Shown: piece by piece, positions 1 to 64,000 of the stretch
How positions within the stretch are numbered: the first letter of the stretch is position 1
How the letters are laid out: each line of letters opens with the position of its first letter
IMG/VR virus record: IMGVR_UViG_3300023235_000008
Span: 1-64,000 of that record
Reading direction: 5' to 3' (one strand)
DNA length: 64,000 bases
Program-made: the position numbers and the translations under genes
The notes under the pieces: model-generated
Told to the model about the DNA's origin: nothing
What the model saw: only the letters and a program-made list of their open reading frames with translations
Databases searched by the model: none

Positions 1-130
1 TCCATATATATGATACAATGGGCCTGATGCCTTTCGTATCGATTAATAGTAATAATAACCCCTTGACAGATTCCATATATATGATACAATGGGCTTGATG
101 CCTGACGTAATAGTGTGTGATATAGTAGCC
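1..130 (+). promoter_or_regulatory. Promoter-repeat array (left part runs off the window)
   Basis: TTGACA(63-68)-N16-TACAAT(85-90) with an extended TG, followed by GGGCTTGATGCCT; a second partial unit at 1-38. The same units recur at 2400-2880. Confidence 0.75.
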
Positions 131-167
131 TATTGACATACGATGCATTATGGTGTAGAGTAACTAT

Positions 168-275
168 ATGACATGCGAAATGGAAATTAATGATTGGGCA
201 CGGCACGTTGGACTATGGACGGTAAACTGCATAGAACCGATGGAAGCATTTTGGTGGACATTGAAACATGACTGA
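168..275 (+). pseudogene. Collapsed HRxDGPA-repeat gene remnant
   Basis: 35-codon leaderless ORF ending EAFWWTLKHD; an alternative frame reads WTMDGKLHRTDG, indicating deletion plus frameshift. Confidence 0.65.
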
Positions 276-873
276 ACCAAGATTTGATGCAAATGGTAGC
301 AAATATTGGTATTTGAATGGTGAACGTCATAGAACAGACGGACCAGCTATTGAATATGCAAATGGCGACAAGTATTGGTATTTGAATGGTGAACGTCATA
401 GAACAGACGGACCAGCTATTGAATATGCAAATGGCGACAAGTATTGGTATATTAATGGCTTACGTCATAGAACTGATGGCCCTGCCATTGTAAATTCAAA
501 TGGCGACAAGTTTTGGTACTTTAATGGTAAACTACATAGAGAAGATGGACCTGCCATTGAATTTGCACATGGCGACAAATATTGGTACTTGAATGGCGAA
601 CGACATCGAGTAGATGGTCCTGCTGTTGAAGATGCAAATGGCACCAAAGCTTGGTATTTGAATGACGAACGACATAGAGAAGATGGACCAGCCATTGAAG
701 AATATGGCAACATGTATTGGTATTTGAATGGTGAACGTCATAGAACAGACGGACCTGCCGTCGAAGCGGCAAATGGCGACAAGTATTGGTATTTGAATGG
801 TTTCTCCGTTCATATGGAAGACGTAATCACTGATCCAAAAGAACAGTTCTGGTGGACATTGAAACATGACTGA
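268..873 (+). CDS. HRxDGPA (MORN-variant-like) repeat protein, 7 repeats
   Basis: Repeats of about 23 aa, W(Y/F)xNGxxHRxDGPA, with conserved tail MEDVITDPKEQFWW. Confidence 0.9.
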   Translation: MTEPRFDANGSKYWYLNGERHRTDGPAIEYANGDKYWYLNGERHRTDGPAIEYANGDKYWYINGLRHRTDGPAIVNSNGDKFWYFNGKLHREDGPAIEFAHGDKYWYLNGERHRVDGPAVEDANGTKAWYLNDERHREDGPAIEEYGNMYWYLNGERHRTDGPAVEAANGDKYWYLNGFSVHMEDVITDPKEQFWWTLKHD

Positions 874-1117
874 ATATCCAACTGGTGCCAAGTTTTGGTA
901 TATTAATGGCAAACGTCATAGAACAGATGGACCAGCAATCGAATATCCAACTGGTAGCAAACATTGGTATATTAATGGCAAACTACATAGAACAGATGGA
1001 CCTGCCGTTGTACGTGTAGATGGCACCAATGGCTGGTGTTTGAATGGCATACAAGTTACTATGGAAGACGTATTGACTGAACAGGAAGCATTTTGGTGGA
1101 GAATGAAACATGAATGA
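866..1117 (+). CDS. HRxDGPA repeat protein, 2 repeats
   Basis: Same repeat; tail VTMEDVLTEQEAFWW; start overlaps the upstream stop. Confidence 0.9.
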   Translation: MTEYPTGAKFWYINGKRHRTDGPAIEYPTGSKHWYINGKLHRTDGPAVVRVDGTNGWCLNGIQVTMEDVLTEQEAFWWRMKHE

Positions 1118-1340
1118 CGATAAACAATCGTTTTGGGATAGTTTACGTATGCCACCCGACATAAGAAAAAACTGTCTTAACTGTAAGCATTTCGCATTTC
1201 ATAATAATCCCAATATACGCTATACAAATGCTAGGGATAACTGTAACCACCCGACAGCAGGAGTTCGAAAGAAACGGCGGTGCTGGGCAGCAGACAGTGA
1301 TGAAAAACGCCTTTGGAGATATAAACGATTCGTAGAATAA
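1110..1340 (+). CDS. KEFW-CxxC cassette-family small protein
   Basis: Leader MNDDKQSFWDSLRMP, CLNC plus two more Cys, terminal LWRY. Confidence 0.75.
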   Translation: MNDDKQSFWDSLRMPPDIRKNCLNCKHFAFHNNPNIRYTNARDNCNHPTAGVRKKRRCWAADSDEKRLWRYKRFVE

Positions 1341-1343
1341 CAC

Positions 1344-1371
1344 TTGACAATATTGTTGTTTTGCGTATAAT
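1344..1371 (+). promoter_or_regulatory. Sigma70-like early promoter (leaderless uvsE)
   Basis: TTGACA-N16-TATAAT, then 6 nt, then ATG at 1378. Confidence 0.8.
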
Positions 1372-1377
1372 CTTATT

Positions 1378-2403
1378 ATGAATTATTTTGACCAATCAAT
1401 ACAGCGTGTCGGCTTTGCATGTAAGTATATGCATCCCGACCAATCGCTCACCAAGAAGTTGCTGGAAGACGTTCAGCGACCGTTCAATGGCAAGACCACT
1501 ACTGCTCGTTGGCTTGCTTCACAATCATGCATTGATATAGCCGAACAGCGATTATATGAACTTGCCAAGTTTAACTGTGAATCAGTTATCAATCTTATCA
1601 AATATGTAGCCAGCTTGCCGCCTAATCAGCGTATGTTGCGCATCGGCAGTGACGTTCTACCAATGTATACCCATCCTGATTGGAAATACTTCTATAATAA
1701 TGATGTAAAACATCACGTTTCATCACGACTCAAACAGGCTGGCGACCTTGCACGTGATAATGATGTGCGACTATCAATGCATCCCGGTCAGTTTACCGTG
1801 CTTGCCAGTGACAACCCCGATATTGTAGAAAACTCTATTCGTGAGTTTGAATATCATGCTGACATTGCACGTATGATGGGTTATGGCGAAAACTTCATGG
1901 ACTTCAAAATTAACGTGCATATCTCTGGTCGCAACGGTCCCGATGGCATCGATGCCATTCTACCACGCTTGTCTACAGAAGCACGTAACTGTATCACTAT
2001 CGAGAATGATGAGAATGCGTGGGGTATTGACAGTTCACTTGACCTTGCTAATGACCTAGCACTTGTCCTTGACATACATCATCACTGGTGCCGTGAAGGC
2101 GAATACATACAGCCTACCGACGACCGATTCAAACGTGTCATTGACAGTTGGCGTGGTGTGCGTCCTACCATCCACTATAGCTTATCACGTGAGGATATCC
2201 TTATTGACCATCCTACCGATGTTATGCCCGATATGCCTACGTTGCTTGAGGATGGATACAAGAAACATAAACTACGTGCACACAGTGATATGATGTGGAA
2301 TACAGCGTGTAATCAATGGGCTGAATCATTCTTGCCATATGCTGACATCATGATCGAAGCCAAACATAAAAATCTTGCGTCTAGCGCATTGATTAACACT
2401 TGA
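1378..2403 (+). CDS. uvsE: UV damage endonuclease (UvdE/UvsE)
   Basis: Motifs GFACKY, MLRIGSD, RLSMHPGQFTVLAS, IENDE, LVLDIHHH, HYS, RAHSD, IEAKHK. Confidence 0.95.
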   Translation: MNYFDQSIQRVGFACKYMHPDQSLTKKLLEDVQRPFNGKTTTARWLASQSCIDIAEQRLYELAKFNCESVINLIKYVASLPPNQRMLRIGSDVLPMYTHPDWKYFYNNDVKHHVSSRLKQAGDLARDNDVRLSMHPGQFTVLASDNPDIVENSIREFEYHADIARMMGYGENFMDFKINVHISGRNGPDGIDAILPRLSTEARNCITIENDENAWGIDSSLDLANDLALVLDIHHHWCREGEYIQPTDDRFKRVIDSWRGVRPTIHYSLSREDILIDHPTDVMPDMPTLLEDGYKKHKLRAHSDMMWNTACNQWAESFLPYADIMIEAKHKNLASSALINT

Positions 2404-2878
2404 CATAAAGCGTATATGTGTTACAATGACTTTCGTATGGATTAATAGTAATAATAACGCATAAAAACATGTTATAATGGTGGTGATACCCGACCCACCA
2501 ATAATAAAAACAGTGGTATTATAACACATATACTCAATGCTGTCAACCCTTGCCATATATGTGATACAATGGGCTTGATGCCTGACGTATAATCATTCTA
2601 TCACCGTGAAATAAACGCTTGACAAAGTTTCTATGTGTGTTACAATGGACTGATGCCTGCGTAGTAATAATAAAAAAACGGCGTATCACTACCAGTATAA
2701 CACGTTTTCATATACTGTCAAGCAATCTTTTACCTTGACATAAAACATATATGTGTTAGAATGGACTGATGCCTACAGAATCGTTTTCAAATCAAACGTA
2801 TCACTACCAGTATAACACGTTTTCATCCATAGTCAAGTAAAAAGATTGCTTGACACAATGTATACCATATAGCATAAT
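2400..2878. promoter_or_regulatory. Dense array of forward and reverse sigma70-like promoters with no real ORF
   Basis: Forward: TTGACA-N16-TACAAT/TAGAAT at 2400, 2619 and 2735; TTGACA-N17-CATAAT at 2850; extended -10 at 2562-2570. Reverse: TTGACA-N17-TATAAT (2546-2518) and TTGAC(A/T)-N16-TATACT pairs. An exact 30-bp repeat lies at 2682-2711 and 2797-2826. Confidence 0.8.
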
Positions 2879-2880
2879 GA

Positions 2881-2937
2881 ACGTACAATAATATTGAGTG
2901 TAAAAATGCACTGTTCTGGTGGAAGATGAAAACATGA
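2881..2937 (+). pseudogene. Orphan tail of an HRxDGPA gene
   Basis: Reads TYNNIECKNALFWWKMKT*; CTGTTCTGGTGGAAGATGAAAACATGA is identical to the tails of downstream paralogs. Confidence 0.6.
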
Positions 2938-3335
2938 CTGAACCGATATGTCATACTTATGCAAATGGCGACAAGTATTGGTATCTACATGGCAAACTAC
3001 ATAGAACAGATGGACCAGCTGTTGAATATGCAAATGGCGACAAGTATTGGTTATTCAATGGTGAATCGCATAGGGAAGACGGACCAGCCATTGAAGAATC
3101 AAATGGTAGCAAGTGGTGGTTTAAGAATGGCGAAGTTCATAGGGATGACGGACCCGCCATTGAATATACAAATGGCACCAAAGAATGGTATTTGAATGAT
3201 AAACTACATAGAACAGATGGACCTGCCGTTGTACGTGCAAATGACACCGAATGGCGGTTGAATGGCGAACGTGTTACTATGGAAGACGTAATCACCGATC
3301 CAAAAGAACTGTTCTGGTGGAAGATGAAAACATGA
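2934..3335 (+). CDS. HRxDGPA repeat protein, 4 repeats
   Basis: Start at MTEPICHTY (ATGA overlap); conserved tail VTMEDVITDPKELFWWKMKT. Confidence 0.9.
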   Translation: MTEPICHTYANGDKYWYLHGKLHRTDGPAVEYANGDKYWLFNGESHREDGPAIEESNGSKWWFKNGEVHRDDGPAIEYTNGTKEWYLNDKLHRTDGPAVVRANDTEWRLNGERVTMEDVITDPKELFWWKMKT

Positions 3336-3730
3336 CTGAACCGATATGTCATACTTATGAAGATGGCACCAAACGTTGGTATACGAATGATAAACTTCAC
3401 AGAGAAGATGGACCTGCTGTTGAATATGCAAATGGTAGCAAATCTTGGTATCTACATGGCTTACGTCATAGAACAGATGGACCAGCAATCGAATCATATG
3501 GCAACATGTATTGGTATCTACATGGCAAACGTCATAGAGAAGATGGACCTGCTGTCGAAAATGTAAATGGCAACATGTATTGGTATCAATATGGCAAACG
3601 TCATAGAACAGATGGACCTGCTGTCATTTGCACGTACAACACCGAATGGCGGTTGAATGGCGAACGTGTTACTATGGAAGACGTAATCACCGATCCAAAA
3701 GAACTGTTCTGGTGGAAGTTAAGATCATGA
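3332..3730 (+). CDS. HRxDGPA repeat protein, 4 repeats
   Basis: Start corrected to the ATGA overlap (the ORF-track extension is the shifted frame of the previous tail). Confidence 0.9.
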   Translation: MTEPICHTYEDGTKRWYTNDKLHREDGPAVEYANGSKSWYLHGLRHRTDGPAIESYGNMYWYLHGKRHREDGPAVENVNGNMYWYQYGKRHRTDGPAVICTYNTEWRLNGERVTMEDVITDPKELFWWKLRS

Positions 3731-4062
3731 ATAAAAATGGAATGCATACCGATGCAAATGGCACCAAAGCTTGGTACTTTAATGATAAACTTCATAGAAC
3801 AGATGGACCTGCTATTGAAGAATCAAATGGCACCAAAGCTTGGTACTTGAATGGTGAATATCATCGAACAGATGGCCCTGCTATTGAATTTACAAATGGC
3901 GACAAACAATGGTTCAAGAATGGCAAACGTCATAGAACAGATGGACCTGCCATTGAGTTTGCTAATGGCAACAAGTATTGGTATTTGAATGGCGAACGTG
4001 TTACTATGGAAGACGTAATCACCGATCCAAAAGAACTGTTCTGGTGGAAGATGAAAACATGA
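3727..4062 (+). CDS. HRxDGPA repeat protein, 3 repeats
   Basis: MNKNGMHTDANGTKAW..., conserved tail; ATGA overlap. Confidence 0.9.
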   Translation: MNKNGMHTDANGTKAWYFNDKLHRTDGPAIEESNGTKAWYLNGEYHRTDGPAIEFTNGDKQWFKNGKRHRTDGPAIEFANGNKYWYLNGERVTMEDVITDPKELFWWKMKT

Positions 4063-4322
4063 CTGAACCGATATGTCATACTTATGAAGATGGCACCAAA
4101 TCTTGGTATTTGAATGATAAACTACATAGAACAGATGGCCCTGCCGTCGAATATGCAAATGGCACCAAACGTTGGTACTTGAATGATAAACTACATAGAA
4201 CAGATGGACCAGCTGTTGTACGTGCAAATGACACCGAATGGCGGTTGTATGGCGAACGTGTTACTATGGAAGACGTAATCACCGATCCAAAAGAACAGTT
4301 CTGGTGGAAACTAATATCTTGA
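4059..4322 (+). CDS. HRxDGPA repeat protein, 2 repeats
   Basis: MTEPICHTYEDG..., conserved tail; ATGA overlap. Confidence 0.9.
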   Translation: MTEPICHTYEDGTKSWYLNDKLHRTDGPAVEYANGTKRWYLNDKLHRTDGPAVVRANDTEWRLYGERVTMEDVITDPKEQFWWKLIS

Positions 4323-4351
4323 CATTACTACATTATATGATATATTAAATC

Positions 4352-4954
4352 ATGATGATGAAAAAACACACAATCAGTGTAATAGCATTACTAACAGCAT
4401 ATGCCGTAGGTAGCACACTATTGCACATATACCCCGAAAAACCAATGGTCCTCGTGCCCGCACCCATATCACCCGTATACGTAGAAATCCTCCCCGAACT
4501 ATATCCATGGGAAGATGCAAACGGAACACTACTAGACTGTAGTAAAGAACGTAGCGAACGTATCGCATTGGCTTGTAACATATACCATGAAGCACGTTCC
4601 GAAAGCCTACGTGGACAAGTAGCAGTGGCATTAGTAACACGTAATCGTGTCCTTTCAAAGAAATACCCCAATACATATGAAGAAGTGGTATGGGATATCA
4701 GACGTTCAGCTAAAACAAAACGTAAAGTGGCACAGTTCTCTTGGGCACTAGATGGTAAACACGATAGGGTATATGAACAACAAGCGTGGCGAACAGCTTG
4801 GGAAATCGCAGGGGATATATTAGCCAATAAATATACAGACTTTACAGAAGGTGCACTATGGTATCATACCAAAGCAGTTAATCCACGATGGAATAAACGT
4901 TTCAATGTTTCTACTATCATTGGGGATCATATCTTCTATGTCACACGAAACTGA
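4352..4954 (+). CDS. Cell-wall hydrolase, SleB/CwlJ (Hydrolase_2) family
   Basis: N-terminal TM segment; LACNIYHEARSE, GQVAVALVTRNRV, QFSW, GALWYH, IGDHIFY; leaderless promoter at 4319-4346. Confidence 0.9.
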   Translation: MMMKKHTISVIALLTAYAVGSTLLHIYPEKPMVLVPAPISPVYVEILPELYPWEDANGTLLDCSKERSERIALACNIYHEARSESLRGQVAVALVTRNRVLSKKYPNTYEEVVWDIRRSAKTKRKVAQFSWALDGKHDRVYEQQAWRTAWEIAGDILANKYTDFTEGALWYHTKAVNPRWNKRFNVSTIIGDHIFYVTRN

Positions 4955-5074
4955 TACAAAACTTGGCGGAAAGAAAATGGTCAACTTCATAGAGAAGATG
5001 GTCCAGCCGCTTATCCATATGATAACTGGGAATGGAATAAAATGACTGACAAAGAACATGGTATTTTGGAATAA
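4955..5074 (+). pseudogene. Chimeric remnant: HRxDGPA repeat fused to a WEWN cassette end
   Basis: Reads TWRKENGQLHREDGPAAYPYDNWEWNKMTDKEHGILE*; the ATG at 4938 is one A short of being in frame. Confidence 0.65.
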
Positions 5075-5219
5075 GTTACGTGAACCTATCAAAAAAGGGT
5101 GTTTCAATTGTCGGTATGAGAGAACCATACAAAAAAGTATGTATGAAAAAGATTCTAAAATGATGAATAACCCTGTTTATCCAGATGATAACTGGGAATG
5201 GAATGGCAAATGTGAATAA
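5058..5219 (+). CDS. KEFW-CxxC cassette-family protein (53 aa, not in ORF track)
   Basis: MVFWNKLREPIKKGCFNC...YPDDNWEWNGKCE. Confidence 0.7.
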   Translation: MVFWNKLREPIKKGCFNCRYERTIQKSMYEKDSKMMNNPVYPDDNWEWNGKCE

Positions 5220-5224
5220 AGAAG

Positions 5225-5284
5225 ATGGTATTTTGGAATAAGTTACGTGAACCAGTTGACAACTGGGAATGGAATGGCAAATGA
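5225..5284 (+). other. Empty cassette: leader joined directly to the WEWNG end (19 aa)
   Basis: MVFWNKLREPVDNWEWNGK*; the 5' part duplicates 5058-5086. Confidence 0.75.
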
Positions 5285-5344
5285 TATAGTATTACGTGTG
5301 GTAAATGTCATGAACGCCCGACACGTATACTGGGAATGGAATAA
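5285..5344 (+). pseudogene. Cassette fragment (CGKCHE core plus WEWN end in another frame)
   Basis: TCGKCHE matches the 22286 member; TACTGGGAATGGAATAAA follows out of frame. Confidence 0.55.
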
Positions 5345-5382
5345 ACATTGACAACATTAGTAATAACTGCTAGTATACATTA

Positions 5383-5544
5383 ATGAATAAAGAAAAGTTT
5401 TGGAAGTCATTAAGTCATAACTGTGCTAATAACAGTCGAGGATACAATCAATCAGTGTATTGCAAAATCAAATCGTGCACTTCGTCGGCAAGTATGAGGG
5501 AGTATGGTGAAGTGTTTTGGGAATGGGATGGAAATGACGGATAA
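5383..5544 (+). CDS. KEFW cassette-family protein (53 aa, not in ORF track)
   Basis: MNKEKFWKSLSHNC...C...C...FWEWDGNDG; leaderless promoter TTGACA(5348)-N17-TAGTAT-N6-ATG. Confidence 0.75.
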   Translation: MNKEKFWKSLSHNCANNSRGYNQSVYCKIKSCTSSASMREYGEVFWEWDGNDG

Positions 5545-5779
5545 AGAAAAGTTTTGGAAAACGTTACGTGAACCGTCTGAGAAATCATGTAAAAACTGTA
5601 AATGGCGATATGATATAAAATCAGTTAAACTGAATGAAGATGGTTCGGAATGCACTTCAGAGGATTACGACCATATTGGTGATATTTGTGAAGCGTGTAC
5701 AATGAATAGGCACATCAGGAGTAATAATGACACATCGAATGTTATCCTGCCTAAATGGCAATGGAATAATAAACATTGA
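5534..5779 (+). CDS. KEFW-CxxC cassette-family protein
   Basis: MTDKEKFWKTLREPSEKSCKNC...CEAC...WQWNN. Confidence 0.8.
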   Translation: MTDKEKFWKTLREPSEKSCKNCKWRYDIKSVKLNEDGSECTSEDYDHIGDICEACTMNRHIRSNNDTSNVILPKWQWNNKH

Positions 5780-5786
5780 CAACACC

Positions 5787-5929
5787 ATGGAATAAAGATT
5801 AAGTGAACCTAATAAAAAAGGTTGCTTTAACTGTCGGTTCGGACTACTTATATTGTCGTAAATGCGAACAATCAGGGTTATTCATCATTTCTGTATCCAG
5901 ACAACTGGGAATGGGATGGTTTGGCATAA
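5787..5929 (+). pseudogene. Frameshifted KEFW cassette
   Basis: LSEPNKKGCFNCRF, YCRKCEQ and YPDNWEWDGLA lie in three different frames. Confidence 0.65.
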
Positions 5930-6001
5930 TCTGAAATGTCCTACTAATCGTACAGTTGGCGTGGTTGATGCACGTTGAATTGATCGTTTTGCGTATTAGG
6001 A

Positions 6002-6290
6002 ATGGAATGGCGTGACGTAATGAAAGCCTTTTTTAAATTATTTAGAGAACTAAACGGACGTTATACTAATTACAATGGTCATAGAACTGACGGGCCATCT
6101 ATTGAACGTGTTACTATGGAAGATGGAATCATGAATGATGATGTTGTATGTGTGACAGATTCATATGGCAATAAGGCTTGGTATTTGAATGGCTTATGCT
6201 ATTGATTGTTAATGGCATCAATGACTGGTATTTACATGATAAAGAATATGATGTATTATCTGGGAAGGAAGCAATTGGGTATTGACGTAT
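6002..6290 (+). pseudogene. Decayed HRxDGPA gene fragments
   Basis: NGHRTDGPSIERVTMED joined to YGNKAWYLNG, followed by stops. Confidence 0.55.
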
Positions 6291-6519
6291 GACTGATGAT
6301 AAGGAAGAGTTTTGGAAGTCATTGACTACTATGCCTGTTATTGAGCGTTCCTGTGATAACTGTCGTTGGTTTAATGGTAAGTTTTGTATTGAGCCTATAT
6401 CTCTCCGCAATGACATTACGACTTGTATGTATGTTTATAGCGATGTTGATTATGATTCTGCGTATGTTAGTTATACTGGTTACAGTTTACCTAAATGGGA
6501 GCGTCGGGAGAATGATTGA
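6289..6519 (+). CDS. KEFW-CxxC cassette-family protein
   Basis: MTDDKEEFWKSLTTMP...CDNC...C...C...LPKWERR. Confidence 0.8.
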   Translation: MTDDKEEFWKSLTTMPVIERSCDNCRWFNGKFCIEPISLRNDITTCMYVYSDVDYDSAYVSYTGYSLPKWERREND

Positions 6520-6841
6520 ATGTAAGACTGATGATGCTGGCAACAAGTTTTGGTTTTTGAATGGTGAATATCATAGGGAAGACGGACCAGCTATTGAGTT
6601 TGCTAATGGCGACACGGTATGGTATATTAATGGCGAACGTCATAGGGAAGATGGTCCTGCTATTGAGTTTGCTAATGGCGACAAGTTTTGGTATAATCAT
6701 GACAATCGACATAGGGAAGATGGACCAGCTATTGAGTTTGCTAATGGCAACAAGTCTTGGTATTTACATGGTAAAGAAGTTACTGTGTATGATGTATTGA
6801 CTGATCCGAGAGAACAGTTTTGGTGGAAGATGAAATCATGA
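6512..6841 (+). CDS. HRxDGPA repeat protein, 3 repeats
   Basis: MIECKTDDAGNKFW...; tail VLTDPREQFWWKMKS; start corrected from 6341. Confidence 0.85.
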   Translation: MIECKTDDAGNKFWFLNGEYHREDGPAIEFANGDTVWYINGERHREDGPAIEFANGDKFWYNHDNRHREDGPAIEFANGNKSWYLHGKEVTVYDVLTDPREQFWWKMKS

Positions 6842-7005
6842 TTGAAAAAGAATCTATAGACCGGTTTGGCAACAAGTCGTGGCATGTGGGTGTGAAGCGT
6901 CATAGAGAAGTGGTGCCCGGTAGCGAAGCGACTGTTCGTTTTCAGAACAACATATGGCGTTCCCCGCTTTCCTGTTGTGTATCACATTTGGGAAGGCAAG
7001 TGTAA
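6838..7005 (+). pseudogene. Degenerate HRxDGPA-type ORF
   Basis: FGNKSWHVGVKRHRE, after which similarity is lost. Confidence 0.45.
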
Positions 7006-7165
7006 TGTCTAAGTTCAAGGTTGGAGAAAGAGTAAGAATTGGCAGGTATAAAACATATCTACAAAATGAAATGGATGGTGTGTATGAAGGCGGGTGGGTT
7101 GTTGAACCGGAGATATAATCCAACCTGTAGATACTGGATATGAAGAAATTATCAAAAGGAAAATA

Positions 7166-7363
7166 ATGATGTCTGATATGAAACCAAGAAAATTTCGACA
7201 CTGTATTTCACGAGTCTTTATTGACGGCGATGCGTGTATTACGGATGGTGTGATTACCGAGGTTGATGGAAACCAAGTTACTTTTCAAACCTACCCTGAT
7301 TGCGGCGATCCTGTTAAGATGTTCACGGTACATGAGATGTTATCTTATATTCGAAGTGAGTGA
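7166..7363 (+). CDS. Hypothetical protein
   Basis: Co-oriented 65-aa ORF overlapping an upstream small ORF. Confidence 0.55.
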   Translation: MMSDMKPRKFRHCISRVFIDGDACITDGVITEVDGNQVTFQTYPDCGDPVKMFTVHEMLSYIRSE

Positions 7364-7438
7364 AGAACGTATCGTTGCAACGGTAGGACTTTGATCCTAA
7401 TCCTTGACATATAGTAATTGTTATGATATGGTTATGTT

Positions 7439-7603
7439 ATGAATGACAAAGAAGAATTTTGGAAAGCATTGAAGTCACCTATACGTGAGTGTAAAAACTG
7501 TGCTGTTATACATTCGTATGGTATGTCTACATTAACTAACAAGTATTGTCGTGAGTATTGTATCTCATGCGATAATTTCAGTAAGTGGATATCTGATGAA
7601 TAA
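7439..7603 (+). CDS. KEFW-CxxC cassette-family protein (54 aa, not in ORF track)
   Basis: MNDKEEFWKALKSPIRECKNC...CREYCISC...KWISDE; leaderless promoter at 7404-7432. Confidence 0.8.
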   Translation: MNDKEEFWKALKSPIRECKNCAVIHSYGMSTLTNKYCREYCISCDNFSKWISDE

Positions 7604-7624
7604 TAAAGAATATCGGATGCGGTA

Positions 7625-7834
7625 ATGGTTCTGAAGCACAAGGCTGAAGCCCCTGAATGGTTAATAGCGCATGGTGCTAATATTTGGTTAATTGATTATG
7701 ACGACACTGACGATGAAACTATATTTCGTCCTATACTTAAAGCTATTGGTCAGGACGATGAAGGAATATTTGATCCGGCGTATGTTAACTATGAAGGACG
7801 TAGTTTACCTATGTGGAAGGCACGTGATGAGTAA
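7625..7834 (+). CDS. Hypothetical protein, probable cassette member that lost its leader
   Basis: C-terminus YVNYEGRSLPMWKARDE resembles the 6289 member (YVSYTGYSLPKWERREND); an out-of-frame MNNKEY at 7596. Confidence 0.5.
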   Translation: MVLKHKAEAPEWLIAHGANIWLIDYDDTDDETIFRPILKAIGQDDEGIFDPAYVNYEGRSLPMWKARDE

Positions 7835-8015
7835 GCAGGAATTTTGGAATGATTTGCGGTCGGTGCCATTATCTGACCGTGATTGTAATAACTGTTTATA
7901 TTACACACGTAATACCACGCAGAGTTGGCTTAATTGTATATATTGTGTCCAAGATGCTAAAGATAGTAAAAAGCCTGTTGGTGCTTCGTCTGGTAGTTAT
8001 TGGAAACCAAAATGA
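7827..8015 (+). CDS. KEFW-CxxC cassette-family protein
   Basis: MSKQEFWNDLRSVP...CNNC...CIYC...YWKPK; start corrected from 7692. Confidence 0.8.
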   Translation: MSKQEFWNDLRSVPLSDRDCNNCLYYTRNTTQSWLNCIYCVQDAKDSKKPVGASSGSYWKPK

Positions 8016-8196
8016 GTAAGCAGGAATTTTGGGATGCACACAACCAACACAAAGGGGTTGTGATAACTGTAAGTATAATAAAAGAATAAATGGGGGGATT
8101 TACTCAGTATGTAAGCGACCAAACCAAGTCTACGCCTGTGTTGGATTTTATGGAAAAAAATCGCAATGGGAATGGGATGGTAAGAACTATGGGTAA
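8012..8196 (+). pseudogene. Frameshifted KEFW cassette
   Basis: MSKQEFWDA, then a shift to TQPTQRGCDNC...C...C...QWEWDGKNYG*. Confidence 0.75.
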
Positions 8197-8211
8197 GATA
8201 AATACATTATA

Positions 8212-9441
8212 ATGTTATTAAATGATTTACTATTAGAATATAAAGAAGGCAAGAACCAGCACCTTCATCACGTTGAAGACATTGTATTTCACGAGGGTAA
8301 TGCTGGTGCACGTATTGCATTAAACTATATTGATAGCGTTCGTCAACTATTAGCACAGGGTGGTAACAGGCACGAAAGCATATCGGTTAAGTGGGATGGT
8401 GCGCCAGCTATTATATGTGGCATTGATCCTGCTGACGGTGAGTTTTTTGTTGGCACGAAGAGTGTATTCAATAAGACTGGTGGCAAGTTGATTAAGTCAC
8501 GTTCTGATTTAAAGAAGTATGGTTACGAGGGTGAGTTAGCAAACAAACTTATGTTAGCATTGACGCATTTATCCAAGTTAGGCATCACTGGTGTGTTACA
8601 GGGTGATATGATGTATACCCGAGATGATCTTGAGACAAAGACATTTGGTGGTGAAGAATACCTTATGTTTCAGCCTAATACGATTACGTATGCTGTTCCT
8701 ATTAATAGCGACGTTGCGAAGACTATGCGTAGATCGAAGATTGGTATTGTATTTCACACACGTTACAGTGGCGACAGCATTGGTGAAATGACGGCGGAAT
8801 TTGGTGCTAGTATTTCGGGATTGAATAGTGTATCGGATGTATGGTATGATGATGCATCTTACAAGGATTTGACTGGCATTGCATCATTAACCAAGGCGGA
8901 GAACGATAAACTTATCAGTGATATAGCGGCTACCAAACGTGCTATTAAGATTGCGAAGTTTGATGCATTGAAGAGTCAATATAGTCCATTGCTTATGACG
9001 TTTGTTAATAGTCGTATTCGTAAGGGTGATGATCAGGTTGCACATCCGCATGATTTTGCAGAAGGTTTCACTAAATGGTATGCGGCACGATTGATGCATG
9101 AGATTAGCAAATTAAAGAATCAAGACCCTGATGCGAAGCCTGTTCAGAATCGTATGAAGAAGATTGAAGAACAGAAGGAATACATGAAGCGTAATTTTAA
9201 GGGTATTATTGCTGGGTTAATGGTTTACAAGGATTTGATTGTTTTAAAGAATCAGTTATTAAACAAACTGAATAAGATTGATACGATGAAAAGTTTAGTA
9301 AAGACGGATGATGGTTACAAGGTAGTTAATCCCGAGGGGTTTGTTGCTATTGGTGCCGCTGGTGGGGCGATTAAATTAGTTGATCGTATGAGCTTTTCTA
9401 AAATGAATTTTGATGCAGCAAAAGACTGGAAAAAGACGTGA
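8212..9441 (+). CDS. Conserved T4-like phage protein (DUF6267-like)
   Basis: KNQHLHHVED, SVKWDGAPAIICG, FFVGTKSVFNK, VLQGD, FQPNTITYAVP, PEGFVA, IKLVDRMSFS; late promoter ATAAATA just upstream. Confidence 0.85.
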   Translation: MLLNDLLLEYKEGKNQHLHHVEDIVFHEGNAGARIALNYIDSVRQLLAQGGNRHESISVKWDGAPAIICGIDPADGEFFVGTKSVFNKTGGKLIKSRSDLKKYGYEGELANKLMLALTHLSKLGITGVLQGDMMYTRDDLETKTFGGEEYLMFQPNTITYAVPINSDVAKTMRRSKIGIVFHTRYSGDSIGEMTAEFGASISGLNSVSDVWYDDASYKDLTGIASLTKAENDKLISDIAATKRAIKIAKFDALKSQYSPLLMTFVNSRIRKGDDQVAHPHDFAEGFTKWYAARLMHEISKLKNQDPDAKPVQNRMKKIEEQKEYMKRNFKGIIAGLMVYKDLIVLKNQLLNKLNKIDTMKSLVKTDDGYKVVNPEGFVAIGAAGGAIKLVDRMSFSKMNFDAAKDWKKT

Positions 9442-10064
9442 GTGACGTTTCGCATTTACGCAAACTAATGAGTTCGGTTGATAAGCCGAAGCGTATTGTT
9501 GCGATTTATCCGGGACGTTTTCAGCCATTTCATTTGGGACACGCAGCAGTATATAATATTGCGAAAGAGAAATACGGTGAATGTTATATTGCTACGTCTG
9601 GTAGTTTAGATATAAAATCGCCATTTACATCGGAACACAAGCGAATAATGATGATGCGTTCTGGTATTCCTATTGATAAGATTGCGGTATGTCGTCAGCC
9701 TTATATGCCTATTGAAATATTACAGAACTTTAATCCGCAATATGATTCTGTTGTATTTTTCATCGGTGAGAAGGATATGGCATCTGATCCACGTTTTCAA
9801 TTTAAACCCACTAAGTCTGGTAAGCCTAGTTATTTCCAGCCTTGGGTAAATGATGATACGCTTGATACTTTTAATAATCAGGGATACATACGTGTTGTGC
9901 CTACGATTGATTTTACTGTAAATGGACAGTTGATGCGTTCTGCCAGTGAATTCCGTAGCATGTTTGCGAAGGCGGATAATGCTGCACAGACGGTGATGGT
10001 AACAGATATGTATGGTGTATATGACGGACAAATCCATAATATTATGAAAAACCGCTTGACATAA
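9438..10064 (+). CDS. Cytidyltransferase-like (HIGH) nucleotidyltransferase
   Basis: YPGRFQPFHLGH motif; SASEFR near the C-terminus. Confidence 0.8.
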   Translation: MSDVSHLRKLMSSVDKPKRIVAIYPGRFQPFHLGHAAVYNIAKEKYGECYIATSGSLDIKSPFTSEHKRIMMMRSGIPIDKIAVCRQPYMPIEILQNFNPQYDSVVFFIGEKDMASDPRFQFKPTKSGKPSYFQPWVNDDTLDTFNNQGYIRVVPTIDFTVNGQLMRSASEFRSMFAKADNAAQTVMVTDMYGVYDGQIHNIMKNRLT

Positions 10065-10089
10065 TTTCAAAAATAGCTATACTACAAGT

Positions 10090-10767
10090 ATGGCAAATTT
10101 ACACCCCGACGCAAACTTTATTACGGAACTTTCATTATTACTTGATTCGGTAAACGAACAGTATGTTGCTTTTTTGTCTGACAATAACAATGTTGATGAC
10201 CCGACTGAACTTGCTGATATTATGAACAGTATGTTTGAAGTGTATGATATGGATCATATCTACGTAGACGTTGGTTCAGCGACGTGTGTAACTGCGGTTG
10301 ATTGGTATATCCAGAATGCTGTTGTTGATGGTGATGGAGAGATAACGATTATGCTAGACCCATCGTCAATTAACGGTTATTGGGGTCCAGCAACTTTTAA
10401 AGATGTTGTCTTAAAGACGCTTGAACACGAAGACATTCATATGCGCCAGCGGGATCGCATGGGTGTTAATAAGTATAACAGCATTCCGAGCGGTTATATG
10501 AAGGGTGTTTTGAAAGCAGCCGAAACTGGTAATCAAAATGATATGAAGCGTATGTATTTTCGTGATCCACAGGAGTTGATGGCGCACGGACACGATATAT
10601 ATCGTGAGTTACAGCGTTTAGATAATCCACAGGAAGCGTTACGTAATCCAGAGAGTTTTCGTAATGATTTACCAACGTATGATAAGCATCGTGCGATTTT
10701 CCCACCAAATGCAAAACCATTGCAGCGGTTGTTAGGGTATGCTGCACGTTATTTCGAGTATGCATAA
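10090..10767 (+). CDS. HExxH (zincin-like) hypothetical protein
   Basis: LEHEDIHMRQ and QELMAHG; leaderless promoter at 10056-10083. Confidence 0.65.
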   Translation: MANLHPDANFITELSLLLDSVNEQYVAFLSDNNNVDDPTELADIMNSMFEVYDMDHIYVDVGSATCVTAVDWYIQNAVVDGDGEITIMLDPSSINGYWGPATFKDVVLKTLEHEDIHMRQRDRMGVNKYNSIPSGYMKGVLKAAETGNQNDMKRMYFRDPQELMAHGHDIYRELQRLDNPQEALRNPESFRNDLPTYDKHRAIFPPNAKPLQRLLGYAARYFEYA

Positions 10768-11030
10768 TGAGTGAACTCGACGCAGATATATTTGGTAACA
10801 AGTTTTGGTGGATGGATGATAAACTTCACAGAGAAGATGGACCTGCTGTTGAATATCCAAATGGCAACAAGTTTTGGTATCTTGATGATAAACTTCACAG
10901 AGAAGATGGACCTGCTGTTGAATATCCAAATGGCAACAAGTTTTGGTATCTTCATGGACATGAAGTTACTATGGAAGATGTTATAACCGATCCAAAAGAA
11001 CGATTTTGGTGGAGAATGAAAAGTGACTGA
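10767..11030 (+). CDS. HRxDGPA repeat protein, 2 repeats (isolated copy)
   Basis: Two exact 69-bp repeats; tail VTMEDVITDPKERFWWRMKSD. Confidence 0.9.
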   Translation: MSELDADIFGNKFWWMDDKLHREDGPAVEYPNGNKFWYLDDKLHREDGPAVEYPNGNKFWYLHGHEVTMEDVITDPKERFWWRMKSD

Positions 11031-11412
11031 AAGGATATAACAAATGTGGTCGAATAGTAACGAAATCAAAATACATGATACGCCAACACCGAGAGGCGGA
11101 TATATCCGTGGGTATGTAGCCAAGTGGAAAGGTCATACTGAAACGATGGAAGGCACATCACGCAAGACGTATTGGACGTGGCGCATTGATATTAAGTGAG
11201 TAGCGGTGTGCGTATTCAGAACTTTGGTGAAGGTCGCAATGATTCGACACCGATGGCACAATCACGGCATCATGGTTCAAAGAAACGTGCGGTTGATGAT
11301 ATGCGATCCGCGATGAATGAAATGAAACTATTATCTTGTTGTAAATTTTAGACTTGACATCTACGTTGGATGTGGTATTGTGTATGTATCAGATTAATCA
11401 AGGAGAGATATT

Positions 11413-11634
11413 ATGGGTATGACATTTGCACCTGACACATCATTCAACTGGTCACAGCCACGTGAAGTTAGCACAAACTGTGCCAATGCCGCTATCACGA
11501 TTGTTGAGTTCGGCAAGCTGGGCTGGAAAGCATTTATTAACGATGGCGTTCCATTCTTTTCAGAGCCTATGCCAAAAGCCGAGTTGATTCGTCACCTTGA
11601 ATCATCCTTTCCCTTTACGGTGAAAGTACGATGA
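11413..11634 (+). CDS. Hypothetical early protein
   Basis: TTGACA promoter at about 11354 and an AAGGAG SD. Confidence 0.7.
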   Translation: MGMTFAPDTSFNWSQPREVSTNCANAAITIVEFGKLGWKAFINDGVPFFSEPMPKAELIRHLESSFPFTVKVR

Positions 11635-11819
11635 CCCTTTTTATTCGAGCGTGTCAAATCCGCAAATCCTGTAAGACAACAGAGCAAGAGCTTACTGCTC
11701 TAAGATACGCAATGTTGGCGATGGAACGGGAATTAACCACAGTCGGACACGGATTTTTTGCAGATCATGAGACACATATCCGCATTCTGCGAAAATATAG
11801 AACATTACTAGTTGACTGA
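11631..11819 (+). CDS. Hypothetical protein
   Basis: ATGA-coupled 62-aa ORF. Confidence 0.55.
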   Translation: MTLFIRACQIRKSCKTTEQELTALRYAMLAMERELTTVGHGFFADHETHIRILRKYRTLLVD

Positions 11820-11869
11820 ATACTATATGTGTGTTATATATAATCATAATCAATGAAAGGCGAGATGAC

Positions 11870-12031
11870 ATGAAGTTTTACACATATAATGCAGATTTTT
11901 CCGATGGTAAGAAAATGACCATGGAGACAGGCGCAAAGATTACGGAAGCAAAACGTAGCATGGCGTTCGAAGCAGCAAGTCGTGGCACTAAACTGATGAA
12001 GTTTGTGAAGGTAAGTGAACGGAATTTATGA
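11870..12031 (+). CDS. Hypothetical early protein
   Basis: Upstream promoter-like signals and GAAAGG; start MKFYTYNA. Confidence 0.6.
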   Translation: MKFYTYNADFSDGKKMTMETGAKITEAKRSMAFEAASRGTKLMKFVKVSERNL

Positions 12032-12504
12032 AAAAGCTATTATCAATTAAAGTTACTTCAAAACTATTCGCTAAGTCCGAAGCAGAGGACTGGGCGAATC
12101 ATGCTGTATCTTTAGTTGATCCCGGACATAGTGTCCCTGAGTTTGATTGTCGGCATCATGTCGGTTTCTTTGAAGATCACGAAGATGCTAATGACAGCAA
12201 TGCACCTGTTTTAAATGACGTTGCCGCCGCATTGGATTTTGGTTTAAAGTTTGAAGATGGTGATAATGTATTGGTTCATTGTCATGGTGGGATTTGTCGT
12301 TCTACTGCGATGGCTATGCTGTTTCACATTCAAGCAGGGTTTACGCCCAAAGAAGCATTGAAGCGTGTTGAACGCAACCGTCCACAAATGTGGCCAAATA
12401 CTTTAGTAGTCGCATTAGGTGATGAAATATTAGGATTAGATGGCGCAGCTATTCGTGCGCTTGATGATTTCATTGAAGAAAACGATGGCAAAATTGTCTG
12501 GTAG
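12028..12504 (+). CDS. Protein-tyrosine/dual-specificity phosphatase-like protein
   Basis: CX5R motif VLVHCHGGICRSTA; RPQMWPN. Confidence 0.85.
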   Translation: MKKLLSIKVTSKLFAKSEAEDWANHAVSLVDPGHSVPEFDCRHHVGFFEDHEDANDSNAPVLNDVAAALDFGLKFEDGDNVLVHCHGGICRSTAMAMLFHIQAGFTPKEALKRVERNRPQMWPNTLVVALGDEILGLDGAAIRALDDFIEENDGKIVW

Positions 12505-12513
12505 GAGATAGAA

Positions 12514-12723
12514 ATGATGACGATTGAAAAACTAATTGAGTTATACGAAAAAGAGTTGGTTGATAATAAAAACTATATCAAGACTTTATATGATGACGAA
12601 GATGCAGAAGAACTAGCTGCCGCATACTCTGAAAAAGAGATGTTGAATCGTATCATTCAAGACTTGAAAAGGGTTAACCAACCAACGAGATGGACTGAGG
12701 GCGAGTTAGGTCTGGAGTATTAA
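12514..12723 (+). CDS. Hypothetical protein
   Basis: AGGAG SD; acidic helical ORF. Confidence 0.65.
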   Translation: MMTIEKLIELYEKELVDNKNYIKTLYDDEDAEELAAAYSEKEMLNRIIQDLKRVNQPTRWTEGELGLEY

Positions 12724-12974
12724 TGAAAATCCGTGAACACTATTCGGTTCGTATCATTGACTTTGTGTGTGACCGTGATGAAAAAGAAATCATTCATGAT
12801 ATGATTTCGGATATCATTATGGACGACAAAATCGCAAGGGTAGTTCGTTCTGGGCCGCTTGTTGATGGTAATAAGATTATGCCCGGTAAGTTTCATTACA
12901 TCGTTCACATTGATAGTGAAGCTGCTGACGCCTTTATAAAATCCCTTAAAAAAATGGCAAATACCTTTGAGTGA
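12723..12974 (+). CDS. Hypothetical protein
   Basis: TAATG-coupled ORF. Confidence 0.65.
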   Translation: MKIREHYSVRIIDFVCDRDEKEIIHDMISDIIMDDKIARVVRSGPLVDGNKIMPGKFHYIVHIDSEAADAFIKSLKKMANTFE

Positions 12975-13308
12975 AAAAGATAATTTTTGGAATGCGTTGC
13001 GAATGCCACATGATTTGGATAGGCATTGTGTGAACTGTGCCGTCCCGCCACTTGCCGAGAATGGCATAAGCACGGGTTATTATGGATGCGTGATATCTGA
13101 ATCCTGCACAGCGCCACACCGATGCGTATTGCATCCAACAGAAACTGTGTTAACCAACGATAAAAATAATATAATATCTAGTGTAGAGGAATATATTGAA
13201 TATCAGTTAGCTGCATGGGAAGAAACGGTGAAAACATTCCCAAGCAAGAAGCCACCCGGCACAATACCATTTGAAAACTATTGGGAATGGAATGGCGATG
13301 ATGATTAA
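12967..13308 (+). CDS. KEFW-CxxC cassette-family protein (long, 113 aa)
   Basis: MSEKDNFWNALRMP...CVNC...C...C...C...YWEWNGDDD. Confidence 0.8.
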   Translation: MSEKDNFWNALRMPHDLDRHCVNCAVPPLAENGISTGYYGCVISESCTAPHRCVLHPTETVLTNDKNNIISSVEEYIEYQLAAWEETVKTFPSKKPPGTIPFENYWEWNGDDD

Positions 13309-13343
13309 TAAAACCATATCAAGTGTAAAACGATAAATATCAT

Positions 13344-14903
13344 ATGCGTAGTACACTAGTTATGGGTTGGATGTCCCTTGCAATGTCCTTATTGATTGCG
13401 GGTTGTGCCGCCTATTTTAGTATCACCGGATTGGCGGCACTATTTGCGGCTGCGCTTGTGCCTGTTATTATTATGGCAACAGTTCTTGAGTTTGGTAAAG
13501 TAAGCGCAACCTTCTTTCTACACCGATTCTGGGATGATTTGCCCGGTCAGTTAAAATACCCCCTTACGATAATGGTCGTTATTCTTATGGTTATTACCAG
13601 TATGGGTATCTTTGGTTTCTTATCAAAAGGTCACCTAGAACAAGAAGCACCAGCTGAAATAGGTGGGTTACAGATTGAACGAATTGACCAACAAATCAAT
13701 CGTGAGAAGGATACCATTTCACGCCAAGAGGAACGTTTATTGCGATTACAAGGCATTGTCGATGCGCTTATTAAGTATGACCGCATACGTGGAGCAGATG
13801 GCGCAGATGCCACACTTGAAAAGCAACAGCCAGAACGTAAAGTGATTCAAACAAGCGTCGATGAAGCATACGAACGCATTAATACCCTACAAGAAAAAAG
13901 ATTACCATTGCAATCAGAGGTAAGTAGTATTGAAGCCAAGCTTGGACCTATCAAATACGTAGCTGAGTTGTTTGGCTATGACTTGGTTACTGATCCTGAT
14001 GGTAAGGGCAAGGCTGTTCGTATTGTTATTGTTATGTTTATGCTGGCATTTGACCCATTGGCTATTTGGCTTGTTATGGCGGCGGATTGGGCATTTATGC
14101 GCCACCGTAAAGAACGTGATGCATTTAATGATGAAGAAATAAAAGAAATAAAGGAAATTGAATATAAACTTGTTGGCGATGTAACGGAACTTGAAACCGC
14201 ACTTGTTGATGTTTATAATGAATTGGAGGAAAAAGAAATGGAACTTAAAGAATATATGGCAGTCCTAGAAGAATTGGGACGCATCATTGACGAGAAACCA
14301 ACCGAGGTTGAAAAGATTATTGAGATTGAAGATACAGCAAAGATTGAAGAAATGAATGCTGATATCAATGGTTTAACTAGTTTAAAGCATTCTATGGAAC
14401 AAGAGCTTGATACCCTGCGTTCCAGTTTGCTAACGAAAGAACAAGTTACGACAGAACTACAACAAGCGTTAGGAGAAATCCGCAATCAACTTAATATGAT
14501 TCAGCAAGAAAATAATACGCTTCGTAAAGAGATTGATGCACGTGATGGTGCTGTGCTTAACCTAAACAAGAAGTATAATCTTGTTGAAAAAATCCCCGGT
14601 ATGCTTGCCCGTCCTGACAGCGTAGCTAAAAACACACCGTCATTCGGCACCGAGTTTCCAGCATCCCCAACATTAGACCAGACATTTTTACGTGTTGATG
14701 AAATGCCAAGTAAACTATATCGTTATGATGGTTCACGTTGGTTGGAAGTTATCAAAGACGAAAGTGTTTTGTATGATGAAAAGTATCTACAGCACCTTAT
14801 CAGTGAACTTGGTGATGGCAAAGTCGCACTTGACGATTTAAGTCATAAGGAACAATCTGAGATTCAGAGCTTATTGAGTAAAGAGGATGTTCTTGGAAGA
14901 TAA
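13344..14903 (+). CDS. Membrane-anchored coiled-coil protein
   Basis: Four N-terminal TM helices (AAYFSITGL, LEFGKV, TSMGIFGFLSKGH), LGPIKYVAEL, FDPLAIWL, then a long coiled coil; late promoter upstream. Confidence 0.85.
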   Translation: MRSTLVMGWMSLAMSLLIAGCAAYFSITGLAALFAAALVPVIIMATVLEFGKVSATFFLHRFWDDLPGQLKYPLTIMVVILMVITSMGIFGFLSKGHLEQEAPAEIGGLQIERIDQQINREKDTISRQEERLLRLQGIVDALIKYDRIRGADGADATLEKQQPERKVIQTSVDEAYERINTLQEKRLPLQSEVSSIEAKLGPIKYVAELFGYDLVTDPDGKGKAVRIVIVMFMLAFDPLAIWLVMAADWAFMRHRKERDAFNDEEIKEIKEIEYKLVGDVTELETALVDVYNELEEKEMELKEYMAVLEELGRIIDEKPTEVEKIIEIEDTAKIEEMNADINGLTSLKHSMEQELDTLRSSLLTKEQVTTELQQALGEIRNQLNMIQQENNTLRKEIDARDGAVLNLNKKYNLVEKIPGMLARPDSVAKNTPSFGTEFPASPTLDQTFLRVDEMPSKLYRYDGSRWLEVIKDESVLYDEKYLQHLISELGDGKVALDDLSHKEQSEIQSLLSKEDVLGR

Positions 14904-15270
14904 TATTACGATTGTAACTTCACCTAACTATTTTTACGGCGACCAGCCTAGTCTGATGCTATTCGATGTATCGGGCGCTGATATTAAACTTATAATCGAA
15001 CTTATAATGGAAGCTAATCTTGTAATGAGCCTTCATTTATGTTATAATGGTAAATCCGATAGGGAATGGTTACTAAATACCGCAAGGCAATGCGACCGTG
15101 TGATAGTTAATTTAGAAAATCATACCCTAATCAAAGGATTTATATTGAATCATAAGAACGTTTCGTACTATAATAGTGATAATGATATTACGTCATTGAA
15201 CACCAACGAGTTAACCGATCCCCTAGATTATATAATGAGGTTTGTAAATGAGCAAAGACAAAGACAGTGA
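14887..15270 (+). CDS. Hypothetical protein
   Basis: Overlap-coupled ORF preceding clpX. Confidence 0.7.
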   Translation: MFLEDNITIVTSPNYFYGDQPSLMLFDVSGADIKLIIELIMEANLVMSLHLCYNGKSDREWLLNTARQCDRVIVNLENHTLIKGFILNHKNVSYYNSDNDITSLNTNELTDPLDYIMRFVNEQRQRQ

Positions 15271-16504
15271 TAAGACTAAAAACTTAGAATGTGATTTCTG
15301 CGGCAAGAATCGAAATGAAGTAGATAAACTCATTGTCGGTAATGAAACAAGCATTTGTAACGAATGTGTTGATCTTTGTCACGACATATTAGAAGATGAT
15401 CGTTATGCTAAGATAAAGAAATCTCTTATCAGCAAGGATCATCTTAATCCCATCATGATTAAAGCACACCTTGACCAATACGTAGTGTCACAAGACAATG
15501 CTAAAATCGCATTAAGTGTAGCCGTAGCCAATCATTTTAAACGTATCAATCACCCACCAAAAGACTTGAAAATCGAAAAATCAAACATTATGATTGCAGG
15601 TCCGACTGGCAATGGTAAGACGATGCTGGCACGTGCTATTGCAGAGTATCTTGAAGTTCCATTCGTTATCACCGATGCGACAACCTTAACCGAGGCGGGT
15701 TATGTCGGTGATGATGTAGAAAGTATCGTGTCACGATTGTTACATGTTGCTGGTGGTGACATAGAAAAGGCACAGAATGGTATTATCTTTATCGATGAGA
15801 TTGATAAGATTGCACGTAAAGGTGAAAATGCCAGTATTACACGTGATGTTAGTGGAGAAGGCGTTCAGCAAGCATTATTGAAGCTTGTAGAAGGCACTGA
15901 GTGTCGCATTGCCCCGCAAGGTGGACGCAAGCATCCCGGTCAGGATATGGTGAGCGTGGATACACATAACATTTTATTCATTGTTAGTGGAGCATTTGTT
16001 GGCTTGGATAAACTTATTGCTAAACGTCAGAAGCCTACATCAATCGGCTTTGGTGCGTCAGTAAACAAGATGGATGAAGATAATACGCATCTATTGGACC
16101 AAGTTGAGCCACACGATTTTGTAGACTTTGGGCTTATCCCTGAGTTCACAGGTAGATTTCCTGTATTCACAAATGTCCAGCGTTTAACAAGTGAGCAACT
16201 TGTTCATATTATGACCGATACAAAGAACAGTATTGTTGAGCAGTATCAATATTACTTTGATTTACAAGGTGTGTCGCTTGAGTTCACTGAATCCGCATTA
16301 ATGGCTATTGCTGAAAAGGCGGTTACATTGGATACGGGTGCACGTGGCTTGAAGAAGATTATCGAAGATGTTCTATTACATCATCAGTATAATCTATATA
16401 CATATGCTGAAGAAGGTGTGAAAAAACTTATTGTAACTGATGACACAATCATGTATAATGATAGAGTAAAGTTTGTTTATGCTGATAAAGAAGCAAACGA
16501 ATAA
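15248..16504 (+). CDS. clpX: ATP-dependent Clp protease ATPase ClpX
   Basis: Zn-binding CDFCGK..C..C; Walker A GPTGNGKT; [12 protein letters not shown]; IFIDEIDKI; [14 protein letters not shown]; TGARGL. Confidence 0.97.
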
Positions 16505-16519
16505 CCGGATAGGAAAAAA

Positions 16520-16771
16520 ATGAGAGAGTTTAAAGGAACAAGAATCGACGTTCGTAGTCGTCACGGCGATACGGAAGAACAGCGTGGTCGTGCTATTACA
16601 AATGCGATGCGCAAGTTCAAGAAGATGGTACAGAATGAGAATATCATTCAAGATTATCGTGAAGCACAGTTTTACGAAAAGCCAACAGATAAGCGTCGTC
16701 GTAGAAAGGCAGCAGCCATTCGCCGTTGTCAGAAAGCTGCACAAGAAGCAACATTGGAAAGAGGCTGGTGA
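16520..16771 (+). CDS. rpsU: 30S ribosomal protein bS21
   Basis: AMRKFKK...IIQDYREAQFYEKPTDKRRRRKAAAIRR. Confidence 0.9.
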   Translation: MREFKGTRIDVRSRHGDTEEQRGRAITNAMRKFKKMVQNENIIQDYREAQFYEKPTDKRRRRKAAAIRRCQKAAQEATLERGW

Positions 16772-17022
16772 TGAAAACATTAATCGCAGTAGTGGCATTA
16801 GTAGCCCTTTCGGGTTGTGCTAATAACTTTCCGTTTACTAACGTAGGCGGAACGACAGAGTATGAATATATTGGTTGTCATAAGGTTGATACGCCATCTA
16901 CCGAAGGTGTCTATCAGTTTGGACCACTTGGTGTTCATCCACGTTATGTAGGCAATCGTGTATTCTTTAAGCAGAAGAGTGCTGATGGCACGGTAGCCGA
17001 TACAAACTTGGAAAAATGCTAA
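16771..17022 (+). CDS. Putative lipoprotein
   Basis: Lipobox ALSGC after a hydrophobic signal peptide. Confidence 0.7.
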   Translation: MKTLIAVVALVALSGCANNFPFTNVGGTTEYEYIGCHKVDTPSTEGVYQFGPLGVHPRYVGNRVFFKQKSADGTVADTNLEKC

Positions 17023-17132
17023 TCGAACAATATAGATGTTTGCAATGCAATCATCAATATACTGGTCCAGCGGGACCAACTGGATGTCCTGTGTGTGACC
17101 ATATATATGTTAAATGGGAGAGTTACAAATGA
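17016..17132 (+). CDS. Small zinc-ribbon protein (38 aa)
   Basis: YRCLQCNH...GCPVCDHIYVKW. Confidence 0.6.
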   Translation: MLIEQYRCLQCNHQYTGPAGPTGCPVCDHIYVKWESYK

Positions 17133-17214
17133 CATTCGTAATCGGATTTCTAGTCGGATATTGTGTTCATTGGTTAATATTTGGTAATTGAATATTGTGT
17201 TCACAACTGGCTAA

Positions 17215-17365
17215 GATAAATAATGATGACAACGTGCCATTACGGGCGTTGCAATCGAGGCTTTGGAACATTGTGCCAGCGTAGCAAATCAAGTTCCATT
17301 TTAGTAGGTGCCAAATGGTTTGGGCTTACACACATTACTTGCTTATAACAAAGGAGTATAGCAAA
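17215..17365 (+). ncRNA. ROSE-like RNA thermometer in the hsp20 5' UTR
   Basis: Late promoter GATAAATA, four hairpins; the last pairs UACUU(G)CUU with AAGGAGUA (UUGCU opposite the SD, bulged G at 17341). Confidence 0.75.
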
Positions 17366-17803
17366 ATGAAAACTACACTATCACGCAGAAACTTACCTAA
17401 CTTTCTTGGATTCGACAGTATTTTTAATGAACTGGAACGTGCATCGGGAACTGTTCAATCAACGGCGGGTTATCCGCCATATAACGTAATCAGCGAAAAC
17501 GAAAATGCCTACACGGTTGAAGTCGCAGTAGCTGGTTTCGGGAAAGATGAGGTAACGCTTGAAGAACACAATGGTGAACTTATTATCCGTGGTGTCCTTC
17601 AGAATGAATCAGAATCGGATGAACAACGTAACTATCTACACAAAGGTATTTCAAACCGTAAGTTTGAACGCATCTTTAGACTGGCTGAACACGTTCAAGT
17701 GGCTGGCGCAGTTGTAGAAAATGGTATGTTAACGATTAAGTTGGTTCGTGAGGTTCCCGAAGAACTACAACCACGTACCATTAAGATTGAATACAAAGGA
17801 TAA
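17366..17803 (+). CDS. Small heat-shock protein (Hsp20/IbpA family)
   Basis: GYPPYNV, EVAVAGF, YLHKGISNRKFER, NGMLTIKL, PEELQPRTIKI. Confidence 0.95.
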   Translation: MKTTLSRRNLPNFLGFDSIFNELERASGTVQSTAGYPPYNVISENENAYTVEVAVAGFGKDEVTLEEHNGELIIRGVLQNESESDEQRNYLHKGISNRKFERIFRLAEHVQVAGAVVENGMLTIKLVREVPEELQPRTIKIEYKG

Positions 17804-17822
17804 TCCGTTAGCGAAAATAATG

Positions 17823-17858
17823 AGGGACAGGTGTAAAAGCCTGTCCCTTTTCCTTTTG
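17823..17858 (+). terminator. Rho-independent terminator
   Basis: AGGGACAGG-loop-CCTGTCCCT followed by a T-rich run. Confidence 0.85.
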
Positions 17859-17894
17859 TATAAATACATTATATATGTACATTAAGGACTAGTT

Positions 17895-18374
17895 ATGCAA
17901 AACAATATTCTATTGAAATGGTGGATTCAAACCGTAGTGGTTATGTTCGGTGCCGTTATGGCATCACATCTTGGATGGTGGGAAGCCTTATGGTATGCTG
18001 ACCAAACCAAGATTTCAATGGTAATCATTGCTGTATATCTATTTGCGACCATATCGTGTGGCATCATTGCTAAAAGAAAAGATACTAAGTTTCTGGATAG
18101 ACAAGGCGAGTATGTATGGTTTTCATGTGATGCAATGCTAACGCTTGGAATGATCGGAACGGTTGCTGGTTTTATTATGTTATTTGGCGATGCATTTACT
18201 AACATTGATGTAGAAAATACCGAGAACTTACAGGCTGTTATTGTTGATATGGCAGTGGGTATCGGCACAGCATTAACCACTACGCTTATGGGTCTTATTG
18301 GATACTTGTTAACCAAGCTTCAAATACAGGTTATTGAAAGCAGTTGGGAAGACGATGAAGTATCAGAGAAATAA
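17895..18374 (+). CDS. MotA/TolQ/ExbB-like membrane protein
   Basis: LGMIGTVAGF...GIGTALTTTLMGL TM signature. Confidence 0.75.
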   Translation: MQNNILLKWWIQTVVVMFGAVMASHLGWWEALWYADQTKISMVIIAVYLFATISCGIIAKRKDTKFLDRQGEYVWFSCDAMLTLGMIGTVAGFIMLFGDAFTNIDVENTENLQAVIVDMAVGIGTALTTTLMGLIGYLLTKLQIQVIESSWEDDEVSEK

Positions 18375-19011
18375 GCGATCAGGAACAGTCGTTGGCTTCA
18401 ATGACTTACTATTCAATCTATTAATCAGTTTTGTTTGTTTGTTTATTATTGCATTCATCATGATGAATCCCCCTACTAAAAAGAAATCGATTGATCCAAA
18501 GGCTGAGTATATGATTACTATGACGTGGCCAGATGGTGACACGAATGACATTGACCTATGGGCAAAAAATACCCATGGCGCTGTTAGCTTTCGTGCACGT
18601 GATAATGAAACGATGCATCTTGACCGTGATGATCTCGGACAAACGAATGACAAGCTTGTATTGGATGGTGTCGAAGTTGTAAATCCTATGAATACTGAGG
18701 CTATTGCTATTCGCCAAACAATAGAAGGCGAGTATACTATTAGCATTCATTGGTATTCAACGAAAGATGATAGCCTAGACGTTGTGCCTGTCGAGATTGA
18801 AGTGATACGTATAAATCCATATAGACTTATGGCTAAGAGAACTGTTATAATGACAATAGTAGGTCAAGAACAAACGGCGTTTAAGTTTACAATGAGTGGC
18901 ATGGGATTGGCAAAGGCATTTACTACTGAACAAGAGGAATGGGTTACTGAGCAGGTAGCGAAGTTTCGCAGTGATGCCATCGTACACGAGACACCCGACA
19001 CAGGAAATTAA
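18355..19011 (+). CDS. Single-TM partner protein (ExbD/MotB-like N-terminus)
   Basis: GFNDLLFNLL TM with a conserved Asp; periplasmic domain with DIDLW and LDRDDLG. Confidence 0.65.
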   Translation: MKYQRNKRSGTVVGFNDLLFNLLISFVCLFIIAFIMMNPPTKKKSIDPKAEYMITMTWPDGDTNDIDLWAKNTHGAVSFRARDNETMHLDRDDLGQTNDKLVLDGVEVVNPMNTEAIAIRQTIEGEYTISIHWYSTKDDSLDVVPVEIEVIRINPYRLMAKRTVIMTIVGQEQTAFKFTMSGMGLAKAFTTEQEEWVTEQVAKFRSDAIVHETPDTGN

Positions 19012-19500
19012 ATGGAATTCTTTTTAACAACGACAGGCGCATTGGTTAGTATTTGGGTTGCATTAACTATTGTATTTTTAATGCTGGTAGCTAAGTCAAC
19101 CTTAACATTAACTAGAAAAATGACGATTGTACCATTGACATTCCTACTTCTGTATGTTACTATAAGTGATACAATAAATCTATTCGGATATCCTTATGAT
19201 GGTTATCCAGTAGGTGAATTTCAAATCGTGTCACATCGTGTGGACGAAACAAAGACTATTGTGTTATGGGTTCGGAATGATGATGGTGATCGTCTGTATC
19301 GTTTCCCATATGATGAAAATGCGAAAAAGGCACTTGATGCTGCTAAGAAGAAAGCTGACAAAGGTGTGCGACAGATGGGTAAGTTTGAACGTTCAAACAA
19401 ATCCAAAGGAAATAAGAACCAAGGCATGTCACGTGACAGTGAAAACTCTTTAAAAGTATATGATTTTCCACATCAACAACGTATTCCTAAAAACCAATGA
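19012..19500 (+). CDS. Membrane protein, third gene of the ExbB-like cassette
   Basis: Two N-terminal TM helices; GYP...; abuts the previous stop. Confidence 0.7.
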   Translation: MEFFLTTTGALVSIWVALTIVFLMLVAKSTLTLTRKMTIVPLTFLLLYVTISDTINLFGYPYDGYPVGEFQIVSHRVDETKTIVLWVRNDDGDRLYRFPYDENAKKALDAAKKKADKGVRQMGKFERSNKSKGNKNQGMSRDSENSLKVYDFPHQQRIPKNQ

Positions 19501-19507
19501 GGTAATA

Positions 19508-19810
19508 ATGACTGATTCAGATATTGCGATTGCTACAAAAACGAAGGTAAGAGTTAAAGAACCTTCTATGTTCAACGTGATTTATTTAAACGACGATGCA
19601 ACAACAATGCAGTTCGTTATCGATACGCTTATGCGTCATTTTGATTATGATGATGAACGTGCGATTACTAAGATGGCTGAAATCCACGAAGAAGATTCCG
19701 CGGTTGTCGCCACGCTACCATACGAGATTGCCGAACAGAAAGGCGTCGAAGTAACACTTGAAGCCCGTGCGCTTGGTTTTCCACTTCAAGTCAAAGTAGA
19801 GCCATCGTGA
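19508..19810 (+). CDS. clpS: ATP-dependent Clp protease adaptor ClpS
   Basis: NVIYLNDDATTMQFV, EIHEE, EIAEQK, FPLQVKVE. Confidence 0.95.
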   Translation: MTDSDIAIATKTKVRVKEPSMFNVIYLNDDATTMQFVIDTLMRHFDYDDERAITKMAEIHEEDSAVVATLPYEIAEQKGVEVTLEARALGFPLQVKVEPS

Positions 19811-20004
19811 TGGATAGTTATATGGATGAAGCCTGTAAGAATGCAGCAAAGGCTTATCTAAAAACGTGTTCATCTGGCGGTATGCCAGACAAAGAAGTTG
19901 AGGTGGTTCAGAAGCACGTTGATGCAATGGGTGACTTACATTACTTTGCGATGAATATTGCAGAAGCCTTGAAAGAAAATGGATACAAGGTGGTGAAAGC
20001 ATGA
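19807..20004 (+). CDS. Hypothetical protein
   Basis: Coupled ORF in operon. Confidence 0.55.
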   Translation: MMDSYMDEACKNAAKAYLKTCSSGGMPDKEVEVVQKHVDAMGDLHYFAMNIAEALKENGYKVVKA

Positions 20005-20525
20005 AATGTATAAATTTATGGGCGGGTCCGGGCGCAGGTAAGTCCACTACTGCTTCGGGTCTTTTCTTCGAAATGAAGACAAGGGATATGGAAGTTGAAC
20101 TTGTCACCGAATATGCTAAGAAACTTGTGTGGCAAAAGCGACATAACACTCTTAAAGATCAGTTATATGTGACTGCCAAACAGAACAGTCGTATGATGGT
20201 ATTGCAGGATCAAGTGAACTGGTGTATTACTGACTCGCCATTGTTATTGGGGCTGTATTATATGCCGAATTATCATCCACTGACATTTCCGACATTTGCA
20301 TTAGAACTTTTTAATTCGTATGACAATCTAAACATTTGGATTAATCGAACTAAAAAATATAATCCAAACGGTCGTAATCAGAACGAACAAGAAGCACGTC
20401 AGGCTGACGATGATATCAAACAACTTCTTATTGACAATAATCTTCCGTTTGTTGAAGTTGATGGCGATGCAATGGCACCGAAGCGTATATTGGAAACTGT
20501 TTTAGCACAAGGAAAATACACATGA
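20001..20525 (+). CDS. P-loop NTPase (AAA_28/NadR-like)
   Basis: INLWAGPGAGKST, ELVTEYAK, ITDSPLLL, YNPNGRNQ. Confidence 0.85.
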   Translation: MKCINLWAGPGAGKSTTASGLFFEMKTRDMEVELVTEYAKKLVWQKRHNTLKDQLYVTAKQNSRMMVLQDQVNWCITDSPLLLGLYYMPNYHPLTFPTFALELFNSYDNLNIWINRTKKYNPNGRNQNEQEARQADDDIKQLLIDNNLPFVEVDGDAMAPKRILETVLAQGKYT

Positions 20526-20710
20526 TTTACTGTTTATACTTTACTCTTATTTCATCAGCATTGGTGATGGTCACATCGATTGTTAGTTGTCTTATTTTAG
20601 GAATAATTCCAATGTCGATGATGTCGGTGCATATCTTATTGATGATGCTATTGATGGGTGCGCTTTCATATCATATCAGGGATTTAGCTGATGAGGAAAT
20701 GAATAAATGA
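20522..20710 (+). CDS. Small membrane protein
   Basis: Two hydrophobic helices; ATGA coupling. Confidence 0.5.
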   Translation: MIYCLYFTLISSALVMVTSIVSCLILGIIPMSMMSVHILLMMLLMGALSYHIRDLADEEMNK

Positions 20711-21063
20711 AAGTAGTATACGGTGAAGATGTAAGCGAAATGTTTGGCGACAAGTATATCGTGCTTGAACTTGACACGTTTATGGTAGAAGGCGAAGAAC
20801 TCCCGGCGTGGTCAGTAATCAGTGCAGAAAATATTAGTCTTGGTGATTTACCACAAATGGACCATTGGAAAGAGTTTCACGCCAAGATGATTAATGGCTA
20901 CAAAACACAGCAATGGAACTTTGTATTGGATTGTGTATCTAATCTTCGTGGTAAATGGGGAGGAGAGATAGATTCATTTTATGACCATATGGAACAACGT
21001 GTGAAAGAGTTGCAGTTAAGTGTTCCTGACCATTGGACGCCTGTTATCCATCGCAATGGATAA
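20707..21063 (+). CDS. Conserved hypothetical phage protein
   Basis: YIVLELDTF...LRGKWGGEIDSFY. Confidence 0.75.
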   Translation: MKVVYGEDVSEMFGDKYIVLELDTFMVEGEELPAWSVISAENISLGDLPQMDHWKEFHAKMINGYKTQQWNFVLDCVSNLRGKWGGEIDSFYDHMEQRVKELQLSVPDHWTPVIHRNG

Positions 21064-21262
21064 AGAAGAGTTCTGGGAAGCGTTAAAAAGTAATCAAGAT
21101 TGCGAGGACTGTCGGTTCGCAAAGATATACCGAACGCTTGATGATAACAATCCAGATCATTTTCAAGTGTTTTGTCACGAGAAAAGCCAAATATTTCAAA
21201 ATCACTATGTTCCTGAGAAATGTAAGATGTGGAAGATAAGAAGATATGAGCTATTGGAATGA
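21056..21262 (+). CDS. KEFW-CxxC cassette-family protein
   Basis: MDKEEFWEALKS...CEDC...C...C.MW. Confidence 0.8.
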   Translation: MDKEEFWEALKSNQDCEDCRFAKIYRTLDDNNPDHFQVFCHEKSQIFQNHYVPEKCKMWKIRRYELLE

Positions 21263-21459
21263 ATAAGGATGCATTTTGGGAAGCGTTAAGTCTGCCATCG
21301 CCGTGGTTATAGCAACTGCAAGCATTTTAATACATCATATGTATATATTACATCAGTGATAACTCGTGTATCTGCACAGAACTAATGGATAAAGACTCCG
21401 CTACGACATGTAAGTACGGACACCCATGGTTACGCCAATGGGAACGGGATGGAAAATGA
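21259..21459 (+). pseudogene. Doubly frameshifted KEFW cassette
   Basis: MNKDAFWEALSLP / RGYSNCKH / CICTE...TCKYG...QWERDGK* lie in different frames. Confidence 0.7.
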
Positions 21460-21480
21460 CGAAAATACCTAAATATATGT

Positions 21481-22047
21481 ATGTACGAGAAACTTATTAT
21501 TTGGGTAATCATTACGTTAGTGCCCCTTATTCCGACCTATGTAACCCACAAGGTGTTGCAAAGTAATAGCTCGTTCAAAAACACTAGCCAAGGCATTAAA
21601 CTAGGTGGCTCAATCGCCGCCTATTTTATTTTATTGGGCGTAGCTTTCACATCATACAATAATATGTATAGTGATCCATTAGAGCCTATTCGGCACGATC
21701 TTGAAGGTAACTGGATTTGCAATGGTACAATAATAAACTCCCTTAATGAAGATAAAGTAAACACAACCATTGAAAGCGCACTATCCATTAATATGAATAG
21801 CGGCGGAAAGCTGTCATTAACTGGACAAGTCATAGATTCAAATAAGTTTTGGCAAGCCGAAGAAGTTATTGTAACGCCAAAGAAACTAATCTTTATCTTT
21901 CAAACACCTACCCAAGCAACAGGCATCACGTGGTTATCATTTAGCTATCAGGACGATACTATCAAAGCATTGTTCGGCACTTGGGTAATCACGGGACAGA
22001 TTGGACGAGGCTCCCTTAGTTGTTTCCGTGCCGTCAACCCACAATAA
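21481..22047 (+). CDS. 2TM plus predicted beta-barrel protein
   Basis: Two TM helices (GIKLGGSIAAYF), then LEGNW and alternating beta-strand patterns; late promoter CTAAATA. Confidence 0.7.
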   Translation: MYEKLIIWVIITLVPLIPTYVTHKVLQSNSSFKNTSQGIKLGGSIAAYFILLGVAFTSYNNMYSDPLEPIRHDLEGNWICNGTIINSLNEDKVNTTIESALSINMNSGGKLSLTGQVIDSNKFWQAEEVIVTPKKLIFIFQTPTQATGITWLSFSYQDDTIKALFGTWVITGQIGRGSLSCFRAVNPQ

Positions 22048-22089
22048 TAACCCCTTGACATAATCAATCTATTCTGTTATCTTTTATCA

Positions 22090-22293
22090 ATGAATAAAAA
22101 AGAACACCAGTTTTGGAATATTTTAACCAATCCGATACCAGAACCTCGTTGTTCTAACTGTAGACACCGAGAGTATTTTAATGATACATGCTATCGTCTA
22201 CGTGAAACTGGCGAAGAAGAATGCGCTATATTTCTTATTAATGTGGTCCAAACTTATCCTTTTTGGGAATGGGATGGAACTTTTGATGAATAA
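22090..22293 (+). CDS. KEFW-CxxC cassette-family protein
   Basis: MNKKEHQFWNILTNP...CSNC...C...C...FWEWDG; leaderless promoter at 22055-22083. Confidence 0.8.
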   Translation: MNKKEHQFWNILTNPIPEPRCSNCRHREYFNDTCYRLRETGEEECAIFLINVVQTYPFWEWDGTFDE

Positions 22294-22489
22294 GAATGAG
22301 TTTATCAAGGCTTTATCTGAACCGTATGATAAAAGTTGTCTGAACTGTAAGTTTGCCAGACGGTCTGGCACAATGCCAGAGGATGGATATAATAACAAGT
22401 GTGGGAAGTGTCACGAACACGATCCAGAAATGATAAATAAACCTGACCTGTATCCAGAAGACAACTGGGAATGGAACGGCGACAAATGA
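22286..22489 (+). CDS. KEFW-CxxC cassette-family protein
   Basis: MNKNEFIKALSEP...CLNC...CGKC...DNWEWNGDK. Confidence 0.8.
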   Translation: MNKNEFIKALSEPYDKSCLNCKFARRSGTMPEDGYNNKCGKCHEHDPEMINKPDLYPEDNWEWNGDK

Positions 22490-22713
22490 ATAAAGATAAA
22501 GAACAGTTTTGGGAATCAATGGTATCGCCTGAAATCGGGTGCGGCACATGTAAGCACTTAGAACCAGATGGTGCCGAAAGTTGTGGGAGGGTGCTACTAC
22601 AGGACGAGGATGAATGCATTGTTGTATCCCGCATGGTGAGTGACAGTCACCCGAAGAGTATATACCCACATTGGGAATGGGATGGAGTTAACACAGAGGA
22701 CAATGACCGATGA
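22486..22713 (+). CDS. KEFW-CxxC cassette-family protein
   Basis: MNKDKEQFWESMVSP.GCGTC...C...C...HWEWDG. Confidence 0.8.
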   Translation: MNKDKEQFWESMVSPEIGCGTCKHLEPDGAESCGRVLLQDEDECIVVSRMVSDSHPKSIYPHWEWDGVNTEDNDR

Positions 22714-23051
22714 TATGTAAAGAAGATTTTATATTTGGATTAACGGCTTCAAGTAATGACATTGAATTCGAGAAACGGCGTCGTGAATATGCCAAAAAAT
22801 ATAAAAGGGCGAAGAGAAATGCGCTGAAAGAGTTTAAAGACACACCTACCAAAGCGCTTCTCAATATGCGATATGGTTATTTTAGGAATGAGTATAGTGA
22901 TGATGATGAATATCATAGTCGGGAAGGTGTATCCGATGCGGTGTATGAGATTCTAAGCACCCGAGAGCACATTCCGAACAAACTTGAAGGCAAACGTGCC
23001 CGTCAAGCAAAGGCGAAAATGGGTAGACATAAAGGAAGACGTGATAAATGA
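22710..23051 (+). CDS. Hypothetical basic protein
   Basis: ATGA-coupled; body ends REHIPNKLEGKRARQAKAK; weak leader-like start KEDFIFGL. Confidence 0.7.
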   Translation: MICKEDFIFGLTASSNDIEFEKRRREYAKKYKRAKRNALKEFKDTPTKALLNMRYGYFRNEYSDDDEYHSREGVSDAVYEILSTREHIPNKLEGKRARQAKAKMGRHKGRRDK

Positions 23052-23218
23052 ATAAGACTGAGTTTATCAATGCGTTAAGTGAGCCTACTAAAAAAGGTTG
23101 CTTTAATTGCAAGTTCAAATACGAGAATTGGTGTGTGACGTGTCACGAACACGATCCAGAAATTATGGCAACCCTTAGTTATCAAGAAGATAACTGGGAA
23201 TGGAACGGCGACAAATGA
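23048..23218 (+). CDS. KEFW-CxxC cassette-family protein (56 aa, not in ORF track)
   Basis: MNKTEFINALSEPTKKGCFNC...CVTCHEHDPE...DNWEWNGDK. Confidence 0.8.
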   Translation: MNKTEFINALSEPTKKGCFNCKFKYENWCVTCHEHDPEIMATLSYQEDNWEWNGDK

Positions 23219-23703
23219 ATAAAGAAAAGTTTTGGGAAGCATTGCAAGCACCGATACGCCGTGATTATTGGAATACCGAAGAGTTCGGACTTGAACTTGA
23301 AAAATGGTTTGGGTATTCTAATCTACGGGAAGCCGAACATCATCATACTTTTAACAGTATTATAAAACGGTTTCCTAACCTTCCGTCATACATTGATCGT
23401 ATTAATATTGAAAATGAACAGCGGGCTGAACAACGGCGGCGTGATTATGACACGTGGACTAGAAAGAATGTAACACTTGTTGAAGTAGATATGCTTGCTG
23501 GTGGAAAAGATAGCCATCCTGATATCAAAACAGATAGTACACAATATCTTGCGCTGATTGGTGGAGGGTTTGTTGCTGGAACGTTTAGTAAGGTTAACGA
23601 GAAGGGTAGACTAAACTTTTGGGGTGGCTATAACCAACAGTATGATAAACCGGGATATAACAGCAGCGACTGGCAAAAACTATGGGAAATCGTAACCAAA
23701 TGA
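23215..23703 (+). CDS. KEFW leader fused to an unrelated Cys-free body
   Basis: MNKEKFWEALQAP, then about 150 aa of different sequence ending LWEI. Confidence 0.75.
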   Translation: MNKEKFWEALQAPIRRDYWNTEEFGLELEKWFGYSNLREAEHHHTFNSIIKRFPNLPSYIDRINIENEQRAEQRRRDYDTWTRKNVTLVEVDMLAGGKDSHPDIKTDSTQYLALIGGGFVAGTFSKVNEKGRLNFWGGYNQQYDKPGYNSSDWQKLWEIVTK

Positions 23704-23873
23704 ATAAAGATAAAGAACTGTTTTGGAAGCGACTATCATTTGAAAAGAGTTGTAATAACTGCTTTTATTCACGTGCGTGTATATCACGATTTATGCCAAA
23801 ACCCGTAACTTGTTCACCTACCCGATTAAATGAATGGGTATGGAATAAAAAGACTTACACGAAAATGAAATGA
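23700..23873 (+). CDS. KEFW-CxxC cassette-family protein
   Basis: MNKDKELFWKRL.FEKSCNNC...C...C...EWVWN. Confidence 0.8.
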   Translation: MNKDKELFWKRLSFEKSCNNCFYSRACISRFMPKPVTCSPTRLNEWVWNKKTYTKMK

Positions 23874-23964
23874 CTGAAAAGGATTTATCTTATGTCTAAA
23901 AAAGACTTGACTTAACTTATTGTCCATGTTACTTTAATGAACAATAAGGAAAAGGAATACACAC

Positions 23965-24183
23965 ATGGTAAACGGTTTTGAAGTAGGTCAGAAAGTTACT
24001 TGGTCAAGCGCAGCTGGTCAGTTGGTTGGAACCATCAAAAGTTTCAACAAGGCCAAGAATGCAGCACATAATATGATTGATTGGGTGACGATTAGTTGCC
24101 CTACCCCGATGAACCCAAATCGTACTGCGCACTTCGCAGCAACAAAAAGCTATTTTGCACAGCTTAAAGTTCAAGCAATATGA
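23965..24183 (+). CDS. Hypothetical early protein (SH3-like beta pattern)
   Basis: TTGACT promoter at about 23907, AAGGA SD; FEVGQKVTW. Confidence 0.7.
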   Translation: MVNGFEVGQKVTWSSAAGQLVGTIKSFNKAKNAAHNMIDWVTISCPTPMNPNRTAHFAATKSYFAQLKVQAI

Positions 24184-24377
24184 TCTGGTTAATTTTAGGT
24201 CTGACGACTTGGACAGTTGCATCTGTCGTTTTCTTCTTTTGGTCTTGGGAGACTAAAGGTAAATGCGGCGGACCCGATCCGTGGTACGTTTGGGTCTTTA
24301 TGTTGCCGTCATTTGCACTGGCGACTATTATTGGACTGGGTTTTTCGTTAATAGAGATGGTAAAGAAAGGAAAATAA
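24180..24377 (+). CDS. Small membrane protein
   Basis: Two TM helices; ATGA coupling. Confidence 0.6.
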   Translation: MIWLILGLTTWTVASVVFFFWSWETKGKCGGPDPWYVWVFMLPSFALATIIGLGFSLIEMVKKGK

Positions 24378-24378
24378 A

Positions 24379-24792
24379 ATGACTGAAACACTACCGACGC
24401 TATACATTCTGATGCGGAATGACATGGAAAGCATGAACGCTGGCAAAGCAATGGCGCAAGCTAGTCACGCAAGTAACGCTTTCGTAAAACATGCTAACGA
24501 AGCGTTGCCTGACTTCAATCTTGGTCAATTGTTTCCGCAATGGAAATTGGAAACCGAACAAGGTTTCGGCACTGTTCTGGTTCTAGCTGTTAACGAAAAG
24601 CAGATGCGCCAAGCTGTAGAAACTTCTGAAGTTATGGGTTTGGTTTCTGGTGTTGTTCACGATCCAACCTACCCTCTACGGGATGGTGACACGACACACT
24701 TCCTGCCAGTTGATACGTGTGCTTATGTTTTCGCAGATCGTGCTAACCCGATGGTTAAAGCAGTTCTGGGCAACTTTCCACTTCACCCTTAA
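24379..24792 (+). CDS. Peptidyl-tRNA hydrolase 2 (Pth2)-like protein
   Basis: LYILMRND..MNAGKAMAQASHA, TVLVL, VHDPTYP resemble the Pth2 fold signature. Confidence 0.7.
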   Translation: MTETLPTLYILMRNDMESMNAGKAMAQASHASNAFVKHANEALPDFNLGQLFPQWKLETEQGFGTVLVLAVNEKQMRQAVETSEVMGLVSGVVHDPTYPLRDGDTTHFLPVDTCAYVFADRANPMVKAVLGNFPLHP

Positions 24793-25053
24793 AACACCAT
24801 AAGGAATAAATACCATGTTATACCAACGAGATATTTTCAAAGGCACGACAATCCAACTAACGACCAAACCCTTCAAAAACTGGGAAGGCGGTGGGCACAG
24901 TCCATCAAACCTTTACGCCTGTAACTGAAGTTGTTGAGTTAGACGATTACAACTTACGGCAGGTGATTAAAGTTACACCGATTGTGATGCGAACTGGTAA
25001 TTTTCCTGACCCGAAATGTCCATACACATCTTACGTAGTGGAGTATTAAAAAA

Positions 25054-27568
25054 ATGATAGATGATTTAGTGGTACAGTACAGGGAATCAAATGGTGGAGA
25101 AAGCAACGGACAACACATTACTAGTAGTATCCATGATGGTCGCATTGATCAAATGGTGGAGAAAGCAACGGACAACACATTACTAGTAGTATCCATGATG
25201 GTCGCATTGATGACAATGACAATCCTCGGGATATTATCAACAGCGACAACCCAGACGAAATCCGTAGCGATGGACCCGCCAGAGGGACGATACGAGAGAC
25301 TGGTGGAAGTACGGGAACAGATGGTTCCGAACTCAGTGGCGACACTGGAAATGTTAAACGAGAAACAATCACAGATGGAGAACAAGTAAATGGAAACCCT
25401 AGCACTAGCGGCACCACTAATGACGGTGGCGATACTACAAGCACAGGAAGCACTACCGACGACGACACTGGAACAGATGAAGGTGAAGATGGAGACACAA
25501 CTGGAAACGGTGACGGTGGGGGCGACGATCCATCTTCTGGCGATGGTGATGGTTCTGGCACCAGCAATGGCAGTCTAACTGTAACAGTAACCACACGCAC
25601 ATATAGTGAAACAGAAACAGGCGATCCAGTGCTGGTTGATACTAGCACTGACGCCGTTTCGTCACGTTCTAATGACCTTGAAAACAATCGTGAAGTTGTT
25701 ACAACCGATACAACTACCACTAACACATACGAAACCACTGTAACTACAACACAATACGAAGTTGAAGTAACTACTATTACTGATGCAGATGGTAACGTGG
25801 TAAGCATGACTGAATCTGACCCGACAGTTACTAGCCAAGATTCTACCGTTGACCAAACGAGTGATGCAAGTGTTAACAGTGAAACATCATACGAAGAACC
25901 TACATACGAGACAACGCAGCAAGTCGAAACCGTAACGGTTGTAAGTGATCCTGTTACCGAAACCACGTATGAAGACGTAACTTCACGTACCAACGATTTA
26001 GAAAACAATGAAGAAGATGTAACCGTTACTAGAAATTATACGGACGAAACTTCTGTTGATAAACACGTGAAGTAGAACACGTTGATACTTTCACAACCTT
26101 TGAGAATGCGGCGGTAACGGTTGAATATGTTCAAGACGTTAACGTGGTTGTCGGTGATCCTGTGGTTGATGTTCAATCAGAAACATATACTGAGCGTGAG
26201 ATTGATTACGACAATGACCGTGAAAAACTTTCAACATATGAAGATACCACTACAACCACAACGATAACAACCACTACGACCACAACCACTACGCCTGTGT
26301 ATACTGTGACGTATTCAGATGGAACAACGGAAACAGAATATGGCAATCCTGCCGCTGATGTGGTGAGTAGTGATAACGTGACGGTTGATACAAATGTTGA
26401 AGCAATCAATACAGATTACGAATATCCAGAGATTGTTACCACAAATGATACTGTAACGTCAACTGATGTTACTGACCCTGCTGTTACGACCACGTATGAA
26501 GATGTGACTGTTACTGTTCAAAATGAAGATGGAACGACAACTGAAGTCACCACACGTGAGTTCACTGACACAACATCGGTTACAACGACTGTAACAAATA
26601 CAACGACACCAACAACCACGTTGACCTATTCCGATGGAACAACTGAAACGGTGGTTGGTGATCCGATTATTACTACCGAAACAACAACAGATGAAACATT
26701 CATTGAACGTGATGAAATCATTGACCAAGACACAACACCATTCGCTGATGAAGATGCCTTTACTGGTGTAGAAGATCAAGCTACGCAGTTTTACCTTGAT
26801 GATATTCTTGAAAATGATTATGATCTTGATGGTGATGTATTGGATTTGGTATCGTTTGATCAGCCATCTAACGGCACATTGACATACGATGCTAACGAAC
26901 AACTGTTTACATTTACGCCTGACGAGAATTGGAATGGCGAGACATCATTTGGATATACAATCACTGACGGTGACGATGAAGTAAGTTCAACAGTGAACCT
27001 AACGACTGAAGATGATTTAACTGATGAAGGTGAAGAAAACTACGAAGACCCTAATGGCGGTGGATCGGGACACGGTTCAGGTTCAGGAAGTGGATCAGGG
27101 TCTGGTTCAGGACATGGAAAGGATTCTGGCTCTGGAAAAGATAAAGATACTGGTTCAGGTTCGGGTCATGGAAAGGATTCTGGTTCTGGAAAAGGCAAGG
27201 ATAAAGATGGCAAAGATAACGACGATTCAGGACACGGAAAAGGTGGCTCAAAATCTGGAAGCGGTTCTGGGAAAGGAAGCGGCGAAGGCAAAGATTCGGG
27301 AATGGAAAAGAACGATGGGTCTGCTGAAGGCGATGCGAAGGATTCGCAAAAGAACGATGAAGAAGCCGACTTCGTATTTGGATTAGAACGTGATGGTGAT
27401 GTTCAAAACGATTGGGTGAATGCTGAAGCATCTGATGAAAGCAACGGCAATGGATGGACAGATCATACACCTACAGAAGATGATGATACAATGAACTGGG
27501 GCGATGGCGAAAGTAAAGTTGACCTGCCAGATGATTTACACGACTACGATAATAACCATAATTACTAA
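25054..27568 (+). pseudogene. Large acidic Thr/Asp-rich adhesin-like protein with a cadherin-like domain, broken by two frameshifts
   Basis: Three frames join (25054, 25149-26075, about 26064-27568) if a 62-bp duplication is removed and one A is added at 26061-63; ED...ILENDYDLDGD...FTPDENWNGETSFGYTITDG cadherin-like/Ig domain; GSGSG linker. Confidence 0.75.
25086..25209 (+). repeat. Exact 62-bp tandem duplication
   Basis: ATCAAATGGTGG...GGTCGCATTG occurs twice (25086-25147, 25148-25209). Confidence 0.95.
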
Positions 27569-27602
27569 ACAAAGACTTATTTGATACTAAGAAAAATGAT
27601 GA

Positions 27603-27878
27603 TTAATCATCACACCAACGTATAACACCGTATTGCACTTCGGCAATGGCTTCATCTGGTGTGATATCAAACCATTCACCTGATACCCTAGTGTGACGGT
27701 TTGCTTTGTGTATTTCTGATTCTATAAGGCGAACTTGTTTCTCTGGCACTTCCGCATAATAATGTATTTTTAGTTTAGTGGGATTACCTGTCTGTAGTGC
27801 AGCTAACCTTGTATCAACATCATTGCTGAACCCTATTTTTTGTGGTCCATCCACGCCACCTATTACATATATAAACAT
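27603..27878 (-). CDS. GIY-YIG-like (T5orf172/MUG113) domain protein
   Basis: IYVIG...KIGFS.D...RL..LQTGNP...E..IH......GEWF. Confidence 0.85.
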   Translation of the reverse strand: MFIYVIGGVDGPQKIGFSNDVDTRLAALQTGNPTKLKIHYYAEVPEKQVRLIESEIHKANRHTRVSGEWFDITPDEAIAEVQYGVIRWCDD

Positions 27879-28954
27879 TACGAATAGACTGCCCGTTGAT
27901 AGTTAACTATTAGTTCTTGGAGGATACTATCTTCGAACTCTCCGTAAAATAGATTGTTATTATGCTCTAGGATAGGTTTCATATCATGATACATTGTGTG
28001 TAGATCATCCATAGATAATGAGTTGACATACTTTACAACTTCTGCGATCATATCAAGTCTGCGGCGTGGGTTAAGTTCAAGGTCATAACTTTCATCCCAC
28101 CATTTGTCAAATGACTGGAAGCCATATCGTTTCAAATAAGCTAATGAACCGGGTGTTGATGTTAATACGAATGGACGTTGTAGTGCGATGGGTTTGAATA
28201 TCTTTTCCGTTAAGTGATTGAATTTCTCATAAAAAACTGTTTCGTTTACTACATGAAGGAATGATTTAGATTGCGTGACCCAATCAATCTCAAAACTTGT
28301 ATTTGGGATAGGATTATCTAAGTGATCATACCGATATGGGAAGCTTGCTTTACGCACAGATGCCTTTTGATGTTCGTTTAAAAAGCAGTATTGGTTATCC
28401 AATATTTCGTCAATGGTTTTGTTGCTGAATGGACATATATCTGAGCAGCTTACTTGATTGGTATGTGGGTCGGGCAGGATGCTTGATAGATACAAACGAT
28501 AATCTCGCATACCTTCTATGATACGACTTGAACTGTTATACTTATATTCAAAGGTGTCGAATGGTTTATAATGTCTATAGTTTCTATACCACCGTAATGC
28601 TAAATATCCTTGAAAGAAAAAATAAACTGTTTCGAACGACCCGCACCCTTCAAATGTTTGCTTATAGTCATTGTTGTAATCACTAATAAGGATTAGTTTC
28701 TTCTTGGAACCTCTCGCAGTTCTCAGTTGTGGTATTTTATCATATGAAAAGTTTGGTTCATTGGCGGCGAATATATTTATAAAGGATGACTTTACACTAT
28801 TCGCCGAATGACTCACCTGAATGTCTAAATAACAATCGGTAACCGTGCCGGGGTCTTCAAAATATACATTTTTATATATGCCAAACCCATTTTTATATAG
28901 AAATTCAGCTATGGAAATGCTATAATTAAGAACATCATACAAAGGACACTCCAA
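27878..28954 (-). CDS. Glycosyltransferase-like conserved phage protein
   Basis: HVVNETVF...LTEKIFKPI...RPFVL.STPGSL.YLK.YGF.SF..WWDESYD. Confidence 0.7.
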   Translation of the reverse strand: MECPLYDVLNYSISIAEFLYKNGFGIYKNVYFEDPGTVTDCYLDIQVSHSANSVKSSFINIFAANEPNFSYDKIPQLRTARGSKKKLILISDYNNDYKQTFEGCGSFETVYFFFQGYLALRWYRNYRHYKPFDTFEYKYNSSSRIIEGMRDYRLYLSSILPDPHTNQVSCSDICPFSNKTIDEILDNQYCFLNEHQKASVRKASFPYRYDHLDNPIPNTSFEIDWVTQSKSFLHVVNETVFYEKFNHLTEKIFKPIALQRPFVLTSTPGSLAYLKRYGFQSFDKWWDESYDLELNPRRRLDMIAEVVKYVNSLSMDDLHTMYHDMKPILEHNNNLFYGEFEDSILQELIVNYQRAVYS

Positions 28955-28955
28955 T

Positions 28956-30029
28956 ATGAAAATATCGTTTATAGGGCTTGGTAAACTTGGTTTGCCGTGC
29001 GCTGAAGAAATTGCTAAAAAAGGTCATACTGTTACCGGTTATGATATCCAAGGGTTCAAGTCAGATTTGGTTACTAGTGTGGAATCAATCAAAGATTTAA
29101 TACACCACGACTACAGTAACCGCCCTGATATTTTATTTATCGCAGTTCCAACACCCCACGAAGAATCTTATGATGGTCGATACCCAACTGCGCATTTGCC
29201 ACCAAAAGATTTTGACTACACCATTGTTAAAGATGTGATGAAAGAAGTTAATCGTTATAGTAATCGCCAGACACTGGTGGTCCTTGTATCGACCGTGCTA
29301 CCCGGCACAGTTCGCCGTGAGCTTATTGATGTGATTCCACGTAATCGCTTTGTATACAATCCATACCTAATCGCTATGGGAACAGTTGGATGGGATATGG
29401 TCAATCCAGAAATGGTAATGATTGGTACTAAAGATGGCGATGAAACAACTGAAGCACGAGAGTTGATTGATTTCTATGAAACCGTTATGGATAATGACCC
29501 ACGTTATGTTGTCGGAACATGGGATGAAATGGAATGCGTGAAGATTTTCTACAATACATTCATTTCTACAAAAATCGGTCTTGTGAATATGATTCAAGAC
29601 GTTGCTGAAAAGCAAGGCAATATCAATGTTGATGTAGTTACAGATGCCATTGCGCATTCAACACACCGTATTATGTCACCTATGTATATGAAGGCTGGCA
29701 TGGGCGATGGGGGTGCTTGTGTTAAATCTGACTTTAAAATTAATGTAAATGACGCACATATTGAAATCAGCGAGTTATATAACACATTTAACGACACTGA
29801 ATATTATATCGTAGATTCAATGAATTGGGCAGGAACAAAGAAAGACCAAAAGAAAATTGCCGATGTTACTATGCGAGAATATAGCGGCCCATTGTATACT
29901 TTTACTACCGAATCTGGAAAGAAAATATCAGTTACAAAAGATCATTTAATTCCAGTAGAACGAAAAAGAAAACGAATTATTATAAAGGCAGAAGACATCA
30001 AAGAAACAGATAAATTATTTATTTTATAG
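28956..30029 (+). CDS. ugd: UDP-glucose/GDP-mannose dehydrogenase N-half fused to a split-intein N part
   Basis: Rossmann IGLGKLG, IAVPTP, STVLPG, YNPYLI, KIFYN, GMGDGGA, then intein start C255 (29718) with block B VTKDH. Confidence 0.9.
   Translation: MKISFIGLGKLGLPCAEEIAKKGHTVTGYDIQGFKSDLVTSVESIKDLIHHDYSNRPDILFIAVPTPHEESYDGRYPTAHLPPKDFDYTIVKDVMKEVNRYSNRQTLVVLVSTVLPGTVRRELIDVIPRNRFVYNPYLIAMGTVGWDMVNPEMVMIGTKDGDETTEARELIDFYETVMDNDPRYVVGTWDEMECVKIFYNTFISTKIGLVNMIQDVAEKQGNINVDVVTDAIAHSTHRIMSPMYMKAGMGDGGACVKSDFKINVNDAHIEISELYNTFNDTEYYIVDSMNWAGTKKDQKKIADVTMREYSGPLYTFTTESGKKISVTKDHLIPVERKRKRIIIKAEDIKETDKLFIL
29718..30029 (+). mobile_element. Split intein, N fragment (103 aa)
   Basis: CVKSDFKI... 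after GDGGA; YTFTTESGKKISVTKDH; ends in a basic tail at its own stop. Confidence 0.85.
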
Positions 30030-30084
30030 GTGATAACGGTACTTGTTATGTATTTTTGTATAAATAAAGTATAGGAGATACATA

Positions 30085-30900
30085 ATGATAGTAGAAGAAT
30101 TTAGACGAAAATATTCATGGATAGATAAGAAAAAAAACAAGACTGTTTATTGTAGTACAAAGATGATCCGATTGAAATGCGACAAATGCGATCTAATACA
30201 CGAACGAGATTTATCACATTACACCAAGATGACAAAGGTTGATCTGTTTGACAAGGATTATTGTAATAAATGTTGGCGGTCGATATTAAACAACCGTCCG
30301 GAGAAAATAAAAAAGATGTCAGACGCATTAAAAAAGGTGTGGAGTGACCCAAAAAAACGACAGGAAATGTCAATAATGATGAAAAATATTTGTGCTAAAA
30401 CTGGAAGAATGATTGGAGATAATAACCCAATGAAAAATCCAGAAACACAAAAAAAGGTAGGAAAAACCCGTTCAGAACGAATGACAAAAGAAGAAAGAAA
30501 GAAATATTCATTAGGATCAAAAAAAGCATGGGAGGACGGAAAATATATAGGCGCTAATACAACAGGAAAATGTGTTTGGCATGATTACGTCCATTCGAAT
30601 GGTGAATTGTACAAAGTTCAAGGAACATGGGAATTAGCATTTATTAAATGGTTAGATAGAAACAATATGACATTTAGTTGTCATATAGGACGTATCCCTT
30701 ATGTGGATGCAAATGGTAAAGAACGAAATTATTATCCTGATTTTTATGTGAATGAATGGAAGTGCTATATAGATGTTAAATCTGATTACTGGCACAGCAA
30801 AGAACCAACCAAGTTTGATCTACTAAAAGAACAACACCCAAATAATCCAATTAAATTATTATTTAAACGAGATTTAGAAAACTTAGGAATTAAAATATGA
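30085..30900 (+). CDS. Free-standing homing-endonuclease-like protein (NUMOD-type DNA-binding repeats plus PD-(D/E)XK domain)
   Basis: GDNNPMKNPE, KKVGKT; GTWELAFIKWLD...YYPDFYV...YIDVK; own TATAAATA promoter and AGGAG SD; AT-rich. Confidence 0.8.
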   Translation: MIVEEFRRKYSWIDKKKNKTVYCSTKMIRLKCDKCDLIHERDLSHYTKMTKVDLFDKDYCNKCWRSILNNRPEKIKKMSDALKKVWSDPKKRQEMSIMMKNICAKTGRMIGDNNPMKNPETQKKVGKTRSERMTKEERKKYSLGSKKAWEDGKYIGANTTGKCVWHDYVHSNGELYKVQGTWELAFIKWLDRNNMTFSCHIGRIPYVDANGKERNYYPDFYVNEWKCYIDVKSDYWHSKEPTKFDLLKEQHPNNPIKLLFKRDLENLGIKI

Positions 30901-31418
30901 CAACTGAACGAATTACAAATATTGAAATAACTGAATACAATGGTGATGTTTACAATTTAGAAGTGGAACCCAATCATGAAAATAAAGATGATCAATTTTA
31001 TATGTGTGCTGACACTGGAATCGTAATTCATAATTGTCACCCACGTGACAACATTGCTTTACGTTGGATGGCAAAAGACCTAAATCTTGGCTACGATTTG
31101 TTTGATGCGGTAATGAATGCCCGTGAACAACAAGCCAAGAATATGGCAGACAAACTAGTTAGTTACAATCTACCTGTTGTGATTATGGGCAAAAGTTATA
31201 AGCCCGGTGTGGATTACGAAGATGGGTCAAGTTCTATTCTTGTTGGATCATATATTGATGATGTGCAATATGATGTAATCCTTGACGAACCTGCTGTATA
31301 TCTAATGGCACATCCGCAAGATACGTTTAACGAAGGCGCAGAAGATTCTGTGGTTGTTGACCCTTGGCGTCAAGTACGTTCACAACATAAGACATATTGG
31401 TATGGAAATACTAGATGA
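30897..31418 (+). CDS. ugd: Split-intein C part fused to the UDP-glucose dehydrogenase C-half
   Basis: 46-aa IntC with VYNLEV and terminal IHN (31034), then C+1 CHPRDNIAL; MGKSYKPG. Confidence 0.9.
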   Translation: MTTERITNIEITEYNGDVYNLEVEPNHENKDDQFYMCADTGIVIHNCHPRDNIALRWMAKDLNLGYDLFDAVMNAREQQAKNMADKLVSYNLPVVIMGKSYKPGVDYEDGSSSILVGSYIDDVQYDVILDEPAVYLMAHPQDTFNEGAEDSVVVDPWRQVRSQHKTYWYGNTR

Positions 31419-31612
31419 ATAAGGATGAGTTTTGGCGAGCATTGACAATCCCGCCAAATGATCAACGAACATGTTCGAACTGTATTAAGAAGAATGGTCT
31501 TGAATGCTTTATTCAAGATTTGGACATGGCGCATTGGCCAGAAAACAAGTATTGTTCACGTGGATTGCATCTTGACAATAGCGTTGATAAATGGGAATGG
31601 AATGGCGAATGA
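31415..31612 (+). CDS. KEFW-CxxC cassette-family protein
   Basis: MNKDEFWRALTIPP...CSNC...C...C...KWEWNGE; ATGA overlap at both ends. Confidence 0.8.
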   Translation: MNKDEFWRALTIPPNDQRTCSNCIKKNGLECFIQDLDMAHWPENKYCSRGLHLDNSVDKWEWNGE

Positions 31613-32355
31613 AACTAATAGCTGGTGGATGTAGCCTGATACAAGGCGCAGAGTTACAAAATACTGATAATACGTGGACTGGAAATATTGCCGAACGCCG
31701 TGGATTTGAGTATATCAACGAAGGCTATCCCGGCGCAGGTAACAGATATATCGCCAAACGCATTATTGATAGGGTATCAACGATAGACGACAATGTTGCG
31801 GTAATAGTTCAATGGTCATATCTTTCACGCTATGATTACATTTGTTCATTTGATACTAAAGAGCAGAATAGTCCTTGGTATACCCTAACACCCGCACACC
31901 TAAACTTGTCTGATAAAACGGTAGCATCGTGCTTTGGCGATGAGTATGTTCAACGCATCAAAAACTTCGGCACCGACAAGTGGGCAGAAGTTGAATATCG
32001 TATGCTTGATAGTATGAATGAACTTGACAACACACTTACACAAATCCTATTGCTACAGGAATATTTGAATAATAGAAACATCCCGTATATGTTTTCTTGT
32101 GCTGAACGATGGAACGATTTCAAACATTGGAATACATTAAAGAATAATGGTCCATCTATTTGTAGAAGTCTATACGACAGCATTGACTGGAATAAGTTTA
32201 AATGGTTTCCGCACGATTATGGCGACACAGGATTTGTATATTGGGCTAATGCACACAACTTTGAAAAGGGGCAATACGGACACCCTCTTGAAGAAGCACA
32301 TGTTGCCGCTGCTGACATTATGGAACCACATTTTATGGAGATTCTAAATGAGTAA
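31609..32355 (+). CDS. SGNH/GDSL-like conserved phage protein
   Basis: LIAGGCSL...GAGN..I...VQWS..SRYD...GHPLEEAH. Confidence 0.75.
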   Translation: MKLIAGGCSLIQGAELQNTDNTWTGNIAERRGFEYINEGYPGAGNRYIAKRIIDRVSTIDDNVAVIVQWSYLSRYDYICSFDTKEQNSPWYTLTPAHLNLSDKTVASCFGDEYVQRIKNFGTDKWAEVEYRMLDSMNELDNTLTQILLLQEYLNNRNIPYMFSCAERWNDFKHWNTLKNNGPSICRSLYDSIDWNKFKWFPHDYGDTGFVYWANAHNFEKGQYGHPLEEAHVAAADIMEPHFMEILNE

Positions 32356-32572
32356 GGAAAAGTTCTGGAAGTTATTGGCTGGTCCAACTGAAAAGTCTTG
32401 TATGAACTGTCAGTTTAAAGGCGATTATGTTACTGTTAAATGCAGTATTGATGAAAGCCCGTTTTGGGGAAATGGCAAATGGCTATGCTATAACAGAGAT
32501 GTATTGGACCACACTACATATGAACTTATTCATTATAAACAACAATGGGAATGGGATGGTGAAAGAGAATGA
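32348..32572 (+). CDS. KEFW-CxxC cassette-family protein
   Basis: MSKEKFWKLLAGPTEKSCMNC...C...C...QWEWDG. Confidence 0.8.
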   Translation: MSKEKFWKLLAGPTEKSCMNCQFKGDYVTVKCSIDESPFWGNGKWLCYNRDVLDHTTYELIHYKQQWEWDGERE

Positions 32573-33183
32573 TTATAGAAGATTATGAAAACCCGTTTGA
32601 CGCATTATTAGATTTTGAGGATATGCTGTCGGAATATACTGGCGCACCTTATGTGGTGTTAACAGATTGTTGCACACACGCATTGGAACTGTGCTTACGG
32701 CACGAATATACAATGTGGGATGTCACATTGCCAGCCCGAACATATCTAAGTATTCCGATGATGTTAAAAAAGATTAACAAGAACTATTTCTTTAAGGATA
32801 TTGATTGGGAAGAAGATGGCGAATACGATGTCATTCCAAGTGTATACGATTCGGCAAGATTATTTGAAGAAGGAATGTTCCGTCCACGTGAAAAGCAATG
32901 CCTTAGTTTTGGGCACGGAAAACCATTGCAAATCGGCGCAGGTGGTGCTATACTATTAGATAACGCTGACGACTACGCTACCTTAAAACGTATGGCATAT
33001 GATGGTCGTAACATTCATACCTATGATAAATGGGCTGACCAAAATGTATTTGATATTGGTTATCATTATCATATGCGTCCTGAATGGGCAATAAAAGGTA
33101 TGCGGATGTTGGATGATGGTGATATCAAATCCCCGCCGCCATTCAACTATCCTGATTTGCGAGATATAACTATCAATGGATGA
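32569..33183 (+). CDS. DegT/DnrJ/EryC1/StrS-like PLP aminotransferase (short form)
   Basis: TDCCTHALELCL, TYLSIP, YDSA, CLSFGHGKPL.IG.GG.ILLD, GYHYHM. Confidence 0.85.
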   Translation: MIIEDYENPFDALLDFEDMLSEYTGAPYVVLTDCCTHALELCLRHEYTMWDVTLPARTYLSIPMMLKKINKNYFFKDIDWEEDGEYDVIPSVYDSARLFEEGMFRPREKQCLSFGHGKPLQIGAGGAILLDNADDYATLKRMAYDGRNIHTYDKWADQNVFDIGYHYHMRPEWAIKGMRMLDDGDIKSPPPFNYPDLRDITING

Positions 33184-33412
33184 CAGTAAACAAGAGTTTT
33201 GGAATGCGCTAACCCAGCCAACAAAAAGAACGTGTGATAACTGTTTCTTTAACGAAGCTACGGTTAGCACCACATCGTGTTCATTGCGGGCTGGATTAAT
33301 GTGCGATGTTCATAATGATTATATTTACTCATCGGTTGCAAACACAAGTAGCAGACCTTTTAACACGTATAAAGCAAAAAGATTATGGGAATGGGATAGA
33401 AAAAATGCATAA
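33176..33412 (+). CDS. KEFW-CxxC cassette-family protein
   Basis: MDDSKQEFWNALTQPTKRTCDNC...C...C...LWEWDR. Confidence 0.8.
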   Translation: MDDSKQEFWNALTQPTKRTCDNCFFNEATVSTTSCSLRAGLMCDVHNDYIYSSVANTSSRPFNTYKAKRLWEWDRKNA

Positions 33413-33911
33413 AATAGAAAAGATGACACCGTTTTGGGACGATGAATATAAGTTTTTAGATTATCAACGAGAAGCATTCAATGACCCTGAGTTGTTGAAT
33501 CAATGGAAGAAAGACGGTTATACCCACAAATACTATGTAGGCAAGATGGCTGATTTCCGCAAGGAACAACCGTCTTGGAATAACCTAGTCAAAGAACATT
33601 TCCGTCATTGGAATGATGTTGGAACAAGTTATTATGTGATGGAAACAGGCGTTATTCTACCAGAACACGCAGACCTGTACGCACGATATAAACAGGCTTA
33701 CGAGTTATGGCACAACGAGAATATTAATCGTGCAGTGATCTTCTTAGAGGATCGAAAGCCGGGACACATCTTTGAGATTGATGGCGAATGTCTTAACTGG
33801 AAAGCTGGTGATTATGTCGTTTGGCAGAACGATAATAAGCATTCTGCCGCAAACATCGGGATTGAACCCCGATATACATTACAGGTGACAGGATGGACCA
33901 AAGCGACTTAA
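33405..33911 (+). CDS. 2OG-Fe(II) oxygenase / cupin-like protein
   Basis: ILPEHAD...RAVIFLED.KPGH..E...W..GD...H.AANIG.EPRYTLQVTG. Confidence 0.8.
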   Translation: MHKIEKMTPFWDDEYKFLDYQREAFNDPELLNQWKKDGYTHKYYVGKMADFRKEQPSWNNLVKEHFRHWNDVGTSYYVMETGVILPEHADLYARYKQAYELWHNENINRAVIFLEDRKPGHIFEIDGECLNWKAGDYVVWQNDNKHSAANIGIEPRYTLQVTGWTKAT

Positions 33912-33912
33912 A

Positions 33913-34152
33913 ATGAATAAAGAAAAGTTTTGGAAAGCATTGCGTGAACCAACACACCATAACTGCCGTAACTGTAAACATCTTGATCATTTTGCGAATA
34001 TGGGTATGGGAAATTACTCTGTTGTGTGTGACACCAAATCTGAAAATGGTCGTATGCTAGACCCTGATTGTGCTAGCATTTCACACCCAATCAGTGGAGC
34101 CACCCGAGCATTATATAAAGATAATTGGGAATGGAATGGAAAAGATGAATAA
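33913..34152 (+). CDS. KEFW-CxxC cassette-family protein
   Basis: MNKEKFWKALREP...CRNC...C...C...DNWEWNG. Confidence 0.8.
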   Translation: MNKEKFWKALREPTHHNCRNCKHLDHFANMGMGNYSVVCDTKSENGRMLDPDCASISHPISGATRALYKDNWEWNGKDE

Positions 34153-34345
34153 AGATAAAGAACTGTTTTGGGAAGAACTCTGCGCCGACCCACCAGAACC
34201 AAAACCATATATAGTATCATATTACGATGATGGACATCACGTAGAGGTAGAATATTCGGATGGAAGTATTAGTGCGTGGGGCAAAGATATAGAAGAAGAA
34301 CTGATGCGATTGTTGGTAACCGAGATTGAAGATGATAGTAAATAG
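34145..34345 (+). CDS. KEFW leader fused to an unrelated acidic body
   Basis: MNKDKELFWEELCADP, then YIVSYYDDG...; no WEW. Confidence 0.65.
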   Translation: MNKDKELFWEELCADPPEPKPYIVSYYDDGHHVEVEYSDGSISAWGKDIEEELMRLLVTEIEDDSK

Positions 34346-35351
34346 CAATAACGAATGGGATAAGTTACATGATGTGGTGGTTGGTGTATCCAACTTTGCC
34401 CGTTTCCCTACCGAAGACCCTTTATTCAGTATGCAATCCATCACTACTAAATGGAAAGAAACATCGTTGCCACAAGGAAACTTTGATAAGAAAGTTAAAA
34501 CTAAGGCGACCGAGAACCTTATGGATATCGTTCTTCGTCTTGAGCAATATGGAATCAAAACACGAGTCCCAGCGAAACTTGACTACCGTGAAACACATAA
34601 CAACTACTATTGGGAAACCGACGGTATGTATGGCTATTGTCCACGTGACGTTCTACTAGTAGTCGGCAACCGTGTCATTGAAACACCAATGGCGTATAGA
34701 AGCCGTTGGTATGAGTTCCAAGGATACGAACACATTAAACGAGATGCAATAAAGGATGGGGCAGTATGGTTCAGTGCACCTAAACCAGCATTATTCGATG
34801 ATGATTTCAAACTTGACCACGACAATAACAAGATGATACTTACCGAAGACTATCCTATCTTCGACGCAGCAAACGTATGCAGGGTGAATGATGATCTACT
34901 ATACCTTGTAAGTGAGACAGGTAACTATCGTGGCGGCGAATGGTTACAGCAAATGCTACCTGATAAGACCGTTCATATTCTTGATAACCTATATAGTTAT
35001 GCTCATATCGATAGCACTATTTGTCCGCTTAAAGAAGGATTGGTTATGCTTAATGCCAATCGTGTAAATGAAAGCAACTGCCCGAAGGTCTTTAAGGATT
35101 GGGAAAAGATTTACATTACCGAAGAAGAAGTTGTGGCACAATATTTCAAAGACTACCCGTATGCGTCTAAGTGGATTGCATTGAACTTATTGGTTATTGA
35201 GCCGGGTTTGGTGTTGATGGAATCAGGACAACCATACATTAAAAAACGACTTGAAGCGCACGGCATTGAGGTTATTGACACGCCAATGGATATGGCACGA
35301 ACACTTGGTGGAGGGATTCATTGTTGCACACTTGACTTACATCGTAGCTAA
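34332..35351 (+). CDS. Amidinotransferase (glycine/inosamine-phosphate amidinotransferase family)
   Basis: NEWDKL, YCPRD, FDAANV, HIDST, LGGGIHCCTLDL with catalytic Cys. Confidence 0.92.
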   Translation: MIVNSNNEWDKLHDVVVGVSNFARFPTEDPLFSMQSITTKWKETSLPQGNFDKKVKTKATENLMDIVLRLEQYGIKTRVPAKLDYRETHNNYYWETDGMYGYCPRDVLLVVGNRVIETPMAYRSRWYEFQGYEHIKRDAIKDGAVWFSAPKPALFDDDFKLDHDNNKMILTEDYPIFDAANVCRVNDDLLYLVSETGNYRGGEWLQQMLPDKTVHILDNLYSYAHIDSTICPLKEGLVMLNANRVNESNCPKVFKDWEKIYITEEEVVAQYFKDYPYASKWIALNLLVIEPGLVLMESGQPYIKKRLEAHGIEVIDTPMDMARTLGGGIHCCTLDLHRS

Positions 35352-35383
35352 ATACAGTAGCGGTATAAGGAATAATAATAATA

Positions 35384-36073
35384 ATGAACACTACCGAATT
35401 TACGGCAATTGCTGTAGACTTTACATCTATTACTGATGTTGCAAAGTTAAGTGAACTTGCTGCTATCAAAACGCATATGGTATTGTCCGTTATCAAACAG
35501 GATTTTACTACCGTGCTGAGTGTTGGCAATAGCCTTGTTGCCTATGGTCTTGCTGACCTTGGGTATAAGGTATATATAATTGATGACCGATTATTTCTAC
35601 ATAAAAATATTGTGTATATTACAGAACCTACCCAGAAATACGATTTGGTATTGGCTATGGATCAAGCCACCACGTATTGCGATAGTAACGATAAACAACA
35701 AGCCAAGGTTAAACTATTTGCCAGCTACACTAAAAAATATTTTGTGACCACAGTGATGGATTATAAAAATACCACTAATAGGATTTTTGAAGAACCATTT
35801 TATATCAAAACTGGTAATGACGAACGAGTGGTATTGCATCATCGCAAATGGGATAATAATGATCGACAGGCGTGGACACATTACACTTACATTACTGACG
35901 AAAATCATGTAACCACAATGCATGGACCATATAATAGACGAACGATGTATTTCAAACAGCTTGCCAAGTTCTTATTTGACAACGGTGTAAAAAAATATAA
36001 TGTCCATAAAGAACCCTTATATAAGGGTGTATATAGTAAAACATTTCAACATATTGTTACGGCGGAGTTTTAA
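35384..36073 (+). CDS. Methyltransferase-fold-like hypothetical protein
   Basis: VLSVG......L...GY.V and KYDLVLA resemble a degenerate SAM-binding fold. Confidence 0.6.
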   Translation: MNTTEFTAIAVDFTSITDVAKLSELAAIKTHMVLSVIKQDFTTVLSVGNSLVAYGLADLGYKVYIIDDRLFLHKNIVYITEPTQKYDLVLAMDQATTYCDSNDKQQAKVKLFASYTKKYFVTTVMDYKNTTNRIFEEPFYIKTGNDERVVLHHRKWDNNDRQAWTHYTYITDENHVTTMHGPYNRRTMYFKQLAKFLFDNGVKKYNVHKEPLYKGVYSKTFQHIVTAEF

Positions 36074-36088
36074 TAGGATAAATATATA

Positions 36089-36370
36089 TTGATGAAGGTA
36101 CGCATAAGTCAAGTCAAAAATCACGCACAAAAGTTCAAGTGCTGGCTAGATGCCGGAACCCACTATTATTATGGTCGTTCATACGTTGACCACACCAATC
36201 TTACCCCCGAAATGATTAAAACCGAATCCGATATCGAAGTTTATCTCAAACAACAAGAAGCAGATTTCGTAAAAACCCACACAGTAGGATGCCTACCCGA
36301 ATGGGTTATTGATTTCAAAAGCCCTAAAGATATTATGTACTTCTCATTAAAATGGGTTGACAACCGATAG
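36089..36370 (+). CDS. Hypothetical protein
   Basis: Late promoter GATAAATA; C-terminal DFKSPKDIMYFSLKW. Confidence 0.65.
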   Translation: MMKVRISQVKNHAQKFKCWLDAGTHYYYGRSYVDHTNLTPEMIKTESDIEVYLKQQEADFVKTHTVGCLPEWVIDFKSPKDIMYFSLKWVDNR

Positions 36371-36407
36371 ATTTCTACGTATACTCTGTAAAGATAAGGA
36401 GATACAA

Positions 36408-36608
36408 ATGATTACCACCCCTATAACTCTAGCATTATTGTTAATGATTGTGACCAGCATGATTCGTGTTTTGATGAATGGGGAAAATGGCAGCAATATT
36501 GATAAGATTATGGCGATGGCGATGACCCTCGCGCCGCTAATGGTAGTCACTGGCATGGTGTTTATATCCTATGTCGTCTTCAACTTCATTTCCGCACTGA
36601 TCGGCTAA
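36408..36608 (+). CDS. Small membrane protein
   Basis: AAGGAG SD; two TM helices. Confidence 0.6.
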   Translation: MITTPITLALLLMIVTSMIRVLMNGENGSNIDKIMAMAMTLAPLMVVTGMVFISYVVFNFISALIG

Positions 36609-36898
36609 TGAACAAACAACAATTTTTCAAGGCCCTCTCAGAACCCACTGTAAAAGCCAAACGAATGAATAAAGAAGAATTCTGGCAAGCATTGAGTCAA
36701 CCTATATTTCACAGGCACACTTGCGCCTCTTGTAAATACGCCGAGCATGGTAATCCTAAAGGATGGGGGGCGGACCATGACCAGACGTACGATTACAAAC
36801 CCTGTATGGTGTGCCAAACCACGCCCCCGAACGATCTAATGCATAAAGACAATGCATGGGAATGGGATGGTAAAACTATGCCTGATGATGAGTATTAA
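36608..36898 (+). CDS. KEFW-CxxC cassette-family protein with a duplicated leader
   Basis: MNKQQFFKALSEP..MNKEEFWQALSQP...CASC...CMVC...AWEWDG. Confidence 0.8.
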   Translation: MNKQQFFKALSEPTVKAKRMNKEEFWQALSQPIFHRHTCASCKYAEHGNPKGWGADHDQTYDYKPCMVCQTTPPNDLMHKDNAWEWDGKTMPDDEY

Positions 36899-36899
36899 T

Positions 36900-37127
36900 A
36901 TGAATAGCGAAAAAGAAGAGTTCTGGAATACATTGACCGATCCTGTATTTAAGGCTTATGGATGTGGAACCTGCAAATATAAAGAAAATGTCACGAAGAA
37001 GGGGGAGTGTCGGCACCCCGATAATATACGGTATGATGTTTGCAATTCATGGATTCATCCATCCATGACTAACAATAATCTATGGGCGTGGGATGGTGAA
37101 ACCTATCACGATTATGAGTATGAATAA
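36900..37127 (+). CDS. KEFW-CxxC cassette-family protein
   Basis: MNSEKEEFWNTLTDP...CGTC...C.HP...C...LWAWDG. Confidence 0.8.
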   Translation: MNSEKEEFWNTLTDPVFKAYGCGTCKYKENVTKKGECRHPDNIRYDVCNSWIHPSMTNNNLWAWDGETYHDYEYE

Positions 37128-37332
37128 AGAAAAAGAAGAGTTCTGGAATACATTGACTGAGCCTGTATTTAATGAATATGGATGCAATACATGTAAATAT
37201 GAGAGTGGGATTGGATGCTCCCATCCCGACATTGCCGGGACAAGCCTACTGTCCAGATGCACATCCTACAAGCATCCCTCTACCACCTCTTATAACCAAT
37301 GGGAATGGGATGGCAAAACCTATAATGAATAA
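37120..37332 (+). CDS. KEFW-CxxC cassette-family protein
   Basis: MNKEKEEFWNTLTEP...CNTC...C.HP...C...QWEWDG. Confidence 0.8.
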   Translation: MNKEKEEFWNTLTEPVFNEYGCNTCKYESGIGCSHPDIAGTSLLSRCTSYKHPSTTSYNQWEWDGKTYNE

Positions 37333-37335
37333 TCG

Positions 37336-38295
37336 TTAAGAAATGTTTTCTTCAAACTCTTTTAGTCGTTTCCATATACTTCGTAGTTCTGTTATCTGTG
37401 TCCAGTTTTCTATGGGCAAACTAAACGCCTGATACACCTTCTGAAATGCATTGGACACTTGAACCAGCGTTCCCAATAAGATGGCACCGGTGAACAGGCT
37501 AGGCCCCATAACGAGGTAAGGTGCAATGACCATAAACTGCCCTAGTATATTTGTCCATAGATCAAAGTAACCATAATGATTAAATAGTCTTTGATAGTTT
37601 ACCTTAATGCCACTGAATAGATCAATCAATGTTTCTTCGTAGCCGTATCGTAGTTTGTCATCCTCTGCATACACCAACTCTTTACGGAACCGTGCTTCTA
37701 CCCTTTGGTTATTGTATTCAAGACCGGGAAGGAACCATCCAACAAACCATGAAACAATAATGCCACCAAAACTAACAGCAATGGCAAGCCATACAAGACT
37801 ACCGGGAATACTGGCAAATGGCTCAATACTCACCCCTCCGGAAAGTGTCCAAAGGATTGGAATAAAAGCAATGACCATCATAAATGCCCGAACAACTTGT
37901 AGCCCGAGCGTTTCAACGATCCGGGCGAAGCGATACGTATCTTCTTGAATACGCTGACTGGCACCTTCTATCTCCCTCATAACCAGCCGCCATCGTGGGA
38001 TGTAACTGAATGTTATTGCCTCACGCCATCGCATAGCATACATTCTGGTGAACCAGTTTGTCACCGTAACGACAGCGACATATGGCATCGCAAGATAAAA
38101 GAATGTCATCAGGCTATCCCAAAACTCTTGAATATCATGCTCAGTTGCCTTTTGTAAAATATTATAGAATGAACCATACCATTCATTTATTTGAACTGTA
38201 AGATACACTTGGAAAGATAATGAGACGAAGAGTAGTAATAAACCACCCCAAGCCCATAGACGCCATTGCGGTGAGCAGAAAAACGATTTTATCAT
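37336..38295 (-). CDS. sbmA: SbmA/BacA-like peptide transporter
   Basis: INEWYGSFYN.LQK, RWREA, IEGASQRIQEDT.RF, GLEYNNQRVEARFRKELVY.EDD, ITELRSIWKRL.EFE. Confidence 0.9.
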   Translation of the reverse strand: MIKSFFCSPQWRLWAWGGLLLLFVSLSFQVYLTVQINEWYGSFYNILQKATEHDIQEFWDSLMTFFYLAMPYVAVVTVTNWFTRMYAMRWREAITFSYIPRWRLVMREIEGASQRIQEDTYRFARIVETLGLQVVRAFMMVIAFIPILWTLSGGVSIEPFASIPGSLVWLAIAVSFGGIIVSWFVGWFLPGLEYNNQRVEARFRKELVYAEDDKLRYGYEETLIDLFSGIKVNYQRLFNHYGYFDLWTNILGQFMVIAPYLVMGPSLFTGAILLGTLVQVSNAFQKVYQAFSLPIENWTQITELRSIWKRLKEFEENIS

Positions 38296-38394
38296 ACCGT
38301 ATTTATAAAAGTTTTGACCCCTGTGAGGAAAAGTGATACAATAAGATGTAGCAATCCGGTTACGCTCATAAATTATGGTTACTACCGTTTTGTT

Positions 38395-38850
38395 CTACTT
38401 GCCTATATATATGTAGGTTCGTAAAAAGTTTAATAACTCCGCATCAGGATGAGGCATAGCACCATTATGTATCATATGTGCAAATATTAGTTTTCCTAGT
38501 TGCTGCTGTAATTTTACAAATTCAGGGTCAGCTTTTTTCCCCTTTCGTTTACTTCCGCCACCCGCCGTGCTGTTATATCCATCACCATGGAATGTATTGT
38601 ATTCATTGATGAAGTGAGGTTCCATTGTGTTCAAAGTATGATCTTCGTCGAGGCTTTGGTAGATGGTTTCAACAATGAAGTTTTCAGGACCATGCTTCAC
38701 AATAGCTGCTTGGAACAGTGATTTCCCCCCACGATTTGCGGCTACTTTGTGTGATGACCATCTATGCTGCGGTGAATATGATGTAAATCCTATATAAGAT
38801 TTGTTGTTGATTTGATTGGTGATTTTATATATAGTATAAATATTTGACAT
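38395..38850 (-). CDS. GIY-YIG homing endonuclease
   Basis: TIYKITN.IN.KSYIG...R...H...E..FI..YNT...GYN.T.GG. Confidence 0.9.
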   Translation of the reverse strand: MSNIYTIYKITNQINNKSYIGFTSYSPQHRWSSHKVAANRGGKSLFQAAIVKHGPENFIVETIYQSLDEDHTLNTMEPHFINEYNTFHGDGYNSTAGGGSKRKGKKADPEFVKLQQQLGKLIFAHMIHNGAMPHPDAELLNFLRTYIYIGK

Positions 38851-38918
38851 TGCTGATGCTCCTTTAAAGCGTTAGAGTAAGTGGATATTTCAGTATCGTG
38901 ACTTACATCTTTATTTAG
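38851..38918 (-). ncRNA. Structured late-promoter/hairpin leader of the GIY-YIG gene
   Basis: CTAAATA + GTAAGT-cac-GATA-loop-TATC-c-ACTTAC + SD hairpin; covaries with the copy at 60269-60336. Confidence 0.75.
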
Positions 38919-39046
38919 CTATGTTCCCGCCGCAATGCTGCATAGCAACATCAACATGGTGATTTGATAGACTTACCTACTAAATAATGTTATAATAAGA
39001 ACAATGAAAACACATTAACACTTTAACAACACGTAGGAGAGACAAA

Positions 39047-39181
39047 ATGTTTGGTTTAAAGAAGAAGCATCCGCAACAGCGGGATTACGATACGTATCTT
39101 CGCACAGAATTTCGTGAAGAATACAAGCACCACCAGAAGCCATCACCGGCATATCTGTATGGTATGCGTTTTTTCTGGTAG
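39047..39181 (+). CDS. Small hypothetical protein (44 aa)
   Basis: AGGAG SD; MFGLKKKH...DYDTYLRTEFREEY...RFFW. Confidence 0.6.
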   Translation: MFGLKKKHPQQRDYDTYLRTEFREEYKHHQKPSPAYLYGMRFFW

Positions 39182-39192
39182 GGGATATAACT

Positions 39193-39347
39193 ATGAATTT
39201 ATTTAATGGAATCATTTCGCTATTTAAGCGCAAAGAAATGACAGATACGAGTTATATCTTGACTTACTCTAACGCTTTAAAGGAGCCAAGGACATTTATG
39301 ATCTTGAGCATCGTGAGAATGCTTGGAAAAGAGGCAAGAGACTATGA
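39193..39347 (+). pseudogene. Disrupted small ORF (YL..A.DIYDLE.R pattern, DUF3563-like) containing a copy of the HEG leader
   Basis: ELYL and KGAKDIYDLEHRENAW are separated by an 18-nt insert with a stop. Confidence 0.45.
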
Positions 39348-39484
39348 ATATATTTAAAAGAATTGGTGGATACTTCATTAGTGAGGAATTCATTCAAGCC
39401 CGTACACGTACAGCATTGTCACGTGCGGGTATTACAAGAGAACGACTAGAACAACTCAAACAGGAGAGAATTAAGAATGTTTAA
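39344..39484 (+). CDS. Small protein (46 aa), DUF1127-like GITR motif
   Basis: ALSRAGITRERL; ATGA coupling. Confidence 0.5.
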   Translation: MNIFKRIGGYFISEEFIQARTRTALSRAGITRERLEQLKQERIKNV

Positions 39485-39650
39485 ATTAGAAGATATGCAA
39501 AAAGCTTTCACACCCGAAGGTTTCGTAACAGCAATGGAAAAGATGCAGAGCAACTATTTCAGTGCGATTGAACAAGGTCTTGAAGCACAGCGCAAAGCTG
39601 CAAAAGAAGGTCTTATTGCATTCAAGAAGGTATCTGCACAAAGCAAATAA
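39477..39650 (+). CDS. Small amphipathic helical protein (phasin-like, 57 aa)
   Basis: AGGAG SD; F.LEDMQKAFTPE...AIEQGLEAQRKAAKE. Confidence 0.55.
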   Translation: MFKLEDMQKAFTPEGFVTAMEKMQSNYFSAIEQGLEAQRKAAKEGLIAFKKVSAQSK

Positions 39651-39669
39651 GTCTTGACAACACCACATC

Positions 39670-39711
39670 AAAAGCCCTATACTAGTATATAAACTGGTAT
39701 GGGCTTTTTTT
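39670..39711 (+). terminator. Rho-independent terminator overlapping a promoter
   Basis: AAAAGCCCTATACTAG / CTGGTATGGGCTTTT plus a T-run; TTGACA at 39654. Confidence 0.75.
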
Positions 39712-39725
39712 ATGGAGAATACTAA

Positions 39726-40007
39726 ATGAAACTACCTATAAACTATACGAGAATCGGTGCACGCGAGCGTCGTGAAGTCCGTGAAGAATACATTCGCATT
39801 CAAGACGGAAAATGTTGGTGGTGTGAGAACGCACTTACCGATAATCCTACCACTGAGATTATGGATACAGATGTTAATCGTCGGTTATTCCCGCCGAACT
39901 TCTTTAAGCATCCTGTTCACTTACAGCATGATCATGATACTGGTATGACCGAAGGTGCGGTTCATGCCAGATGCAATGCAGTAATGTGGCAATACCACGG
40001 GAAATGA
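39726..40007 (+). CDS. Endonuclease VII-like / HNH-type small protein
   Basis: QDGKCWWC...HLQHDHDTG...GAVHARCN. Confidence 0.8.
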   Translation: MKLPINYTRIGARERREVREEYIRIQDGKCWWCENALTDNPTTEIMDTDVNRRLFPPNFFKHPVHLQHDHDTGMTEGAVHARCNAVMWQYHGK

Positions 40008-40195
40008 ACGACAGGGAAAAGTTTTGGCAGGATTTATCAAAGCCGCCGTTGAATAGACGAGGTTGCCGCAACTGTATTCATTTCGCTTCATCGGGTTTAC
40101 TAAGCGATTGTATGAATCCAGTGGGCATGACAATATGTAGTGGGGGGCGTGACGAGTATTGGGAGTGGAATGGCGAACATTGTTATGGACGATAA
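40004..40195 (+). CDS. KEFW-CxxC cassette-family protein
   Basis: MNDREKFWQDLSKPP...CRNC...C...C...YWEWNG. Confidence 0.8.
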   Translation: MNDREKFWQDLSKPPLNRRGCRNCIHFASSGLLSDCMNPVGMTICSGGRDEYWEWNGEHCYGR

Positions 40196-40314
40196 AGAAA
40201 AGTTTTGGCAGGATTTATGCAAACGCACAGATTTATTGTAAAAAACAGATGGGTCAACGCATAACTACAACATGCGAACCATGTATGTGGGAATGGGATG
40301 GAATAAGGGAATGA
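40185..40314 (+). pseudogene. Deleted/frameshifted KEFW cassette
   Basis: MDDKEKFWQDL..., then out-of-frame YC...CEPCMWEWDGIRE*. Confidence 0.7.
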
Positions 40315-40382
40315 ACATGAAAAAAATAGAAGGTGACAAGTTCTTTTGGGCAACATTAAAAGGGGAATTTGATGAGATATAA
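40311..40382 (+). other. Leader-only mini-ORF (23 aa)
   Basis: MNMKKIEGDKFFWATLKGEFDEI*; ATGA-coupled. Confidence 0.4.
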
Positions 40383-40587
40383 AATAACGACAACATTACG
40401 TGACGGTATTCGTGACAATGCTGGCGTGGCTGTAACCAATGCCCTACACGGTATGGGATTCGATATGCTAAAAAGCACCCGCATCGGTAAGGTATTTTAC
40501 ATTGAAACAGATGATGATATTAACGAGATTGTTAAACACATTGTCAATCCAGTTATGGAGGATTTTACCATTGAAAAACAAGACTAA
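40372..40587 (+). CDS. purS: Phosphoribosylformylglycinamidine synthase subunit PurS
   Basis: TLRDGIRDNAGVAV..AL..MGF...RIGK.F.I......VNPVMEDF. Confidence 0.85.
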   Translation: MRYKITTTLRDGIRDNAGVAVTNALHGMGFDMLKSTRIGKVFYIETDDDINEIVKHIVNPVMEDFTIEKQD

Positions 40588-40807
40588 GAAAGAAAAGTTT
40601 TGGGAAGCATTGCATATGCCACAAAATAAGAACTGTAGTACCTGCATATATGACGGCGATCCTACCTATAACAAAGATCATATGTATTCTGAACCAGATG
40701 GACCCTGCTTTCATCCTACTCGCACCGAAGATGAGGGGTGTTCTTTAGGTAGACCCGCCTCGAATAACTCTTTCCCGTTTTGGAAATGGGATGGGGTATC
40801 GACATAA
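40571..40807 (+). CDS. KEFW-CxxC cassette-family protein (TTG start)
   Basis: KKEKFWEALHMPQ.KNCSTC...C.HP...C...FWKWDG. Confidence 0.75.
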   Translation: MKNKTKKEKFWEALHMPQNKNCSTCIYDGDPTYNKDHMYSEPDGPCFHPTRTEDEGCSLGRPASNNSFPFWKWDGVST

Positions 40808-40812
40808 TAAAA

Positions 40813-40845
40813 CCTTAACAAATGTGTAACAAAACCTTAAATTGC
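40813..40845 (+). promoter_or_regulatory. Putative Pho box upstream of pstS
   Basis: Three 11-bp-phased repeats, CCTTAAC / GTGTAAC / CCTTAAA; TG-N-TATAAT at 40863-71 and TATAAATA at 40851. Confidence 0.6.
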
Positions 40846-40901
40846 AAGTATATAAATATTTGTGATATAATAAGGAATAATCATTTAAAGGAAATCAACA
40901 A

Positions 40902-41906
40902 ATGAAACTAAATCTACTAGCCGTCGCCGCAACGGCATTTTTGCTTGTGGCAACAACTGCTGAAGCACGTGACCAAATTCGCATCGTAGGCAGTTCTACC
41001 GTTTACCCATTTTCAACTACCGTTGCTGAATCATTCGGCAATACAACCTCCTTCAAAACACCAGTCGTCGAATCTACGGGATCAGGCGGCGGCTTGAAAC
41101 TATTTTGCAGTGGTGTTGGAACACAATTCCCAGACATTACGAACGCATCAAGACAAATCAAACCTTCTGAAATCAAACTATGCGCAAAGAACGGCGTGAC
41201 TGATGTAACCGAGGTTTTAGTTGGCTTTGATGGTATTGCTATCGCTAACGCAAAGGGAGCAACACATCTTGACTTAACCGTTCGTGATTTATTCTTGGCT
41301 TTAGCTAAGTTTATTCCTGATGCAAATGGCGAGTTAATCGCTAATCCAAATGAAACATGGAATGACATTGGTATTAACTTACCAGAAATTAAGATTGAAA
41401 TATTAGGACCGCCACCAACGTCAGGTACACGAGATGCGTTCCTTGAATTGGTTATGGAAAAAGGCGCAAAGACATTCCCTTCATTGAAAGAACTTCGCAA
41501 GACAGATAAGAAAAAGTTCAAAGCAGTAGCACATGGTCTACGTGAAGATGGTGCTTATGTAGAAGCTGGCGAGAACGACAACTTGATTGTTCAAAAGCTA
41601 TCGGCTAATAAGAATGCTGTTGGTATCTTTGGATTTAGCTTTCTAGAGAATAACAGTGATAAGGTTCAAGGTTCACACATCAATGGTGTGTTGCCAACAT
41701 TTGAAAACATCTCTGATGGTTCTTATCCAGTGTCTAGGTCATTGTTCTTTTATGTGAAAGAACAGCACGTTGGCAGTATAGCTGGTATTGAAGAATATGT
41801 TAGTGAGTTTATCAGTGAAAAGGCAACGGGTGAATACGGATATCTTTCTGATAAGGGTCTTATCCCGGCACCAGAAGGAACTGTTCGAAAACGAAAAGTT
41901 AAATAA
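40902..41906 (+). CDS. pstS: Phosphate ABC transporter substrate-binding protein
   Basis: Signal peptide; IVGSSTVYPF, ESTGSGGG, GPPPTSGTRDAF, YPVSRSLFFYVK. Confidence 0.95.
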   Translation: MKLNLLAVAATAFLLVATTAEARDQIRIVGSSTVYPFSTTVAESFGNTTSFKTPVVESTGSGGGLKLFCSGVGTQFPDITNASRQIKPSEIKLCAKNGVTDVTEVLVGFDGIAIANAKGATHLDLTVRDLFLALAKFIPDANGELIANPNETWNDIGINLPEIKIEILGPPPTSGTRDAFLELVMEKGAKTFPSLKELRKTDKKKFKAVAHGLREDGAYVEAGENDNLIVQKLSANKNAVGIFGFSFLENNSDKVQGSHINGVLPTFENISDGSYPVSRSLFFYVKEQHVGSIAGIEEYVSEFISEKATGEYGYLSDKGLIPAPEGTVRKRKVK

Positions 41907-41923
41907 TCATATACGATATAAGG

Positions 41924-41962
41924 AAATAGGGGCTTGACAGTCCCTATTTTTTTGCGTATACT
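41924..41962 (+). terminator. Terminator whose loop is the -35 of the next promoter
   Basis: AAATAGGG-GCTTGACAGT-CCCTATTT plus T-run; TTGACA(41934)-N17-TATACT(41957). Confidence 0.75.
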
Positions 41963-41974
41963 CCATAATAATAA

Positions 41975-42295
41975 ATGAAATGGAGATTTAGAATGTTTGT
42001 AATTAAAGATATAATGAGCGGGAAATACTTGATTACAAGTAACGCTAATACGGCTGATCCAAAAAATATTGAATTAGCAAAAAGATACGAAAATGAAAAA
42101 GGTGCTGAAAAGGCTAGAAAATATCACCAAGATCGTGCCGATAAAAATGTGGCGAGTGGAAAGAAGTTGTATGAGCTATATGTTCGTGACGGCGACCAAT
42201 CCAACGCCGATTGCGTTAAAAATTGGAAAGATCGGGAACAGGAATGGAAAGTGGTTGAAGTCCAATCCATTACAGTAGAAGTGAGGACTGTGTAA
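41975..42295 (+). CDS. Hypothetical protein
   Basis: ORF downstream of an early promoter. Confidence 0.65.
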   Translation: MKWRFRMFVIKDIMSGKYLITSNANTADPKNIELAKRYENEKGAEKARKYHQDRADKNVASGKKLYELYVRDGDQSNADCVKNWKDREQEWKVVEVQSITVEVRTV

Positions 42296-42483
42296 TATGC
42301 TAGGAATAGCTTGTGTAGCAGGACTATTGATTTTCAATACGACAGCATTTAATCCAGATACAATATTTGCCATTAAACTTGATAAGGGAGACATAAGAGT
42401 TAGTTGTGTATGGCACAAAAAAACTTCTTGACATTCATACCGATTCTGCTATTATGTATAAGTAATCAATAGGGAGAACCCAA

Positions 42484-42708
42484 ATGAAAGTTACCGTTTT
42501 TATCACCGCCGCACAGAACGCAAAGTTCTTTGACAATGCATTGAACACCAGCGAAGGTTTCGCTGAGTTGTCCCGAGTTGTTCGCAATGTTGTGACCAAT
42601 GAAGACGGTGCACTTATCGCCGAAGCAACTGTCAACGGTCGCAATGTTCCAGTGATTTCAAACTACGGCGACACCGAGTTCTACGACCTTAACGCAGAAG
42701 CGATGTAA
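42484..42708 (+). CDS. Hypothetical early protein
   Basis: TTGACA promoter at about 42428, GGGAG SD. Confidence 0.7.
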   Translation: MKVTVFITAAQNAKFFDNALNTSEGFAELSRVVRNVVTNEDGALIAEATVNGRNVPVISNYGDTEFYDLNAEAM

Positions 42709-43460
42709 TGAAAATACGCTTACTCAGTGACGTTCATCTCGAATTTGACAATACTCCAATGGAGTTTTGTGACGCACTTTACAACCCAAACTGGAATGGG
42801 GCAGATGTGCTTGTTCTGGCGGGGGATATCACTACTAAAAGCCGTGTGCAATGGATTGTGGAAATGTCTAAACATTTTCCGCACGTTGTCTATGTATACG
42901 GCAATCATGAGTTTTATAAGAGTAACTTTGATAGCGTGAAACGTCATACTGTCGAAAGTCTACCAAGTAATGTGCATGTCCTTGATGATAGTTCAGTGAT
43001 GCTGGATGGTGTAAATTTCCACGGCTGCACATTGTGGTCTGATTTTAATAAAGGCGATCCACTTACGTATCACGCTGCACAATCGTCGATGAATGATTAC
43101 AGGCAAATCCGTGACGAGAAGTATTCGATTATTAAACCACAGGGTATTCACACCAGACATAACGTGTCAAAGATGTTCCTTGCTGATAACGTTAAGGAAG
43201 GCGACGTGGTTGTAACGCATCACGCACCAACGTATAAGAGTATTCACGCAAGATTCCGAGGCGATAAGTTGTCTGGATGTTATGCCAGTGATTTGTCTGA
43301 CCTTATATTGGACACGAAACCGGCATTATTCTGCCACGGTCACGTTCACGATTCATTTGATTATATGGTCGGCGACACACGTGTGGTATGTAATCCGAGA
43401 GGTTACAAAGGGAGCGAACTTAATCCTAACTTTGACGAGGATTTGACAGTAGAGATATGA
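42708..43460 (+). CDS. Calcineurin-like metallophosphoesterase
   Basis: SDVHLE, LAGDI, YGNHE, CTLW, VTHHAP, CHGHVH, NPRGY. Confidence 0.93.
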   Translation: MKIRLLSDVHLEFDNTPMEFCDALYNPNWNGADVLVLAGDITTKSRVQWIVEMSKHFPHVVYVYGNHEFYKSNFDSVKRHTVESLPSNVHVLDDSSVMLDGVNFHGCTLWSDFNKGDPLTYHAAQSSMNDYRQIRDEKYSIIKPQGIHTRHNVSKMFLADNVKEGDVVVTHHAPTYKSIHARFRGDKLSGCYASDLSDLILDTKPALFCHGHVHDSFDYMVGDTRVVCNPRGYKGSELNPNFDEDLTVEI

Positions 43461-43810
43461 ACGGCGAACTACGATATTTATCAGACTCAAATATATTCCG
43501 GTTGGATTACTATGAGTATGTCGCATCGGATCGTGAAGAAAGAATACAGCACGTTCGTGAAGATTTGGAGTTCATTTTTCGCTACGCATCGACCGCAGAC
43601 ATAGAAATGTTTGGGGTTGACAAAGCCGAAGTATATAATCGTCGTGTAACGATTTCTAATATGGACGGGTTTGAAAAAATACTGGTTGCATATCTAACAG
43701 AATGTGCTGATGTTCAAATCGATGATATTGATTTCGTAATAGATGACGAAAAATCCCGAATGTTCTTTGACCTATCGGCTGACTATAAAAAAGTGGAGTA
43801 TTGGAAATGA
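43457..43810 (+). CDS. Hypothetical protein
   Basis: ATGA-coupled ORF. Confidence 0.65.
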   Translation: MNGELRYLSDSNIFRLDYYEYVASDREERIQHVREDLEFIFRYASTADIEMFGVDKAEVYNRRVTISNMDGFEKILVAYLTECADVQIDDIDFVIDDEKSRMFFDLSADYKKVEYWK

Positions 43811-44172
43811 AAACTATTGTTGTAACCATTACAATGGCTGCAATCGTTTTAACGGGTTGTGTGCGTGAGTTATCAAGTTACGAGCGACAACTTCAGTGGG
43901 AAGAAAACCAACCAAAATCGTGGGCTGGCAAGACTGGTCAAAAGGGTAGGGACTTTCAGATGTGGCAATTCCGTAAACGTTGCGAAACGGCATACAGTTA
44001 TGAATGCCTTGAACTTGATATTCATGGTGACCGCAGCGTACGTGAGGCACCGCCACCACCAGCACGAACAGGCAACAAGCGCATCTACAGCATTTGTGAT
44101 GGTGGCGTATGTGTCACTGAAAAGATTTGTTATGATTTGGTTAATGGAACAGAGGAATGTGTCCGTGAGTAA
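43807..44172 (+). CDS. Putative lipoprotein
   Basis: Signal peptide with lipobox VLTGC; Cys-rich C-terminus. Confidence 0.65.
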   Translation: MKTIVVTITMAAIVLTGCVRELSSYERQLQWEENQPKSWAGKTGQKGRDFQMWQFRKRCETAYSYECLELDIHGDRSVREAPPPPARTGNKRIYSICDGGVCVTEKICYDLVNGTEECVRE

Positions 44173-44554
44173 AAAATCAAAAGCGTGGGAATCTTCGTAT
44201 GATCCCGATAAACAAAACAAGCGTGATGTTCCCAGCTGGTGGTTGGGGGTGGATCAGCGAACGATAGTTAATGACTGGGAGCCTAACATCATAACGGCAG
44301 ATTATGACGAGTTTATAGAAATCCTTGAATACTGTAAGAAGAATAAGATTGGTATTAAAAACTGGCAATATGCGAGGATTGGCGGCAGACAAGGTGACAA
44401 GTTTATAGAACTCCTTGAAAAATGTAAGAAGAATAAGATTGGTATTAGAAAATGGCAATATCCGATGCTTGATGGCGGCAGACAAGGTTTTATCATTCGA
44501 TTGAAAAAACAACGTGACCTTTTTGCTGTAAATCTTACACTAAGACAATCATAA
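44165..44554 (+). CDS. Hypothetical protein with an internal 29-30 aa duplication
   Basis: GTG start; D.FIE.LE.CKKNKIGI..WQY....GGRQG occurs twice. Confidence 0.6.
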   Translation: MSKKSKAWESSYDPDKQNKRDVPSWWLGVDQRTIVNDWEPNIITADYDEFIEILEYCKKNKIGIKNWQYARIGGRQGDKFIELLEKCKKNKIGIRKWQYPMLDGGRQGFIIRLKKQRDLFAVNLTLRQS

Positions 44555-44627
44555 TAATGTTGACTAACCCTTCCTAATGTAGTATAATAGTTCATTGAGT
44601 TAAACCAACCTTTATAGGAGAAATAGT

Positions 44628-44798
44628 ATGGATGCTTTTGAAAAAGAACTACACGACGCTGCCGACGAGGCTATCTTCGGACTTCAACTAGACCACGATG
44701 CTGCTGTTCGGTTTGTTAGAAACAATGTTGACAACACCGAAGACTATCAAGCAGAAGCCGCAGTGAACCGTTTATTGACTGGCACATCACCACTATGA
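44628..44798 (+). CDS. Small early protein (56 aa)
   Basis: TTGACT-TATAAT promoter, AGGAG SD; MDAFEKELHD... Confidence 0.65.
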   Translation: MDAFEKELHDAADEAIFGLQLDHDAAVRFVRNNVDNTEDYQAEAAVNRLLTGTSPL

Positions 44799-45346
44799 AA
44801 GAGTTAACACATCTTGGGGGGATCACTGTATCCCCCCAACAAGCCCACGTATTCTATTATGTTAGACCAGACTTTGAAAAAGGTCCGTGGGTAGCGGGCG
44901 GTGCCATTAGGCAACTACTACAATGCAGAACAGTTAAGTCGGATTTTGATGTATATTGTTCTAGTCAAGAGCAATCAAAAATCATTGCGGATCGACTAAC
45001 CGACGCTGGGTTCAGCGTAGCCTTTGATTCCGAGAACGCAGTCACATACCGTGCGGATGATATTGATGTCCAACTTATCAAGAAGCAGTGGTTTCAAAAT
45101 CCACTTGATGTAGTTAATGACTTTGATTTCGCACAAGCCCAACTTATTTCAGATGGCTATTCGGCGTGGGGCAATCCTGATTGGAACGAAGACGACATTG
45201 ACATTGTGAGCTACCGTCCGAAATCGATTCTGAAACGCCTTGTGAAATATTATGCATACGGCTACAAGATTAAACAGGAAACACTTACAAAGCTTTCCGC
45301 AGATTCTGATTTACAATATGATTTTCGCAATGATCCGGGGTATTAA
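44795..45346 (+). CDS. Nucleotidyltransferase (poly(A)-polymerase/CCA head-like, stand-alone)
   Basis: WVAGGAIR....KSDFDVY; VQLI...FDFAQ; KRLVKY..YGY. Confidence 0.75.
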   Translation: MKELTHLGGITVSPQQAHVFYYVRPDFEKGPWVAGGAIRQLLQCRTVKSDFDVYCSSQEQSKIIADRLTDAGFSVAFDSENAVTYRADDIDVQLIKKQWFQNPLDVVNDFDFAQAQLISDGYSAWGNPDWNEDDIDIVSYRPKSILKRLVKYYAYGYKIKQETLTKLSADSDLQYDFRNDPGY

Positions 45347-45348
45347 TT

Positions 45349-45927
45349 ATGGCATTTAATATTAATGTATCACTACCAGATTCAGATTCAGATAACGATT
45401 CGAGTAGCTTTGTGCCAATCGATTCAATGTGGAAAAAGGAATCGATGTGGGCATCACTATCCGAGCAACCTACTATGGTCACCTTGGATGTCAAAGGTGT
45501 AGAACATCTTTATGTATTAACAAAAACACGTATGTTCACGCATCGCACATTTGTGGCATTGGTATCTGATTACCGTTGGTTTATCCGTCCTACACCATTG
45601 ATGAAGGAAGCATTGTTTGATGACGCTGCCAACAATCATTTGGTCGGCAGTAAGTATACTGAATCTTGTGAAAGTGTTTATCATAGTTGGTGGTCGCAAA
45701 CCAAGCGTGAGTTTGCATTCAACTGCAAAAAATGGATTGATTCATATCCCGATAATACTGAAGCAGATATTTTGGCTTTTCTTGATCCATCAAACTCACA
45801 GTTCACACAGAAAAGTGATAAGTTGCGGTCAGATGGTATAGCATCAAGTTGGACATTACTTAATAGTATATCAAAAAAGAAGAAAGCAAACTATGCAGCT
45901 ATTAGTGAAATTGAAATAGAGTTCTAA
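45349..45927 (+). CDS. Hypothetical protein
   Basis: 192-aa ORF in operon. Confidence 0.7.
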   Translation: MAFNINVSLPDSDSDNDSSSFVPIDSMWKKESMWASLSEQPTMVTLDVKGVEHLYVLTKTRMFTHRTFVALVSDYRWFIRPTPLMKEALFDDAANNHLVGSKYTESCESVYHSWWSQTKREFAFNCKKWIDSYPDNTEADILAFLDPSNSQFTQKSDKLRSDGIASSWTLLNSISKKKKANYAAISEIEIEF

Positions 45928-46163
45928 TGGATCAAAAAAAATGCCCTAGATGTGAAATCGAACAGGAAATAGCCACCGAATTCTTCTTTATTAAAGCCAC
46001 TGGATATTACCAATCTTGGTGTAAGTCCTGTATGCGAGAAGTGTCGGCTATTAAATATAAAGAGCGTAAGCAAAAAGAAAAAGAAGAAAAAACAGACCCA
46101 AAAAAAATATTTGCGGATATTCTAGAAAGAAAACGATTGACAACAGACGACGATAATGTATAA
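45927..46163 (+). CDS. Zinc-finger protein
   Basis: KKCPRC...EFF.....YQSWCKSC. Confidence 0.7.
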   Translation: MDQKKCPRCEIEQEIATEFFFIKATGYYQSWCKSCMREVSAIKYKERKQKEKEEKTDPKKIFADILERKRLTTDDDNV

Positions 46164-46280
46164 TGATGATAATGTAACTGAACCAGAATCTGACGAGGAA
46201 GAAATGAAAAAAGACGAACGCATCGAAAACATTTGCGGCATTTTACTGATTGTCGTGCCACTTGTATTTATGTTGCTATC

Positions 46281-46592
46281 ATGAAGATCGCAGCAGCATT
46301 GCTAGTAGTAGCAACCCTTGCGGGATGTTCTTCTACCCATCGTATGGATATTTATGACCTTCGTTATATGAAGATTGATTGTGCAAATAAAGAAGCGCAA
46401 ATCAAGTTTCTTGAAACGCAAATGTCAACCGAATGGGATCGTTTATCTGCAACCTACCATACACGTGGAATGCTTAGTGGATTGATGGGGGCTATCAACG
46501 GCACCTATACACAACAGAAGGCACTCGCTGATCGTGAATATGATAAGATTGCTAAAAATTTGATTTGGGATTTAAGAACCCAATGCCCGTAA
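46281..46592 (+). CDS. Putative lipoprotein
   Basis: MKIAAALLVVATLAGC lipobox. Confidence 0.7.
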   Translation: MKIAAALLVVATLAGCSSTHRMDIYDLRYMKIDCANKEAQIKFLETQMSTEWDRLSATYHTRGMLSGLMGAINGTYTQQKALADREYDKIAKNLIWDLRTQCP

Positions 46593-46611
46593 CTTTTAAA
46601 GGAAACACACC

Positions 46612-46896
46612 ATGAGTGATAAAAATGTAGACTACCTTAGTGAACTATTACCGCTAATTAATTATGCGTATCACCCTATGCCGAAGTTTGAATTCACTTT
46701 TCAATTTCCAGTAGGCGACAGCACGGTTTCATTCGCTATTCCTGCCGATGATTTGGGCATGGATGATGATACGTTTCAAGCAACCGACGATCAGTTAAAG
46801 ATTGCGGCGACTATTGCTATCGCTAAGTTTGAACATTTTGTTGAACGTGAAAGCGGACGCCTAACCAATCAGTTATTTAAAGAGACTGAACTATGA
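46612..46896 (+). CDS. Hypothetical protein
   Basis: AAGGA SD; 94 aa. Confidence 0.65.
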   Translation: MSDKNVDYLSELLPLINYAYHPMPKFEFTFQFPVGDSTVSFAIPADDLGMDDDTFQATDDQLKIAATIAIAKFEHFVERESGRLTNQLFKETEL

Positions 46897-46942
46897 CATC
46901 AAAGAGGCGAGTTGAAGTCACAAATTTGGACCAATTTTACGG

Positions 46943-47491
46943 ATGATATTCCCAATGGCGAAAATCTTAAAGTATAGTATTCTTGCAAGTGTCTTGTTTG
47001 CTACACCTGTAGCTGCCGAGTGCGTCTTAAAAGAAACCACTAATGCAAAGCAACTAGGCACTATTGAAAGCGTTCGTAACATTACAAAGAACGTTGTTCC
47101 GTGGCGTGAAAACAAGCAGAAGTGTATGGTTTCATTCGAGGCACAAGTCGATGGCAACTGGCATCAGGGTCTTGGGTCTTATGTATTCCATAAAGATGAA
47201 GGCAAAGCGTGTGCAGTGGCATATGAAACTGGTAAAAAGTTAATGCTTGAAGAGTTATATCCACAACAAATCCGTAGCAAGGCTGAACTTGTTTGTGATG
47301 ATTCAAATAAAGAAAAGGATTTAACTGGTTTAGAAGGCTTATCTAAAATCAGTGGCAATAGATTTGTATACCAAGGAAAAACGTGCGACCGCTATTTTGA
47401 AACCGTAGTAGAAGGTCGTGACCTATATCAATGGACTGTCATTATGTGTCAACTACGCCCAAACCGTTGGGTTGAAATGGATCGTTACTAA
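46943..47491 (+). CDS. Secreted hypothetical protein
   Basis: Signal-peptide-like start; Cys pairs. Confidence 0.7.
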   Translation: MIFPMAKILKYSILASVLFATPVAAECVLKETTNAKQLGTIESVRNITKNVVPWRENKQKCMVSFEAQVDGNWHQGLGSYVFHKDEGKACAVAYETGKKLMLEELYPQQIRSKAELVCDDSNKEKDLTGLEGLSKISGNRFVYQGKTCDRYFETVVEGRDLYQWTVIMCQLRPNRWVEMDRY

Positions 47492-47492
47492 A

Positions 47493-47729
47493 ATGTCACT
47501 ATCATCAGCATATCGTGCTAAATTCATTGTATCCATTTATGAAGAAGACGGGGTATCTAGGGTATCCGTTGACAAGAATAGACAAGGCAGGACAGGTAAT
47601 CTTGATCCAGTTGCATATCCACCCGACGAGTTGAAAATGCTTTGGAAGATGTTTATCGGATTAAAGAATGATCCAAAATACAAAGATGCATATGATAAGT
47701 TAAAGTTCATGTATGAGTTAAGTGAATGA
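47493..47729 (+). CDS. Miniature DnaB/SF4 helicase C-terminal remnant plus conserved tail
   Basis: FIVSIY...RVSVDKNRQGRTG; tail DPKYKDAYDKLKFMYELSE. Confidence 0.6.
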   Translation: MSLSSAYRAKFIVSIYEEDGVSRVSVDKNRQGRTGNLDPVAYPPDELKMLWKMFIGLKNDPKYKDAYDKLKFMYELSE

Positions 47730-48040
47730 ACGGAATCAAATCAGGTGCAATGAACGTCATTTCTGGCGGCACTGGCAAAGGTAAATCAGTTATAGATACA
47801 ATGATGCATTCTGACGTTATTATTTCTATACGGCATGGCTTTGGTGATGATGCTTGGGAAGGGCGACGGGTATGTATTGAGAAGAATCGATATACTGGCG
47901 AATGCGGTGTATTACCATCAGAAACTTGTGATCCTGCTGAACTTGATATGTTATTGAAACTGTATTTTTATCTAAAAGACGATCCGAAATACAAAAATGC
48001 ATATGACAAGTTAAAATTTATTTATGAACTAAGTGAATAA
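47726..48040 (+). CDS. Miniature SF4 helicase remnant (Walker A joined to motif H4) plus conserved tail
   Basis: NVISGGTGKGKS, then SDVIISI...VCIEKNRYTGECG; tail DPKYKNAYDKLKFIYELSE. Confidence 0.65.
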   Translation: MNGIKSGAMNVISGGTGKGKSVIDTMMHSDVIISIRHGFGDDAWEGRRVCIEKNRYTGECGVLPSETCDPAELDMLLKLYFYLKDDPKYKNAYDKLKFIYELSE

Positions 48041-48113
48041 AAGACTTGACATAACGATACCAATGTGTGTATAATGATTACAGTTAAACTTTAACAATAA
48101 AGAGGATATCACT

Positions 48114-48710
48114 ATGAATACTAAACTTCTATCGGCAGTTGCCGGTGTAATGTTCTTGGCTGGATGTGCGGCAGACCCCGGTTCGCCAGAAGCCCGTTAT
48201 CAAGCCTATCTTGACGCACAAGAAGCGAAACAAGAAGCCATTCAAGAACAGGTAGACAATATTCCAGACTGGTTTATTGATCCACCACAGAGCAATATCG
48301 CTGTATATACAGTGGGTTCGGGTGCATCCAAAAGTCTGGATATGTCCCTTACCAAAGCAACCCTATCGGCAAAACGTCAGCTTGCAGACCGCATGGCTGG
48401 TGAGTTGAGCGAAGTTATTCGTGAGTTTGCCACCGAGATTGGGTCCAGCGATGATCCAACGGTCTTTGAAGAAATGGAACGGGCGACCAAAAACGTTGTT
48501 CGTAACACTGCGGTATACGGTTATCGTATTGCCAACAAAGAAATCGTAGCTAAATCGGGTGGGGTGTATCAAACATATATCCTATTGGAATACGGTGACG
48601 AAGAAATCAATAAAGTATTGAAACGTGTTATTCAACAGCAACAGCTTGCTGAACGTGATAAGCGTAAAGCTTCTTTGTATAAAGAGCTTGAAAAACAAGT
48701 AGCACAATAA
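48114..48710 (+). CDS. Lipoprotein (LPP20-like)
   Basis: FLAGC lipobox; IPDWF..P, A...A.LSAKRQLA, Y..YILLEY. Confidence 0.8.
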   Translation: MNTKLLSAVAGVMFLAGCAADPGSPEARYQAYLDAQEAKQEAIQEQVDNIPDWFIDPPQSNIAVYTVGSGASKSLDMSLTKATLSAKRQLADRMAGELSEVIREFATEIGSSDDPTVFEEMERATKNVVRNTAVYGYRIANKEIVAKSGGVYQTYILLEYGDEEINKVLKRVIQQQQLAERDKRKASLYKELEKQVAQ

Positions 48711-48728
48711 CGAACATTGATATATTAG

Positions 48729-48761
48729 AAAAGGGCGGTTCCTACGGGTGCCGTCCTTTTT
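48729..48761 (+). terminator. Rho-independent terminator
   Basis: AAAAGGGCGG..CC-TACG-GG..CCGTCCTTTTT, immediately followed by TATAAATA. Confidence 0.85.
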
Positions 48762-48791
48762 GTATAAATAACATATCAGTGAGGATTTAGA

Positions 48792-49697
48792 ATGCGCATA
48801 TCAGAAATAGCTGTCGGCGAAGCACCTATTAGTGACTATCAGACAATAAGCGATGAACCATCCAGTCAGCGGGGTGACCCAACGGCTATCAGTAAAGACC
48901 CAGAAGCATTTGCAAAGCGGTCATCAAGTTTCACTGATAAACGTGATCGTGTTCTTACAACGAATCCAAAAGCAGTTCAGCAGTTAAAGAAAAAGTGGGA
49001 AAAGATTGGCGAAGATGTATATGTTTATGTGGTTAATAGCAAAGAAGCAAGGGATCACACAGAGGTCGGCGTAGTAACTCGTGAATGGCTTGAGACACAA
49101 ATGCCAGCCATTGCCCCACACATTCCACAACACGAAGACGGTATTACTATTTTATACACAAACAACAAGGGTGCCGAGAAGGTTCCTATGACGCCTTGGA
49201 TTATGGCACATCGTCTTGCACACGCAATGGCACGTGGCAAATGGCAAGGTGGTAGGGACATCAATGAATATAGTGAAGCCGAGCGTTCCATTAACGATAC
49301 CGTTGCCGATATTTTAAAGACAAGTTATGGGTATACGCCGCCATCTACTGATAAATATGGAAATGACAGAACATCGACGGTAAGATATGAAAAGATACGT
49401 AAAAAGTTTTTTGAAGAGATTGGCACCTTTCGTTCGGCAAGAAATAAAAAACTTCGTGCTGATTTCGAGTTTTTGAATGAAGTCATTGCACAATACATTA
49501 TCACTGGAAAAATAACATTTAATCCGATTCCGCAGAAAATCATTTTAACGAAGGCTTGGGGTAATGACGCAGATGGGATTTATCTTCGCAATGATGAAGA
49601 TATGTCAAATCAAATGATTCAAACATTATCACGTGACCTTGAATATTATGTAGAAAATATGTTTAGCCAATCTATTGGCCGCATATTTGTGATGTAA
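48792..49697 (+). CDS. Late hypothetical protein
   Basis: TATAAATA at 48763, GAGG SD; MTPWIMAHRLAHA; MRISEI leader. Confidence 0.8.
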   Translation: MRISEIAVGEAPISDYQTISDEPSSQRGDPTAISKDPEAFAKRSSSFTDKRDRVLTTNPKAVQQLKKKWEKIGEDVYVYVVNSKEARDHTEVGVVTREWLETQMPAIAPHIPQHEDGITILYTNNKGAEKVPMTPWIMAHRLAHAMARGKWQGGRDINEYSEAERSINDTVADILKTSYGYTPPSTDKYGNDRTSTVRYEKIRKKFFEEIGTFRSARNKKLRADFEFLNEVIAQYIITGKITFNPIPQKIILTKAWGNDADGIYLRNDEDMSNQMIQTLSRDLEYYVENMFSQSIGRIFVM

Positions 49698-50053
49698 TGC
49701 GTATATTCGAGTTTGACCAAAAAGAGATTCCATCCTTGAAGTTCTATAGTGGCGTCACAGATTCACACTCTGGACAGACAAACGGTGTGTTGTGGGCATA
49801 TGACCCGACAAAATACCAACGAGGCTTCGATGCAAAACAAGTCGAAGGACCGGGCATCTATGGTTACATCGAATGGGTAAGTTATCAGGGCGAAACCCAG
49901 ATTCAAATGATTGAGGTATTGCCAGAGTTCCGTCGCAAGAGCATTGGATCACAAATGGTCAAGGCACTTAATGGCAGCACATCCGACAATGTTGTGTGGA
50001 GTGGCACCACCGATGATGGTGAGAATCTACGTAAGTCTATAGAAAAACTTTAA
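49697..50053 (+). CDS. GNAT-like acetyltransferase
   Basis: IQMIEVLPEFRRKSIGSQMV...TTDDG. Confidence 0.75.
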   Translation: MRIFEFDQKEIPSLKFYSGVTDSHSGQTNGVLWAYDPTKYQRGFDAKQVEGPGIYGYIEWVSYQGETQIQMIEVLPEFRRKSIGSQMVKALNGSTSDNVVWSGTTDDGENLRKSIEKL

Positions 50054-50192
50054 CCGCCGTTTTTATAAATATTCTTATGAAACCTGTACAGGAATGCGAA
50101 CGTTTACTTGACCAACTATCACTCGCTATTGATAATGGTTTGCCCGAAACTTATATAAATACCTTGACAGTTAAGATCAGTATGGTAGTATC

Positions 50193-50226
50193 ACATTATG
50201 AGAGCAAACACATTATGAGAGCAAAC
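50193..50226 (+). repeat. Exact 17-bp tandem duplication over the cca start
   Basis: ACATTATGAGAGCAAAC occurs twice. Confidence 0.9.
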
Positions 50227-51405
50227 GAATTCACCGAGGCGAAAATGAGCCAGTCAAAGTTTCAGCATCTATTGACACCAGCAGTAACGCATCTTGACGA
50301 TGTTATGCGTAAAGGCGGTTTTGAAATCCGTATTGTCGGCGGTGCAGTCCGTGACTTGGTATTAGGTAAAGACCCCAAAGACATTGATATGGCGACAGAC
50401 GCCACCCCTGATCAAATGATTGAAGTGTTTGACCGTGCGGGTATCTCGTGGGTGCCTACAGGCTTAGAACACGGCACGTTGACCGTTGTATTGGACGGTG
50501 AGCCTATTGAAATCACAACCTTGCGTATCGATTCAGAAACTGATGGTCGCCACGCTGATGTAGAGTTTACCACAGATTGGAAAGTTGATGCTGAACGCCG
50601 TGACTTGACGTTCAACGCTATGTCAATGGACTTGGATGGTAACCTGTTTGACTACTTCGGTGGTGTTGAAGACTTGAAGGCTGGTAAGGCTAAGTTTGTT
50701 GGCGATGCTGGTCAGCGTATGGAAGAAGACTTCCTGCGTATCCTGCGCTTCTTCCGTTTTCAAGGCCGTATGCCTACCCCGCAATGGGATAAAGAAACAT
50801 TGTCCAAAGTCGCCGAAAAGGCAGAAGGATTGACTGGTATCTCCGGTGAGCGTGTATGGATGGAATTGACTAAAATCCTGTCAGGTAATCACGCCGAAGA
50901 AATCTTGAAGATGATGGATAATACTGGTGTGGCAGATGCTATCGGATTGCCGATGAATAACTTGAATGAATTTACTCGTGTAAAGCAAATCACTAACAAT
51001 TACAACCTACTGGCAGCATCGTTGGTTGACGATATGAATCAATTGAAGACACTACGAAAGCGTTGGAAGTTTAGCAATAACGAAAATGATATGATTGAAT
51101 TCATTGTTGCTAACCGTGACATCAATATCACAGTAGAAAATGCAAAGCGTTTGATGTCTAAACCAAAGGCACAACCAAGCAAGATTCGTGCAGTATTGCA
51201 CTACCAAGGCAAAAGTAAATTGGCGAATTCATTGAAGCGTTGGAAAGCACCAGAATTTCCCGTCACTGGAAAAGACCTGTTGGCAACTGGTATGACATCC
51301 GGCAAAGAAATGGGTGCGGCGTTGGCAGCAATGCGTAAGCGTTGGGAAGACAGTGACTTTACGTTGAGTAAAGATCAGTTAATCCAACAAAAAAACCCAG
51401 CATAA
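50215..51405 (+). CDS. cca: CCA-adding tRNA nucleotidyltransferase
   Basis: VGGAVRD, DIDMAT, GLEHGT, EITTLR, RRDLTFNA, EDFLRILRFFRF, SGERVWMEL; start uncertain (50077/50215/50245). Confidence 0.95.
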   Translation: MRANEFTEAKMSQSKFQHLLTPAVTHLDDVMRKGGFEIRIVGGAVRDLVLGKDPKDIDMATDATPDQMIEVFDRAGISWVPTGLEHGTLTVVLDGEPIEITTLRIDSETDGRHADVEFTTDWKVDAERRDLTFNAMSMDLDGNLFDYFGGVEDLKAGKAKFVGDAGQRMEEDFLRILRFFRFQGRMPTPQWDKETLSKVAEKAEGLTGISGERVWMELTKILSGNHAEEILKMMDNTGVADAIGLPMNNLNEFTRVKQITNNYNLLAASLVDDMNQLKTLRKRWKFSNNENDMIEFIVANRDINITVENAKRLMSKPKAQPSKIRAVLHYQGKSKLANSLKRWKAPEFPVTGKDLLATGMTSGKEMGAALAAMRKRWEDSDFTLSKDQLIQQKNPA

Positions 51406-51417
51406 AAGCTGGGTTTT
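51392..51417. terminator. Bidirectional terminator
   Basis: AAAACCCAGC-ATAAAA-GCTGGGTTTT between convergent genes. Confidence 0.8.
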
Positions 51418-51442
51418 CGTTAATCTAATCCTTTAAACTATA

Positions 51443-51646
51443 TTAAATCATCATTGCTTCTGCTTCTGATTTTAGTTCTGTCTCGTTAGTAGCTTTGGAA
51501 CGAGAAGCGATAGTTTCATTATCGCCGGGAAGAAGATCAACTTTCGATTTGATATATTCTTTCAAACGGTCAGTAGTGATGTACCCATTGTTAGCTTTGA
51601 TTGCTTCAATGGCATATGGCTCAAGTTCTGCTTCTGTGTGATACAT
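51443..51646 (-). CDS. Hypothetical protein
   Basis: Minus-strand TTGACA promoter at about 51695-51700; resembles the N-terminus of restriction-associated proteins only weakly. Confidence 0.5.
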   Translation of the reverse strand: MYHTEAELEPYAIEAIKANNGYITTDRLKEYIKSKVDLLPGDNETIASRSKATNETELKSEAEAMMI

Positions 51647-51704
51647 AATAACTCCTTTGTGTTTAAGTTAGTATATTACCATACCTAGTATATATGTCAA
51701 GCTA

Positions 51705-52565
51705 TTATTCAAACAATGATGAAAACCTGTCATCTTTTGAGTTGTACATAAGAATCTCAGTAGCTTTCTTTGCTTCGTGACCGCCTTCGACCACCTTGCG
51801 ACGACCGGCAGTATATGTGACTGGGAACCTATGAACTCTAGCTGCCCTATTATCAAAGAACCCGTCGCCAGAATCCCGATTACACAACCATACGTTATAA
51901 TTATTCTCTACAACGCCAATGAGTTTTTCGGTTTCACTATCGGCGAATGCCGCATTATAATCGGCGAACGAATTACGATATGGTGGATCATAGAATGTAA
52001 AATCAGATATTGGAACATTAGACCAATCCCCACACGTGATCACGATATTCTTATTAGATAATAGTGTGTGCCAACATTCCATAACTTCTCTATCATATAC
52101 CGCAGTTGTTTGGGTTAGTAACCCACTCGGTGTGCCATAGCGATTATTGGTGTTTTTGTTAATTTGCCATATACCATTAAACCCGGTCTTCATAAGAAAA
52201 TACAAAGTTGCCGCTTCTTCTGGCATTGACCACTTCTGATAATCATATGCGTGTTCCTGTCGAATATCATAGTAGTATTTTTTACGATCTTCTTTGGATA
52301 ACGGAAGGTATTTCGCTTCGTATGCGTTAATGGTATTCGTAAACTCGCTGTAGTTATTCTTAATCGCAATGTAAATGTTTATCAATGATTGGTTAATGTC
52401 ATTGATATAACAAGTTTTTGGATCATAGCGTTTAATGACGTGTAAAAACATAGCTCCGCCACCAAAGAAGGGTTCGGAGTATGTTTTTACACCATTCGGA
52501 AAGAATGGCTGGTAATGCTTGAGCATTTTGTTCTTGCCGCCAGCCCATATGTATAATGGTTTCAC
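51705..52565 (-). CDS. DNA adenine methyltransferase (D12 class)
   Basis: WAGGK, YSEPFFGGGA, INDIN, GFNG, FYDPPY. Confidence 0.93.
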   Translation of the reverse strand: MKPLYIWAGGKNKMLKHYQPFFPNGVKTYSEPFFGGGAMFLHVIKRYDPKTCYINDINQSLINIYIAIKNNYSEFTNTINAYEAKYLPLSKEDRKKYYYDIRQEHAYDYQKWSMPEEAATLYFLMKTGFNGIWQINKNTNNRYGTPSGLLTQTTAVYDREVMECWHTLLSNKNIVITCGDWSNVPISDFTFYDPPYRNSFADYNAAFADSETEKLIGVVENNYNVWLCNRDSGDGFFDNRAARVHRFPVTYTAGRRKVVEGGHEAKKATEILMYNSKDDRFSSLFE

Positions 52566-53110
52566 TGTTTTAATGCCTTTTCGATAATACTATTAACGTA
52601 TTCTTGTGTGAACCCTTCTTCGTGACCGAAGAAAGAACTGCCTTTTGTATACAGTTCATTCCACACACGGGTGTCTTTAAACACAGCTTCGTCAATAGCC
52701 AACGCTACGTTGAATGTGCGATACATGGTTGACTTTGGTAGAGTACCTGTGCCGCTACAAAAAGTAACATACATAACGTCTGGATTTATATGCTGTGCAA
52801 CCGCCCGATTTTTAAACCAACGCTCACATGCATTTCCTACTGGACCTTGTTTCTTTGCTTCGGCAACCAATACTAGTTGGTCATCCTTATCGAACCACAT
52901 CCCGCCATCGGGTGACATACCAACGCATCCATCTTTGCCAAAGATGCCATTGCCAGTGATTGAAGATTTGCATGTATATCCTTCAATGGTCATGGACTTT
53001 GTATTCTTTAACATTTCGTCCAGTCTTTTAGAATCCGTGTCGTATGCTGTAGTTCCCGCTTGAATACCGCCACGGAAGTCCTTATTGTAAGTGCTTAATA
53101 CTTTTGTCAT
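52562..53110 (-). CDS. EcoRI-like type II restriction endonuclease
   Basis: SPDGG...LVAEAKKQG..GNACERWFKN parallels EcoRI PDGG...LVAEAKHQG...GNAIER; overlaps the MTase start. Confidence 0.75.
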   Translation of the reverse strand: MTKVLSTYNKDFRGGIQAGTTAYDTDSKRLDEMLKNTKSMTIEGYTCKSSITGNGIFGKDGCVGMSPDGGMWFDKDDQLVLVAEAKKQGPVGNACERWFKNRAVAQHINPDVMYVTFCSGTGTLPKSTMYRTFNVALAIDEAVFKDTRVWNELYTKGSSFFGHEEGFTQEYVNSIIEKALKQ

Positions 53111-53128
53111 TTATTTATCCTTTCCAAA

Positions 53129-53214
53129 AATGATTGACATTATTGATTTAATAGATTACACTTCATTTAACAATGATTGACATCATTGATTTAATAGATT
53201 ACACTTCATTTAAC
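53129..53214 (+). repeat. 43-bp tandem duplication of a promoter
   Basis: Two copies (1 mismatch), each containing TTGACA-N17-TACACT. Confidence 0.85.
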
Positions 53215-53239
53215 AATTAGGCACATAGGAACCTCGTAA

Positions 53240-53389
53240 ATGTTAGAAGATATCGATCTTGATCTTAAAGAAGTAGAAAAGTTTCTACAAGATGGCGGCG
53301 ATATGGAAGATTTAATTATCTCTGTATTTATTGAATATGGATATGACCCAGAGACAGCCTTTGAAATGGCTAAATCTTATTTTTTATAG
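53240..53389 (+). CDS. Small acidic protein (49 aa)
   Basis: AGGA SD; MLEDIDLDLKEVEKFL... Confidence 0.5.
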   Translation: MLEDIDLDLKEVEKFLQDGGDMEDLIISVFIEYGYDPETAFEMAKSYFL

Positions 53390-53958
53390 AACTTCGTAAC
53401 ATCTGTAACTAAATTAGCCACATCGGGGTCTGCTAACACGACCGCCAAAAAATCTATTGGTGCCCGAGCGCCAGTGAATGCATATAGTTCTTGTTGGTTA
53501 TCAGAAACAAGGTCTTTTCCGATGTGATAATTTTTCGCTGCTATAGACACAAGTTTTTCTAGCATTCGACTGTCTTGTGTGTGTAATAATGCGCCAAAGC
53601 CCCAAGACGATCCTGATTGATTTCTTCCTCTATATATCGCACCCATATCATTGGATTGTCCAACTTTACTTGCGGTTCCTTCGAACGAGAATTTAATTGG
53701 ATTTTGTATATCTATAATTGGGAAACCGCCACTCGATTCAGATAATCCATATATTAGGTGTCCAGAACCACCGATATAAACACACGGTACATGATACGTT
53801 TTTTCGAATCTACTATGAGATACCCCATAGTGTTCTGTTATACAACTGTTATAATCATCTTGATTAAAATATGGATGATCGCATGGACCTTTTTTATCCA
53901 ACACATTGTAAATTAAGGATTGCGGTAGAAAATTCTTTGTTATTAATTGTTTAGTCAT
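53377..53958 (-). CDS. Hypothetical protein
   Basis: 193-aa AT-rich ORF. Confidence 0.65.
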   Translation of the reverse strand: MTKQLITKNFLPQSLIYNVLDKKGPCDHPYFNQDDYNSCITEHYGVSHSRFEKTYHVPCVYIGGSGHLIYGLSESSGGFPIIDIQNPIKFSFEGTASKVGQSNDMGAIYRGRNQSGSSWGFGALLHTQDSRMLEKLVSIAAKNYHIGKDLVSDNQQELYAFTGARAPIDFLAVVLADPDVANLVTDVTKFYKK

Positions 53959-54301
53959 TAAAATGTCTCTTTCTGTGTGATTGAATTTATAAACTATTAT
54001 ACCATGCGCACAGGTGGTGATTTCAATATAAAAGATTATATAAACATATTGACTATTATTACGAGTATTTGATATAATACATATTTATGGGTTGACAATC
54101 TACTGATTTGTGGGTATAGTTACATCATAATGAAAAGGAAGAGAAAATGCAGATTTATATGGACACCAGCGACAACATTAGCGCCAGCGAAATGGCAGCA
54201 TTTATGTCCGAAATCAACTCTATTTTGGTCAACCAAAACCCCAAGCGTGAAGAAGCCGCCCGTATTATTGAAATGAACGGTCAGGCAGCAGAAGCTAATA
54301 A

Positions 54302-54511
54302 ATGATTTGGTCACTTGTGCTAATATCTGTTTTAACCGGTAATCCTGTCGTAGACTTGAAACCACTTGGTAAGTTTTCTGTATATGGGCATTGTGACCGT
54401 ATGATGCAGAAAATGAATGCGAAACGTGATATATCCGTCAGTTATTTTGACTGCCGCTTGCAGTTACCAAATGGAATCCGTGAAAATAAAGAAAAAATCG
54501 AGGCAAGATAA
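54302..54511 (+). CDS. Small secreted hypothetical protein
   Basis: Hydrophobic N-terminus; Cys pair. Confidence 0.55.
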   Translation: MIWSLVLISVLTGNPVVDLKPLGKFSVYGHCDRMMQKMNAKRDISVSYFDCRLQLPNGIRENKEKIEAR

Positions 54512-54771
54512 ATACAATATGATCGACTAGAATACTACTATTTGCGAGGTACAACAGCCCATTCAAAGATGCTGTTGACCTCTTTTTTTGTGCGGAGATG
54601 AAAAATGGATAGTTTAGAATATATCGAAATGACAGGCTGTGAGCGTATTTTACATCGTGTATCAGCAACAAGCGTTAACACACCGTGGGCAGCAGATGCC
54701 GACAAAAACTTAGAGATTGTCAAACAGTTTTTGGCACATCGTTATCAAGAATTAAAGGATAAAACTTAACA

Positions 54772-54993
54772 TTGGCTAAAGAAGAATTGCTAGAATTAGA
54801 GGGTGAAATCATTGACGTTTTACCACAAAGTATGTTTAAAATCAAAGTGGATAATTCGGAACACATAGTTCTGGCATATCTTAGCGGAAAGATGCGCAAG
54901 TTCAAAATCAAGTTGGTATTGGGCGATAAGGTTAAAATCGAAGTGTCACCATATGACGTTTCAAAAGGTCGAGTAACTTATAGGCATAAATGA
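54772..54993 (+). CDS. infA: Translation initiation factor IF-1
   Basis: [10 protein letters not shown]...LP..MF.....[12 protein letters not shown]....GDKV..E.SPYD..KGR.TYR. Confidence 0.95.
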
Positions 54994-55226
54994 TGGACAA
55001 AGACAAAGATAAAGAACAGTTTTGGGACGATTTAAAAGCACCGTTTGCACCAGAAAACTGCGGGTGTGTTAGTTGCGCCCGTCCAAGTGCAGGTATGATG
55101 ATGTCGCCCAACTTTCTGTATGCATGTGAAATCTGCGGCAATAAACGGTGCCCGCATCACACGCATCATGCACGTGCATGTACTAACAGTAATGAACCGG
55201 GACAAAAAGGAAGTATTTACAAATGA
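54990..55226 (+). CDS. KEFW leader fused to a different Cys/His-rich domain
   Basis: [14 protein letters not shown], then [12 protein letters not shown]...[12 protein letters not shown]. Confidence 0.75.
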
Positions 55227-55546
55227 TTACAATAACCGAAAATGCTAAAAAGCAGTTTACGACAATGATGGAAGACAATGGATTTGAAGCATTCATTTTC
55301 GGTGCATCTGGTGGTGGATGTGCTGGTTTTAACTATCTTTTAAAAGAAACTAAGTTAGACGATGCCAATGAAGGTGATGAAGTAATCGACTTCGATGGTG
55401 TTAAAATCGTTCTTGATAAGGCTAGCGTATTCGCTGTCGCTGGTACAGAGATTGACTATAAGATTGATGTGATGGGTTCACGCTTTGCGTTTTCAAATCC
55501 TATCGCAACATCATCTTGTGGATGTGCAACGTCATTTAGTATCTGA
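55223..55546 (+). CDS. A-type Fe-S cluster carrier (IscA/ErpA, HesB family)
   Basis: GGGCAGFNY, GTEIDY, F.NP.ATSSCGCATSF. Confidence 0.93.
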   Translation: MITITENAKKQFTTMMEDNGFEAFIFGASGGGCAGFNYLLKETKLDDANEGDEVIDFDGVKIVLDKASVFAVAGTEIDYKIDVMGSRFAFSNPIATSSCGCATSFSI

Positions 55547-56530
55547 CGCTGGTTCCATTAATCCTAGCTGCATATCGATATGCATTACAACTTCATCTCG
55601 CATAATCATTAGCTTGAAATCTTCGTATGGTAACTTGTATTGCAATACGTCGAACAAGTCATCTACGCTTTCGATATTTGCACCATCGGCTTCAATAATA
55701 ACATCGCCTATTTTAACGCCAGCCGTTTCAGCAGCTGAACTAGGTTCAACCATATTGACAAACACCCTACCCAGCGCAGGATTATAGTCAAGTCCTGTGC
55801 CTATCCTTGGTCTATCGATACGTCCATTCTCAATCAACTTCTTAATGACATACAGCGCCAACTTGCTATCCACACTCATGCTCAACCCGTCGCTACCGCC
55901 GTCTTTCGATAGGATTAATGTATTGATAGCGATAACATTACCTGCCATATCCATTAATGGTCCACCGCTATTTCCTTGGTTAATAGACACGTCGCTTTGA
56001 ACTACTGTCTGCCAACCGCTTGATATACGACGATGAATATGACTAACTACGCCTTTTGACACTGTATACATTAATCCACGTGGATGACCCATCGCCCATA
56101 CTTCTTGTCCAGCACGTAGTTTATCACTATCGCCCCATTTCATTGGTATGGTTTTTGGCATACCCTTTTCAACACGCAATACTGCAATATCAGATAGTGC
56201 ATCAGTGCCAATCAATTTTGCTATATGTCGTTTTGTGGAATTTTCAAAACTTATTGTAATGACTTTAGCTTTATCAATCACGTGGTTATTTGTGATGATA
56301 TATTGCCCGTCAATGACGAATCCTGTGCCTACACTGACCGGTTCTCGGTTTGGTTTGTTTTTATTTAGGTATTTGTCCAACGCTGAACCGGGTATTACGC
56401 CTTCTCTCTTGGATTCAACCAAGACGATTGAACTTCTTACATTTTCAACCGTATCCAAAAATTCCTCGTTGCTATGTGCAAATGACTGGAATGGTAGCAA
56501 TAAAATTGCCATTATGATTAATATACGCAT
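55532..56530 (-). CDS. HtrA/DegP-family serine protease with PDZ domain
   Basis: Signal peptide; GTGFV, ITNNHV, DIAVL, INQGNSGGPL; C-terminal PDZ. Confidence 0.93.
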   Translation of the reverse strand: MRILIIMAILLLPFQSFAHSNEEFLDTVENVRSSIVLVESKREGVIPGSALDKYLNKNKPNREPVSVGTGFVIDGQYIITNNHVIDKAKVITISFENSTKRHIAKLIGTDALSDIAVLRVEKGMPKTIPMKWGDSDKLRAGQEVWAMGHPRGLMYTVSKGVVSHIHRRISSGWQTVVQSDVSINQGNSGGPLMDMAGNVIAINTLILSKDGGSDGLSMSVDSKLALYVIKKLIENGRIDRPRIGTGLDYNPALGRVFVNMVEPSSAAETAGVKIGDVIIEADGANIESVDDLFDVLQYKLPYEDFKLMIMRDEVVMHIDMQLGLMEPASDTK

Positions 56531-56578
56531 ATTATATTTATCACGGAAAAAGATAAATACTAGAAACAGGAGTCTCAC

Positions 56579-57106
56579 ATGGCTAAACAAACTATTGGTA
56601 TCGGCGCAGCAGCAAATGACGGAACGGGCGATGATCTTCGTGTTGCGTTTGATAAAGTAAACGACAACTTTTCGGAAATCTATACCGAGTTAGGCGGCAC
56701 AACGCTTAGTAACCTCAACTTTATAGGTAATACTATTTCTTCAGAAGATTCAAATGGAGCTATTATTCTTGATCCAAACGGAACGGGCAATGTGACTATT
56801 GCCAGCGGTAGTTTGGTTGGTAATGTGACTGGTGCCCTAACTGGTAATGCGGATACGGCAACAACAGCGGCAACAGTAACAACTGCCGCTCAACCAACAA
56901 TCACATCCGTGGGAACATTATCCTCACTTAATATCGGCGCAGACAGATATAATATTTCAACCACATACACCCCAGCATCATCAGTGGGAAGTCCCGGCGA
57001 CACAACAGGCGACGTTGCAGTAGACAATAGTTTCTTCTATTATTGCACGGGTGTATATGATGGTTCGACCGTGATTTGGGTTCGTTCTACGCTGTCCGCT
57101 TTCTAA
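56579..57106 (+). CDS. Virion structural protein (tail/baseplate-associated)
   Basis: MAKQTIGIG..ANDGTGD.LR.AF.K.N.NF.E.Y; C-terminal G..GD.A.D....YYCT..YDG...IW; late promoter. Confidence 0.8.
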   Translation: MAKQTIGIGAAANDGTGDDLRVAFDKVNDNFSEIYTELGGTTLSNLNFIGNTISSEDSNGAIILDPNGTGNVTIASGSLVGNVTGALTGNADTATTAATVTTAAQPTITSVGTLSSLNIGADRYNISTTYTPASSVGSPGDTTGDVAVDNSFFYYCTGVYDGSTVIWVRSTLSAF

Positions 57107-57139
57107 GTAAAACTGATAAATACCCTAAAGGGGATATAA

Positions 57140-59566
57140 ATGGGAATTCCAGTATGGGTAACACCAGCAGGTGATTTAGGAAAAATTCAGGAAGCTGAGT
57201 TTTATGACTTTCAGGTTATTGTAGAAGACCCTGAAGCCCCTAGCGACGAATTGCAACCAAGATTTAACTTACAATCAGGAACAATGCCAACTGGTCTACG
57301 TATTACACGAGAAGGTCTGATGGAAGGGCGTCCAAGTTGTGAAATCTTTATTGCAGGTGTTCCTACAAACGTTGGTCAAAATGTAACATCTAGATTTGTC
57401 CTACGTGCGACAAGTTATGATGGTATCGTGAGTGACCGCACATTTGAATTGACTGTTGTGGGACAAGATGACCCCCTTATTCTTACAGCTGACGGAGAAC
57501 TTGGTATATACCGTGATGGGCAATATGTAAATGAACAGATTGTTGCCACCGATGCTGATCCCGACGATACACTTACTTTTAGAATTTTAGATGGTGAATT
57601 ACCACCGGGCGTAACGATTAGTAATGATGGTTATATTACTGGATACATCGAACCTACGCCATTGCTTACGGGAACACCGGGGTTTGATGCCAACGCATTT
57701 GATGTGAATAGCTTTGATTTCCGCACGATTGCGCAAAATAAAAACTTTCAATTCACAGTTGCAGTGACAGATGGTAAATCAACAGTTGCTGGAAATTATA
57801 CAATATACGTGTATGCTGGCAATACATTTACCGCCGACAACGCTGATCTTACCGCAGATATGGCAGGATTTCCGTTTACTACTGACCAAAATTCGCTTCG
57901 TCCACCAGTATTATTAACGGCTGAAGCAGATATTGGAATAGTCACACACGACAACTATTTCGCATACCAATTCACTGGAATGGATTTCGATGGCGATCCA
58001 ATCGAATATAGTCTAGGTGTAGGTGGTGGCGAAGGTTACGATAACGATTTAGGATTCGACGGCGAAATAAACGGATTTGATGTTGGCGATCTTGAACTGC
58101 CGCCGGGTCTTGTTTTGGATTCAACAACAGGTTGGTTATATGGCTATATACCAAATCTAGCAGCAACGCAAACCGAATATACATTCACCGTGCGTGTTCT
58201 TAAAGCAAATGATTCAACATATAAAAGCGATTTTAAATTCTTCACGATGACAATTGTTGGCGATATTCGTTCGATAGTTAACTGGATTACGCCCGAAGAT
58301 ATAGGCACCATTGCCGTGGGTGAAATCAGCACTATTTCTATAGAAGCTACCAATACCTTAAATAAAAATTTACAGTATCGCTTGAAATCAAGATCAAATA
58401 GTAAGTTGCCACAAGGATTAAACCTTAACTTGGATGGACTTATTGTCGGACGACCAGCATTTAAAACGTTTATGATAGATGGCGGAACAACATCATTTGA
58501 TTCCGAGAGCTTCGTTATTAATGAAACCACGTTTGAACGCACATATACATTTACAGTAGAAGCTTTTGATTCCGATGGCGATGTATCTGCTTTTAAAACG
58601 TTTACCATAGTTATTGATCCCGGCGATTTTATTCCGTATGAAAATCTGTGGGCAAAAGCATATCCAAAGGTAGAGCAACGTGACATATGGTCTTCTCTTA
58701 TTAACTCACCCGATGACTTTCCACCAGATTTGATCTATCGCCAGAATGATTATTATTATGGAAAACAGCAGGATATAAGAATCATTCTTAGTACGGGATT
58801 AAACCCTAGTCTTCCTGCTGAAATGATATCGGCAATCGCTAAAAACCATTACAATAAACGTGTTGCATTTGGAGAAATTAAAAAGGCACGAGCAGTTCGT
58901 GACGGCGTGGTTCAGTATGAAGTTGTATATCTTGATGTATTGGATACCGAAGCAAACTCATTAAAACAATCAACAGGATTGAGTATTGATTTTTATGAAA
59001 ACCATAACGATATATGGAGTAATCCTGCGTTAGTATCTGACACAAACCTTACAGGAGACTACGATGGCATTGACGCTGGTGATAGTGATCAACACGTATT
59101 CTATCCAAACTCCTTTGAGAATATGAACCAACAACTATTGGATAACGTAGGGCAACTTGCACTGACTAGTCTTCCACTATGGATGCGTTCTAAACAAGAA
59201 AATGGAAGCATACTTGGATTCACTCCTGCCGTTGTTATTGCATACGTTACACCGGGTTCGGCAGATGAAATCATTTTCAATATTAAACGTCGCACCGATA
59301 TTGACTTGAAAGATATTGAATTTATTATTGACAGATATATCTGGGATAATGATATGACTGTGAACTTTGATATCGCTAATGATGAGTGGGGAACAGAAAC
59401 AGAGACTACGTTTGATCTAAGTGTCAATGCTGCGGATGAAACCTTCTTCGATGGCGGGTCTACACGATTTATAACCGATTCATTCTTGTATAAATCCAGT
59501 CGTGATGATGGCGATTCTTTCTTGAAATTCCCATTGACAAATATTGATAGTAAAATACTAGGTTAA
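57140..59566 (+). CDS. Virion structural protein with putative Ig/cadherin-like repeats
   Basis: Repeated G.LP.G...GLI.G and FTV.V.D modules; late promoter GATAAATA. Confidence 0.85.
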   Translation: MGIPVWVTPAGDLGKIQEAEFYDFQVIVEDPEAPSDELQPRFNLQSGTMPTGLRITREGLMEGRPSCEIFIAGVPTNVGQNVTSRFVLRATSYDGIVSDRTFELTVVGQDDPLILTADGELGIYRDGQYVNEQIVATDADPDDTLTFRILDGELPPGVTISNDGYITGYIEPTPLLTGTPGFDANAFDVNSFDFRTIAQNKNFQFTVAVTDGKSTVAGNYTIYVYAGNTFTADNADLTADMAGFPFTTDQNSLRPPVLLTAEADIGIVTHDNYFAYQFTGMDFDGDPIEYSLGVGGGEGYDNDLGFDGEINGFDVGDLELPPGLVLDSTTGWLYGYIPNLAATQTEYTFTVRVLKANDSTYKSDFKFFTMTIVGDIRSIVNWITPEDIGTIAVGEISTISIEATNTLNKNLQYRLKSRSNSKLPQGLNLNLDGLIVGRPAFKTFMIDGGTTSFDSESFVINETTFERTYTFTVEAFDSDGDVSAFKTFTIVIDPGDFIPYENLWAKAYPKVEQRDIWSSLINSPDDFPPDLIYRQNDYYYGKQQDIRIILSTGLNPSLPAEMISAIAKNHYNKRVAFGEIKKARAVRDGVVQYEVVYLDVLDTEANSLKQSTGLSIDFYENHNDIWSNPALVSDTNLTGDYDGIDAGDSDQHVFYPNSFENMNQQLLDNVGQLALTSLPLWMRSKQENGSILGFTPAVVIAYVTPGSADEIIFNIKRRTDIDLKDIEFIIDRYIWDNDMTVNFDIANDEWGTETETTFDLSVNAADETFFDGGSTRFITDSFLYKSSRDDGDSFLKFPLTNIDSKILG

Positions 59567-60237
59567 ATGGATGCTAACCATTTCGTAGCGACAGGATTAT
59601 GCACTGGCGTTTCAGTCCATTGTTTGATAGGCTTCCACATAGTATCGGTAAGCTCTTGACTACGTTCTGGTGTCATCAACGATGAATTATTAACACTGTA
59701 AAAATCCTCATTGCCGAACAACGTCTGGAAGGTTGCTTTGTTTTTCTGGGTGCTAGTCCACGCATCAGTTACAATATCTACCGGAACACGACGATTGCGC
59801 TGGTCATTTCGATCCAATGCTACCTGAAGGTCAGTATTAACAAAAATCATCTTTGTTTCATAGCCCAACGCTTCTAGACGATCTTTAATCTGCGTCGATT
59901 TAGTGATATCGGCAGCTGTGCTATCAATAATCAACCCAAGGCGACCTTCAATGTAGTTACCAAGGCGATTTGCAGTGATGTCTTGTGCTTGCTTACGAAC
60001 AGCATCCCGTTTTTCTGTTTCTTCAGGAGGCATACGTAAACTTAGATTGTTCTTACGCATAAGATATTCAAATACATCATCGCTATTAACTGTTTTAAAT
60101 CCCATTCCCTGTGTGGTTTGGCGGGCAATCATACCTTTTCCTGAACCACCACCGCCAGCAAGGAATATAGCCTTGAAGATGCTCGGATCGTGTGGTCCTT
60201 CGGTTATAATAGTTTCAATGATTTGATTAATTCGCAT
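59563..60237 (-). CDS. P-loop kinase (zeta-toxin/AAA_33-like)
   Basis: KAIFLAGGGGSGK, VNSDD.FE, GLIIDST, LGYETKMIFVNT...R.VP. Confidence 0.85.
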   Translation of the reverse strand: MRINQIIETIITEGPHDPSIFKAIFLAGGGGSGKGMIARQTTQGMGFKTVNSDDVFEYLMRKNNLSLRMPPEETEKRDAVRKQAQDITANRLGNYIEGRLGLIIDSTAADITKSTQIKDRLEALGYETKMIFVNTDLQVALDRNDQRNRRVPVDIVTDAWTSTQKNKATFQTLFGNEDFYSVNNSSLMTPERSQELTDTMWKPIKQWTETPVHNPVATKWLASI

Positions 60238-60268
60238 AAGTGTTTCCTTATTTGAAGTATTTATCAAC

Positions 60269-60336
60269 ATAAATAGAATGTAAGCCACGATGCGACAACA
60301 TCCGCTTACTCTAATACTGAAAAGGAGTATCAGCAA
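60269..60336 (+). ncRNA. Structured late-promoter/hairpin leader of the HNH gene
   Basis: ATAAATA + GTAAGC-cac-GATG-loop-CATC-c-GCTTAC + TACT/AGTA SD hairpin; paralog of 38851-38918. Confidence 0.75.
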
Positions 60337-60627
60337 ATGTATTTACCCGAAGAAGAAAAGAAAAAAGAAAAACTTGCTGCGTATAAGCGAGAATATCGTA
60401 AAGCCAATAAAGAAAAACTGGCGGCGCAGGATAAGATACGCTATGAAAACAATAAAGAGGAAATAGCAATACGAGGTAAGCAATACCGAGAAAATAATAG
60501 AGAAAAGATTTTAGAACAAAAACACCATGTTGATCATATAATCCCATTACAGGGCGAAACAGTTTGTGGATTGCATGTGCCGTGGAATTTACAAATGATA
60601 ATATTGCCAAAGGCAATAAATTGCTAA
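60337..60627 (+). pseudogene. Internally deleted HNH homing endonuclease
   Basis: Charged N-terminal repeats joined directly to [21 protein letters not shown]; the usual intervening segment and terminal N..K motif appear missing. Confidence 0.65.
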
Positions 60628-60665
60628 ATACATGTATAAATACTACAAATGGAGATATATAAAAA

Positions 60666-61394
60666 ATGGCAAGTAACATAAATCCGAACAATATAGACGG
60701 AACTTTCCCAGTTGCCGGACAAGATAATTCATCACAGGGGTTTAGAGATAACGCAACCAATACTAAGAACAACTTTACTGAAGCAAAAACTGAGATTGAA
60801 GACCTTCAAAGTAAGGTAATGCTAAAATCGGCATTGGATGGCACAACGATTGATAACGCTGGTGGCGGTGCGCTTCTTAAAGACTTTGAAATCCGTGACT
60901 TCTCGGAGACACGTCTTGCTAAAGGTTCAACAAGCGGAACGGTTACATTCAACTACACTGAGGGTGGATATCAAACGGTATCATCGAGTGGTTCATTATC
61001 ATTTGCATTTTCAAACTTTCCTGCATCTGGTAAACTTGGACGTATGCGTGTTGAAGTTTCTATCTCTAGCATTGCCCATACGGTTACATTACCGGCTACT
61101 GTTACTGTAGGCACCGCATACATTCAGGGATATGCATCGAATATTATTACGTTTGATGCAACTGGAACATATATTCTAGAATTTACAACCCATGACAGTG
61201 GAGCAGTCATTGCTATCCAAGACTTAACCCGATCTTCGGGTGATCAGGTTGCTCAACGCACACCAGTAAACGTTGGTGTAGCAGGCGACGTTGCAGGCAA
61301 GATTGCCGCAGATGCATCATACGTATATGTATGCACTGGAACATATGATGGTTCGACAGTTATTTGGAAACGTGCTGCGATTAGTGCATACTAA
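60666..61394 (+). CDS. Virion structural protein
   Basis: MASNINP.NID.TFPVAGQDN.SQGFRDN; C-terminus paralogous to the 56579 protein; TATAAATA promoter. Confidence 0.85.
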   Translation: MASNINPNNIDGTFPVAGQDNSSQGFRDNATNTKNNFTEAKTEIEDLQSKVMLKSALDGTTIDNAGGGALLKDFEIRDFSETRLAKGSTSGTVTFNYTEGGYQTVSSSGSLSFAFSNFPASGKLGRMRVEVSISSIAHTVTLPATVTVGTAYIQGYASNIITFDATGTYILEFTTHDSGAVIAIQDLTRSSGDQVAQRTPVNVGVAGDVAGKIAADASYVYVCTGTYDGSTVIWKRAAISAY

Positions 61395-61404
61395 GGACTG
61401 AAAA

Positions 61405-62639
61405 ATGTCCAAGGTTCTAGAAGAAGCATACACCTATAGTTATCTACGAGAGACTGAACGTGGTATTGCATTCTATGGAAGTAGTAAGGCACAAGTTCCG
61501 TATCTTATAGTTTTCAACGATGACTGGTACAATTCCAGCACCGTAGAATCGGGCACATTTACCGCTGTTATTTTCAAACCAAAGAAAACCCTTGAACTTT
61601 TATTTTCAAACCAAAGAAAACCCTTGAACTTTTAAAGGTATATCAGCGCCGTGGTAACGATTATGATAGGTCAACCCTCATTAACGTGATTAAGCTTGAA
61701 GACGATCCGTATGCATTGCATTCGATTGATGAAACGGGTTTCTACAAAACAAAAGAGTTAACAAGTCGTGTAGAACTTTTTAAGTATCTCACTGTTGACC
61801 TTAGTATGCCATCCGAGACTTTTGAGCGTTATCTGGGTGATGCACCGACTGACTTTGATGACAATGACTACGTTGCATATCACGATGCCAGAGTATTCTT
61901 TCCTGATAATATCAGAGAATCCGTAAAGAAAAATATGTTATCATTGCTTGATGTCTTTGAAAACCTATTAGATGCAAAAAAACTAAACTTTCTTATTGAT
62001 GATAGTGACATTCGTTTTAGCAAACTTCCCGGCAAAACAATCGGGACATATAATAAGTCTTCCCGTAATATTATCATCCAATATTCTGCTAAGAAAACAC
62101 AGGAAGTAATCTATACAATCATTCACGAATATGGGCATAAATTCTGGTATGAGTATATGACCGATAAACATCATACCCATATCAAAAATATGTTTGAAAA
62201 GATTAAAGGCGTTGAAAAATATAGCAATATTCACCAAAGCACACGTGATGAGTATATGGCAGGTATTATTCCACAACTTAAAGTAGGTCAAGAAGTGCAT
62301 TATCTTGGCAGGAAACGAACATATAAGAGCAACTCCCCGTTTACTATTACAGCCGTATCTTCTGAACAGCTAGTTCTTAATGCTTTACACGGCGGCACAT
62401 TAACGGGAACACCAGCGTTTATTCTTGGTGGAAAATGGAAAATAGAAGGTGTTGATATGAGTCCACCGAAAACCACTGACTACATCAATAAATCAGATTG
62501 GTTTCCGACTAGTTATTCTCAGAAAGATCACGAAGAATGGTTCTGTGAAATATTTTCATTCTATGTAAATAACTCATTGGATGGTAAACCAAAAGAATGG
62601 ATGGAAGGTCTTTTGACCCTTGGAGCAAAAAATGCGTGA
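61405..62639 (+). pseudogene. HExxH metallopeptidase-like (zincin) gene split by a 32-bp duplication
   Basis: ORFs 61405 and 61686 fuse in frame (400 aa) if one copy is removed; IIHEYGHKFW ... TSYS.KD.EEWFCE.FS. Confidence 0.75.
61568..61631 (+). repeat. Exact 32-bp tandem duplication
   Basis: TTATTTTCAAACCAAAGAAAACCCTTGAACTT occurs twice. Confidence 0.95.
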
Positions 62640-64000
62640 TATATTGAATAAAATAAAACTACTTGAAAATATTCTTATTGAATACTACGACTACAATAAT
62701 GAAGTATTGATGAAACGAATGAACCGAGATAACTCATTCGGTATGTATAAAGATAAGATTGGCGAAGAAGGTGAAAACTGGACCGATTGGCTTGCTGAAC
62801 AAGACCCAACGCAGAATAAAAAATACGTAAACTGGATGATTACCAGATACCTTAAAGGTGGTATTCAACGCCTCGAAGATATCCCATCAAAAATCACACC
62901 AGCATTAACAATCTATGCTAAACTAGCTGTAAAGAAAAAGCTAAATCCAGAACACCGTGATATCAATCGATTTAAAAACTTAGATCAATTCGTTGACGCA
63001 GTTGCTTCCTATACCGAAACAGTAGCGTCGGACGTTCTTTCCAGTAAGAAGGAAAAGAAGGTTAGTATTGAACAGGAAATGTATGCCAGCGGTGATGCTG
63101 AACTTGTATTCAACGACAAAGAATATAAGATAATTATTCCACATTCGCATAAGGCAAGTTGCTATTTCGGTAAAAATACAAAATGGTGCACGACTGCGGC
63201 TGACAATGATAGTTATCACAACCAGTATAGCGCACAGGGACCAATGTATATCATTTTACATAAACCAACGAATTCAAGATGGCAATTCCATTTTGAATCA
63301 AAGCAATATATGGATGAACAGGATCATCAAATTCAGTTGGGAACCTTCTTCGAAGAACATCCAACAATCTTTGATGTATTTCAAGAACGTGATCTATTGC
63401 CACCAAGTTTTACTATTATTCGAGATATACGTAAAGAGGGCGGTGTTACGAAAGACAACCTTAATGTTCTTTACGATGCGCTACGTGATGAAGGTGTCGC
63501 ACCGCATAATTTTCAACAGATGGATAAATCAAGCACTGATACTCGTCAAGATATTATGATTGAAGATTTCAGTGATGTTGCTGATTTTGCAAATGATAAA
63601 CTTAATAGCGATCACCCGGTTCACACATTGATCAATATTATCGAAGACCCAGATATGCTGGGTGAACTAACTGATTTTGAACCAACCGATATTCCCGATG
63701 ATTATTATGCCAAAATGATTGAATTATTGGAACCATATTATCAGGACAAAATCTTTCAGGCGGCGGGTAATACAGACGACCCACAACGTGCATTTTGGAG
63801 ACTTGAAAGAGAAGGACATCGATACTATAATCTTATGATTGATTCTTTTGAAAAAGCATTCAAAATCGGCGAGGGAAGCCAAGATGAGATTATTAAAAAT
63901 CTAAAAGAACGTGCTGTTAAATATATACAATATACTGCTTTTAATCCATCCTCACTTCAAGTGAGGATTGTTAACTATGACAGTGAAATCCAACTTATTG
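62632..64000 (+). CDS. Large phage protein with ASCYFG..TKWCT motif (PcfJ-like), runs off the window
   Basis: Open from ATG 62632 to the end (absent from the ORF track because it has no stop); DPT.NKKYV.W, DIN.FK, ASCYFGKNTKWCT, GP.YII, WQFHFES.QYMDEQD. Confidence 0.85.
   Translation, partial: MRDILNKIKLLENILIEYYDYNNEVLMKRMNRDNSFGMYKDKIGEEGENWTDWLAEQDPTQNKKYVNWMITRYLKGGIQRLEDIPSKITPALTIYAKLAVKKKLNPEHRDINRFKNLDQFVDAVASYTETVASDVLSSKKEKKVSIEQEMYASGDAELVFNDKEYKIIIPHSHKASCYFGKNTKWCTTAADNDSYHNQYSAQGPMYIILHKPTNSRWQFHFESKQYMDEQDHQIQLGTFFEEHPTIFDVFQERDLLPPSFTIIRDIRKEGGVTKDNLNVLYDALRDEGVAPHNFQQMDKSSTDTRQDIMIEDFSDVADFANDKLNSDHPVHTLINIIEDPDMLGELTDFEPTDIPDDYYAKMIELLEPYYQDKIFQAAGNTDDPQRAFWRLEREGHRYYNLMIDSFEKAFKIGEGSQDEIIKNLKERAVKYIQYTAFNPSSLQVRIVNYDSEIQLI

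What the first reader, a model, noticed from the sequence alone, without database searches (positions are those of the whole stretch)
1110..55226. Dispersed family of about 35 cassette-like mini-genes with fixed ends (M..KE.FW..L..P ... WEW[N/D]G) and a variable Cys core
Seen: 23 intact ORFs of 53-113 aa start at 1110, 5058, 5383, 5534, 6289, 7439, 7827, 12967, 21056, 22090, 22286, 22486, 23048, 23700, 31415, 32348, 33176, 33913, 36608, 36900, 37120, 40004 and 40571. About 8 more are broken or empty, and 3-4 are leader fusions. All are on the + strand. They share an N-terminal leader, usually CxxC plus two more Cys, and 18 of 23 end in W-x-W-[N/D]. The middles are mostly unalignable by eye. 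The ends are conserved at DNA level too: ATGAATAAAGA(T)AAAG...TTTTGG at the 5' end and AACTGGGAATGG(A/G)ATGG at the 3' end. A 34-nt junction is identical at 22463-22496 and 23192-23225. Almost every copy starts and ends in an ATGA-type or 8-nt stop/start overlap. Inference: this is either a self-spreading mini-element that targets start codons, or a phage cassette library (constant targeting tag plus diversified Zn-binding payloads, e.g. anti-defence). I recognise no named family with this architecture. No recombinase or RT is in the window.
Basis: partly seen in the sequence, partly recalled or inferred. Interest (0 to 1): 0.92.

Follow-up and report, generated by a model that had tools for sequence, protein, structure and literature searches.

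The report
Expanded phage zinc mini-protein family
An uncultivated 230-kb phage carries more than 30 copies of an undescribed small four-cysteine protein with fixed ends and a variable middle, and the copies look like an ordinary but very large gene-family expansion reshuffled by recombination, not a self-spreading element.

Summary
The window is the first 64 kb of a 230-kb viral contig. It carries 24 intact or nearly intact ORFs, about 8 broken copies and 3 leader fusions, all on the + strand. Consensus: M-x-K-E-x-F-W-x-x-L-x-x-P, CxxC 12 or 14 residues after the F, two more Cys, then WEW[D/N]G near the C-terminus.

The family matches nothing in Pfam, PHROGs, NCBIfam, PDB or BFVD. It still forms at least 182 clusters (50% identity) in metagenomes and sits in arrays in several other viral contigs.

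The ends are conserved mainly as protein; synonymous sites vary. Copies sit exactly at stop/start overlaps. A closer relative has the same copies at the same sites. A more distant relative lacks several, and there the flanking genes abut. Two pairs of near-identical phages differ by exactly one copy, bounded by leader repeats, which indicates unequal homologous recombination. One orthologue pair shows strong purifying selection.

Best reading: a new C4 zinc mini-domain family that evolves by birth and death and probably acts as a set of diversified binders. A portable leader on unrelated proteins is unexplained. I found no evidence of dedicated mobility machinery.

The parts
1110..1340 (+). 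family copy, 76 aa; leader and CxxC present, tail degenerate
4955..5047 (+). remnant: piece of an HRxDGPA repeat joined to a family tail (..DNWEWNK), no start codon
5058..5219 (+). family copy, 53 aa; leader truncated by a frameshift (an MTDKE start lies upstream in another frame)
5225..5284 (+). 'empty' copy: 19-aa ORF with the leader joined directly to the tail
5310..5345 (+). tail remnant (..YWEWNKH)
5383..5544 (+). family copy, 53 aa; CxxC knuckle degenerate
5534..5779 (+). family copy, 81 aa
5799..5926 (+). two remnants: the CxxC part (5799-5840) and a tail (5891-5926) in different frames
6289..6519 (+). family copy, 76 aa; tail degenerate
7439..7603 (+). family copy, 54 aa; no tail
7827..8015 (+). 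family copy, 62 aa; tail degenerate
8012..8196 (+). frameshifted copy: leader at 8012-8038 in one frame, CxxC-to-tail ORF at 8029-8196 in another
12967..13308 (+). family copy, 113 aa, TTG start, long middle
21056..21262 (+). family copy, 68 aa; tail degenerate
21259..21456 (+). frameshifted, broken copy
22090..22293 (+). family copy, 67 aa; first of a three-copy tandem array
22286..22489 (+). family copy, 67 aa; recent paralogue of the 23048 copy (57% identity)
22486..22713 (+). family copy, 75 aa
23048..23218 (+). family copy, 56 aa; used for the second structure model
23215..23703 (+). leader fusion, 162 aa, no Cys core; a homologue of its C-terminal domain exists elsewhere without the leader
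23700..23873 (+). family copy, 57 aa; its 27-nt leader is identical to that of the 34145 fusion
31415..31612 (+). family copy, 65 aa, between two ATGA overlaps; site empty in phage B, occupied in phage C
32348..32572 (+). family copy, 74 aa; orthologue in phage C (49% identity); phage B has a leader-only 47-aa ORF at this site
33176..33412 (+). family copy, 78 aa; site empty in phage B; orthologue in phage C (46% identity)
33913..34152 (+). family copy, 79 aa; orthologue in phage C (73% identity); 59 of 60 nt of its 5' module match a copy elsewhere on the contig that has an unrelated core
34145..34345 (+). leader fusion, 66 aa, no Cys core; conserved in phage C with its leader (46% identity)
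36608..36898 (+). family copy, 96 aa, with a duplicated leader (second leader starts at 36665); first of an array that is absent from phage B
36900..37127 (+). family copy, 75 aa
37120..37332 (+). family copy, 70 aa; recent paralogue of the 36900 copy (53% identity)
40004..40195 (+). family copy, 63 aa
40185..40311 (+). frameshifted, broken copy
40571..40807 (+). family copy, 78 aa, TTG start
54993..55226 (+). leader on a different Cys/His-rich 77-aa protein, no tail
268..4322 (+). tandem array of six HRxDGPA-repeat (YwqK/MORN-like) genes, interrupted by the 1110-1340 copy and an endonuclease gene. Each ends in ..DPKEQFWWKMK, which resembles the family leader. Approximate genes: 268-873, 866-1117, 2934-3335, 3332-3730, 3727-4062, 4059-4322.
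6512..6841 (+). HRxDGPA-repeat gene with the same leader-like C-terminal helix
10767..11030 (+). HRxDGPA-repeat gene with the same leader-like C-terminal helix

Best explanation
This is a previously undescribed, phage-restricted family of small proteins, typically 55-80 aa. They are most likely a C4 zinc-binding mini-domain.

Domain layout:
- an N-terminal amphipathic helix (K-E-x-F-W-x-x-L-x-x-P);
- a CxxC knuckle at fixed spacing from that helix;
- a length-variable loop region holding two more Cys;
- a C-terminal WEW[D/N]G motif.

The fixed ends and the four Cys are the fold. The variable middle is surface.

In this 230-kb phage the family has expanded to more than 30 copies, in tandem arrays and as single genes wedged exactly into stop/start overlaps of operons. 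They are therefore co-transcribed and translationally coupled with their neighbours.

The family evolves by birth and death. The similar end-coding stretches (17-60 nt identical between some copies) serve as substrates for ordinary homologous recombination. That adds or removes whole copies, makes chimeras (leader fusions, tail fusions, mosaic copies) and leaves pseudogenes.

What is shown: the anatomy, the distribution, vertical inheritance with gain and loss, recombination footprints, and purifying selection.

What is inferred: zinc binding, and the function. I take the proteins to be a panel of diversified small binders used in host takeover or counter-defence.
For: Family reality and novelty
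- HMM and motif counts in the window.
- 182 clusters at E<=1e-3 among 1.84 billion representative proteins.
- No Pfam, PHROG, NCBIfam, PDB or BFVD match.
- Two members give no tblastn hit in 50,697 GenBank phage records.

Domain character, from 150 representatives
- Exactly 4 Cys in 74%.
- F-to-CxxC spacing of 12 or 14 residues in 91%.
- W 98%, L 90%, P 91% conserved.
- The tail lies 1-4 residues from the C-terminus in most members.
- AlphaFold models give a confident N-terminal helix and C-terminus and a low-confidence middle.

Ends conserved as protein, not as DNA.

Arrays in other phages: L008, L009, L039/L060/L063, and L019 on the same contig.

Vertical inheritance: phage C has positional orthologues of five copies at 30-73% identity, with flanking proteins at 68-82%.

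Gain or loss at exact junctions: in phage B the flanking genes overlap directly at two window sites, and one whole array is absent.

Recombination at the ends
- One-copy indels bounded by a 29-nt repeat (L060 vs L039) and a roughly 20-nt leader repeat (L196 vs L023).
- A 59/60-nt shared 5' module followed by unrelated cores.
- 26-34-nt identical stretches between dispersed copies.

Functional constraint: pN 0.006 against pS 0.248 for one orthologue pair. The flanking gene shows 0.022 against 0.377.

Precedent: a roughly 35-copy zinc-ribbon expansion in Bacillus phage G (PMC7824862).
Against: - Zinc binding and the fold are not demonstrated. The models are only moderate (pLDDT 70-73, pTM about 0.46) and match no known structure.
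- The function is pure inference. No partner, expression timing or host is known.
- The leader also occurs, with a Pro-rich linker, on at least six unrelated proteins without the Cys core, and one of these is conserved in a relative. It also occurs at the C-terminus of the repeat proteins. This suggests the leader has a role of its own that a 'fold element' reading does not explain.
- The direction of the junction differences with phage B (gain or loss) cannot be decided for two of the sites.
- Only part of the 230-kb contig was examined.
Confidence: 0.6

Rival explanations
1. Tag plus payload. The leader helix is a portable addressing or docking peptide that brings many different payloads to one destination or partner. 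The payloads are the zinc mini-domains, a few unrelated domains and the repeat proteins. The destination could be the virion for co-injection, as with the T4 capsid targeting sequence on internal proteins, or a shared phage or host factor such as the phage's own ClpX.
For: - The leader sits at the N-terminus of unrelated proteins that lack the Cys core, usually followed by a Pro-rich linker: window 23215 and 34145, L019 2893-3195, L197 4489-4668, L200 1521-1724.
- The 34145 fusion is conserved with its leader in phage C.
- A homologue of the C-terminal domain of the 23215 protein exists without the leader.
- A leader-like helix ends all eight repeat proteins of this lineage, but not the wider repeat family.
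- T4 internal proteins are diverse anti-restriction proteins that share only a capsid targeting sequence (PMC3012670).
- The phage encodes ClpX.
Against: - In 91% of family members the leader lies at a fixed 12- or 14-residue distance from the CxxC knuckle. The C-terminal motif is equally conserved. The leader therefore looks like part of one domain.
- The Glu that a T4-type L-x-E cleavage site would need is present in only 38% of members and is followed by Pro.
- The leader fusions could be by-products of recombination.
- No virion data exist.
Confidence: 0.2
2. Autonomous mini-element. The cassette is a selfish unit that copies itself into start or stop codon overlaps by a dedicated mechanism.
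For: - Copies sit exactly between duplicated ATGA or 8-nt overlaps, and a relative shows precise empty sites.
- Copies are dispersed over more than 55 kb and on both strands of the contig.
Against: - No recombinase, transposase or reverse transcriptase was seen among the ORFs scanned.
- There are no terminal DNA repeats beyond coding similarity.
- The copies are old and positionally conserved in phage C.
- Strong purifying selection acts on the protein.
- The one-copy indels are explained by leader-to-leader homologous recombination.
- Overlapping stop/start junctions also occur between genes outside the family.
Confidence: 0.06
3. RiPP-type precursor peptides. A conserved leader (and follower) guides a modifying enzyme that acts on a hypervariable Cys-rich core, as in the prochlorosin lanthipeptide precursors.
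For: - The layout is a conserved leader, a Cys-containing variable core and many paralogues.
- A radical SAM gene lies 1 kb from an array in another phage (L008).
Against: - The four Cys are positionally conserved with a CxxC knuckle, which is typical of a metal site and not of a variable core.
- The cores are 28-85 residues from the CxxC knuckle to the tail motif and are under purifying selection.
- No maturase, protease or exporter was found in the window.
- The leader also sits on 60-160-aa proteins without Cys.
Confidence: 0.04
4. DNA- or RNA-level cassette. The conserved ends are regulatory or recombination sequences, like the promoter-stem-loop (PeSL) elements of T4-type phages, or a diversity-generating system rewrites the middles.
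For: - 17-60-nt identical end stretches occur between some copies.
- The three best sigma-70-like matches on the + strand lie just upstream of arrays.
- PeSL-mediated shuffling and mini-circles are documented in T4-type phages (PMC2839356).
Against: - Synonymous sites in the ends vary freely overall.
- Genes overlap by 4-8 nt, which leaves no room for intergenic elements.
- Promoter and terminator counts equal the shuffled expectation.
- The middles are unalignable, not A-biased variants of a template, and they are conserved between close relatives.
Confidence: 0.04

Closest known systems
Lineage-specific expansion of a zinc ribbon in Bacillus phage G (about 35 copies; Iyer et al. 2021, PMC7824862)
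   Same: A large phage carries some 30-35 paralogues of a very small Cys4 protein of unknown role. The authors suggest transcription factors or DNA-binding proteins.
   Different: - No detectable homology. The family HMM scores E=0.78 at best in the first 50 kb of phage G, and tblastn of two members finds nothing in any GenBank phage.
- The one Cys4 small protein read there (gp29) has two CxxC pairs and lacks the FW leader and the WEW tail. Whether gp29 belongs to the expansion the paper describes was not checked.
- The present family also has portable end modules.
T4 internal proteins with a capsid targeting sequence (PMC3012670)
   Same: A short conserved N-terminal helix-like tag sits on otherwise unrelated, fast-evolving small proteins that act against host defences. 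The loci are variable between relatives.
   Different: - Here most members also share four Cys and a C-terminal motif, so they are one domain family.
- The L-x-E cleavage site is not conserved (Glu 38%).
- Packaging into the capsid is untested.
- The only phage relatives detected for two large window proteins (ClpX and the 808-aa protein) are jumbo phages, not T4-type phages. T4 hallmark genes were not searched for.
PeSL-mediated modular shuffling in T4-type phages (PMC2839356, PMC4122927)
   Same: Short conserved sequences that flank small non-essential genes act as recombination sites. The result is insertion, deletion or replacement of whole genes between close relatives, with possible excised circles.
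   Different: PeSLs are intergenic promoter-terminator elements. Here the repeated sequences are the translated ends of the genes themselves, and they are conserved for protein reasons.
Prochlorosin-type RiPP precursor families (own knowledge)
   Same: Dozens of paralogous small genes per genome with a constant leader and a variable Cys-containing remainder.
   Different: Here the Cys positions are fixed, there is a conserved C-terminus, no maturase is present, and the leader also occurs on ordinary-sized proteins.
Integron gene cassettes (own knowledge)
   Same: Arrays of small, co-oriented, promoterless genes that vary by whole units.
   Different: - No attC sites. There is no intergenic space, because the genes overlap by 4-8 nt.
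- No integrase was seen.
- The units are homologous to each other.

Membership tests
Any curated protein family (Pfam-A, PHROGs v4, NCBIfam 20) | Score above the family threshold against a library HMM | tested here: not met
   10, 22 and 95 members were scanned. Only scattered sub-threshold chance hits appeared.
C4 zinc-binding mini-domain (generic zinc knuckle or ribbon) | Four positionally conserved Cys, including a CxxC knuckle | tested here: met
   Exactly 4 Cys in 111 of 150 representatives. CxxC lies at a fixed spacing of 12 or 14 residues in 136 of 150. Three Cys columns are invariant in the 76-sequence alignment (C18, C21, C53).
C4 zinc-binding mini-domain (generic zinc knuckle or ribbon) | Bound metal and a fold like a known zinc finger class | tested here: inconclusive
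   AlphaFold pLDDT 69.5 and 72.7. Foldseek against PDB and BFVD gave no match. The PDB profile search gave only non-significant ArfGAP and other zinc-finger hits at E>=0.33. Metal binding is not testable with these tools.
Phage G zinc-ribbon expansion | Sequence homology to the phage G ZnR paralogues | tested here: not met
   The family HMM on a six-frame translation of phage G bases 1-50,000 gives a best E of 0.78. The rest of that genome was not scanned.
T4-type capsid-targeted internal proteins | N-terminal tag ending in a conserved (L/I)-x-E protease site | tested here: not met
   L is 90% conserved, but the Glu two residues later is present in only 38% and is followed by Pro in 91%.
T4-type capsid-targeted internal proteins | Presence in the virion and cleavage by the prohead protease | not testable with these tools
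   This needs virion proteomics. The phage is uncultivated.
Mobile element (IS, MITE-like or homing) | Terminal DNA repeats or a target-site duplication, plus an element-encoded or trans-acting enzyme | tested here: not met
   End similarity follows codon constraint. Only ATGA or 8-nt gene overlaps flank the copies. No recombinase or RT was found among the scanned ORFs of the window. The remaining 166 kb of the contig was not examined.
Integron cassette array | attC recombination site after each cassette and an intI integrase | tested here: not met
   Adjacent genes overlap by 4-8 nt, so no attC-sized spacer exists. No integrase domain was found.
PeSL regulatory cassettes | Intergenic sigma-70-like promoter plus a stem-loop terminator flanking the variable genes | tested here: not met
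   79 promoter-like sites against 70.4 expected, and 14 terminator-like sites against 13.2 expected, in 20-39.9 kb. The genes abut.
Diversity-generating retroelement target | Reverse transcriptase, a template repeat, and adenine-specific differences in a variable repeat | tested here: not met
   No RT was found among the scanned ORFs. The cores are unalignable between paralogues yet nearly identical between close relatives (1 nonsynonymous against 9 synonymous differences).
RiPP precursor family | Leader-dependent maturase nearby, a hypervariable core and leader cleavage | tested here: inconclusive
   No maturase was found in the window. A radical SAM gene lies near one array in L008. The fixed Cys positions argue against this family. 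Cleavage and modification are not testable here.

The most novel reading that the evidence does not exclude
The K-E-x-F-W-x-x-L-x-x-P helix is a portable addressing peptide used by this phage group. It directs a library of more than 30 diversified zinc mini-domains, several unrelated small proteins, and (as a C-terminal tag) eight repeat proteins to a common destination or partner. That destination could be the capsid, for co-injection as a ready-made counter-defence arsenal, or a phage-encoded ClpX. The translated ends would also act as recombination handles that let payloads be swapped between loci and phages. It would be a coding-sequence analogue of T4's capsid-targeting-sequence and PeSL systems combined.
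Probability: 0.15. Interest if true: 0.85.

Novelty: new variant of a known kind. Interest (0 to 1): 0.58.

Why it matters
Large phages devote much of their coding capacity to small proteins of unknown function. A few such proteins, where studied, have turned out to be specific inhibitors of host defence or host machinery.

This finding offers a well-delimited new domain family:
- at least 182 clusters at 50% identity, seen only in viral or metagenomic sequence in my searches;
- absent from every curated library searched;
- clear structural anchors (the fixed ends and four Cys);
- more than 30 divergent yet individually conserved paralogues in one genome, one of the largest expansions of a single small domain in a phage.

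It gives a natural panel of variants on one scaffold for binder or target discovery. It is also a clean example of how translated gene ends can double as recombination sites that add, delete and recombine genes at exact operon junctions.

If the leader proves to be an addressing tag, it would reveal a new protein-sorting signal in phages.

Tried and rejected
Searches that found nothing
- Near-identity DNA search of an adjacent non-family region of the window (8212-14903) against GenBank phages, to identify the phage: no match.
- tblastn of two members against GenBank phages: no match.
- Word-indexed protein search with the paralogue alignment: only 6 hits, too insensitive for proteins this short. 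It was replaced by the full HMMER scan.
- A leader DNA pattern scan of 185,579 bacterial and archaeal genomes gave 120 single hits. None is a family member by HMM.
- Foldseek of both models against PDB and BFVD: nothing.
- The supplement of the jumbo-phage paper is not held, so the phage G ZnR sequences could not be taken from it. Only the first 50 kb of phage G was scanned.

Ideas rejected
- HNH or other nuclease: no Pfam hit.
- DGR: no RT, and the cores are conserved between close relatives.
- Integron or PeSL: no intergenic space.
- Strict DNA-level conservation of the ends: synonymous sites vary.

Left as suggestive only
- Common origin of the family tail (WEWNG) and the repeat unit (WYLNG), and of the leader and the repeat proteins' C-terminal helix. 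hhalign aligns only 11 columns (E 4.6e-4, probability 33%). The C-terminal helix is specific to this phage lineage within a repeat family of more than 7,000 members. A single ancestral fusion with a leader, followed by tandem duplication, is the simplest account.

Full report

Yes. All 23 start coordinates give ORFs of 53-113 aa with the stated features.

An HMM built from them and run on all six frames of the window finds 24 strong matches and about ten partial ones. All credible matches are on the + strand.

| Motif | + strand | - strand | Expected from shuffles |
|---|---|---|---|
| Strict leader K[EDQ]xFW | 31 | 0 | 0.15 |
| Tail WxW[ND]x | 24 | 0 | 0.1 |

Other claims that check out:
- The 34-nt identical junction at 22463-22496 and 23192-23225 exists.
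- 18 of 23 ORFs end in W-x-W-[N/D].
- 17 of 27 copies overlap the upstream ORF by 4 nt (ATGA) or 8 nt, and about 13 overlap the downstream start in the same way.
- Broken copies are real. They include a 19-aa ORF at 5225-5284 that joins the leader directly to the tail, and frameshifted copies at 8012-8196, 21259-21456 and 40185-40311. The stretch 4955-5926 is a patch of remnants.

**2. Where the window comes from**

The window equals bases 1-64,000 of IMG/VR contig IMGVR_UViG_3300023235_000008, which is 230,059 bp. Identical DNA occurs in three other JGI metagenomes and several ENA assemblies.

It is an uncultivated large phage.
- No near-identical GenBank phage exists.
- The window encodes ClpX, Hsp20, a MotA/ExbB-like protein, a CCA-adding enzyme, PTH2, PstS, PurS, a UvdE-like endonuclease, a cell-wall hydrolase and several homing-endonuclease-like genes.
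- Distant similarity is to jumbo phages.
- No tRNA genes were found.

Five more tandem copies, plus one leader fusion, lie elsewhere on the same contig on the other strand, co-oriented with their neighbours (L019). The genome therefore has more than 30 intact copies.

**3. A real protein family that is not in the libraries**

A full HMMER scan of 1.84 billion representative proteins finds 182 clusters at E<=1e-3, and 10 at E<=1e-10.

Over 150 representatives:

| Feature | Frequency |
|---|---|
| K at position -3 from the F | 82% |
| F | 86% |
| W | 98% |
| L | 90% |
| P | 91% |
| CxxC begins 12 residues after the F | 102 of 150 |
| CxxC begins 14 residues after the F | 34 of 150 |
| Exactly four Cys | 74% |

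The distance from CxxC to the tail varies from 28 to 85 residues. The tail is usually 1-4 residues from the C-terminus.

No match was found in any of the following:
- Pfam, PHROG or NCBIfam;
- PDB sequences (best E 0.33);
- tblastn of two members against 50,697 GenBank phage records.

AlphaFold models (pLDDT 69.5 and 72.7) show a confident N-terminal helix and C-terminus and an uncertain middle. Foldseek finds nothing in PDB or BFVD.

A leader DNA pattern found true members in about half of its 61 viral-contig hits. It found none in 120 hits in bacterial and archaeal genomes, although that scan was truncated.

Other viral contigs carry arrays:
- L008 has 5 copies.
- L039, L060 and L063 have 4-8 copies in 8 kb.
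- L009 has 2-3 copies in 576 bp.

Others carry single copies.

**4. Are the ends conserved as DNA?**

Only weakly. Third codon positions vary freely. Where two copies share a residue:

| Region | Same codon observed | Expected from codon usage |
|---|---|---|
| Leader | 57% | 45% |
| Tail | 59% | 48% |

The ends are therefore kept by selection on the protein.

On top of that there are local, recent DNA identities between particular copies:
- 26-34 nt identical stretches;
- 59 of 60 nt shared by the 5' module of the 33913 copy and a copy elsewhere on the contig, followed by unrelated cores.

These are footprints of recombination or gene conversion.

**5. Comparison with relatives**

Three relatives were found.

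*Phage C* (L197, L200) has flanking proteins 68-82% identical to the window's. It carries positional orthologues of the copies at 31415, 32348, 33176 and 33913, and of the leader fusion at 34145. They are 30-73% identical, with conserved ends and diverged middles.

*Phage B* (L023, and L016 = L054 = L071) has flanking proteins 55-77% identical.
- It has the same neighbouring genes.
- At the 31415 and 33176 sites those genes overlap each other directly.
- The 36.6-kb array is absent, and so is the whole 5.0-8.2-kb cluster.
- At the 32348 site it has a 47-aa ORF with a leader only.
- One copy is present before the orthologue of the 341-aa gene.

In the window each inserted copy lies exactly between two stop/start overlaps. 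The operon reading is therefore preserved.

*Near-identical pairs* differ by exactly one copy in two cases:
- L060 vs L039 (99.4% identity): a 197-nt unit bounded by a 29-nt identical leader repeat.
- L196 vs L023 (90-94% identity): a unit bounded by a leader repeat of about 20 nt.

That is the signature of unequal homologous recombination between adjacent leaders.

For the copy shared by L196 and L023 there are 9 synonymous and 1 nonsynonymous differences, giving pS 0.248 and pN 0.006. This selection is as strong as, or stronger than, that on the neighbouring 337-aa gene, which shows pS 0.377 and pN 0.022.

Within the window most paralogues are at most about 40% identical to each other. Several have closer counterparts in other contigs.

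So the copies are old, individually maintained genes. They are not recent hops.

**6. Modules that travel**

The leader also heads proteins without the Cys core:
- window 23215-23703, 162 aa. A homologue of its C-terminal domain, P0153, lacks the leader;
- window 34145-34345, conserved in phage C;
- window 54993-55226;
- L019 2893-3195;
- L197 4489-4668;
- L200 1521-1724.

In most of these fusions a Pro-rich linker follows the leader.

A tail ends a Toprim-like protein in L060. The Pfam Toprim hits are below threshold.

All eight HRxDGPA-repeat (YwqK/MORN-like) proteins in the window end in ..DPKEQFWWKMK.
- hhalign aligns this with the leader over 11 columns (E 4.6e-4).
- This ending is specific to this phage lineage within a repeat family of more than 7,000 members.
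- A remnant at 4955-5047 joins a repeat fragment to a family tail.

These chimeras fit recombination within and around the arrays. The conserved leader fusions also leave open that the leader has a function of its own.

**7. What it most likely is**

It is a new C4 zinc mini-domain family. The fixed ends and the four Cys form the fold, and the variable middle is exposed surface. The family has expanded greatly in this phage lineage.

It evolves by birth and death through ordinary homologous recombination at the similar end-coding sequences. Selection keeps only insertions that preserve the stop/start overlaps.

Function is inferred, not shown. I propose a panel of small diversified binders for host takeover or counter-defence.

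The closest precedent is the roughly 35-copy zinc-ribbon expansion in Bacillus phage G (PMC7824862). It is not detectably homologous.

Two other systems work in similar ways:
- T4 internal proteins, which share only a capsid targeting sequence (PMC3012670);
- PeSL-mediated modular shuffling (PMC2839356).

The defining features of both were tested here and not met.

**8. Verdict**

'No named family' and 'cassette-like architecture' stand.

'Self-spreading element' is not supported.

'Tag plus payload library' remains an open minority reading.

The novelty is a new family with unusual modular ends, within a known kind of phenomenon. Interest is moderate to high.

Noticed in passing
window 268-4322, 6512-6841, 10767-11030: Eight tandem or dispersed paralogues of an HRxDGPA 23-residue repeat protein (YwqK/MORN-like, weak DUF6745). 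Neighbouring genes overlap by ATGA. The wider family has more than 7,400 metagenomic relatives, but the C-terminal ..VTMEDVITDPKEQFWWKMK ending is specific to this phage lineage.
   Followed up: partly
window 14887-18374: A phage-encoded ClpX (15248-16504) is preceded by a conserved 127-aa ORF with no family match. It is followed by Hsp20 (17315-17803) and a MotA/ExbB-like protein (17895-18374). No ClpP was seen.
   Followed up: partly
window 27603-30029 and 37336-38850: Minus-strand islands sit in an otherwise + strand region. One holds a T5orf172-type gene (27603-27878) and a 358-aa ORF (27878-28954), next to a UDP-glucose dehydrogenase that has a weak intein-splicing hit. The other holds a SbmA/BacA-like transporter (37336-38295) and a GIY-YIG endonuclease (38395-38850).
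   Followed up: no
window 22055-22083, 36357-36385, 39654-39683: The three best sigma-70-like promoter matches on the + strand of 20-39.9 kb each lie just upstream of a mini-gene array (22090, 36608, 40004). The total number of promoter-like sites is no higher than in shuffles.
   Followed up: no
window 9438-10064, 12028-12504, 24379-24792, 40372-41906, 50077-51405: Auxiliary genes are scattered among the copies: a cytidylyltransferase-like (NMNAT-type) protein, a dual-specificity phosphatase-like protein, PTH2, PurS, PstS, and a CCA-adding tRNA nucleotidyltransferase. No tRNA genes are in the window.
   Followed up: partly
L060 6217-6219 vs L039 991-1243: A 253-nt indel lies outside the mini-gene array between two phages that are 99.4% identical. 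It sits in an intergenic region.
   Followed up: no
L008 3370-4332 (minus strand): A radical SAM gene lies about 1 kb from a five-copy mini-gene array in an unrelated 48-kb viral contig. This is the only hint of a possible peptide-modifying enzyme near the family.
   Followed up: no
L197 3742-4261 vs window 31591-32355: In phage C the 254-aa DUF6071-like gene of the window is replaced by two small ORFs (117 and 60 aa). The mini-genes on both sides are retained.
   Followed up: no
L060 1819-2526: A 235-aa protein with a weak Toprim domain ends in ..WTWEWDGKSYE, the family tail. It is followed directly by another family copy.
   Followed up: partly

What the first reader, a model, noticed from the sequence alone, without database searches (positions are those of the whole stretch)
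4938..5074. Chimera joining the HRxDGPA repeat family to the cassette WEWN end
Seen: directly after the SleB stop the frame reads TWRKENGQLHREDGPA-AYPYDNWEWNK-MTDKE. TATCCATATGATAACTGGGAATGGAAT differs by one base from the end of the 5058 cassette. The ATG at 4938 would be in frame with one extra A in GATACAAAAC. Inference: the two expanded families exchange DNA, so they may be parts of one shuffling system.
Basis: partly seen in the sequence, partly recalled or inferred. Interest (0 to 1): 0.6.

Follow-up and report, generated by a model that had tools for sequence, protein, structure and literature searches.

The report
Deletion scar joining two phage gene families
The "chimera" is real DNA, but it is most likely the untranslated wreck of a repeat-protein gene that sits intact after the same lysis-type gene in related phages, now fused by deletion to the tail of a small cysteine-rich gene; this is ordinary gene turnover in a variable region of a T4-like phage, not a dedicated shuffling system.

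Summary
After the stop of the SleB-like hydrolase (4352-4954), the same frame reads YKTWRKENGQLHREDGPA|AYPYDNWEWNK|MTDKE... The 27-mer at 5012-5038 differs by one base from 5178-5204. Five other metagenome assemblies are base-identical across the junction, so it is not a misassembly.

The "shuffling system" inference is not supported:
- Related phages (SleB 64-65% identical) carry an intact MORN-like repeat gene right after SleB, with its ATG overlapping SleB's last codons.
- Window 4938-5008 aligns to that gene's 5' end but lacks a net 25 nt, which is why ATG 4938 is out of frame. The "one extra A" is arithmetic only.
- The rest of the gene is gone. The break is joined to the last ~30 nt of a tandem WEWN-cassette copy.
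- The neighbouring cassette copies are also broken.
- This is the only such hybrid in the 230-kb record.
- There is no reverse transcriptase, no frameshift signal and no RNA structure.
- The family motifs vary at synonymous sites, so they are conserved as protein, not as DNA.

One near-identical contig (L017) carries a second allele without the HREDGPA core and with an intact neighbouring cassette, so the locus is polymorphic in nature.

The parts
4352..4954 (+). SleB-like cell-wall hydrolase gene, intact, ending in TGA
   Evidence: Pfam Hydrolase_2 at E 2.6e-21 and PHROG endolysin at 1e-20. It ends at the same point as its homologues in related contigs.
4319..4346 (+). Sigma-70-like promoter candidate in front of SleB (TTGACA, 16 nt, TATATT, with TG). 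The stop codon of the upstream repeat gene lies inside the -35 box.
   Evidence: 11 of 12 consensus matches; sequence context.
4938..4975 (+). Decayed 5' end of a MORN-like repeat gene. It includes the vestigial ATG, which overlaps the SleB 3' end by 17 nt.
   Evidence: Relatives L018, L020 and L021 have an intact repeat gene whose ATG overlaps the SleB end by 14 nt. The DNA alignment keeps ATGTC. and AA[A/G]CTTGGCG, and the window lacks a net 25 nt.
4976..5008 (+). Surviving core of the first repeat unit (NGQLHREDGPA), read in frame 2
   Evidence: 82-88% identical to many repeat units; the best are 523-555, 229118-229149 and 139545-139514. No donor is closer than 3 mismatches in 26.
5009..5011 (.). 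Junction between repeat-gene DNA and cassette DNA (placed to within about 3 nt)
   Evidence: Repeat similarity ends at 5008 and cassette similarity starts at 5011. The allele in L017 differs from the window exactly over 4983-5008.
5011..5041 (+). Last ~30 nt of a lost tandem cassette copy ('c0'): (A)YPYDNWEWNK. A 2-nt loss relative to L017 has removed the canonical WEWNGK stop.
5042..5074 (+). Vestigial start (MTDKE) of the next cassette ('c1'). A 4-nt insertion puts it out of frame and it runs into TAA.
   Evidence: L017 reads MTDKEQFWNKLREP... in one frame here; the window has CATGGTATTTTGG where L017 has CAGTTTTGG.
5058..5219 (+). Cassette c1 as it now stands: an open 53-aa ORF (MVFWNKLREP...WEWNGKCE). 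Deletions of 17 and 10 nt have removed the second Cys pair.
   Evidence: the L017 version is 66 aa, with CFNC and CMAC.
5225..5284 (+). Cassette c2: head joined directly to tail (MVFWNKLREPVDNWEWNGK*), an internally deleted copy
   Evidence: 5218-5253 is 97% identical to 5051-5086, and 5252-5283 is 94% identical to 5181-5212; ORF.
5285..5351 (+). Cassette c3 wreck: the CGKC motif and the YWEWNKH* tail lie in different frames
4938..5045 (+). Frame-0 ORF of 35 aa (MSHETDTKLGGKKMVNFIEKMVQPLIHMITGNGIK*) that reads both motifs out of frame. It ends at the same TGA as the 35-aa ORF of the L017 allele.
   Evidence: Whether it is translated is unknown.

Best explanation
The window is the first 64 kb of a 230-kb record, estimated 65% complete, of an uncultured marine T4-like myovirus. 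Positions 1-11,000 form a variable region in which two paralogous families are interleaved. One family is a set of MORN-like repeat genes. The other is a set of small Cys-rich genes with the pattern MNKDKEKFW..L..P..CxxC...WEW[ND]G.

In the ancestor, a repeat gene followed SleB, with its ATG overlapping SleB's last codons, as it still does in related phages. In this lineage that gene decayed. Small deletions in its 5' end removed a net 25 nt. A larger deletion then removed everything after the first repeat's DGPA and joined it to the last ~30 nt of a tandem cassette copy.

The join happens to keep the repeat frame and the WEWN frame continuous, but nothing starts translation in that frame. The 'chimera' is therefore a non-coding scar lying between SleB and the next, itself decayed, cassette.

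The mechanism is ordinary illegitimate or short-homology recombination plus unequal crossover among tandem paralogs under relaxed selection. Shown here: the anatomy, the orthology, the reproducibility across assemblies and the polymorphism. Inferred: the order of events and the deletion mechanism.
For: Phage type: DUF6267, UvdE and cytidylyltransferase genes, with nearest phages at about 40% aa identity; IMG/VR linear record, 65% complete.

Orthology: L018 (900-1172), L020 (1098-1508) and L021 (1449-1859) carry intact repeat genes that overlap the SleB stop. Aligning window 4880-5011 to them keeps the SleB end, the ATG, AAACTTGGCG and AATGG..CAT..GATGG.CC.GC, with a net 25-nt loss.

Boundaries: repeat similarity covers 4976-5008 and cassette similarity covers 5011-5086.

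No start codon exists in the motif frame after the TGA. TGA is a normal stop in this genome, ending 79 of 268 long ORFs.

Neighbouring copies are broken too: c1, c2, c3, 5787-5934, 8012-8196, 6002-6285 and 6838-7000.

Natural variants show the same processes. L014 lacks 727 nt, which equals the spacing of the paralogous genes at 3332 and 4059. L017 carries another allele of this junction.

Five other assemblies are identical across the junction.
Against: The L017 allele lacks the HREDGPA core but keeps 24 nt of cassette-like sequence (..SGMPDAYPYDNWEWNGK) that the window lacks. Neither allele can therefore be derived from the other by one simple deletion, so the history is more complex than a single event. 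It needs two deletions from a longer ancestor, or a short replacement tract.

No long, undeleted allele was seen. The relatives used as outgroup are distant (64-65% aa in SleB) and have no cassettes at this position. Raw reads could not be examined.
Confidence: 0.75

Rival explanations
1. Short-tract ectopic gene conversion. The ancestral state was L017-like: a small ORF running from ATG 4938 to WEWNGK*. About 26 nt of a repeat unit were then copied into it, anchored on AATGGTC to the left and CC.G..GCT to the right. This added 2 nt and broke the frame. It would be a true DNA exchange between the families.
For: L017 is identical to the window on both sides of the 4916-5176 tract of differences. 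Within that tract, the junction patch differs as a block over 4983-5008, 25 versus 27 nt. The seven bases left of the block (AATGGTC) already match the repeat consensus in both alleles.
Against: Repeat-gene-derived sequence upstream of the block (AAACTTGGCGG, the W of the first repeat) is present in both alleles and is orthologous to the intact gene in relatives. A repeat gene was therefore already here. No donor closer than 3 mismatches in 26 exists in the 230 kb held, although both flanks are 100% identical between the alleles. The record is only about 65% complete, however, so a donor could lie in the missing part.
Confidence: 0.17
2. A functional chimeric protein made by recoding: either read-through of the SleB TGA, giving SleB a repeat-WEWN tail, or a -1 slip on the A-run from ATG 4938.
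For: The motif frame is the same as the SleB frame. A -1 slip of tRNA-Lys on A AAA (4958-4961) would enter it. In L017 a 10-nt deletion fuses SleB in frame to a WEWNGK-ending tail.
Against: There is no X XXY YYZ heptamer. There is no downstream structure: the fold z-score is 0.01. Rfam gave no hit. TGA is a common true stop. The 5' part is decayed relative to orthologues. The alternative allele lacks the repeat core altogether, so the hybrid peptide is not conserved even within the population.
Confidence: 0.03
3. A dedicated diversification system, either retroelement-type or a cassette donor/acceptor system, in which repeat genes and WEWN cassettes are exchangeable modules.
For: Both families are greatly expanded and interleaved. 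Conserved head (KExFW) and tail (WEWDG) modules flank variable bodies. Copies exist with a duplicated head (36608-36895) and with head joined to tail (5225-5284).
Against: There is only one cross-family hybrid. No reverse transcriptase was found in the record. The one difference in the 27-mer is T/G, not adenine-specific. Motif codons vary synonymously in line with genome usage. A promoter-plus-hairpin motif was seen at only 1 of 4 sites tested. The resemblance of the repeat-gene tail (DPKEQFWWKMK) to the cassette head is not significant, at E 2-7.
Confidence: 0.03
4. An assembly or sequencing artefact at the junction or in the A-run.
For: The region is repetitive and the raw reads were not available.
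Against: The sequence is identical in contigs from five other metagenome assemblies. The A-run is only four bases long.
Confidence: 0.02

Closest known systems
Hyperplastic regions of T4-like phages and PeSL-mediated modular shuffling (Arbiol et al. 2010, PMC2839356; Comeau et al. 2014, PMC4122927)
   Same: A T4-like genome has a block of small, non-essential, lineage-specific early-type genes. Insertions, deletions and replacements distinguish close relatives. Sigma-70-like promoters sit at gene junctions, with the upstream stop codon inside or next to them.
   Different: The junction studied lies inside coding remnants, not in a promoter/stem-loop motif. A stable hairpin accompanies only one of four promoter-like sites tested. 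Recombination here seems to use paralog homology and short direct repeats instead.
Spontaneous loss of an 'ORFanage' region in cyanophage S-PM2 (Puxty et al. 2015, PMC4503421)
   Same: Blocks of ORFan genes in a marine T4-like phage are dispensable and are lost by deletion. Alleles with and without the DNA coexist.
   Different: That case was one large deletion seen in laboratory passage. Here there are many small lesions and a scar, seen in natural metagenomes.
MORN repeat proteins (MORN1, MORN4, junctophilin, radial-spoke RSP1)
   Same: The HRxDGPA family has a 23-residue period. Its AlphaFold model (pLDDT 86) matches MORN structures best (Foldseek E 5e-5 to 1e-3, probability 0.99-1.0).
   Different: No Pfam MORN model is hit, even at E 10. 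The proteins are short (64-201 aa) and end in a helix, VTMEDVITDPKEQFWWKMKS. Their function in phage is unknown.
Diversity-generating retroelements
   Same: A near-identical short repeat pair sits at the 3' end of small genes.
   Different: There is no reverse transcriptase, no adenine-specific pattern, and the copies are tandem paralogs.

Membership tests
Pseudogene / deletion scar | An intact orthologue at the same position in relatives | tested here: met
   L018, L020 and L021 carry an intact repeat gene overlapping the SleB stop.
Pseudogene / deletion scar | No usable start, or a disrupted frame | tested here: met
   There is no ATG, GTG or TTG between the TGA at 4954 and 5042 in the motif frame. 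ATG 4938 is in another frame, with a net 25-nt loss.
Pseudogene / deletion scar | Not conserved among close relatives | tested here: met
   The L017 allele lacks the HREDGPA core.
MORN repeat proteins (the HRxDGPA family) | Match to the Pfam MORN models | tested here: not met
   Only weak DUF6745 and DUF4988 hits appear, below cut-off; no MORN model is listed at E up to 10.
MORN repeat proteins (the HRxDGPA family) | Beta-hairpin repeat fold with a period of about 23 residues | tested here: met
   69-nt period; model pLDDT 86; the top Foldseek hits are all MORN proteins.
KExFW...CxxC...WEWDG small-protein family (unnamed) | N-terminal KExFWxxLxxP head, CxxC plus two more Cys, and C-terminal WEW[ND]G within about 10 residues of the stop | tested here: not met
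   The fragment 5011-5041 has only the tail. The family itself is real: 208 cluster representatives at E<=1e-3, with no Pfam or PHROG match.
PeSL recombination motif | Strong sigma-70 promoter combined with a stable stem-loop, at the recombination joint | tested here: not met
   Promoter-like sites are found at 4319, 5348 and 7404, plus a TTGAC -35-like box 35 nt upstream of the 22090 start; a hairpin is present only at 5325-5383 (z -2.9), and the other three sites give z between -0.7 and +1.25. The joint at 5009-5011 is not at such a site.
Diversity-generating retroelement | Reverse transcriptase gene | tested here: not met
   PF00078 finds nothing in the 230-kb record; the record is about 65% complete.
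Diversity-generating retroelement | Template/variable repeat pair differing at adenines | tested here: not met
   The single difference is T versus G.
Programmed frameshift or read-through | Slippery site plus a stimulatory structure, conserved in relatives | tested here: not met
   Only an A4 run is present. The fold z-score is 0.01. There is no Rfam hit. The feature is not conserved in L017.

The most novel reading that the evidence does not exclude
The 260-nt tract 4916-5176 may be a natural hotspot of templated or repair-driven rearrangement. Two alleles that are otherwise 100% identical over about 1 kb of flanks differ there by six indels and one 26-nt block, with almost no point changes. 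The expanded families (about 55 ORFs with the KExFW head and 15 intact MORN-like genes in 230 kb) may form a fast-turnover accessory arsenal, for example against host defence, that diversifies by head/body/tail recombination. The repeat-WEWN join would then be a failed product of that process.
Probability: 0.15. Interest if true: 0.55.

Novelty: new member of a known kind. Interest (0 to 1): 0.28.

Why it matters
Taken alone, the finding is a gene wreck of the kind expected in the variable regions of T4-like phages, so it needs no new mechanism. It is still a clean natural example: the intact ancestral arrangement in relatives, the scar, a copy-number variant and a second allele are all seen in environmental assemblies. 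The context is more interesting than the scar. This one uncultured phage carries about 55 ORFs with the same N-terminal module. About 30 of them end in the WEWDG tail and belong to an unannotated small Cys-rich family with about 200 clusters in public data. It also carries 15 intact MORN-like repeat genes. Both families have unknown function.

Tried and rejected
- Megablast of 4300-6300 against GenBank phages gave no match.
- An IMG/VR scan for GATGGNCCNGC...TGGGARTGGRAYGG gave one hit in a high-GC contig, L013. It has no repeat or cassette gene and is a chance match. The scan is also limited: the trailing GG requires WEWNG/WEWDG, so it would not match the window's own WEWNK junction, and records of the window's genome may be left out.
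- The AlphaFold model of a cassette protein was too poor for a fold search (pLDDT 61.5). The Atlas look-alikes are unnamed viral clusters.
- I tested whether the repeat-gene tail (MEDVITDPKEQFWWKMK) is a captured cassette head. A head HMM scores the tails at only E 2-7, so this is not significant and was dropped.
- The alignment of ATG 4938...CAT to the 'MHTDA' leader subfamily is 1 nt short of the norm. I first took this as support for a single-base loss. The orthologue alignment replaced that reading.
- The word-index protein search with the cassette alignment found almost only the phage's own proteins. The exhaustive search was needed.
- The direction of change between the window and L017 alleles could not be settled.

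Full report
**What the sequence shows**

The SleB-like cell-wall hydrolase gene runs from 4352 to 4954 (Pfam Hydrolase_2, E 2.6e-21). Past its TGA, the same frame reads YKTWRKENGQLHREDGPAAYPYDNWEWNKMTDKEHGILE and stops at the TAA at 5072-5074. Three pieces make up this reading:
- The segment 4976-5008 (NGQLHREDGPA) is 82-88% identical to many units of the 69-nt repeat family.
- The segment 5011-5086 is 86% identical to 5177-5253. It therefore corresponds to the end of one tandem cassette copy plus the start of the next.

ATG 4938 is in another frame. One more A in the four-base run 4958-4961 would join the frames.

**Is it an artefact?**

Contigs from five other metagenome assemblies are identical here:
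- L002, L003 and L004 over 4300-8300.
- L001 up to its end at 5199.
- L014 over 4214-5102.

A misassembly or a homopolymer error is very unlikely.

**Genome context**

The window is the start of a 230,059-bp IMG/VR virus record, linear, with a CheckV completeness estimate of 65%. Its genes include UvdE, DUF6267 and a cytidylyltransferase. The nearest phages are Methylophilales phage Melnitz, pelagiphage HTVC008M and the cyanomyoviruses, at about 40% amino-acid identity. This places it among marine T4-like myoviruses. All three stop codons are in normal use. No tRNA and no Rfam family was found in the window.

**The two families**

The HRxDGPA family:
- It has 15 intact genes and two wrecks in the record. 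They cluster at 0-11 kb, 139 kb and 228.7-230 kb.
- All but one of the 15 intact genes end in a variant of the tail V.MEDVITDPKEQFWWKMKS; the gene at 139596-139036 carries an unrelated C-terminal domain instead.
- Pfam does not call it MORN.
- A confident model (pLDDT 86) matches MORN1, MORN4, radial-spoke and junctophilin structures best. It is therefore MORN-like in fold.

The cassette family:
- It consists of proteins of about 55-90 aa with a KExFWxxLxxP head, CxxC plus two more Cys, and a WEW[ND]G tail.
- It has no Pfam or PHROG match.
- An exhaustive profile search finds 208 cluster representatives, nearly all of 53-113 aa (a few up to 166 aa), and those inspected show the same architecture.
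- A head-only HMM hits about 55 ORFs in this one record.
- Codons within the motifs vary at synonymous sites in line with genome usage (Gly GGA 7, GGC 8, GGT 5, GGG 1; Phe TTT 27, TTC 11). The motifs are therefore kept as protein, not as a DNA recombination signal.

**What the fragment is**

Contigs of a related phage lineage (L018-L021, SleB 64-65% identical) carry an intact repeat gene directly after SleB. Its ATG lies 14 nt inside the SleB end. In the window, ATG 4938 lies 17 nt inside.

The DNA alignment keeps the SleB end, ATGTC., AA[A/G]CTTGGCG (the Trp of the first repeat) and AATGG..CAT..GATGG.CC.GC. Between the ATG and that TGG the window has 26 nt where the relative has 51. Window 4938-5008 is therefore the decayed 5' end of the orthologous gene. 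The net 25-nt loss is why the ATG is out of frame. The remaining repeats and the characteristic tail are gone, and the break abuts the last ~30 nt of a cassette copy.

A more distant lineage (L005-L008, SleB 67% identical over residues 28-196) has neither family at this position. The cassettes are therefore a lineage-specific expansion.

**The neighbourhood is a graveyard**

Many neighbouring copies are damaged:
- c1 (5058-5219) has a 4-nt insertion that orphans its MTDKE start, and deletions of 17 and 10 nt that remove its second Cys pair.
- c2 (5225-5284) is head joined to tail.
- c3, 5787-5934 and 8012-8196 are frameshifted.
- 6002-6285 and 6838-7000 are wrecked repeat genes.

**Population variation**

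L014 is identical to the window from 4214 on but lacks 727 nt. This equals the distance between the paralogous genes at 3332 and 4059, which points to unequal crossover.

L017 is identical to the window over 4024-4915 and 5177-5302. Inside 4916-5176 it differs as follows:
- A 10-nt deletion in the SleB end, between ATCAT direct repeats.
- A replaced block at 4983-5008 (25 nt versus 27 nt) that has no HREDGPA.
- A canonical WEWNGK stop.
- An intact 66-aa c1.

In L017 the ATG opens MSHETDTKLGGKKMVVMASGMPDAYPYDNWEWNGK. Each allele holds a short unique piece, and neither piece has a donor in the 230 kb held. The order of events therefore stays open. It could be two deletions from a longer ancestor, or a short conversion tract.

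**Against a dedicated or translated system**

- This is the only repeat-to-WEW hybrid in the record. A degenerate IMG/VR pattern scan returned only a chance hit, but it requires a WEWNG/WEWDG end and would not match the window's own WEWNK junction.
- There is no reverse transcriptase.
- There is no slippery heptamer, and no RNA structure at the junction (z 0.01).
- Promoter-like sites sit at gene junctions, but only one of four tested has a hairpin. The promoter/stem-loop motifs that mediate shuffling in other T4-like phages (PMC2839356, PMC4122927) are therefore not evident.
- The weak likeness between the repeat-gene tail and the cassette head is not significant.

**Verdict**

The hybrid is real and reproducible, but it is best read as a deletion scar in a fast-turnover variable region. 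This is comparable in kind to the known plasticity of T4-like hyperplastic regions and to ORFan-block loss in cyanophage S-PM2 (PMC4503421). The inference of a single shuffling system is not supported. The expanded families themselves, and the dense cluster of indels that separates the two alleles, are the parts worth a further look.

Noticed in passing
whole 230-kb record; in the window e.g. 1110-1337, 5383-5776, 22090-23870, 31415-34342, 36608-37329: About 55 ORFs share the N-terminal module KExFWxxLxxP. About 30 of them end in WEW[ND]G; others carry unrelated bodies. This is a very large paralogous family for one phage. It has no Pfam or PHROG match but about 200 clusters in public data.
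   Followed up: partly
window 4916-5176 versus L017 (Ga0208770_1030156): Two alleles are identical over about 1 kb of flanks, yet differ by six indels (10, 2, 2, 4, 17 and 10 nt), one 26-nt block and three point changes packed into 260 nt. Indels far outnumber substitutions. In the window, the +2 and -2 changes cancel, so a 35-aa frame-0 ORF ends at the same TGA in both alleles.
   Followed up: partly
L017 329-1011: In this allele a 10-nt deletion between ATCAT direct repeats removes SleB's conserved GDHIFY end. It fuses SleB in frame to a 38-aa tail ending in WEWNGK.
   Followed up: partly
window 3332-4322 versus L014 (Ga0208646_1010173): L014 lacks 727 nt, exactly the spacing of the paralogous repeat genes starting at 3332 and 4059. 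This looks like a natural copy-number variant made by unequal crossover.
   Followed up: partly
window 2892-2916: This is the only place in 1-10951 where contigs L001 and L004 differ from the window (a 9-nt indel and two substitutions). It lies at a 29-nt relic of a repeat-gene tail (..LFWWKMKT*) just upstream of the gene at 2934.
   Followed up: no
window 36608-36895: A cassette with its head module duplicated in frame (MNKQQFFKALSEPTVKAKR followed by MNKEEFWQALSQP...). It is called as one 96-aa protein in public data (P0001).
   Followed up: no
window 4319-4324, 5348-5353, 5776-5781: The TGA stop of the upstream gene lies inside a TTGACA -35-like box. The motif AATAAACATTGACAACA recurs at 5338 and 5765.
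   Followed up: partly
window 6453-6501 and 7771-7819: The ORFs at 6289-6519 and 7625-7834 share a different C-terminal end (YV.Y.G.SLP.W..R.E; 71% identical DNA). This may be a second tail type within the array.
   Followed up: no
genome 139596-139036 (minus strand, outside the window): One repeat-family member lacks the usual tail. Its two repeats are fused to a C-terminal domain of about 120 aa with unknown function.
   Followed up: no

What the first reader, a model, noticed from the sequence alone, without database searches (positions are those of the whole stretch)
5042..5929. Empty and decayed cassettes show that the ends are units independent of the middle
Seen: 5225-5284 encodes MVFWNKLREPVDNWEWNGK, the leader of 5058 joined straight to the WEWNG end with no core. 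5285-5344 is a core-plus-end without a leader. 5787-5929 has two frameshifts. Its GAACCTAATAAAAAAGGTTGCTTTAACTGT matches copies at about 5082 and 23078, 17 kb away. Other broken copies lie at 8012, 21259 and 40185, and 40311 is a leader-only ORF. Inference: there is high birth/death turnover with recombination at the conserved ends, and this 1-kb region is a graveyard or nursery.
Basis: seen in the sequence. Interest (0 to 1): 0.7.

Follow-up and report, generated by a model that had tools for sequence, protein, structure and literature searches.

The report
Decaying gene array in giant phage
This 1-kb stretch of an uncultivated T4-type giant phage from a salt lake holds mostly broken copies of a large, unnamed family of small four-cysteine proteins, and comparison with related phages shows that the family gains, loses and swaps genes by recombination in its conserved N-terminal coding segment.

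Summary
Positions 4955-5929 hold seven copies or fragments of one small-protein family. Its plan is an N-terminal "leader" (MNKEKFWxxLxxP), a CxxC, a variable core with two more Cys, and a "tail" (WEW[ND]G) near the C-terminus.

- **Real sequence:** three other IMG/VR contigs and independent Logan contigs carry the identical sequence, so it is not an assembly collapse.
- **Real family:** the 230-kb contig has about 29 full-length copies plus at least 15 fragments. At least 130 further 50%-identity clusters exist in metagenomes. Pfam, PHROGs, NCBIfam, PDB and 50,697 cultured phages give no match.
- **Protein-level selection:** synonymous sites in leader and tail vary, and the one clear orthologue pair has dN/dS of 0.12.
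- **Fold:** the AlphaFold2 models are most confident at the two termini, and the DSSP bridges imply that they touch.
- **Turnover and leader recombination are supported:** a 61/62-nt identical leader is shared by paralogues 117 kb apart, a core is swapped between leaders in related contigs, a strain patch ends at the leader's FW codons, and syntenic slots hold different copy numbers.
- **The empty cassette:** it is a microhomology deletion in a tandem duplicate, which is decay and not modular assembly.

The region is a graveyard; I found no sign of a nursery. Function is unknown; I favour early zinc-binding host-takeover proteins.

The parts
4955..5045 (+). Orphan fragment with no start codon, in frame directly after the stop of the SleB-like hydrolase gene. 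It holds one MORN-type repeat unit (..WRKENGQLHREDGPA..) joined to a family tail (YPYDNWEWNK).
   Evidence: The tail DNA 5011-5038 is 96% identical to 5177-5204. The non-own HMM matches positions 57-75 only, at 12 bits.
5042..5074 (+). Frameshifted original leader (MTDKEHGILE*). In run X6 this reads as the canonical MTDKEQFWNKLREP and overlaps an upstream ..WEWNGK* stop by ATGA.
   Evidence: The X6 differences are +GG after 5038, -2 at 5059 and -2 at 5062, rebuilt and translated.
5058..5219 (+). 53-aa copy of the GCFNC..HEHDPE..YPDDNWEWNG subfamily. It has a new ATG created by the 4-nt leader change, and it lacks the third and fourth family cysteines.
   Evidence: Its 3' half aligns to 22286 and 23048. 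It scores 35 bits against the non-own HMM, versus 39-66 bits for typical intact copies.
5225..5284 (+). 'Empty' copy: a 19-aa ORF with the leader joined to the tail. It is a tandem duplicate of 5058 with the core deleted between two Pro codons.
   Evidence: 5218-5253 is 97% identical to 5051-5086, and 5252-5283 is 94% identical to 5181-5212. The HMM matches two separate pieces, leader positions 11-24 and tail positions 63-70.
5285..5351 (+). Remnant holding the second Cys knuckle (CGKCHE) and the tail (YWEWNKH) in different frames. It has no leader and no first knuckle.
   Evidence: The alignment to 22393-22492 shows a ~32-nt internal deletion.
5348..5376 (+). Sigma-70-like promoter-like site (TTGACA, 17-nt spacer, TAGTAT, with TG) just upstream of the 5383 start codon. 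This is a weak call.
   Evidence: Across the region such sites are no more frequent than in shuffles (19 found versus 18.1 expected).
5383..5544 (+). 53-aa copy of another subfamily. The ORF is open, but it lacks the near-invariant Pro and the second Cys of the CxxC, leaving 3 Cys.
   Evidence: It scores 24 bits against the non-own HMM.
5534..5779 (+). 81-aa copy with all family hallmarks (6 Cys, tail WQWNNKH). Its start overlaps the end of the previous gene by 11 nt. It is the only fully canonical member in the stretch.
   Evidence: It scores 53 bits against the non-own HMM. The overlap is shown.
5787..5929 (+). Pseudogene of the GCFNC subfamily, with a stop inside a shortened leader and two frameshifts.
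   Evidence: 5799-5830 is 94% identical to 23075-23106. The HMM finds only fragments, at 16 and 9 bits.
6289..6519 (+). 76-aa copy with a degenerate tail (KWERREND).
   Evidence: HMM positions 8-55 only.
7439..7603 (+). 54-aa copy without a WxW tail (..KWISDE).
7827..8015 (+). 62-aa copy with a truncated tail (..SYWKPK*).
8012..8196 (+). Broken copy: the leader MSKQEFWDA, one frameshift, then GCTQPTQRGCDNC..WEWDGKNYG.
22090..22713 (+). Array of three intact, overlapping copies. It includes 22286-22489, an intact relative of the decayed subfamily.
23048..23218 (+). 56-aa intact member of the decayed subfamily, used for the better structure model.
33913..34152 (+). 79-aa intact copy. Its leader plus first knuckle (33921-33985) is 61/62 nt identical to the paralogue at contig position 151819 on the other strand. 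It has an orthologue in L019.
   Evidence: The orthologue is 72% identical with dN/dS 0.12.
36608..37332 (+). A leader-only piece fused in frame upstream of a full copy, followed by two more overlapping copies.
40004..40382 (+). An intact copy (40004-40195), a frameshifted copy (40185-40314) whose intact counterpart is L019:7090-7293, and a leader-only ORF (40311-40382).

Best explanation
**What it is**
- The window is the first 64 kb of a 230-kb contig, about 65% of a giant phage of roughly 350 kb from salt-lake metagenomes. The phage has a T4-type capsid protein and prohead protease.
- It carries a large family of paralogous genes for small proteins of 53-110 aa.
- Each protein has an N-terminal helix motif (K-E-x-F-W-x-x-L-x-x-P) followed 4 or 6 residues later by CxxC. 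Then comes a length-variable core with two more Cys, and W-x-W-[DN]-G lies 3-6 residues from the C-terminus.

**Shown**
- The family is real and under purifying selection.
- Copy number differs between related phages.
- Leader-coding DNA has been exchanged between paralogues and between strains.
- Positions 4955-5929 hold one canonical gene, two open but degenerate genes and four fragments.

**Inferred: how the region arose**
- A member of the GCFNC..HEHDPE subfamily was duplicated in tandem several times.
- The copies then decayed by small indels, by a microhomology deletion that left leader plus tail, and by a larger deletion that left knuckle plus tail.
- Conversion between leaders moved a derived 4-nt change from one copy to another.

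**Inferred: why the ends stay conserved**
- The two ends are parts of one small fold.
- The N-terminal helix and first knuckle sit against the C-terminal WxW around a four-Cys metal site, probably zinc.
- The loop between them is free to vary.
- Because the leader is the longest stretch of near-identical DNA among copies (25-65 nt), it also serves as the substrate for homologous recombination.

**Inferred, with low confidence: function**
- These are early-expressed, cytoplasmic, zinc-binding proteins that bind varied host targets for takeover or counter-defence. That would explain the expansion and turnover.
For: **Family membership and spread**
- Profile A1 finds 171 representatives at E<=1e-3 among 1.84 billion proteins. 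All 150 listed share the architecture, and 18 of them are from this contig.
- Among 100 members, 77 have exactly 4 Cys. The Pro-to-CxxC spacing is 4 residues in 61 and 6 in 23. WxW lies 3-6 residues from the end in 78.
- An HMM built only from 115 foreign homologues finds about 29 full-length copies and at least 15 partial ones in the contig. It grades the copies of this region at 53, 35 and 24 bits, and the fragments at 7-16 bits.

**Selection on the protein**
- Synonymous positions of conserved leader and tail codons vary: AAA/AAG, TTA/TTG/CTA/CTG, CCT/CCA/CCG/CCC and GGC/GGA/GGT/GGG.
- dN/dS is 0.12 for the 33913 orthologue pair, compared with 0.07-0.09 for the neighbouring PstS-like and PurS-like genes. 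Paralogue pairs give 0.18 and 0.26.

**Fold**
- In the AlphaFold2 model of the 79-aa member, pLDDT is 89/85 at the N-terminus, 83 at the C-terminus and 54-63 in the middle.
- The 56-aa member has mean pLDDT 77. Its only two beta-bridge residues are Cys21 and Trp52.

**Recombination and turnover**

**Sequence is real**

**Gene packing**
- In 20 of 32 copies the next gene's ATG overlaps the copy's 3' end by 4-11 nt.

**T4-type virion genes**
Against: - Zinc binding is inferred from the Cys pattern only. The zinc co-folding job was not run by the tool.
- The models have middling confidence (pTM 0.46-0.51) and match nothing in PDB or AlphaFold DB. The termini contact rests on DSSP bridges, not on coordinates that I could inspect.
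- The leader also heads proteins that lack the Cys core and the tail. A purely structural role for the leader inside this one fold does not explain that.
- No expression data: no RNA run was listed.
- Early expression rests on a few promoter-like sites that are no more frequent than chance.
- No recombinase was found in the part of the genome held. That search used a RecA model only, and 35% of the genome is missing.
Confidence: 0.6

Rival explanations
1. The leader is a targeting peptide, like the capsid targeting sequence of T4 internal proteins. Under this reading a short conserved N-terminal sequence directs more than 40 otherwise diverse small proteins into the T4-type prohead. The prohead protease may cut it off after L-x-E. 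The proteins would then be injected with the DNA as counter-defence factors.
For: - The phage encodes a gp21-type prohead protease and a gp23-type capsid protein.
- The leader heads unrelated bodies, and one such protein keeps its leader in a related phage.
- L-x-E sits at the end of the leader in 39 of 93 members.
Against: - The Glu is not conserved (42%), and the next residue is a near-invariant Pro, which is an unlikely cleavage position.
- The leader is modelled as part of the fold.
- The conserved tail and the four Cys are left unexplained.
- No T4-type late promoter (TATAAATA) lies near any array, although six other genes in the window have one directly upstream.
Confidence: 0.15
2. The small genes are precursor peptides of a ribosomally made, enzyme-modified natural product library. 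The conserved leader would be recognised by a radical SAM maturase. The Cys residues or the WxW..K tail would be the cross-linking sites.
For: - Five tandem paralogues of an uncharacterised radical SAM subfamily (NF033640) lie at contig positions 140-148 kb. They are interleaved and translationally overlapped with leader-bearing small ORFs.
- A radical SAM gene of the same subfamily lies about 1 kb from family genes in L018.
- A conserved leader with a variable core in many dispersed copies recalls prochlorosin-type libraries (from memory).
Against: - Most copies are 100 kb or more from the radical SAM genes.
- The small ORFs next to those genes are mostly atypical, lacking the tail or the Cys pattern.
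- Vibrio phages K566 and K567 carry a similar radical SAM triplet with no small ORFs between the genes. A tblastn search with one family member (33913) found nothing in any cultured phage.
- The proteins are modelled as folded, with confident termini.
- There is no recognisable leader cleavage motif.
- Small leader-bearing ORFs sit between many kinds of genes in this phage.
Confidence: 0.05
3. The conserved ends are DNA or RNA signals and not protein motifs. The tail DNA (TGGGAATGGRATGG) would supply the ribosome-binding region and start codon for the next gene. The leader DNA would be a mobile regulatory cassette like the PeSL elements of T4-type phages.
For: - Read one base on, the tail gives G-N-G-M, and 20 of 32 copies overlap the next gene's ATG.
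- PeSL elements mediate modular shuffling in the hyperplastic regions of T4-type genomes (PMC2839356; PMC4122927).
Against: - Synonymous positions in the leader and tail vary while the amino acids stay fixed.
- The functional start is usually a separate ATG downstream of the tail.
- Promoter-like and terminator-like sites are at chance level: 19 found versus 18.1 expected, and 2 versus 2.0.
- The tail is kept in copies that are followed by nothing.
Confidence: 0.05
4. A programmed cassette system (integron-, shufflon- or antigenic-variation-like) assembles genes from separate leader, core and tail units. The empty copy would be an acceptor site.
For: Leader-plus-tail and leader-only units exist.
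Against: - The empty copy carries the same derived leader defect as its neighbour and has a microhomology junction.
- No conserved site-like repeat flanks the cores.
- No recombinase gene is next to the arrays in the window (and the ORF lists).
- The sequence is identical in at least five samples, so no ongoing rearrangement is visible.
Confidence: 0.03
5. The short forms are assembly collapses of full-length repeats.
For: The region is rich in short repeats.
Against: - The repeats are at most 36 nt, which is shorter than reads.
- Four JGI assemblies and Logan contigs from other runs agree base for base.
- The joints reported by the tool trace to paralogues elsewhere in the genome, for example the 23205 tail-leader junction.
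Confidence: 0.02

Closest known systems
Hyperplastic regions of T4-type phages, with PeSL-mediated modular shuffling (Arbiol et al. 2010, PMC2839356; Comeau et al. 2014, PMC4122927)
   Same: - Both involve a T4-type phage.
- Clusters of small non-essential genes sit between conserved blocks.
- Insertions, deletions and replacements between close relatives are bounded by a short conserved sequence that recurs many times in the genome.
   Different: - Here the recurring sequence is coding: the first ~13-22 codons of the genes themselves, kept by selection on the protein.
- It is not an intergenic promoter plus stem-loop.
- Promoter-like and terminator-like sites are at chance level.
- The shuffled genes all belong to one protein family.
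T4 internal proteins IPI, IPII and IPIII with their capsid targeting sequence (PMC3012670)
   Same: - A short conserved N-terminal peptide heads otherwise diverse small proteins.
- The phage has a gp21-type protease and a gp23-type capsid.
- The loci vary between relatives.
   Different: - There are more than 40 carriers here instead of three.
- Most also share four Cys and a C-terminal WxW motif.
- The Glu of a would-be L-x-E cleavage site is present in only 42%, and a Pro follows it.
- Virion location is untested.
Small zinc-ribbon / treble-clef type Cys4 proteins
   Same: - Two Cys pairs, the first always CxxC.
- Size of 55-100 aa and no signal peptide.
- Scattered sub-threshold hits to zinc-ribbon and zinc-finger models.
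   Different: - No Pfam, NCBIfam or PDB profile reaches threshold.
- No structural match.
- The flanking FW..L..P helix and the WEW[DN]G tail are not features of known ribbons.
Prochlorosin-type precursor peptide libraries (from memory, not tested here)
   Same: Many dispersed genes have a conserved N-terminal part and a very variable Cys-containing part.
   Different: - The leader here is only ~13-20 aa.
- The C-terminus is conserved as well.
- The proteins are modelled as folded.
- The link to a modifying enzyme is weak.
Gene-family 'accordion' expansions and decay in poxviruses and giant viruses (from memory, not tested here)
   Same: Tandem duplication, divergence and pseudogenes of a host-interaction family, with copy number differing between close relatives.
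   Different: This is a phage, the genes are much smaller, and exchange of a specific coding segment between paralogues is documented.

Membership tests
The unnamed phage small Cys4 family (defined here by profile A1/A2 and the non-own HMM) | N-terminal motif K-E-x-F-W-x-x-L-x-x-P | tested here: met
   - W, L and P are at least 90% conserved in 100 members.
- Present in 5534. Altered in 5058 (new start MVFW) and in 5383 (no Pro).
- Stop-interrupted in 5787. Absent in 5285 and 4955.
The unnamed phage small Cys4 family | CxxC 4 or 6 residues after the Pro, plus two further Cys in the core | tested here: met
   - 77 of 100 members have exactly 4 Cys.
- Within the finding only 5534 meets it. 5058 has the CxxC only. 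5383 has lost Cys2. The 5225 copy has no Cys.
The unnamed phage small Cys4 family | W-x-W-[DN]-G 3-6 residues from the C-terminus | tested here: met
   - Both Trp are at least 90% conserved.
- WEWDG or WEWNG occurs in 54 of 100 members.
- Present in 5011, 5058, 5225, 5285, 5383 and 5787. It is a variant (WQWNN) in 5534.
PeSL regulatory cassettes of T4-type phages | A strong sigma-70-like promoter plus a stem-loop terminator between the shuffled genes | tested here: not met
   - In 4300-8400 there are 19 promoter-like sites versus 18.1 expected, and 2 terminator-like sites versus 2.0 expected.
- Many copies overlap their neighbours, leaving no intergenic space.
T4 internal proteins / capsid targeting sequence | The phage has a T4-type prohead protease and capsid | tested here: met
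   Peptidase_S77 matches at 90 bits and Gp23 at 331 bits in the contig.
T4 internal proteins / capsid targeting sequence | The leader ends in a protease site (L/I)-x-E. This requirement is taken from established knowledge of T4 gp21. | tested here: inconclusive
   L-x-E occurs in 39 of 93 members and is followed by a near-invariant Pro.
T4 internal proteins / capsid targeting sequence | The protein is present inside the virion | not testable with these tools
   This needs virion proteomics.
RiPP precursor peptides with a radical SAM maturase | The precursor genes are genomically coupled to the maturase | tested here: inconclusive
   - Five NF033640 genes are interleaved with leader-bearing ORFs at contig 140-148 kb.
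- About 25 canonical copies lie elsewhere.
- A similar enzyme cluster in Vibrio phage K566 has no small ORFs.
Zinc ribbon families in Pfam / NCBIfam | A profile match above the curated cut-off | tested here: not met
   There are no hits above cut-off for 100 members. Only scattered hits at E of 0.006-0.1 to assorted zinc-finger models appear.
Any PHROG or cultured-phage gene | Sequence similarity | tested here: not met
   - PHROGs gives nothing better than E=0.079, from one hit.
- tblastn of the 33913 product against 50,697 phage records finds no match at E<=0.01.

The most novel reading that the evidence does not exclude
The 13-residue leader may be a portable recognition signal that marks more than 40 different small proteins of a giant T4-type phage for one common fate. 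That fate could be loading into the prohead and injection, or hand-over to a shared modifying enzyme. The arrays would then be a fast-turnover library of delivered effectors. The leader's coding DNA would double as the recombination handle that lets new bodies be plugged behind the signal.
Probability: 0.15. Interest if true: 0.75.

Novelty: new variant of a known kind. Interest (0 to 1): 0.45.

Why it matters
Giant phages carry hundreds of small genes of unknown function, and how these gene sets are renewed is poorly understood.

- **A clean case.** A single family makes up a sizeable share of the small genes of one phage. It has relatives in many metagenomes but none found in cultured phages.
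- **The renewal mechanism can be read from the sequence.** It involves tandem duplication, exchange at a short conserved coding segment, and decay by small deletions.
- **A variant of T4-type 'modular shuffling'.** Here the recombination handle is part of the protein and not an intergenic regulatory cassette.
- **A definable family.** It could be turned into a family model for annotating giant-phage genomes.
- **Experimental prospects.** The members of about 56-80 aa are suitable for metal-binding and structural work. If the leader proves to be a targeting or recognition signal, the system would be of wider interest.

Tried and rejected
- **Named-family searches.** Pfam, PHROGs, NCBIfam, a PDB sequence profile, Foldseek against PDB and AlphaFold DB clusters, and VIA-align wide gave no usable match.
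- **ESM Atlas.** It returned only unnamed viral clusters and a weak DUF6472 lead (score 0.87-0.88, 165-167 shared features). Pfam scans of 100 members did not confirm it.
- **Literature.** A search for the motifs WEWDG, WEWNG and FWKAL found nothing relevant. A search for the radical SAM subfamily found no functional study.
- **Cultured phages.** Megablast of 4300-8300 and tblastn of one member against cultured phages found no match.
- **The search for related loci with the family alignment.** A single protein worked.
- **Fetching the X6 haplotype.** A predicted 35-mer was not found in viral contigs. The metagenome scan returned only this contig and a sister contig. The variant was therefore rebuilt from the tool's difference tables and should be treated as approximate.
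- **Zinc co-folding.** The job was counted but not folded, so it is no evidence either way.
- **RNA evidence.** No run was listed.
- **RecA-type recombinase.** None was found in the 65% of the genome that is held.
- **dN/dS of intact versus broken copies across strains.** Not possible. The available strains are identical over the region apart from the 4916-5063 patch.
- **DGR-type mutagenesis.** Rejected as the source of core diversity, on inspection only. The cores of different copies do not align at all, so they do not differ only at particular bases.
Full report
**Source and setting**

The window is positions 1-64000 of a 230,059-bp IMG/VR viral contig that CheckV rates 65% complete, which implies a genome of roughly 350 kb. 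Sequencing runs that hold the region are labelled salt lake metagenome. The contig encodes a T4-type prohead protease (Peptidase_S77, 90 bits) and a gp23-type major capsid protein (331 bits), so it is a giant T4-type phage. Other genes in the window include:
- a SleB-like cell-wall hydrolase at 4352-4954;
- ClpX-like, UvdE, PstS-like, CCA/poly(A) polymerase and DUF6267 genes.

No cultured phage matches the DNA. Large proteins match only distantly, at about 25% identity, to giant Sinorhizobium and Escherichia phages.

**Checking the observation**

- 5058-5219 encodes a 53-aa protein with the leader MVFWNKLREP, a GCFNC knuckle and the tail DNWEWNGKCE.
- 5225-5284 encodes the 19-aa leader-plus-tail peptide.
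- 5285-5351 holds a CGKCHE knuckle and a YWEWNKH tail in different frames.
- 5787-5929 has a stop inside a shortened leader and two frameshifts.
- 8012, 21259, 40185 and 40311 are a frameshifted copy, a 17-aa leader-only ORF, another frameshifted copy and a 23-aa leader-only ORF.

The DNA repeats are far beyond chance: 36 nt at 97%, 32 nt at 94%, 28 nt at 96%, and 32 nt at 94% to the copy at 23075.

I add two things.
- The stretch 4955-5045 lies directly after the hydrolase stop and in the same frame. It is one MORN-type repeat unit joined to another family tail, with no start codon.
- The two short 'intact' ORFs are themselves degenerate. 5058 has lost the third and fourth family cysteines. 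5383 has lost the near-invariant Pro and the second Cys.

**Is the sequence real?**

Three other IMG/VR contigs from different samples are 100% identical to the window over 4000-9000. Logan contigs come from an independent assembler.
- The Logan contig of run X1 spans 4900-6100 with no difference.
- Logan contigs of X5, X8 and X9 cover large parts with no difference.

The repeats are at most 36 nt, so collapse is unlikely. Only contigs were available, not raw reads. The joints that the tool reports trace to paralogues elsewhere in the genome.

**What the units are**

The 'cassettes' are genes of one protein family. A six-frame scan of the contig found about 32 copies with the same plan. A profile of 20 window copies was searched against 1.84 billion representative proteins. 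It found 171 hits at E<=1e-3. Of the 150 listed, 18 are from this contig, and all of the others share the architecture.

In an alignment of 100 members, W7, L10, P13, four Cys and both tail Trp are at least 90% conserved. Further counts from the same 100 members:
- 77 have exactly four Cys.
- The CxxC lies 4 residues after the Pro in 61 members and 6 residues after it in 23.
- The WxW lies 3-6 residues from the end in 78.

An HMM built only from 115 foreign homologues recovers about 29 full-length and at least 15 partial matches in the contig. It grades the copies of the finding as follows:

| Copy | Score against the non-own HMM |
|---|---|
| 5534 | 53 bits |
| 5058 | 35 bits |
| 5383 | 24 bits |
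| Fragments | 7-16 bits |

Nothing in Pfam, PHROGs, NCBIfam or PDB matches. A tblastn search with one member found nothing in 50,697 cultured phages.

**Why the ends are conserved**

Conserved leader and tail codons differ freely at synonymous positions: Lys AAA/AAG, Leu TTA/TTG/CTA/CTG, Pro with all four codons, Gly with all four codons. The conservation is therefore on the protein and not on the DNA.

The one clear orthologue pair is 33913 and its counterpart in L019. It has dN/dS of 0.12 over the whole length, core included. The neighbouring PstS-like and PurS-like genes give 0.09 and 0.07.

AlphaFold2 with the 100-sequence alignment gave two models.
- The 79-aa member has pLDDT of 89/85 at the N-terminus, 83 at the C-terminus and 54-63 in the middle.
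- The 56-aa member has mean pLDDT 77 and a helix at residues 3-11. Its only two beta-bridge residues are the second Cys and the second Trp.

I read this as one small fold in which the two conserved ends pack together around a four-Cys site and the loop between them varies. Zinc binding is an inference from the Cys pattern and the lack of a signal peptide. The co-folding job was not run by the tool. No structural neighbour was found.

**History of the 1-kb region**

All copies at 5011-5351 and at 5787-5929 belong to one subfamily (GCFNC .. CxxCHEHDPE .. YP[DE]DNWEWNG). Its intact members are at 22286 and 23048.

The 5058 and 5225 copies share a derived 4-nt change in the leader. This change breaks the original start (MTDKEHGILE*, 5042-5074) and creates a new ATG.

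The empty copy joins ..GAACC to AGTTGACAACTGG.., while the parent copy has ..GAACC|TATC.. and ..TATCC|AGATGATAACTGG... The junction therefore falls at two Pro codons with 2-3 nt of microhomology. This is a deletion in a tandem duplicate. It is not an assembly from parts.

The 5285 remnant lost its leader and first knuckle, and it carries a ~32-nt internal deletion. The 5787 copy decayed by small indels.

In run X6, a different sample and year, the contig differs from the window only between 4916 and 5063.
- Rebuilt from the difference tables, the upstream tail there reads WEWNGK*.
- The first leader reads as the canonical MTDKEQFWNKLREP with an ATGA overlap.
- The 5225 copy keeps the derived form.

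The same complex change is thus present in two leaders in one strain and in one leader in the other. That requires a leader-specific conversion in one of the two lineages. The right edge of the patch is the FW codons of the leader.

**Recombination and turnover elsewhere**

- **Leader exchange within the genome.** 33921-33985 (leader plus first knuckle) is 61/62 nt identical to the paralogue at contig position 151819 on the opposite strand, 117 kb away. After that point the two sequences are unalignable. The L019 orthologue of 33913 has the same leader and knuckle at the protein level, so 33913 was probably the donor.
- **Core swap between strains.** Contigs L018 and L022-L024 are 100% identical from the leader of one family gene onward. 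Upstream they carry entirely different cores. Similarity resumes in the previous leader.
- **Chimera.** P0075 in L019 shares its C-terminal 30 residues with the 40004 lineage but has a different N-terminal half.
- **Copy-number differences.** L019 is syntenic with window 33-42 kb, with framework genes at 57-86% identity. It holds 5 family genes where the window has 3, and 7 where the window has 2. Only 33913 has an orthologue. The broken 40185 copy has an intact counterpart there.

Turnover, and exchange at the leader, are therefore well supported. I found no exchange bounded by the tail.

**The leader as a module**

The leader alone also heads ORFs with unrelated bodies.
- 34145-34345 keeps its leader in the L019 orthologue, at 51% identity.
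- 23215-23703 has one homologue, and that homologue has a different N-terminus.

This is the best argument that the leader has a role of its own. Two readings follow.

*Targeting signal.* It could work like the capsid targeting sequence of T4 internal proteins, which are diverse apart from that sequence (PMC3012670).
- For: the phage has the matching protease and capsid.
- Against: the Glu of a would-be L-x-E site is present in only 39 of 93 members and is followed by Pro. Also, no TATAAATA late promoter lies near the arrays.

*Maturase recognition sequence.* Five tandem radical SAM genes of the uncharacterised NF033640 subfamily lie at contig 140-148 kb, interleaved with leader-bearing small ORFs.
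- Against: most family copies are far from these genes. A similar enzyme triplet in Vibrio phage K566 has no small ORFs.

I rate the targeting reading at about 0.15 and the maturase reading at about 0.05.

**Comparison with known systems**

The closest known process is modular shuffling in the hyperplastic regions of T4-type phages, mediated by PeSL promoter/stem-loop cassettes (PMC2839356; PMC4122927). The difference is that here the recurring handle is coding sequence under protein-level selection. Promoter-like and terminator-like sites are at chance level. The genes are tightly packed, with 20 of 32 copies overlapping the next start by 4-11 nt.

**Verdict**

- Turnover and leader recombination are supported, and 'graveyard' fits.
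- The empty cassette is decay and not evidence of modular assembly, and nothing suggests a nursery.
- The family is uncharacterised and absent from cultured phages.
- The evolutionary process is a variant of a known one.
- Function remains an inference.

Noticed in passing
window 2910-4235, also 6341-6841; contig 139036-139802: There are four tandem paralogous genes built of 69-nt (23-aa) MORN-like repeats (YANGxKxWYLNGKxHRxDGPAxE). Each ends in ..(E/Q)(L/Q)FWWK(M/L)K(S/T)*, which resembles the family leader KEQFWKAL. A single such repeat unit is the fragment fused to a family tail at 4955-5045.
   Followed up: partly
contig G000 140011-147995 (- strand), outside the window: Five tandem paralogues of the uncharacterised 'twitch domain-containing radical SAM' subfamily NF033640 score 217-392 bits. 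Small leader-bearing ORFs overlap their ends, and three ~290-300-aa ORFs that look like glycosyltransferases lie nearby.
   Followed up: partly
window 4916-4925 in run X6: In the X6 strain a 10-nt deletion shifts the last 12 codons of the SleB-like hydrolase. The ORF then runs on into the ..AYPYDNWEWNGK* tail. The hydrolase loses its conserved C-terminal GDHIFY and gains a family tail. This was rebuilt from contig difference tables and is approximate.
   Followed up: partly
window 17859, 30059, 40851, 48763, 50064 (+) and 38300 (-): The T4 late-promoter consensus TATAAATA lies within about 50 nt upstream of ORF starts at 17895, 30085, 40902, 48792, 50077 and 38295(-). The total count (10) is not above chance, but the placement suggests T4-type late transcription.
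   Followed up: no
window 28956-30029: A UDP-glucose/GDP-mannose dehydrogenase-like ORF has a sub-threshold match to the intein splicing domain (33.2 bits, cut-off 35.8) over its last ~90 residues. This may be an intein or a remnant of one.
   Followed up: no
window 40902-41906 and L019:7903-8907: A PstS-like phosphate-binding protein gene (PBP_like_2) is 81% identical in the related phage. It is an auxiliary metabolic gene typical of aquatic phages.
   Followed up: no
window 121377-121565 region of the contig; protein P0015: In another phage (P0015, 159 aa) a family member is fused in frame to the protein that in this contig is the separate downstream gene (MNKPNLINIDR..), which is joined here only by an ATGA overlap.
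   Followed up: no
window 54990-55226: A 78-aa leader-bearing protein has 7 Cys and several His (..CGCVSC..CEIC..C..H.HH..C..) and no WxW tail. It is a divergent offshoot of the family.
   Followed up: no
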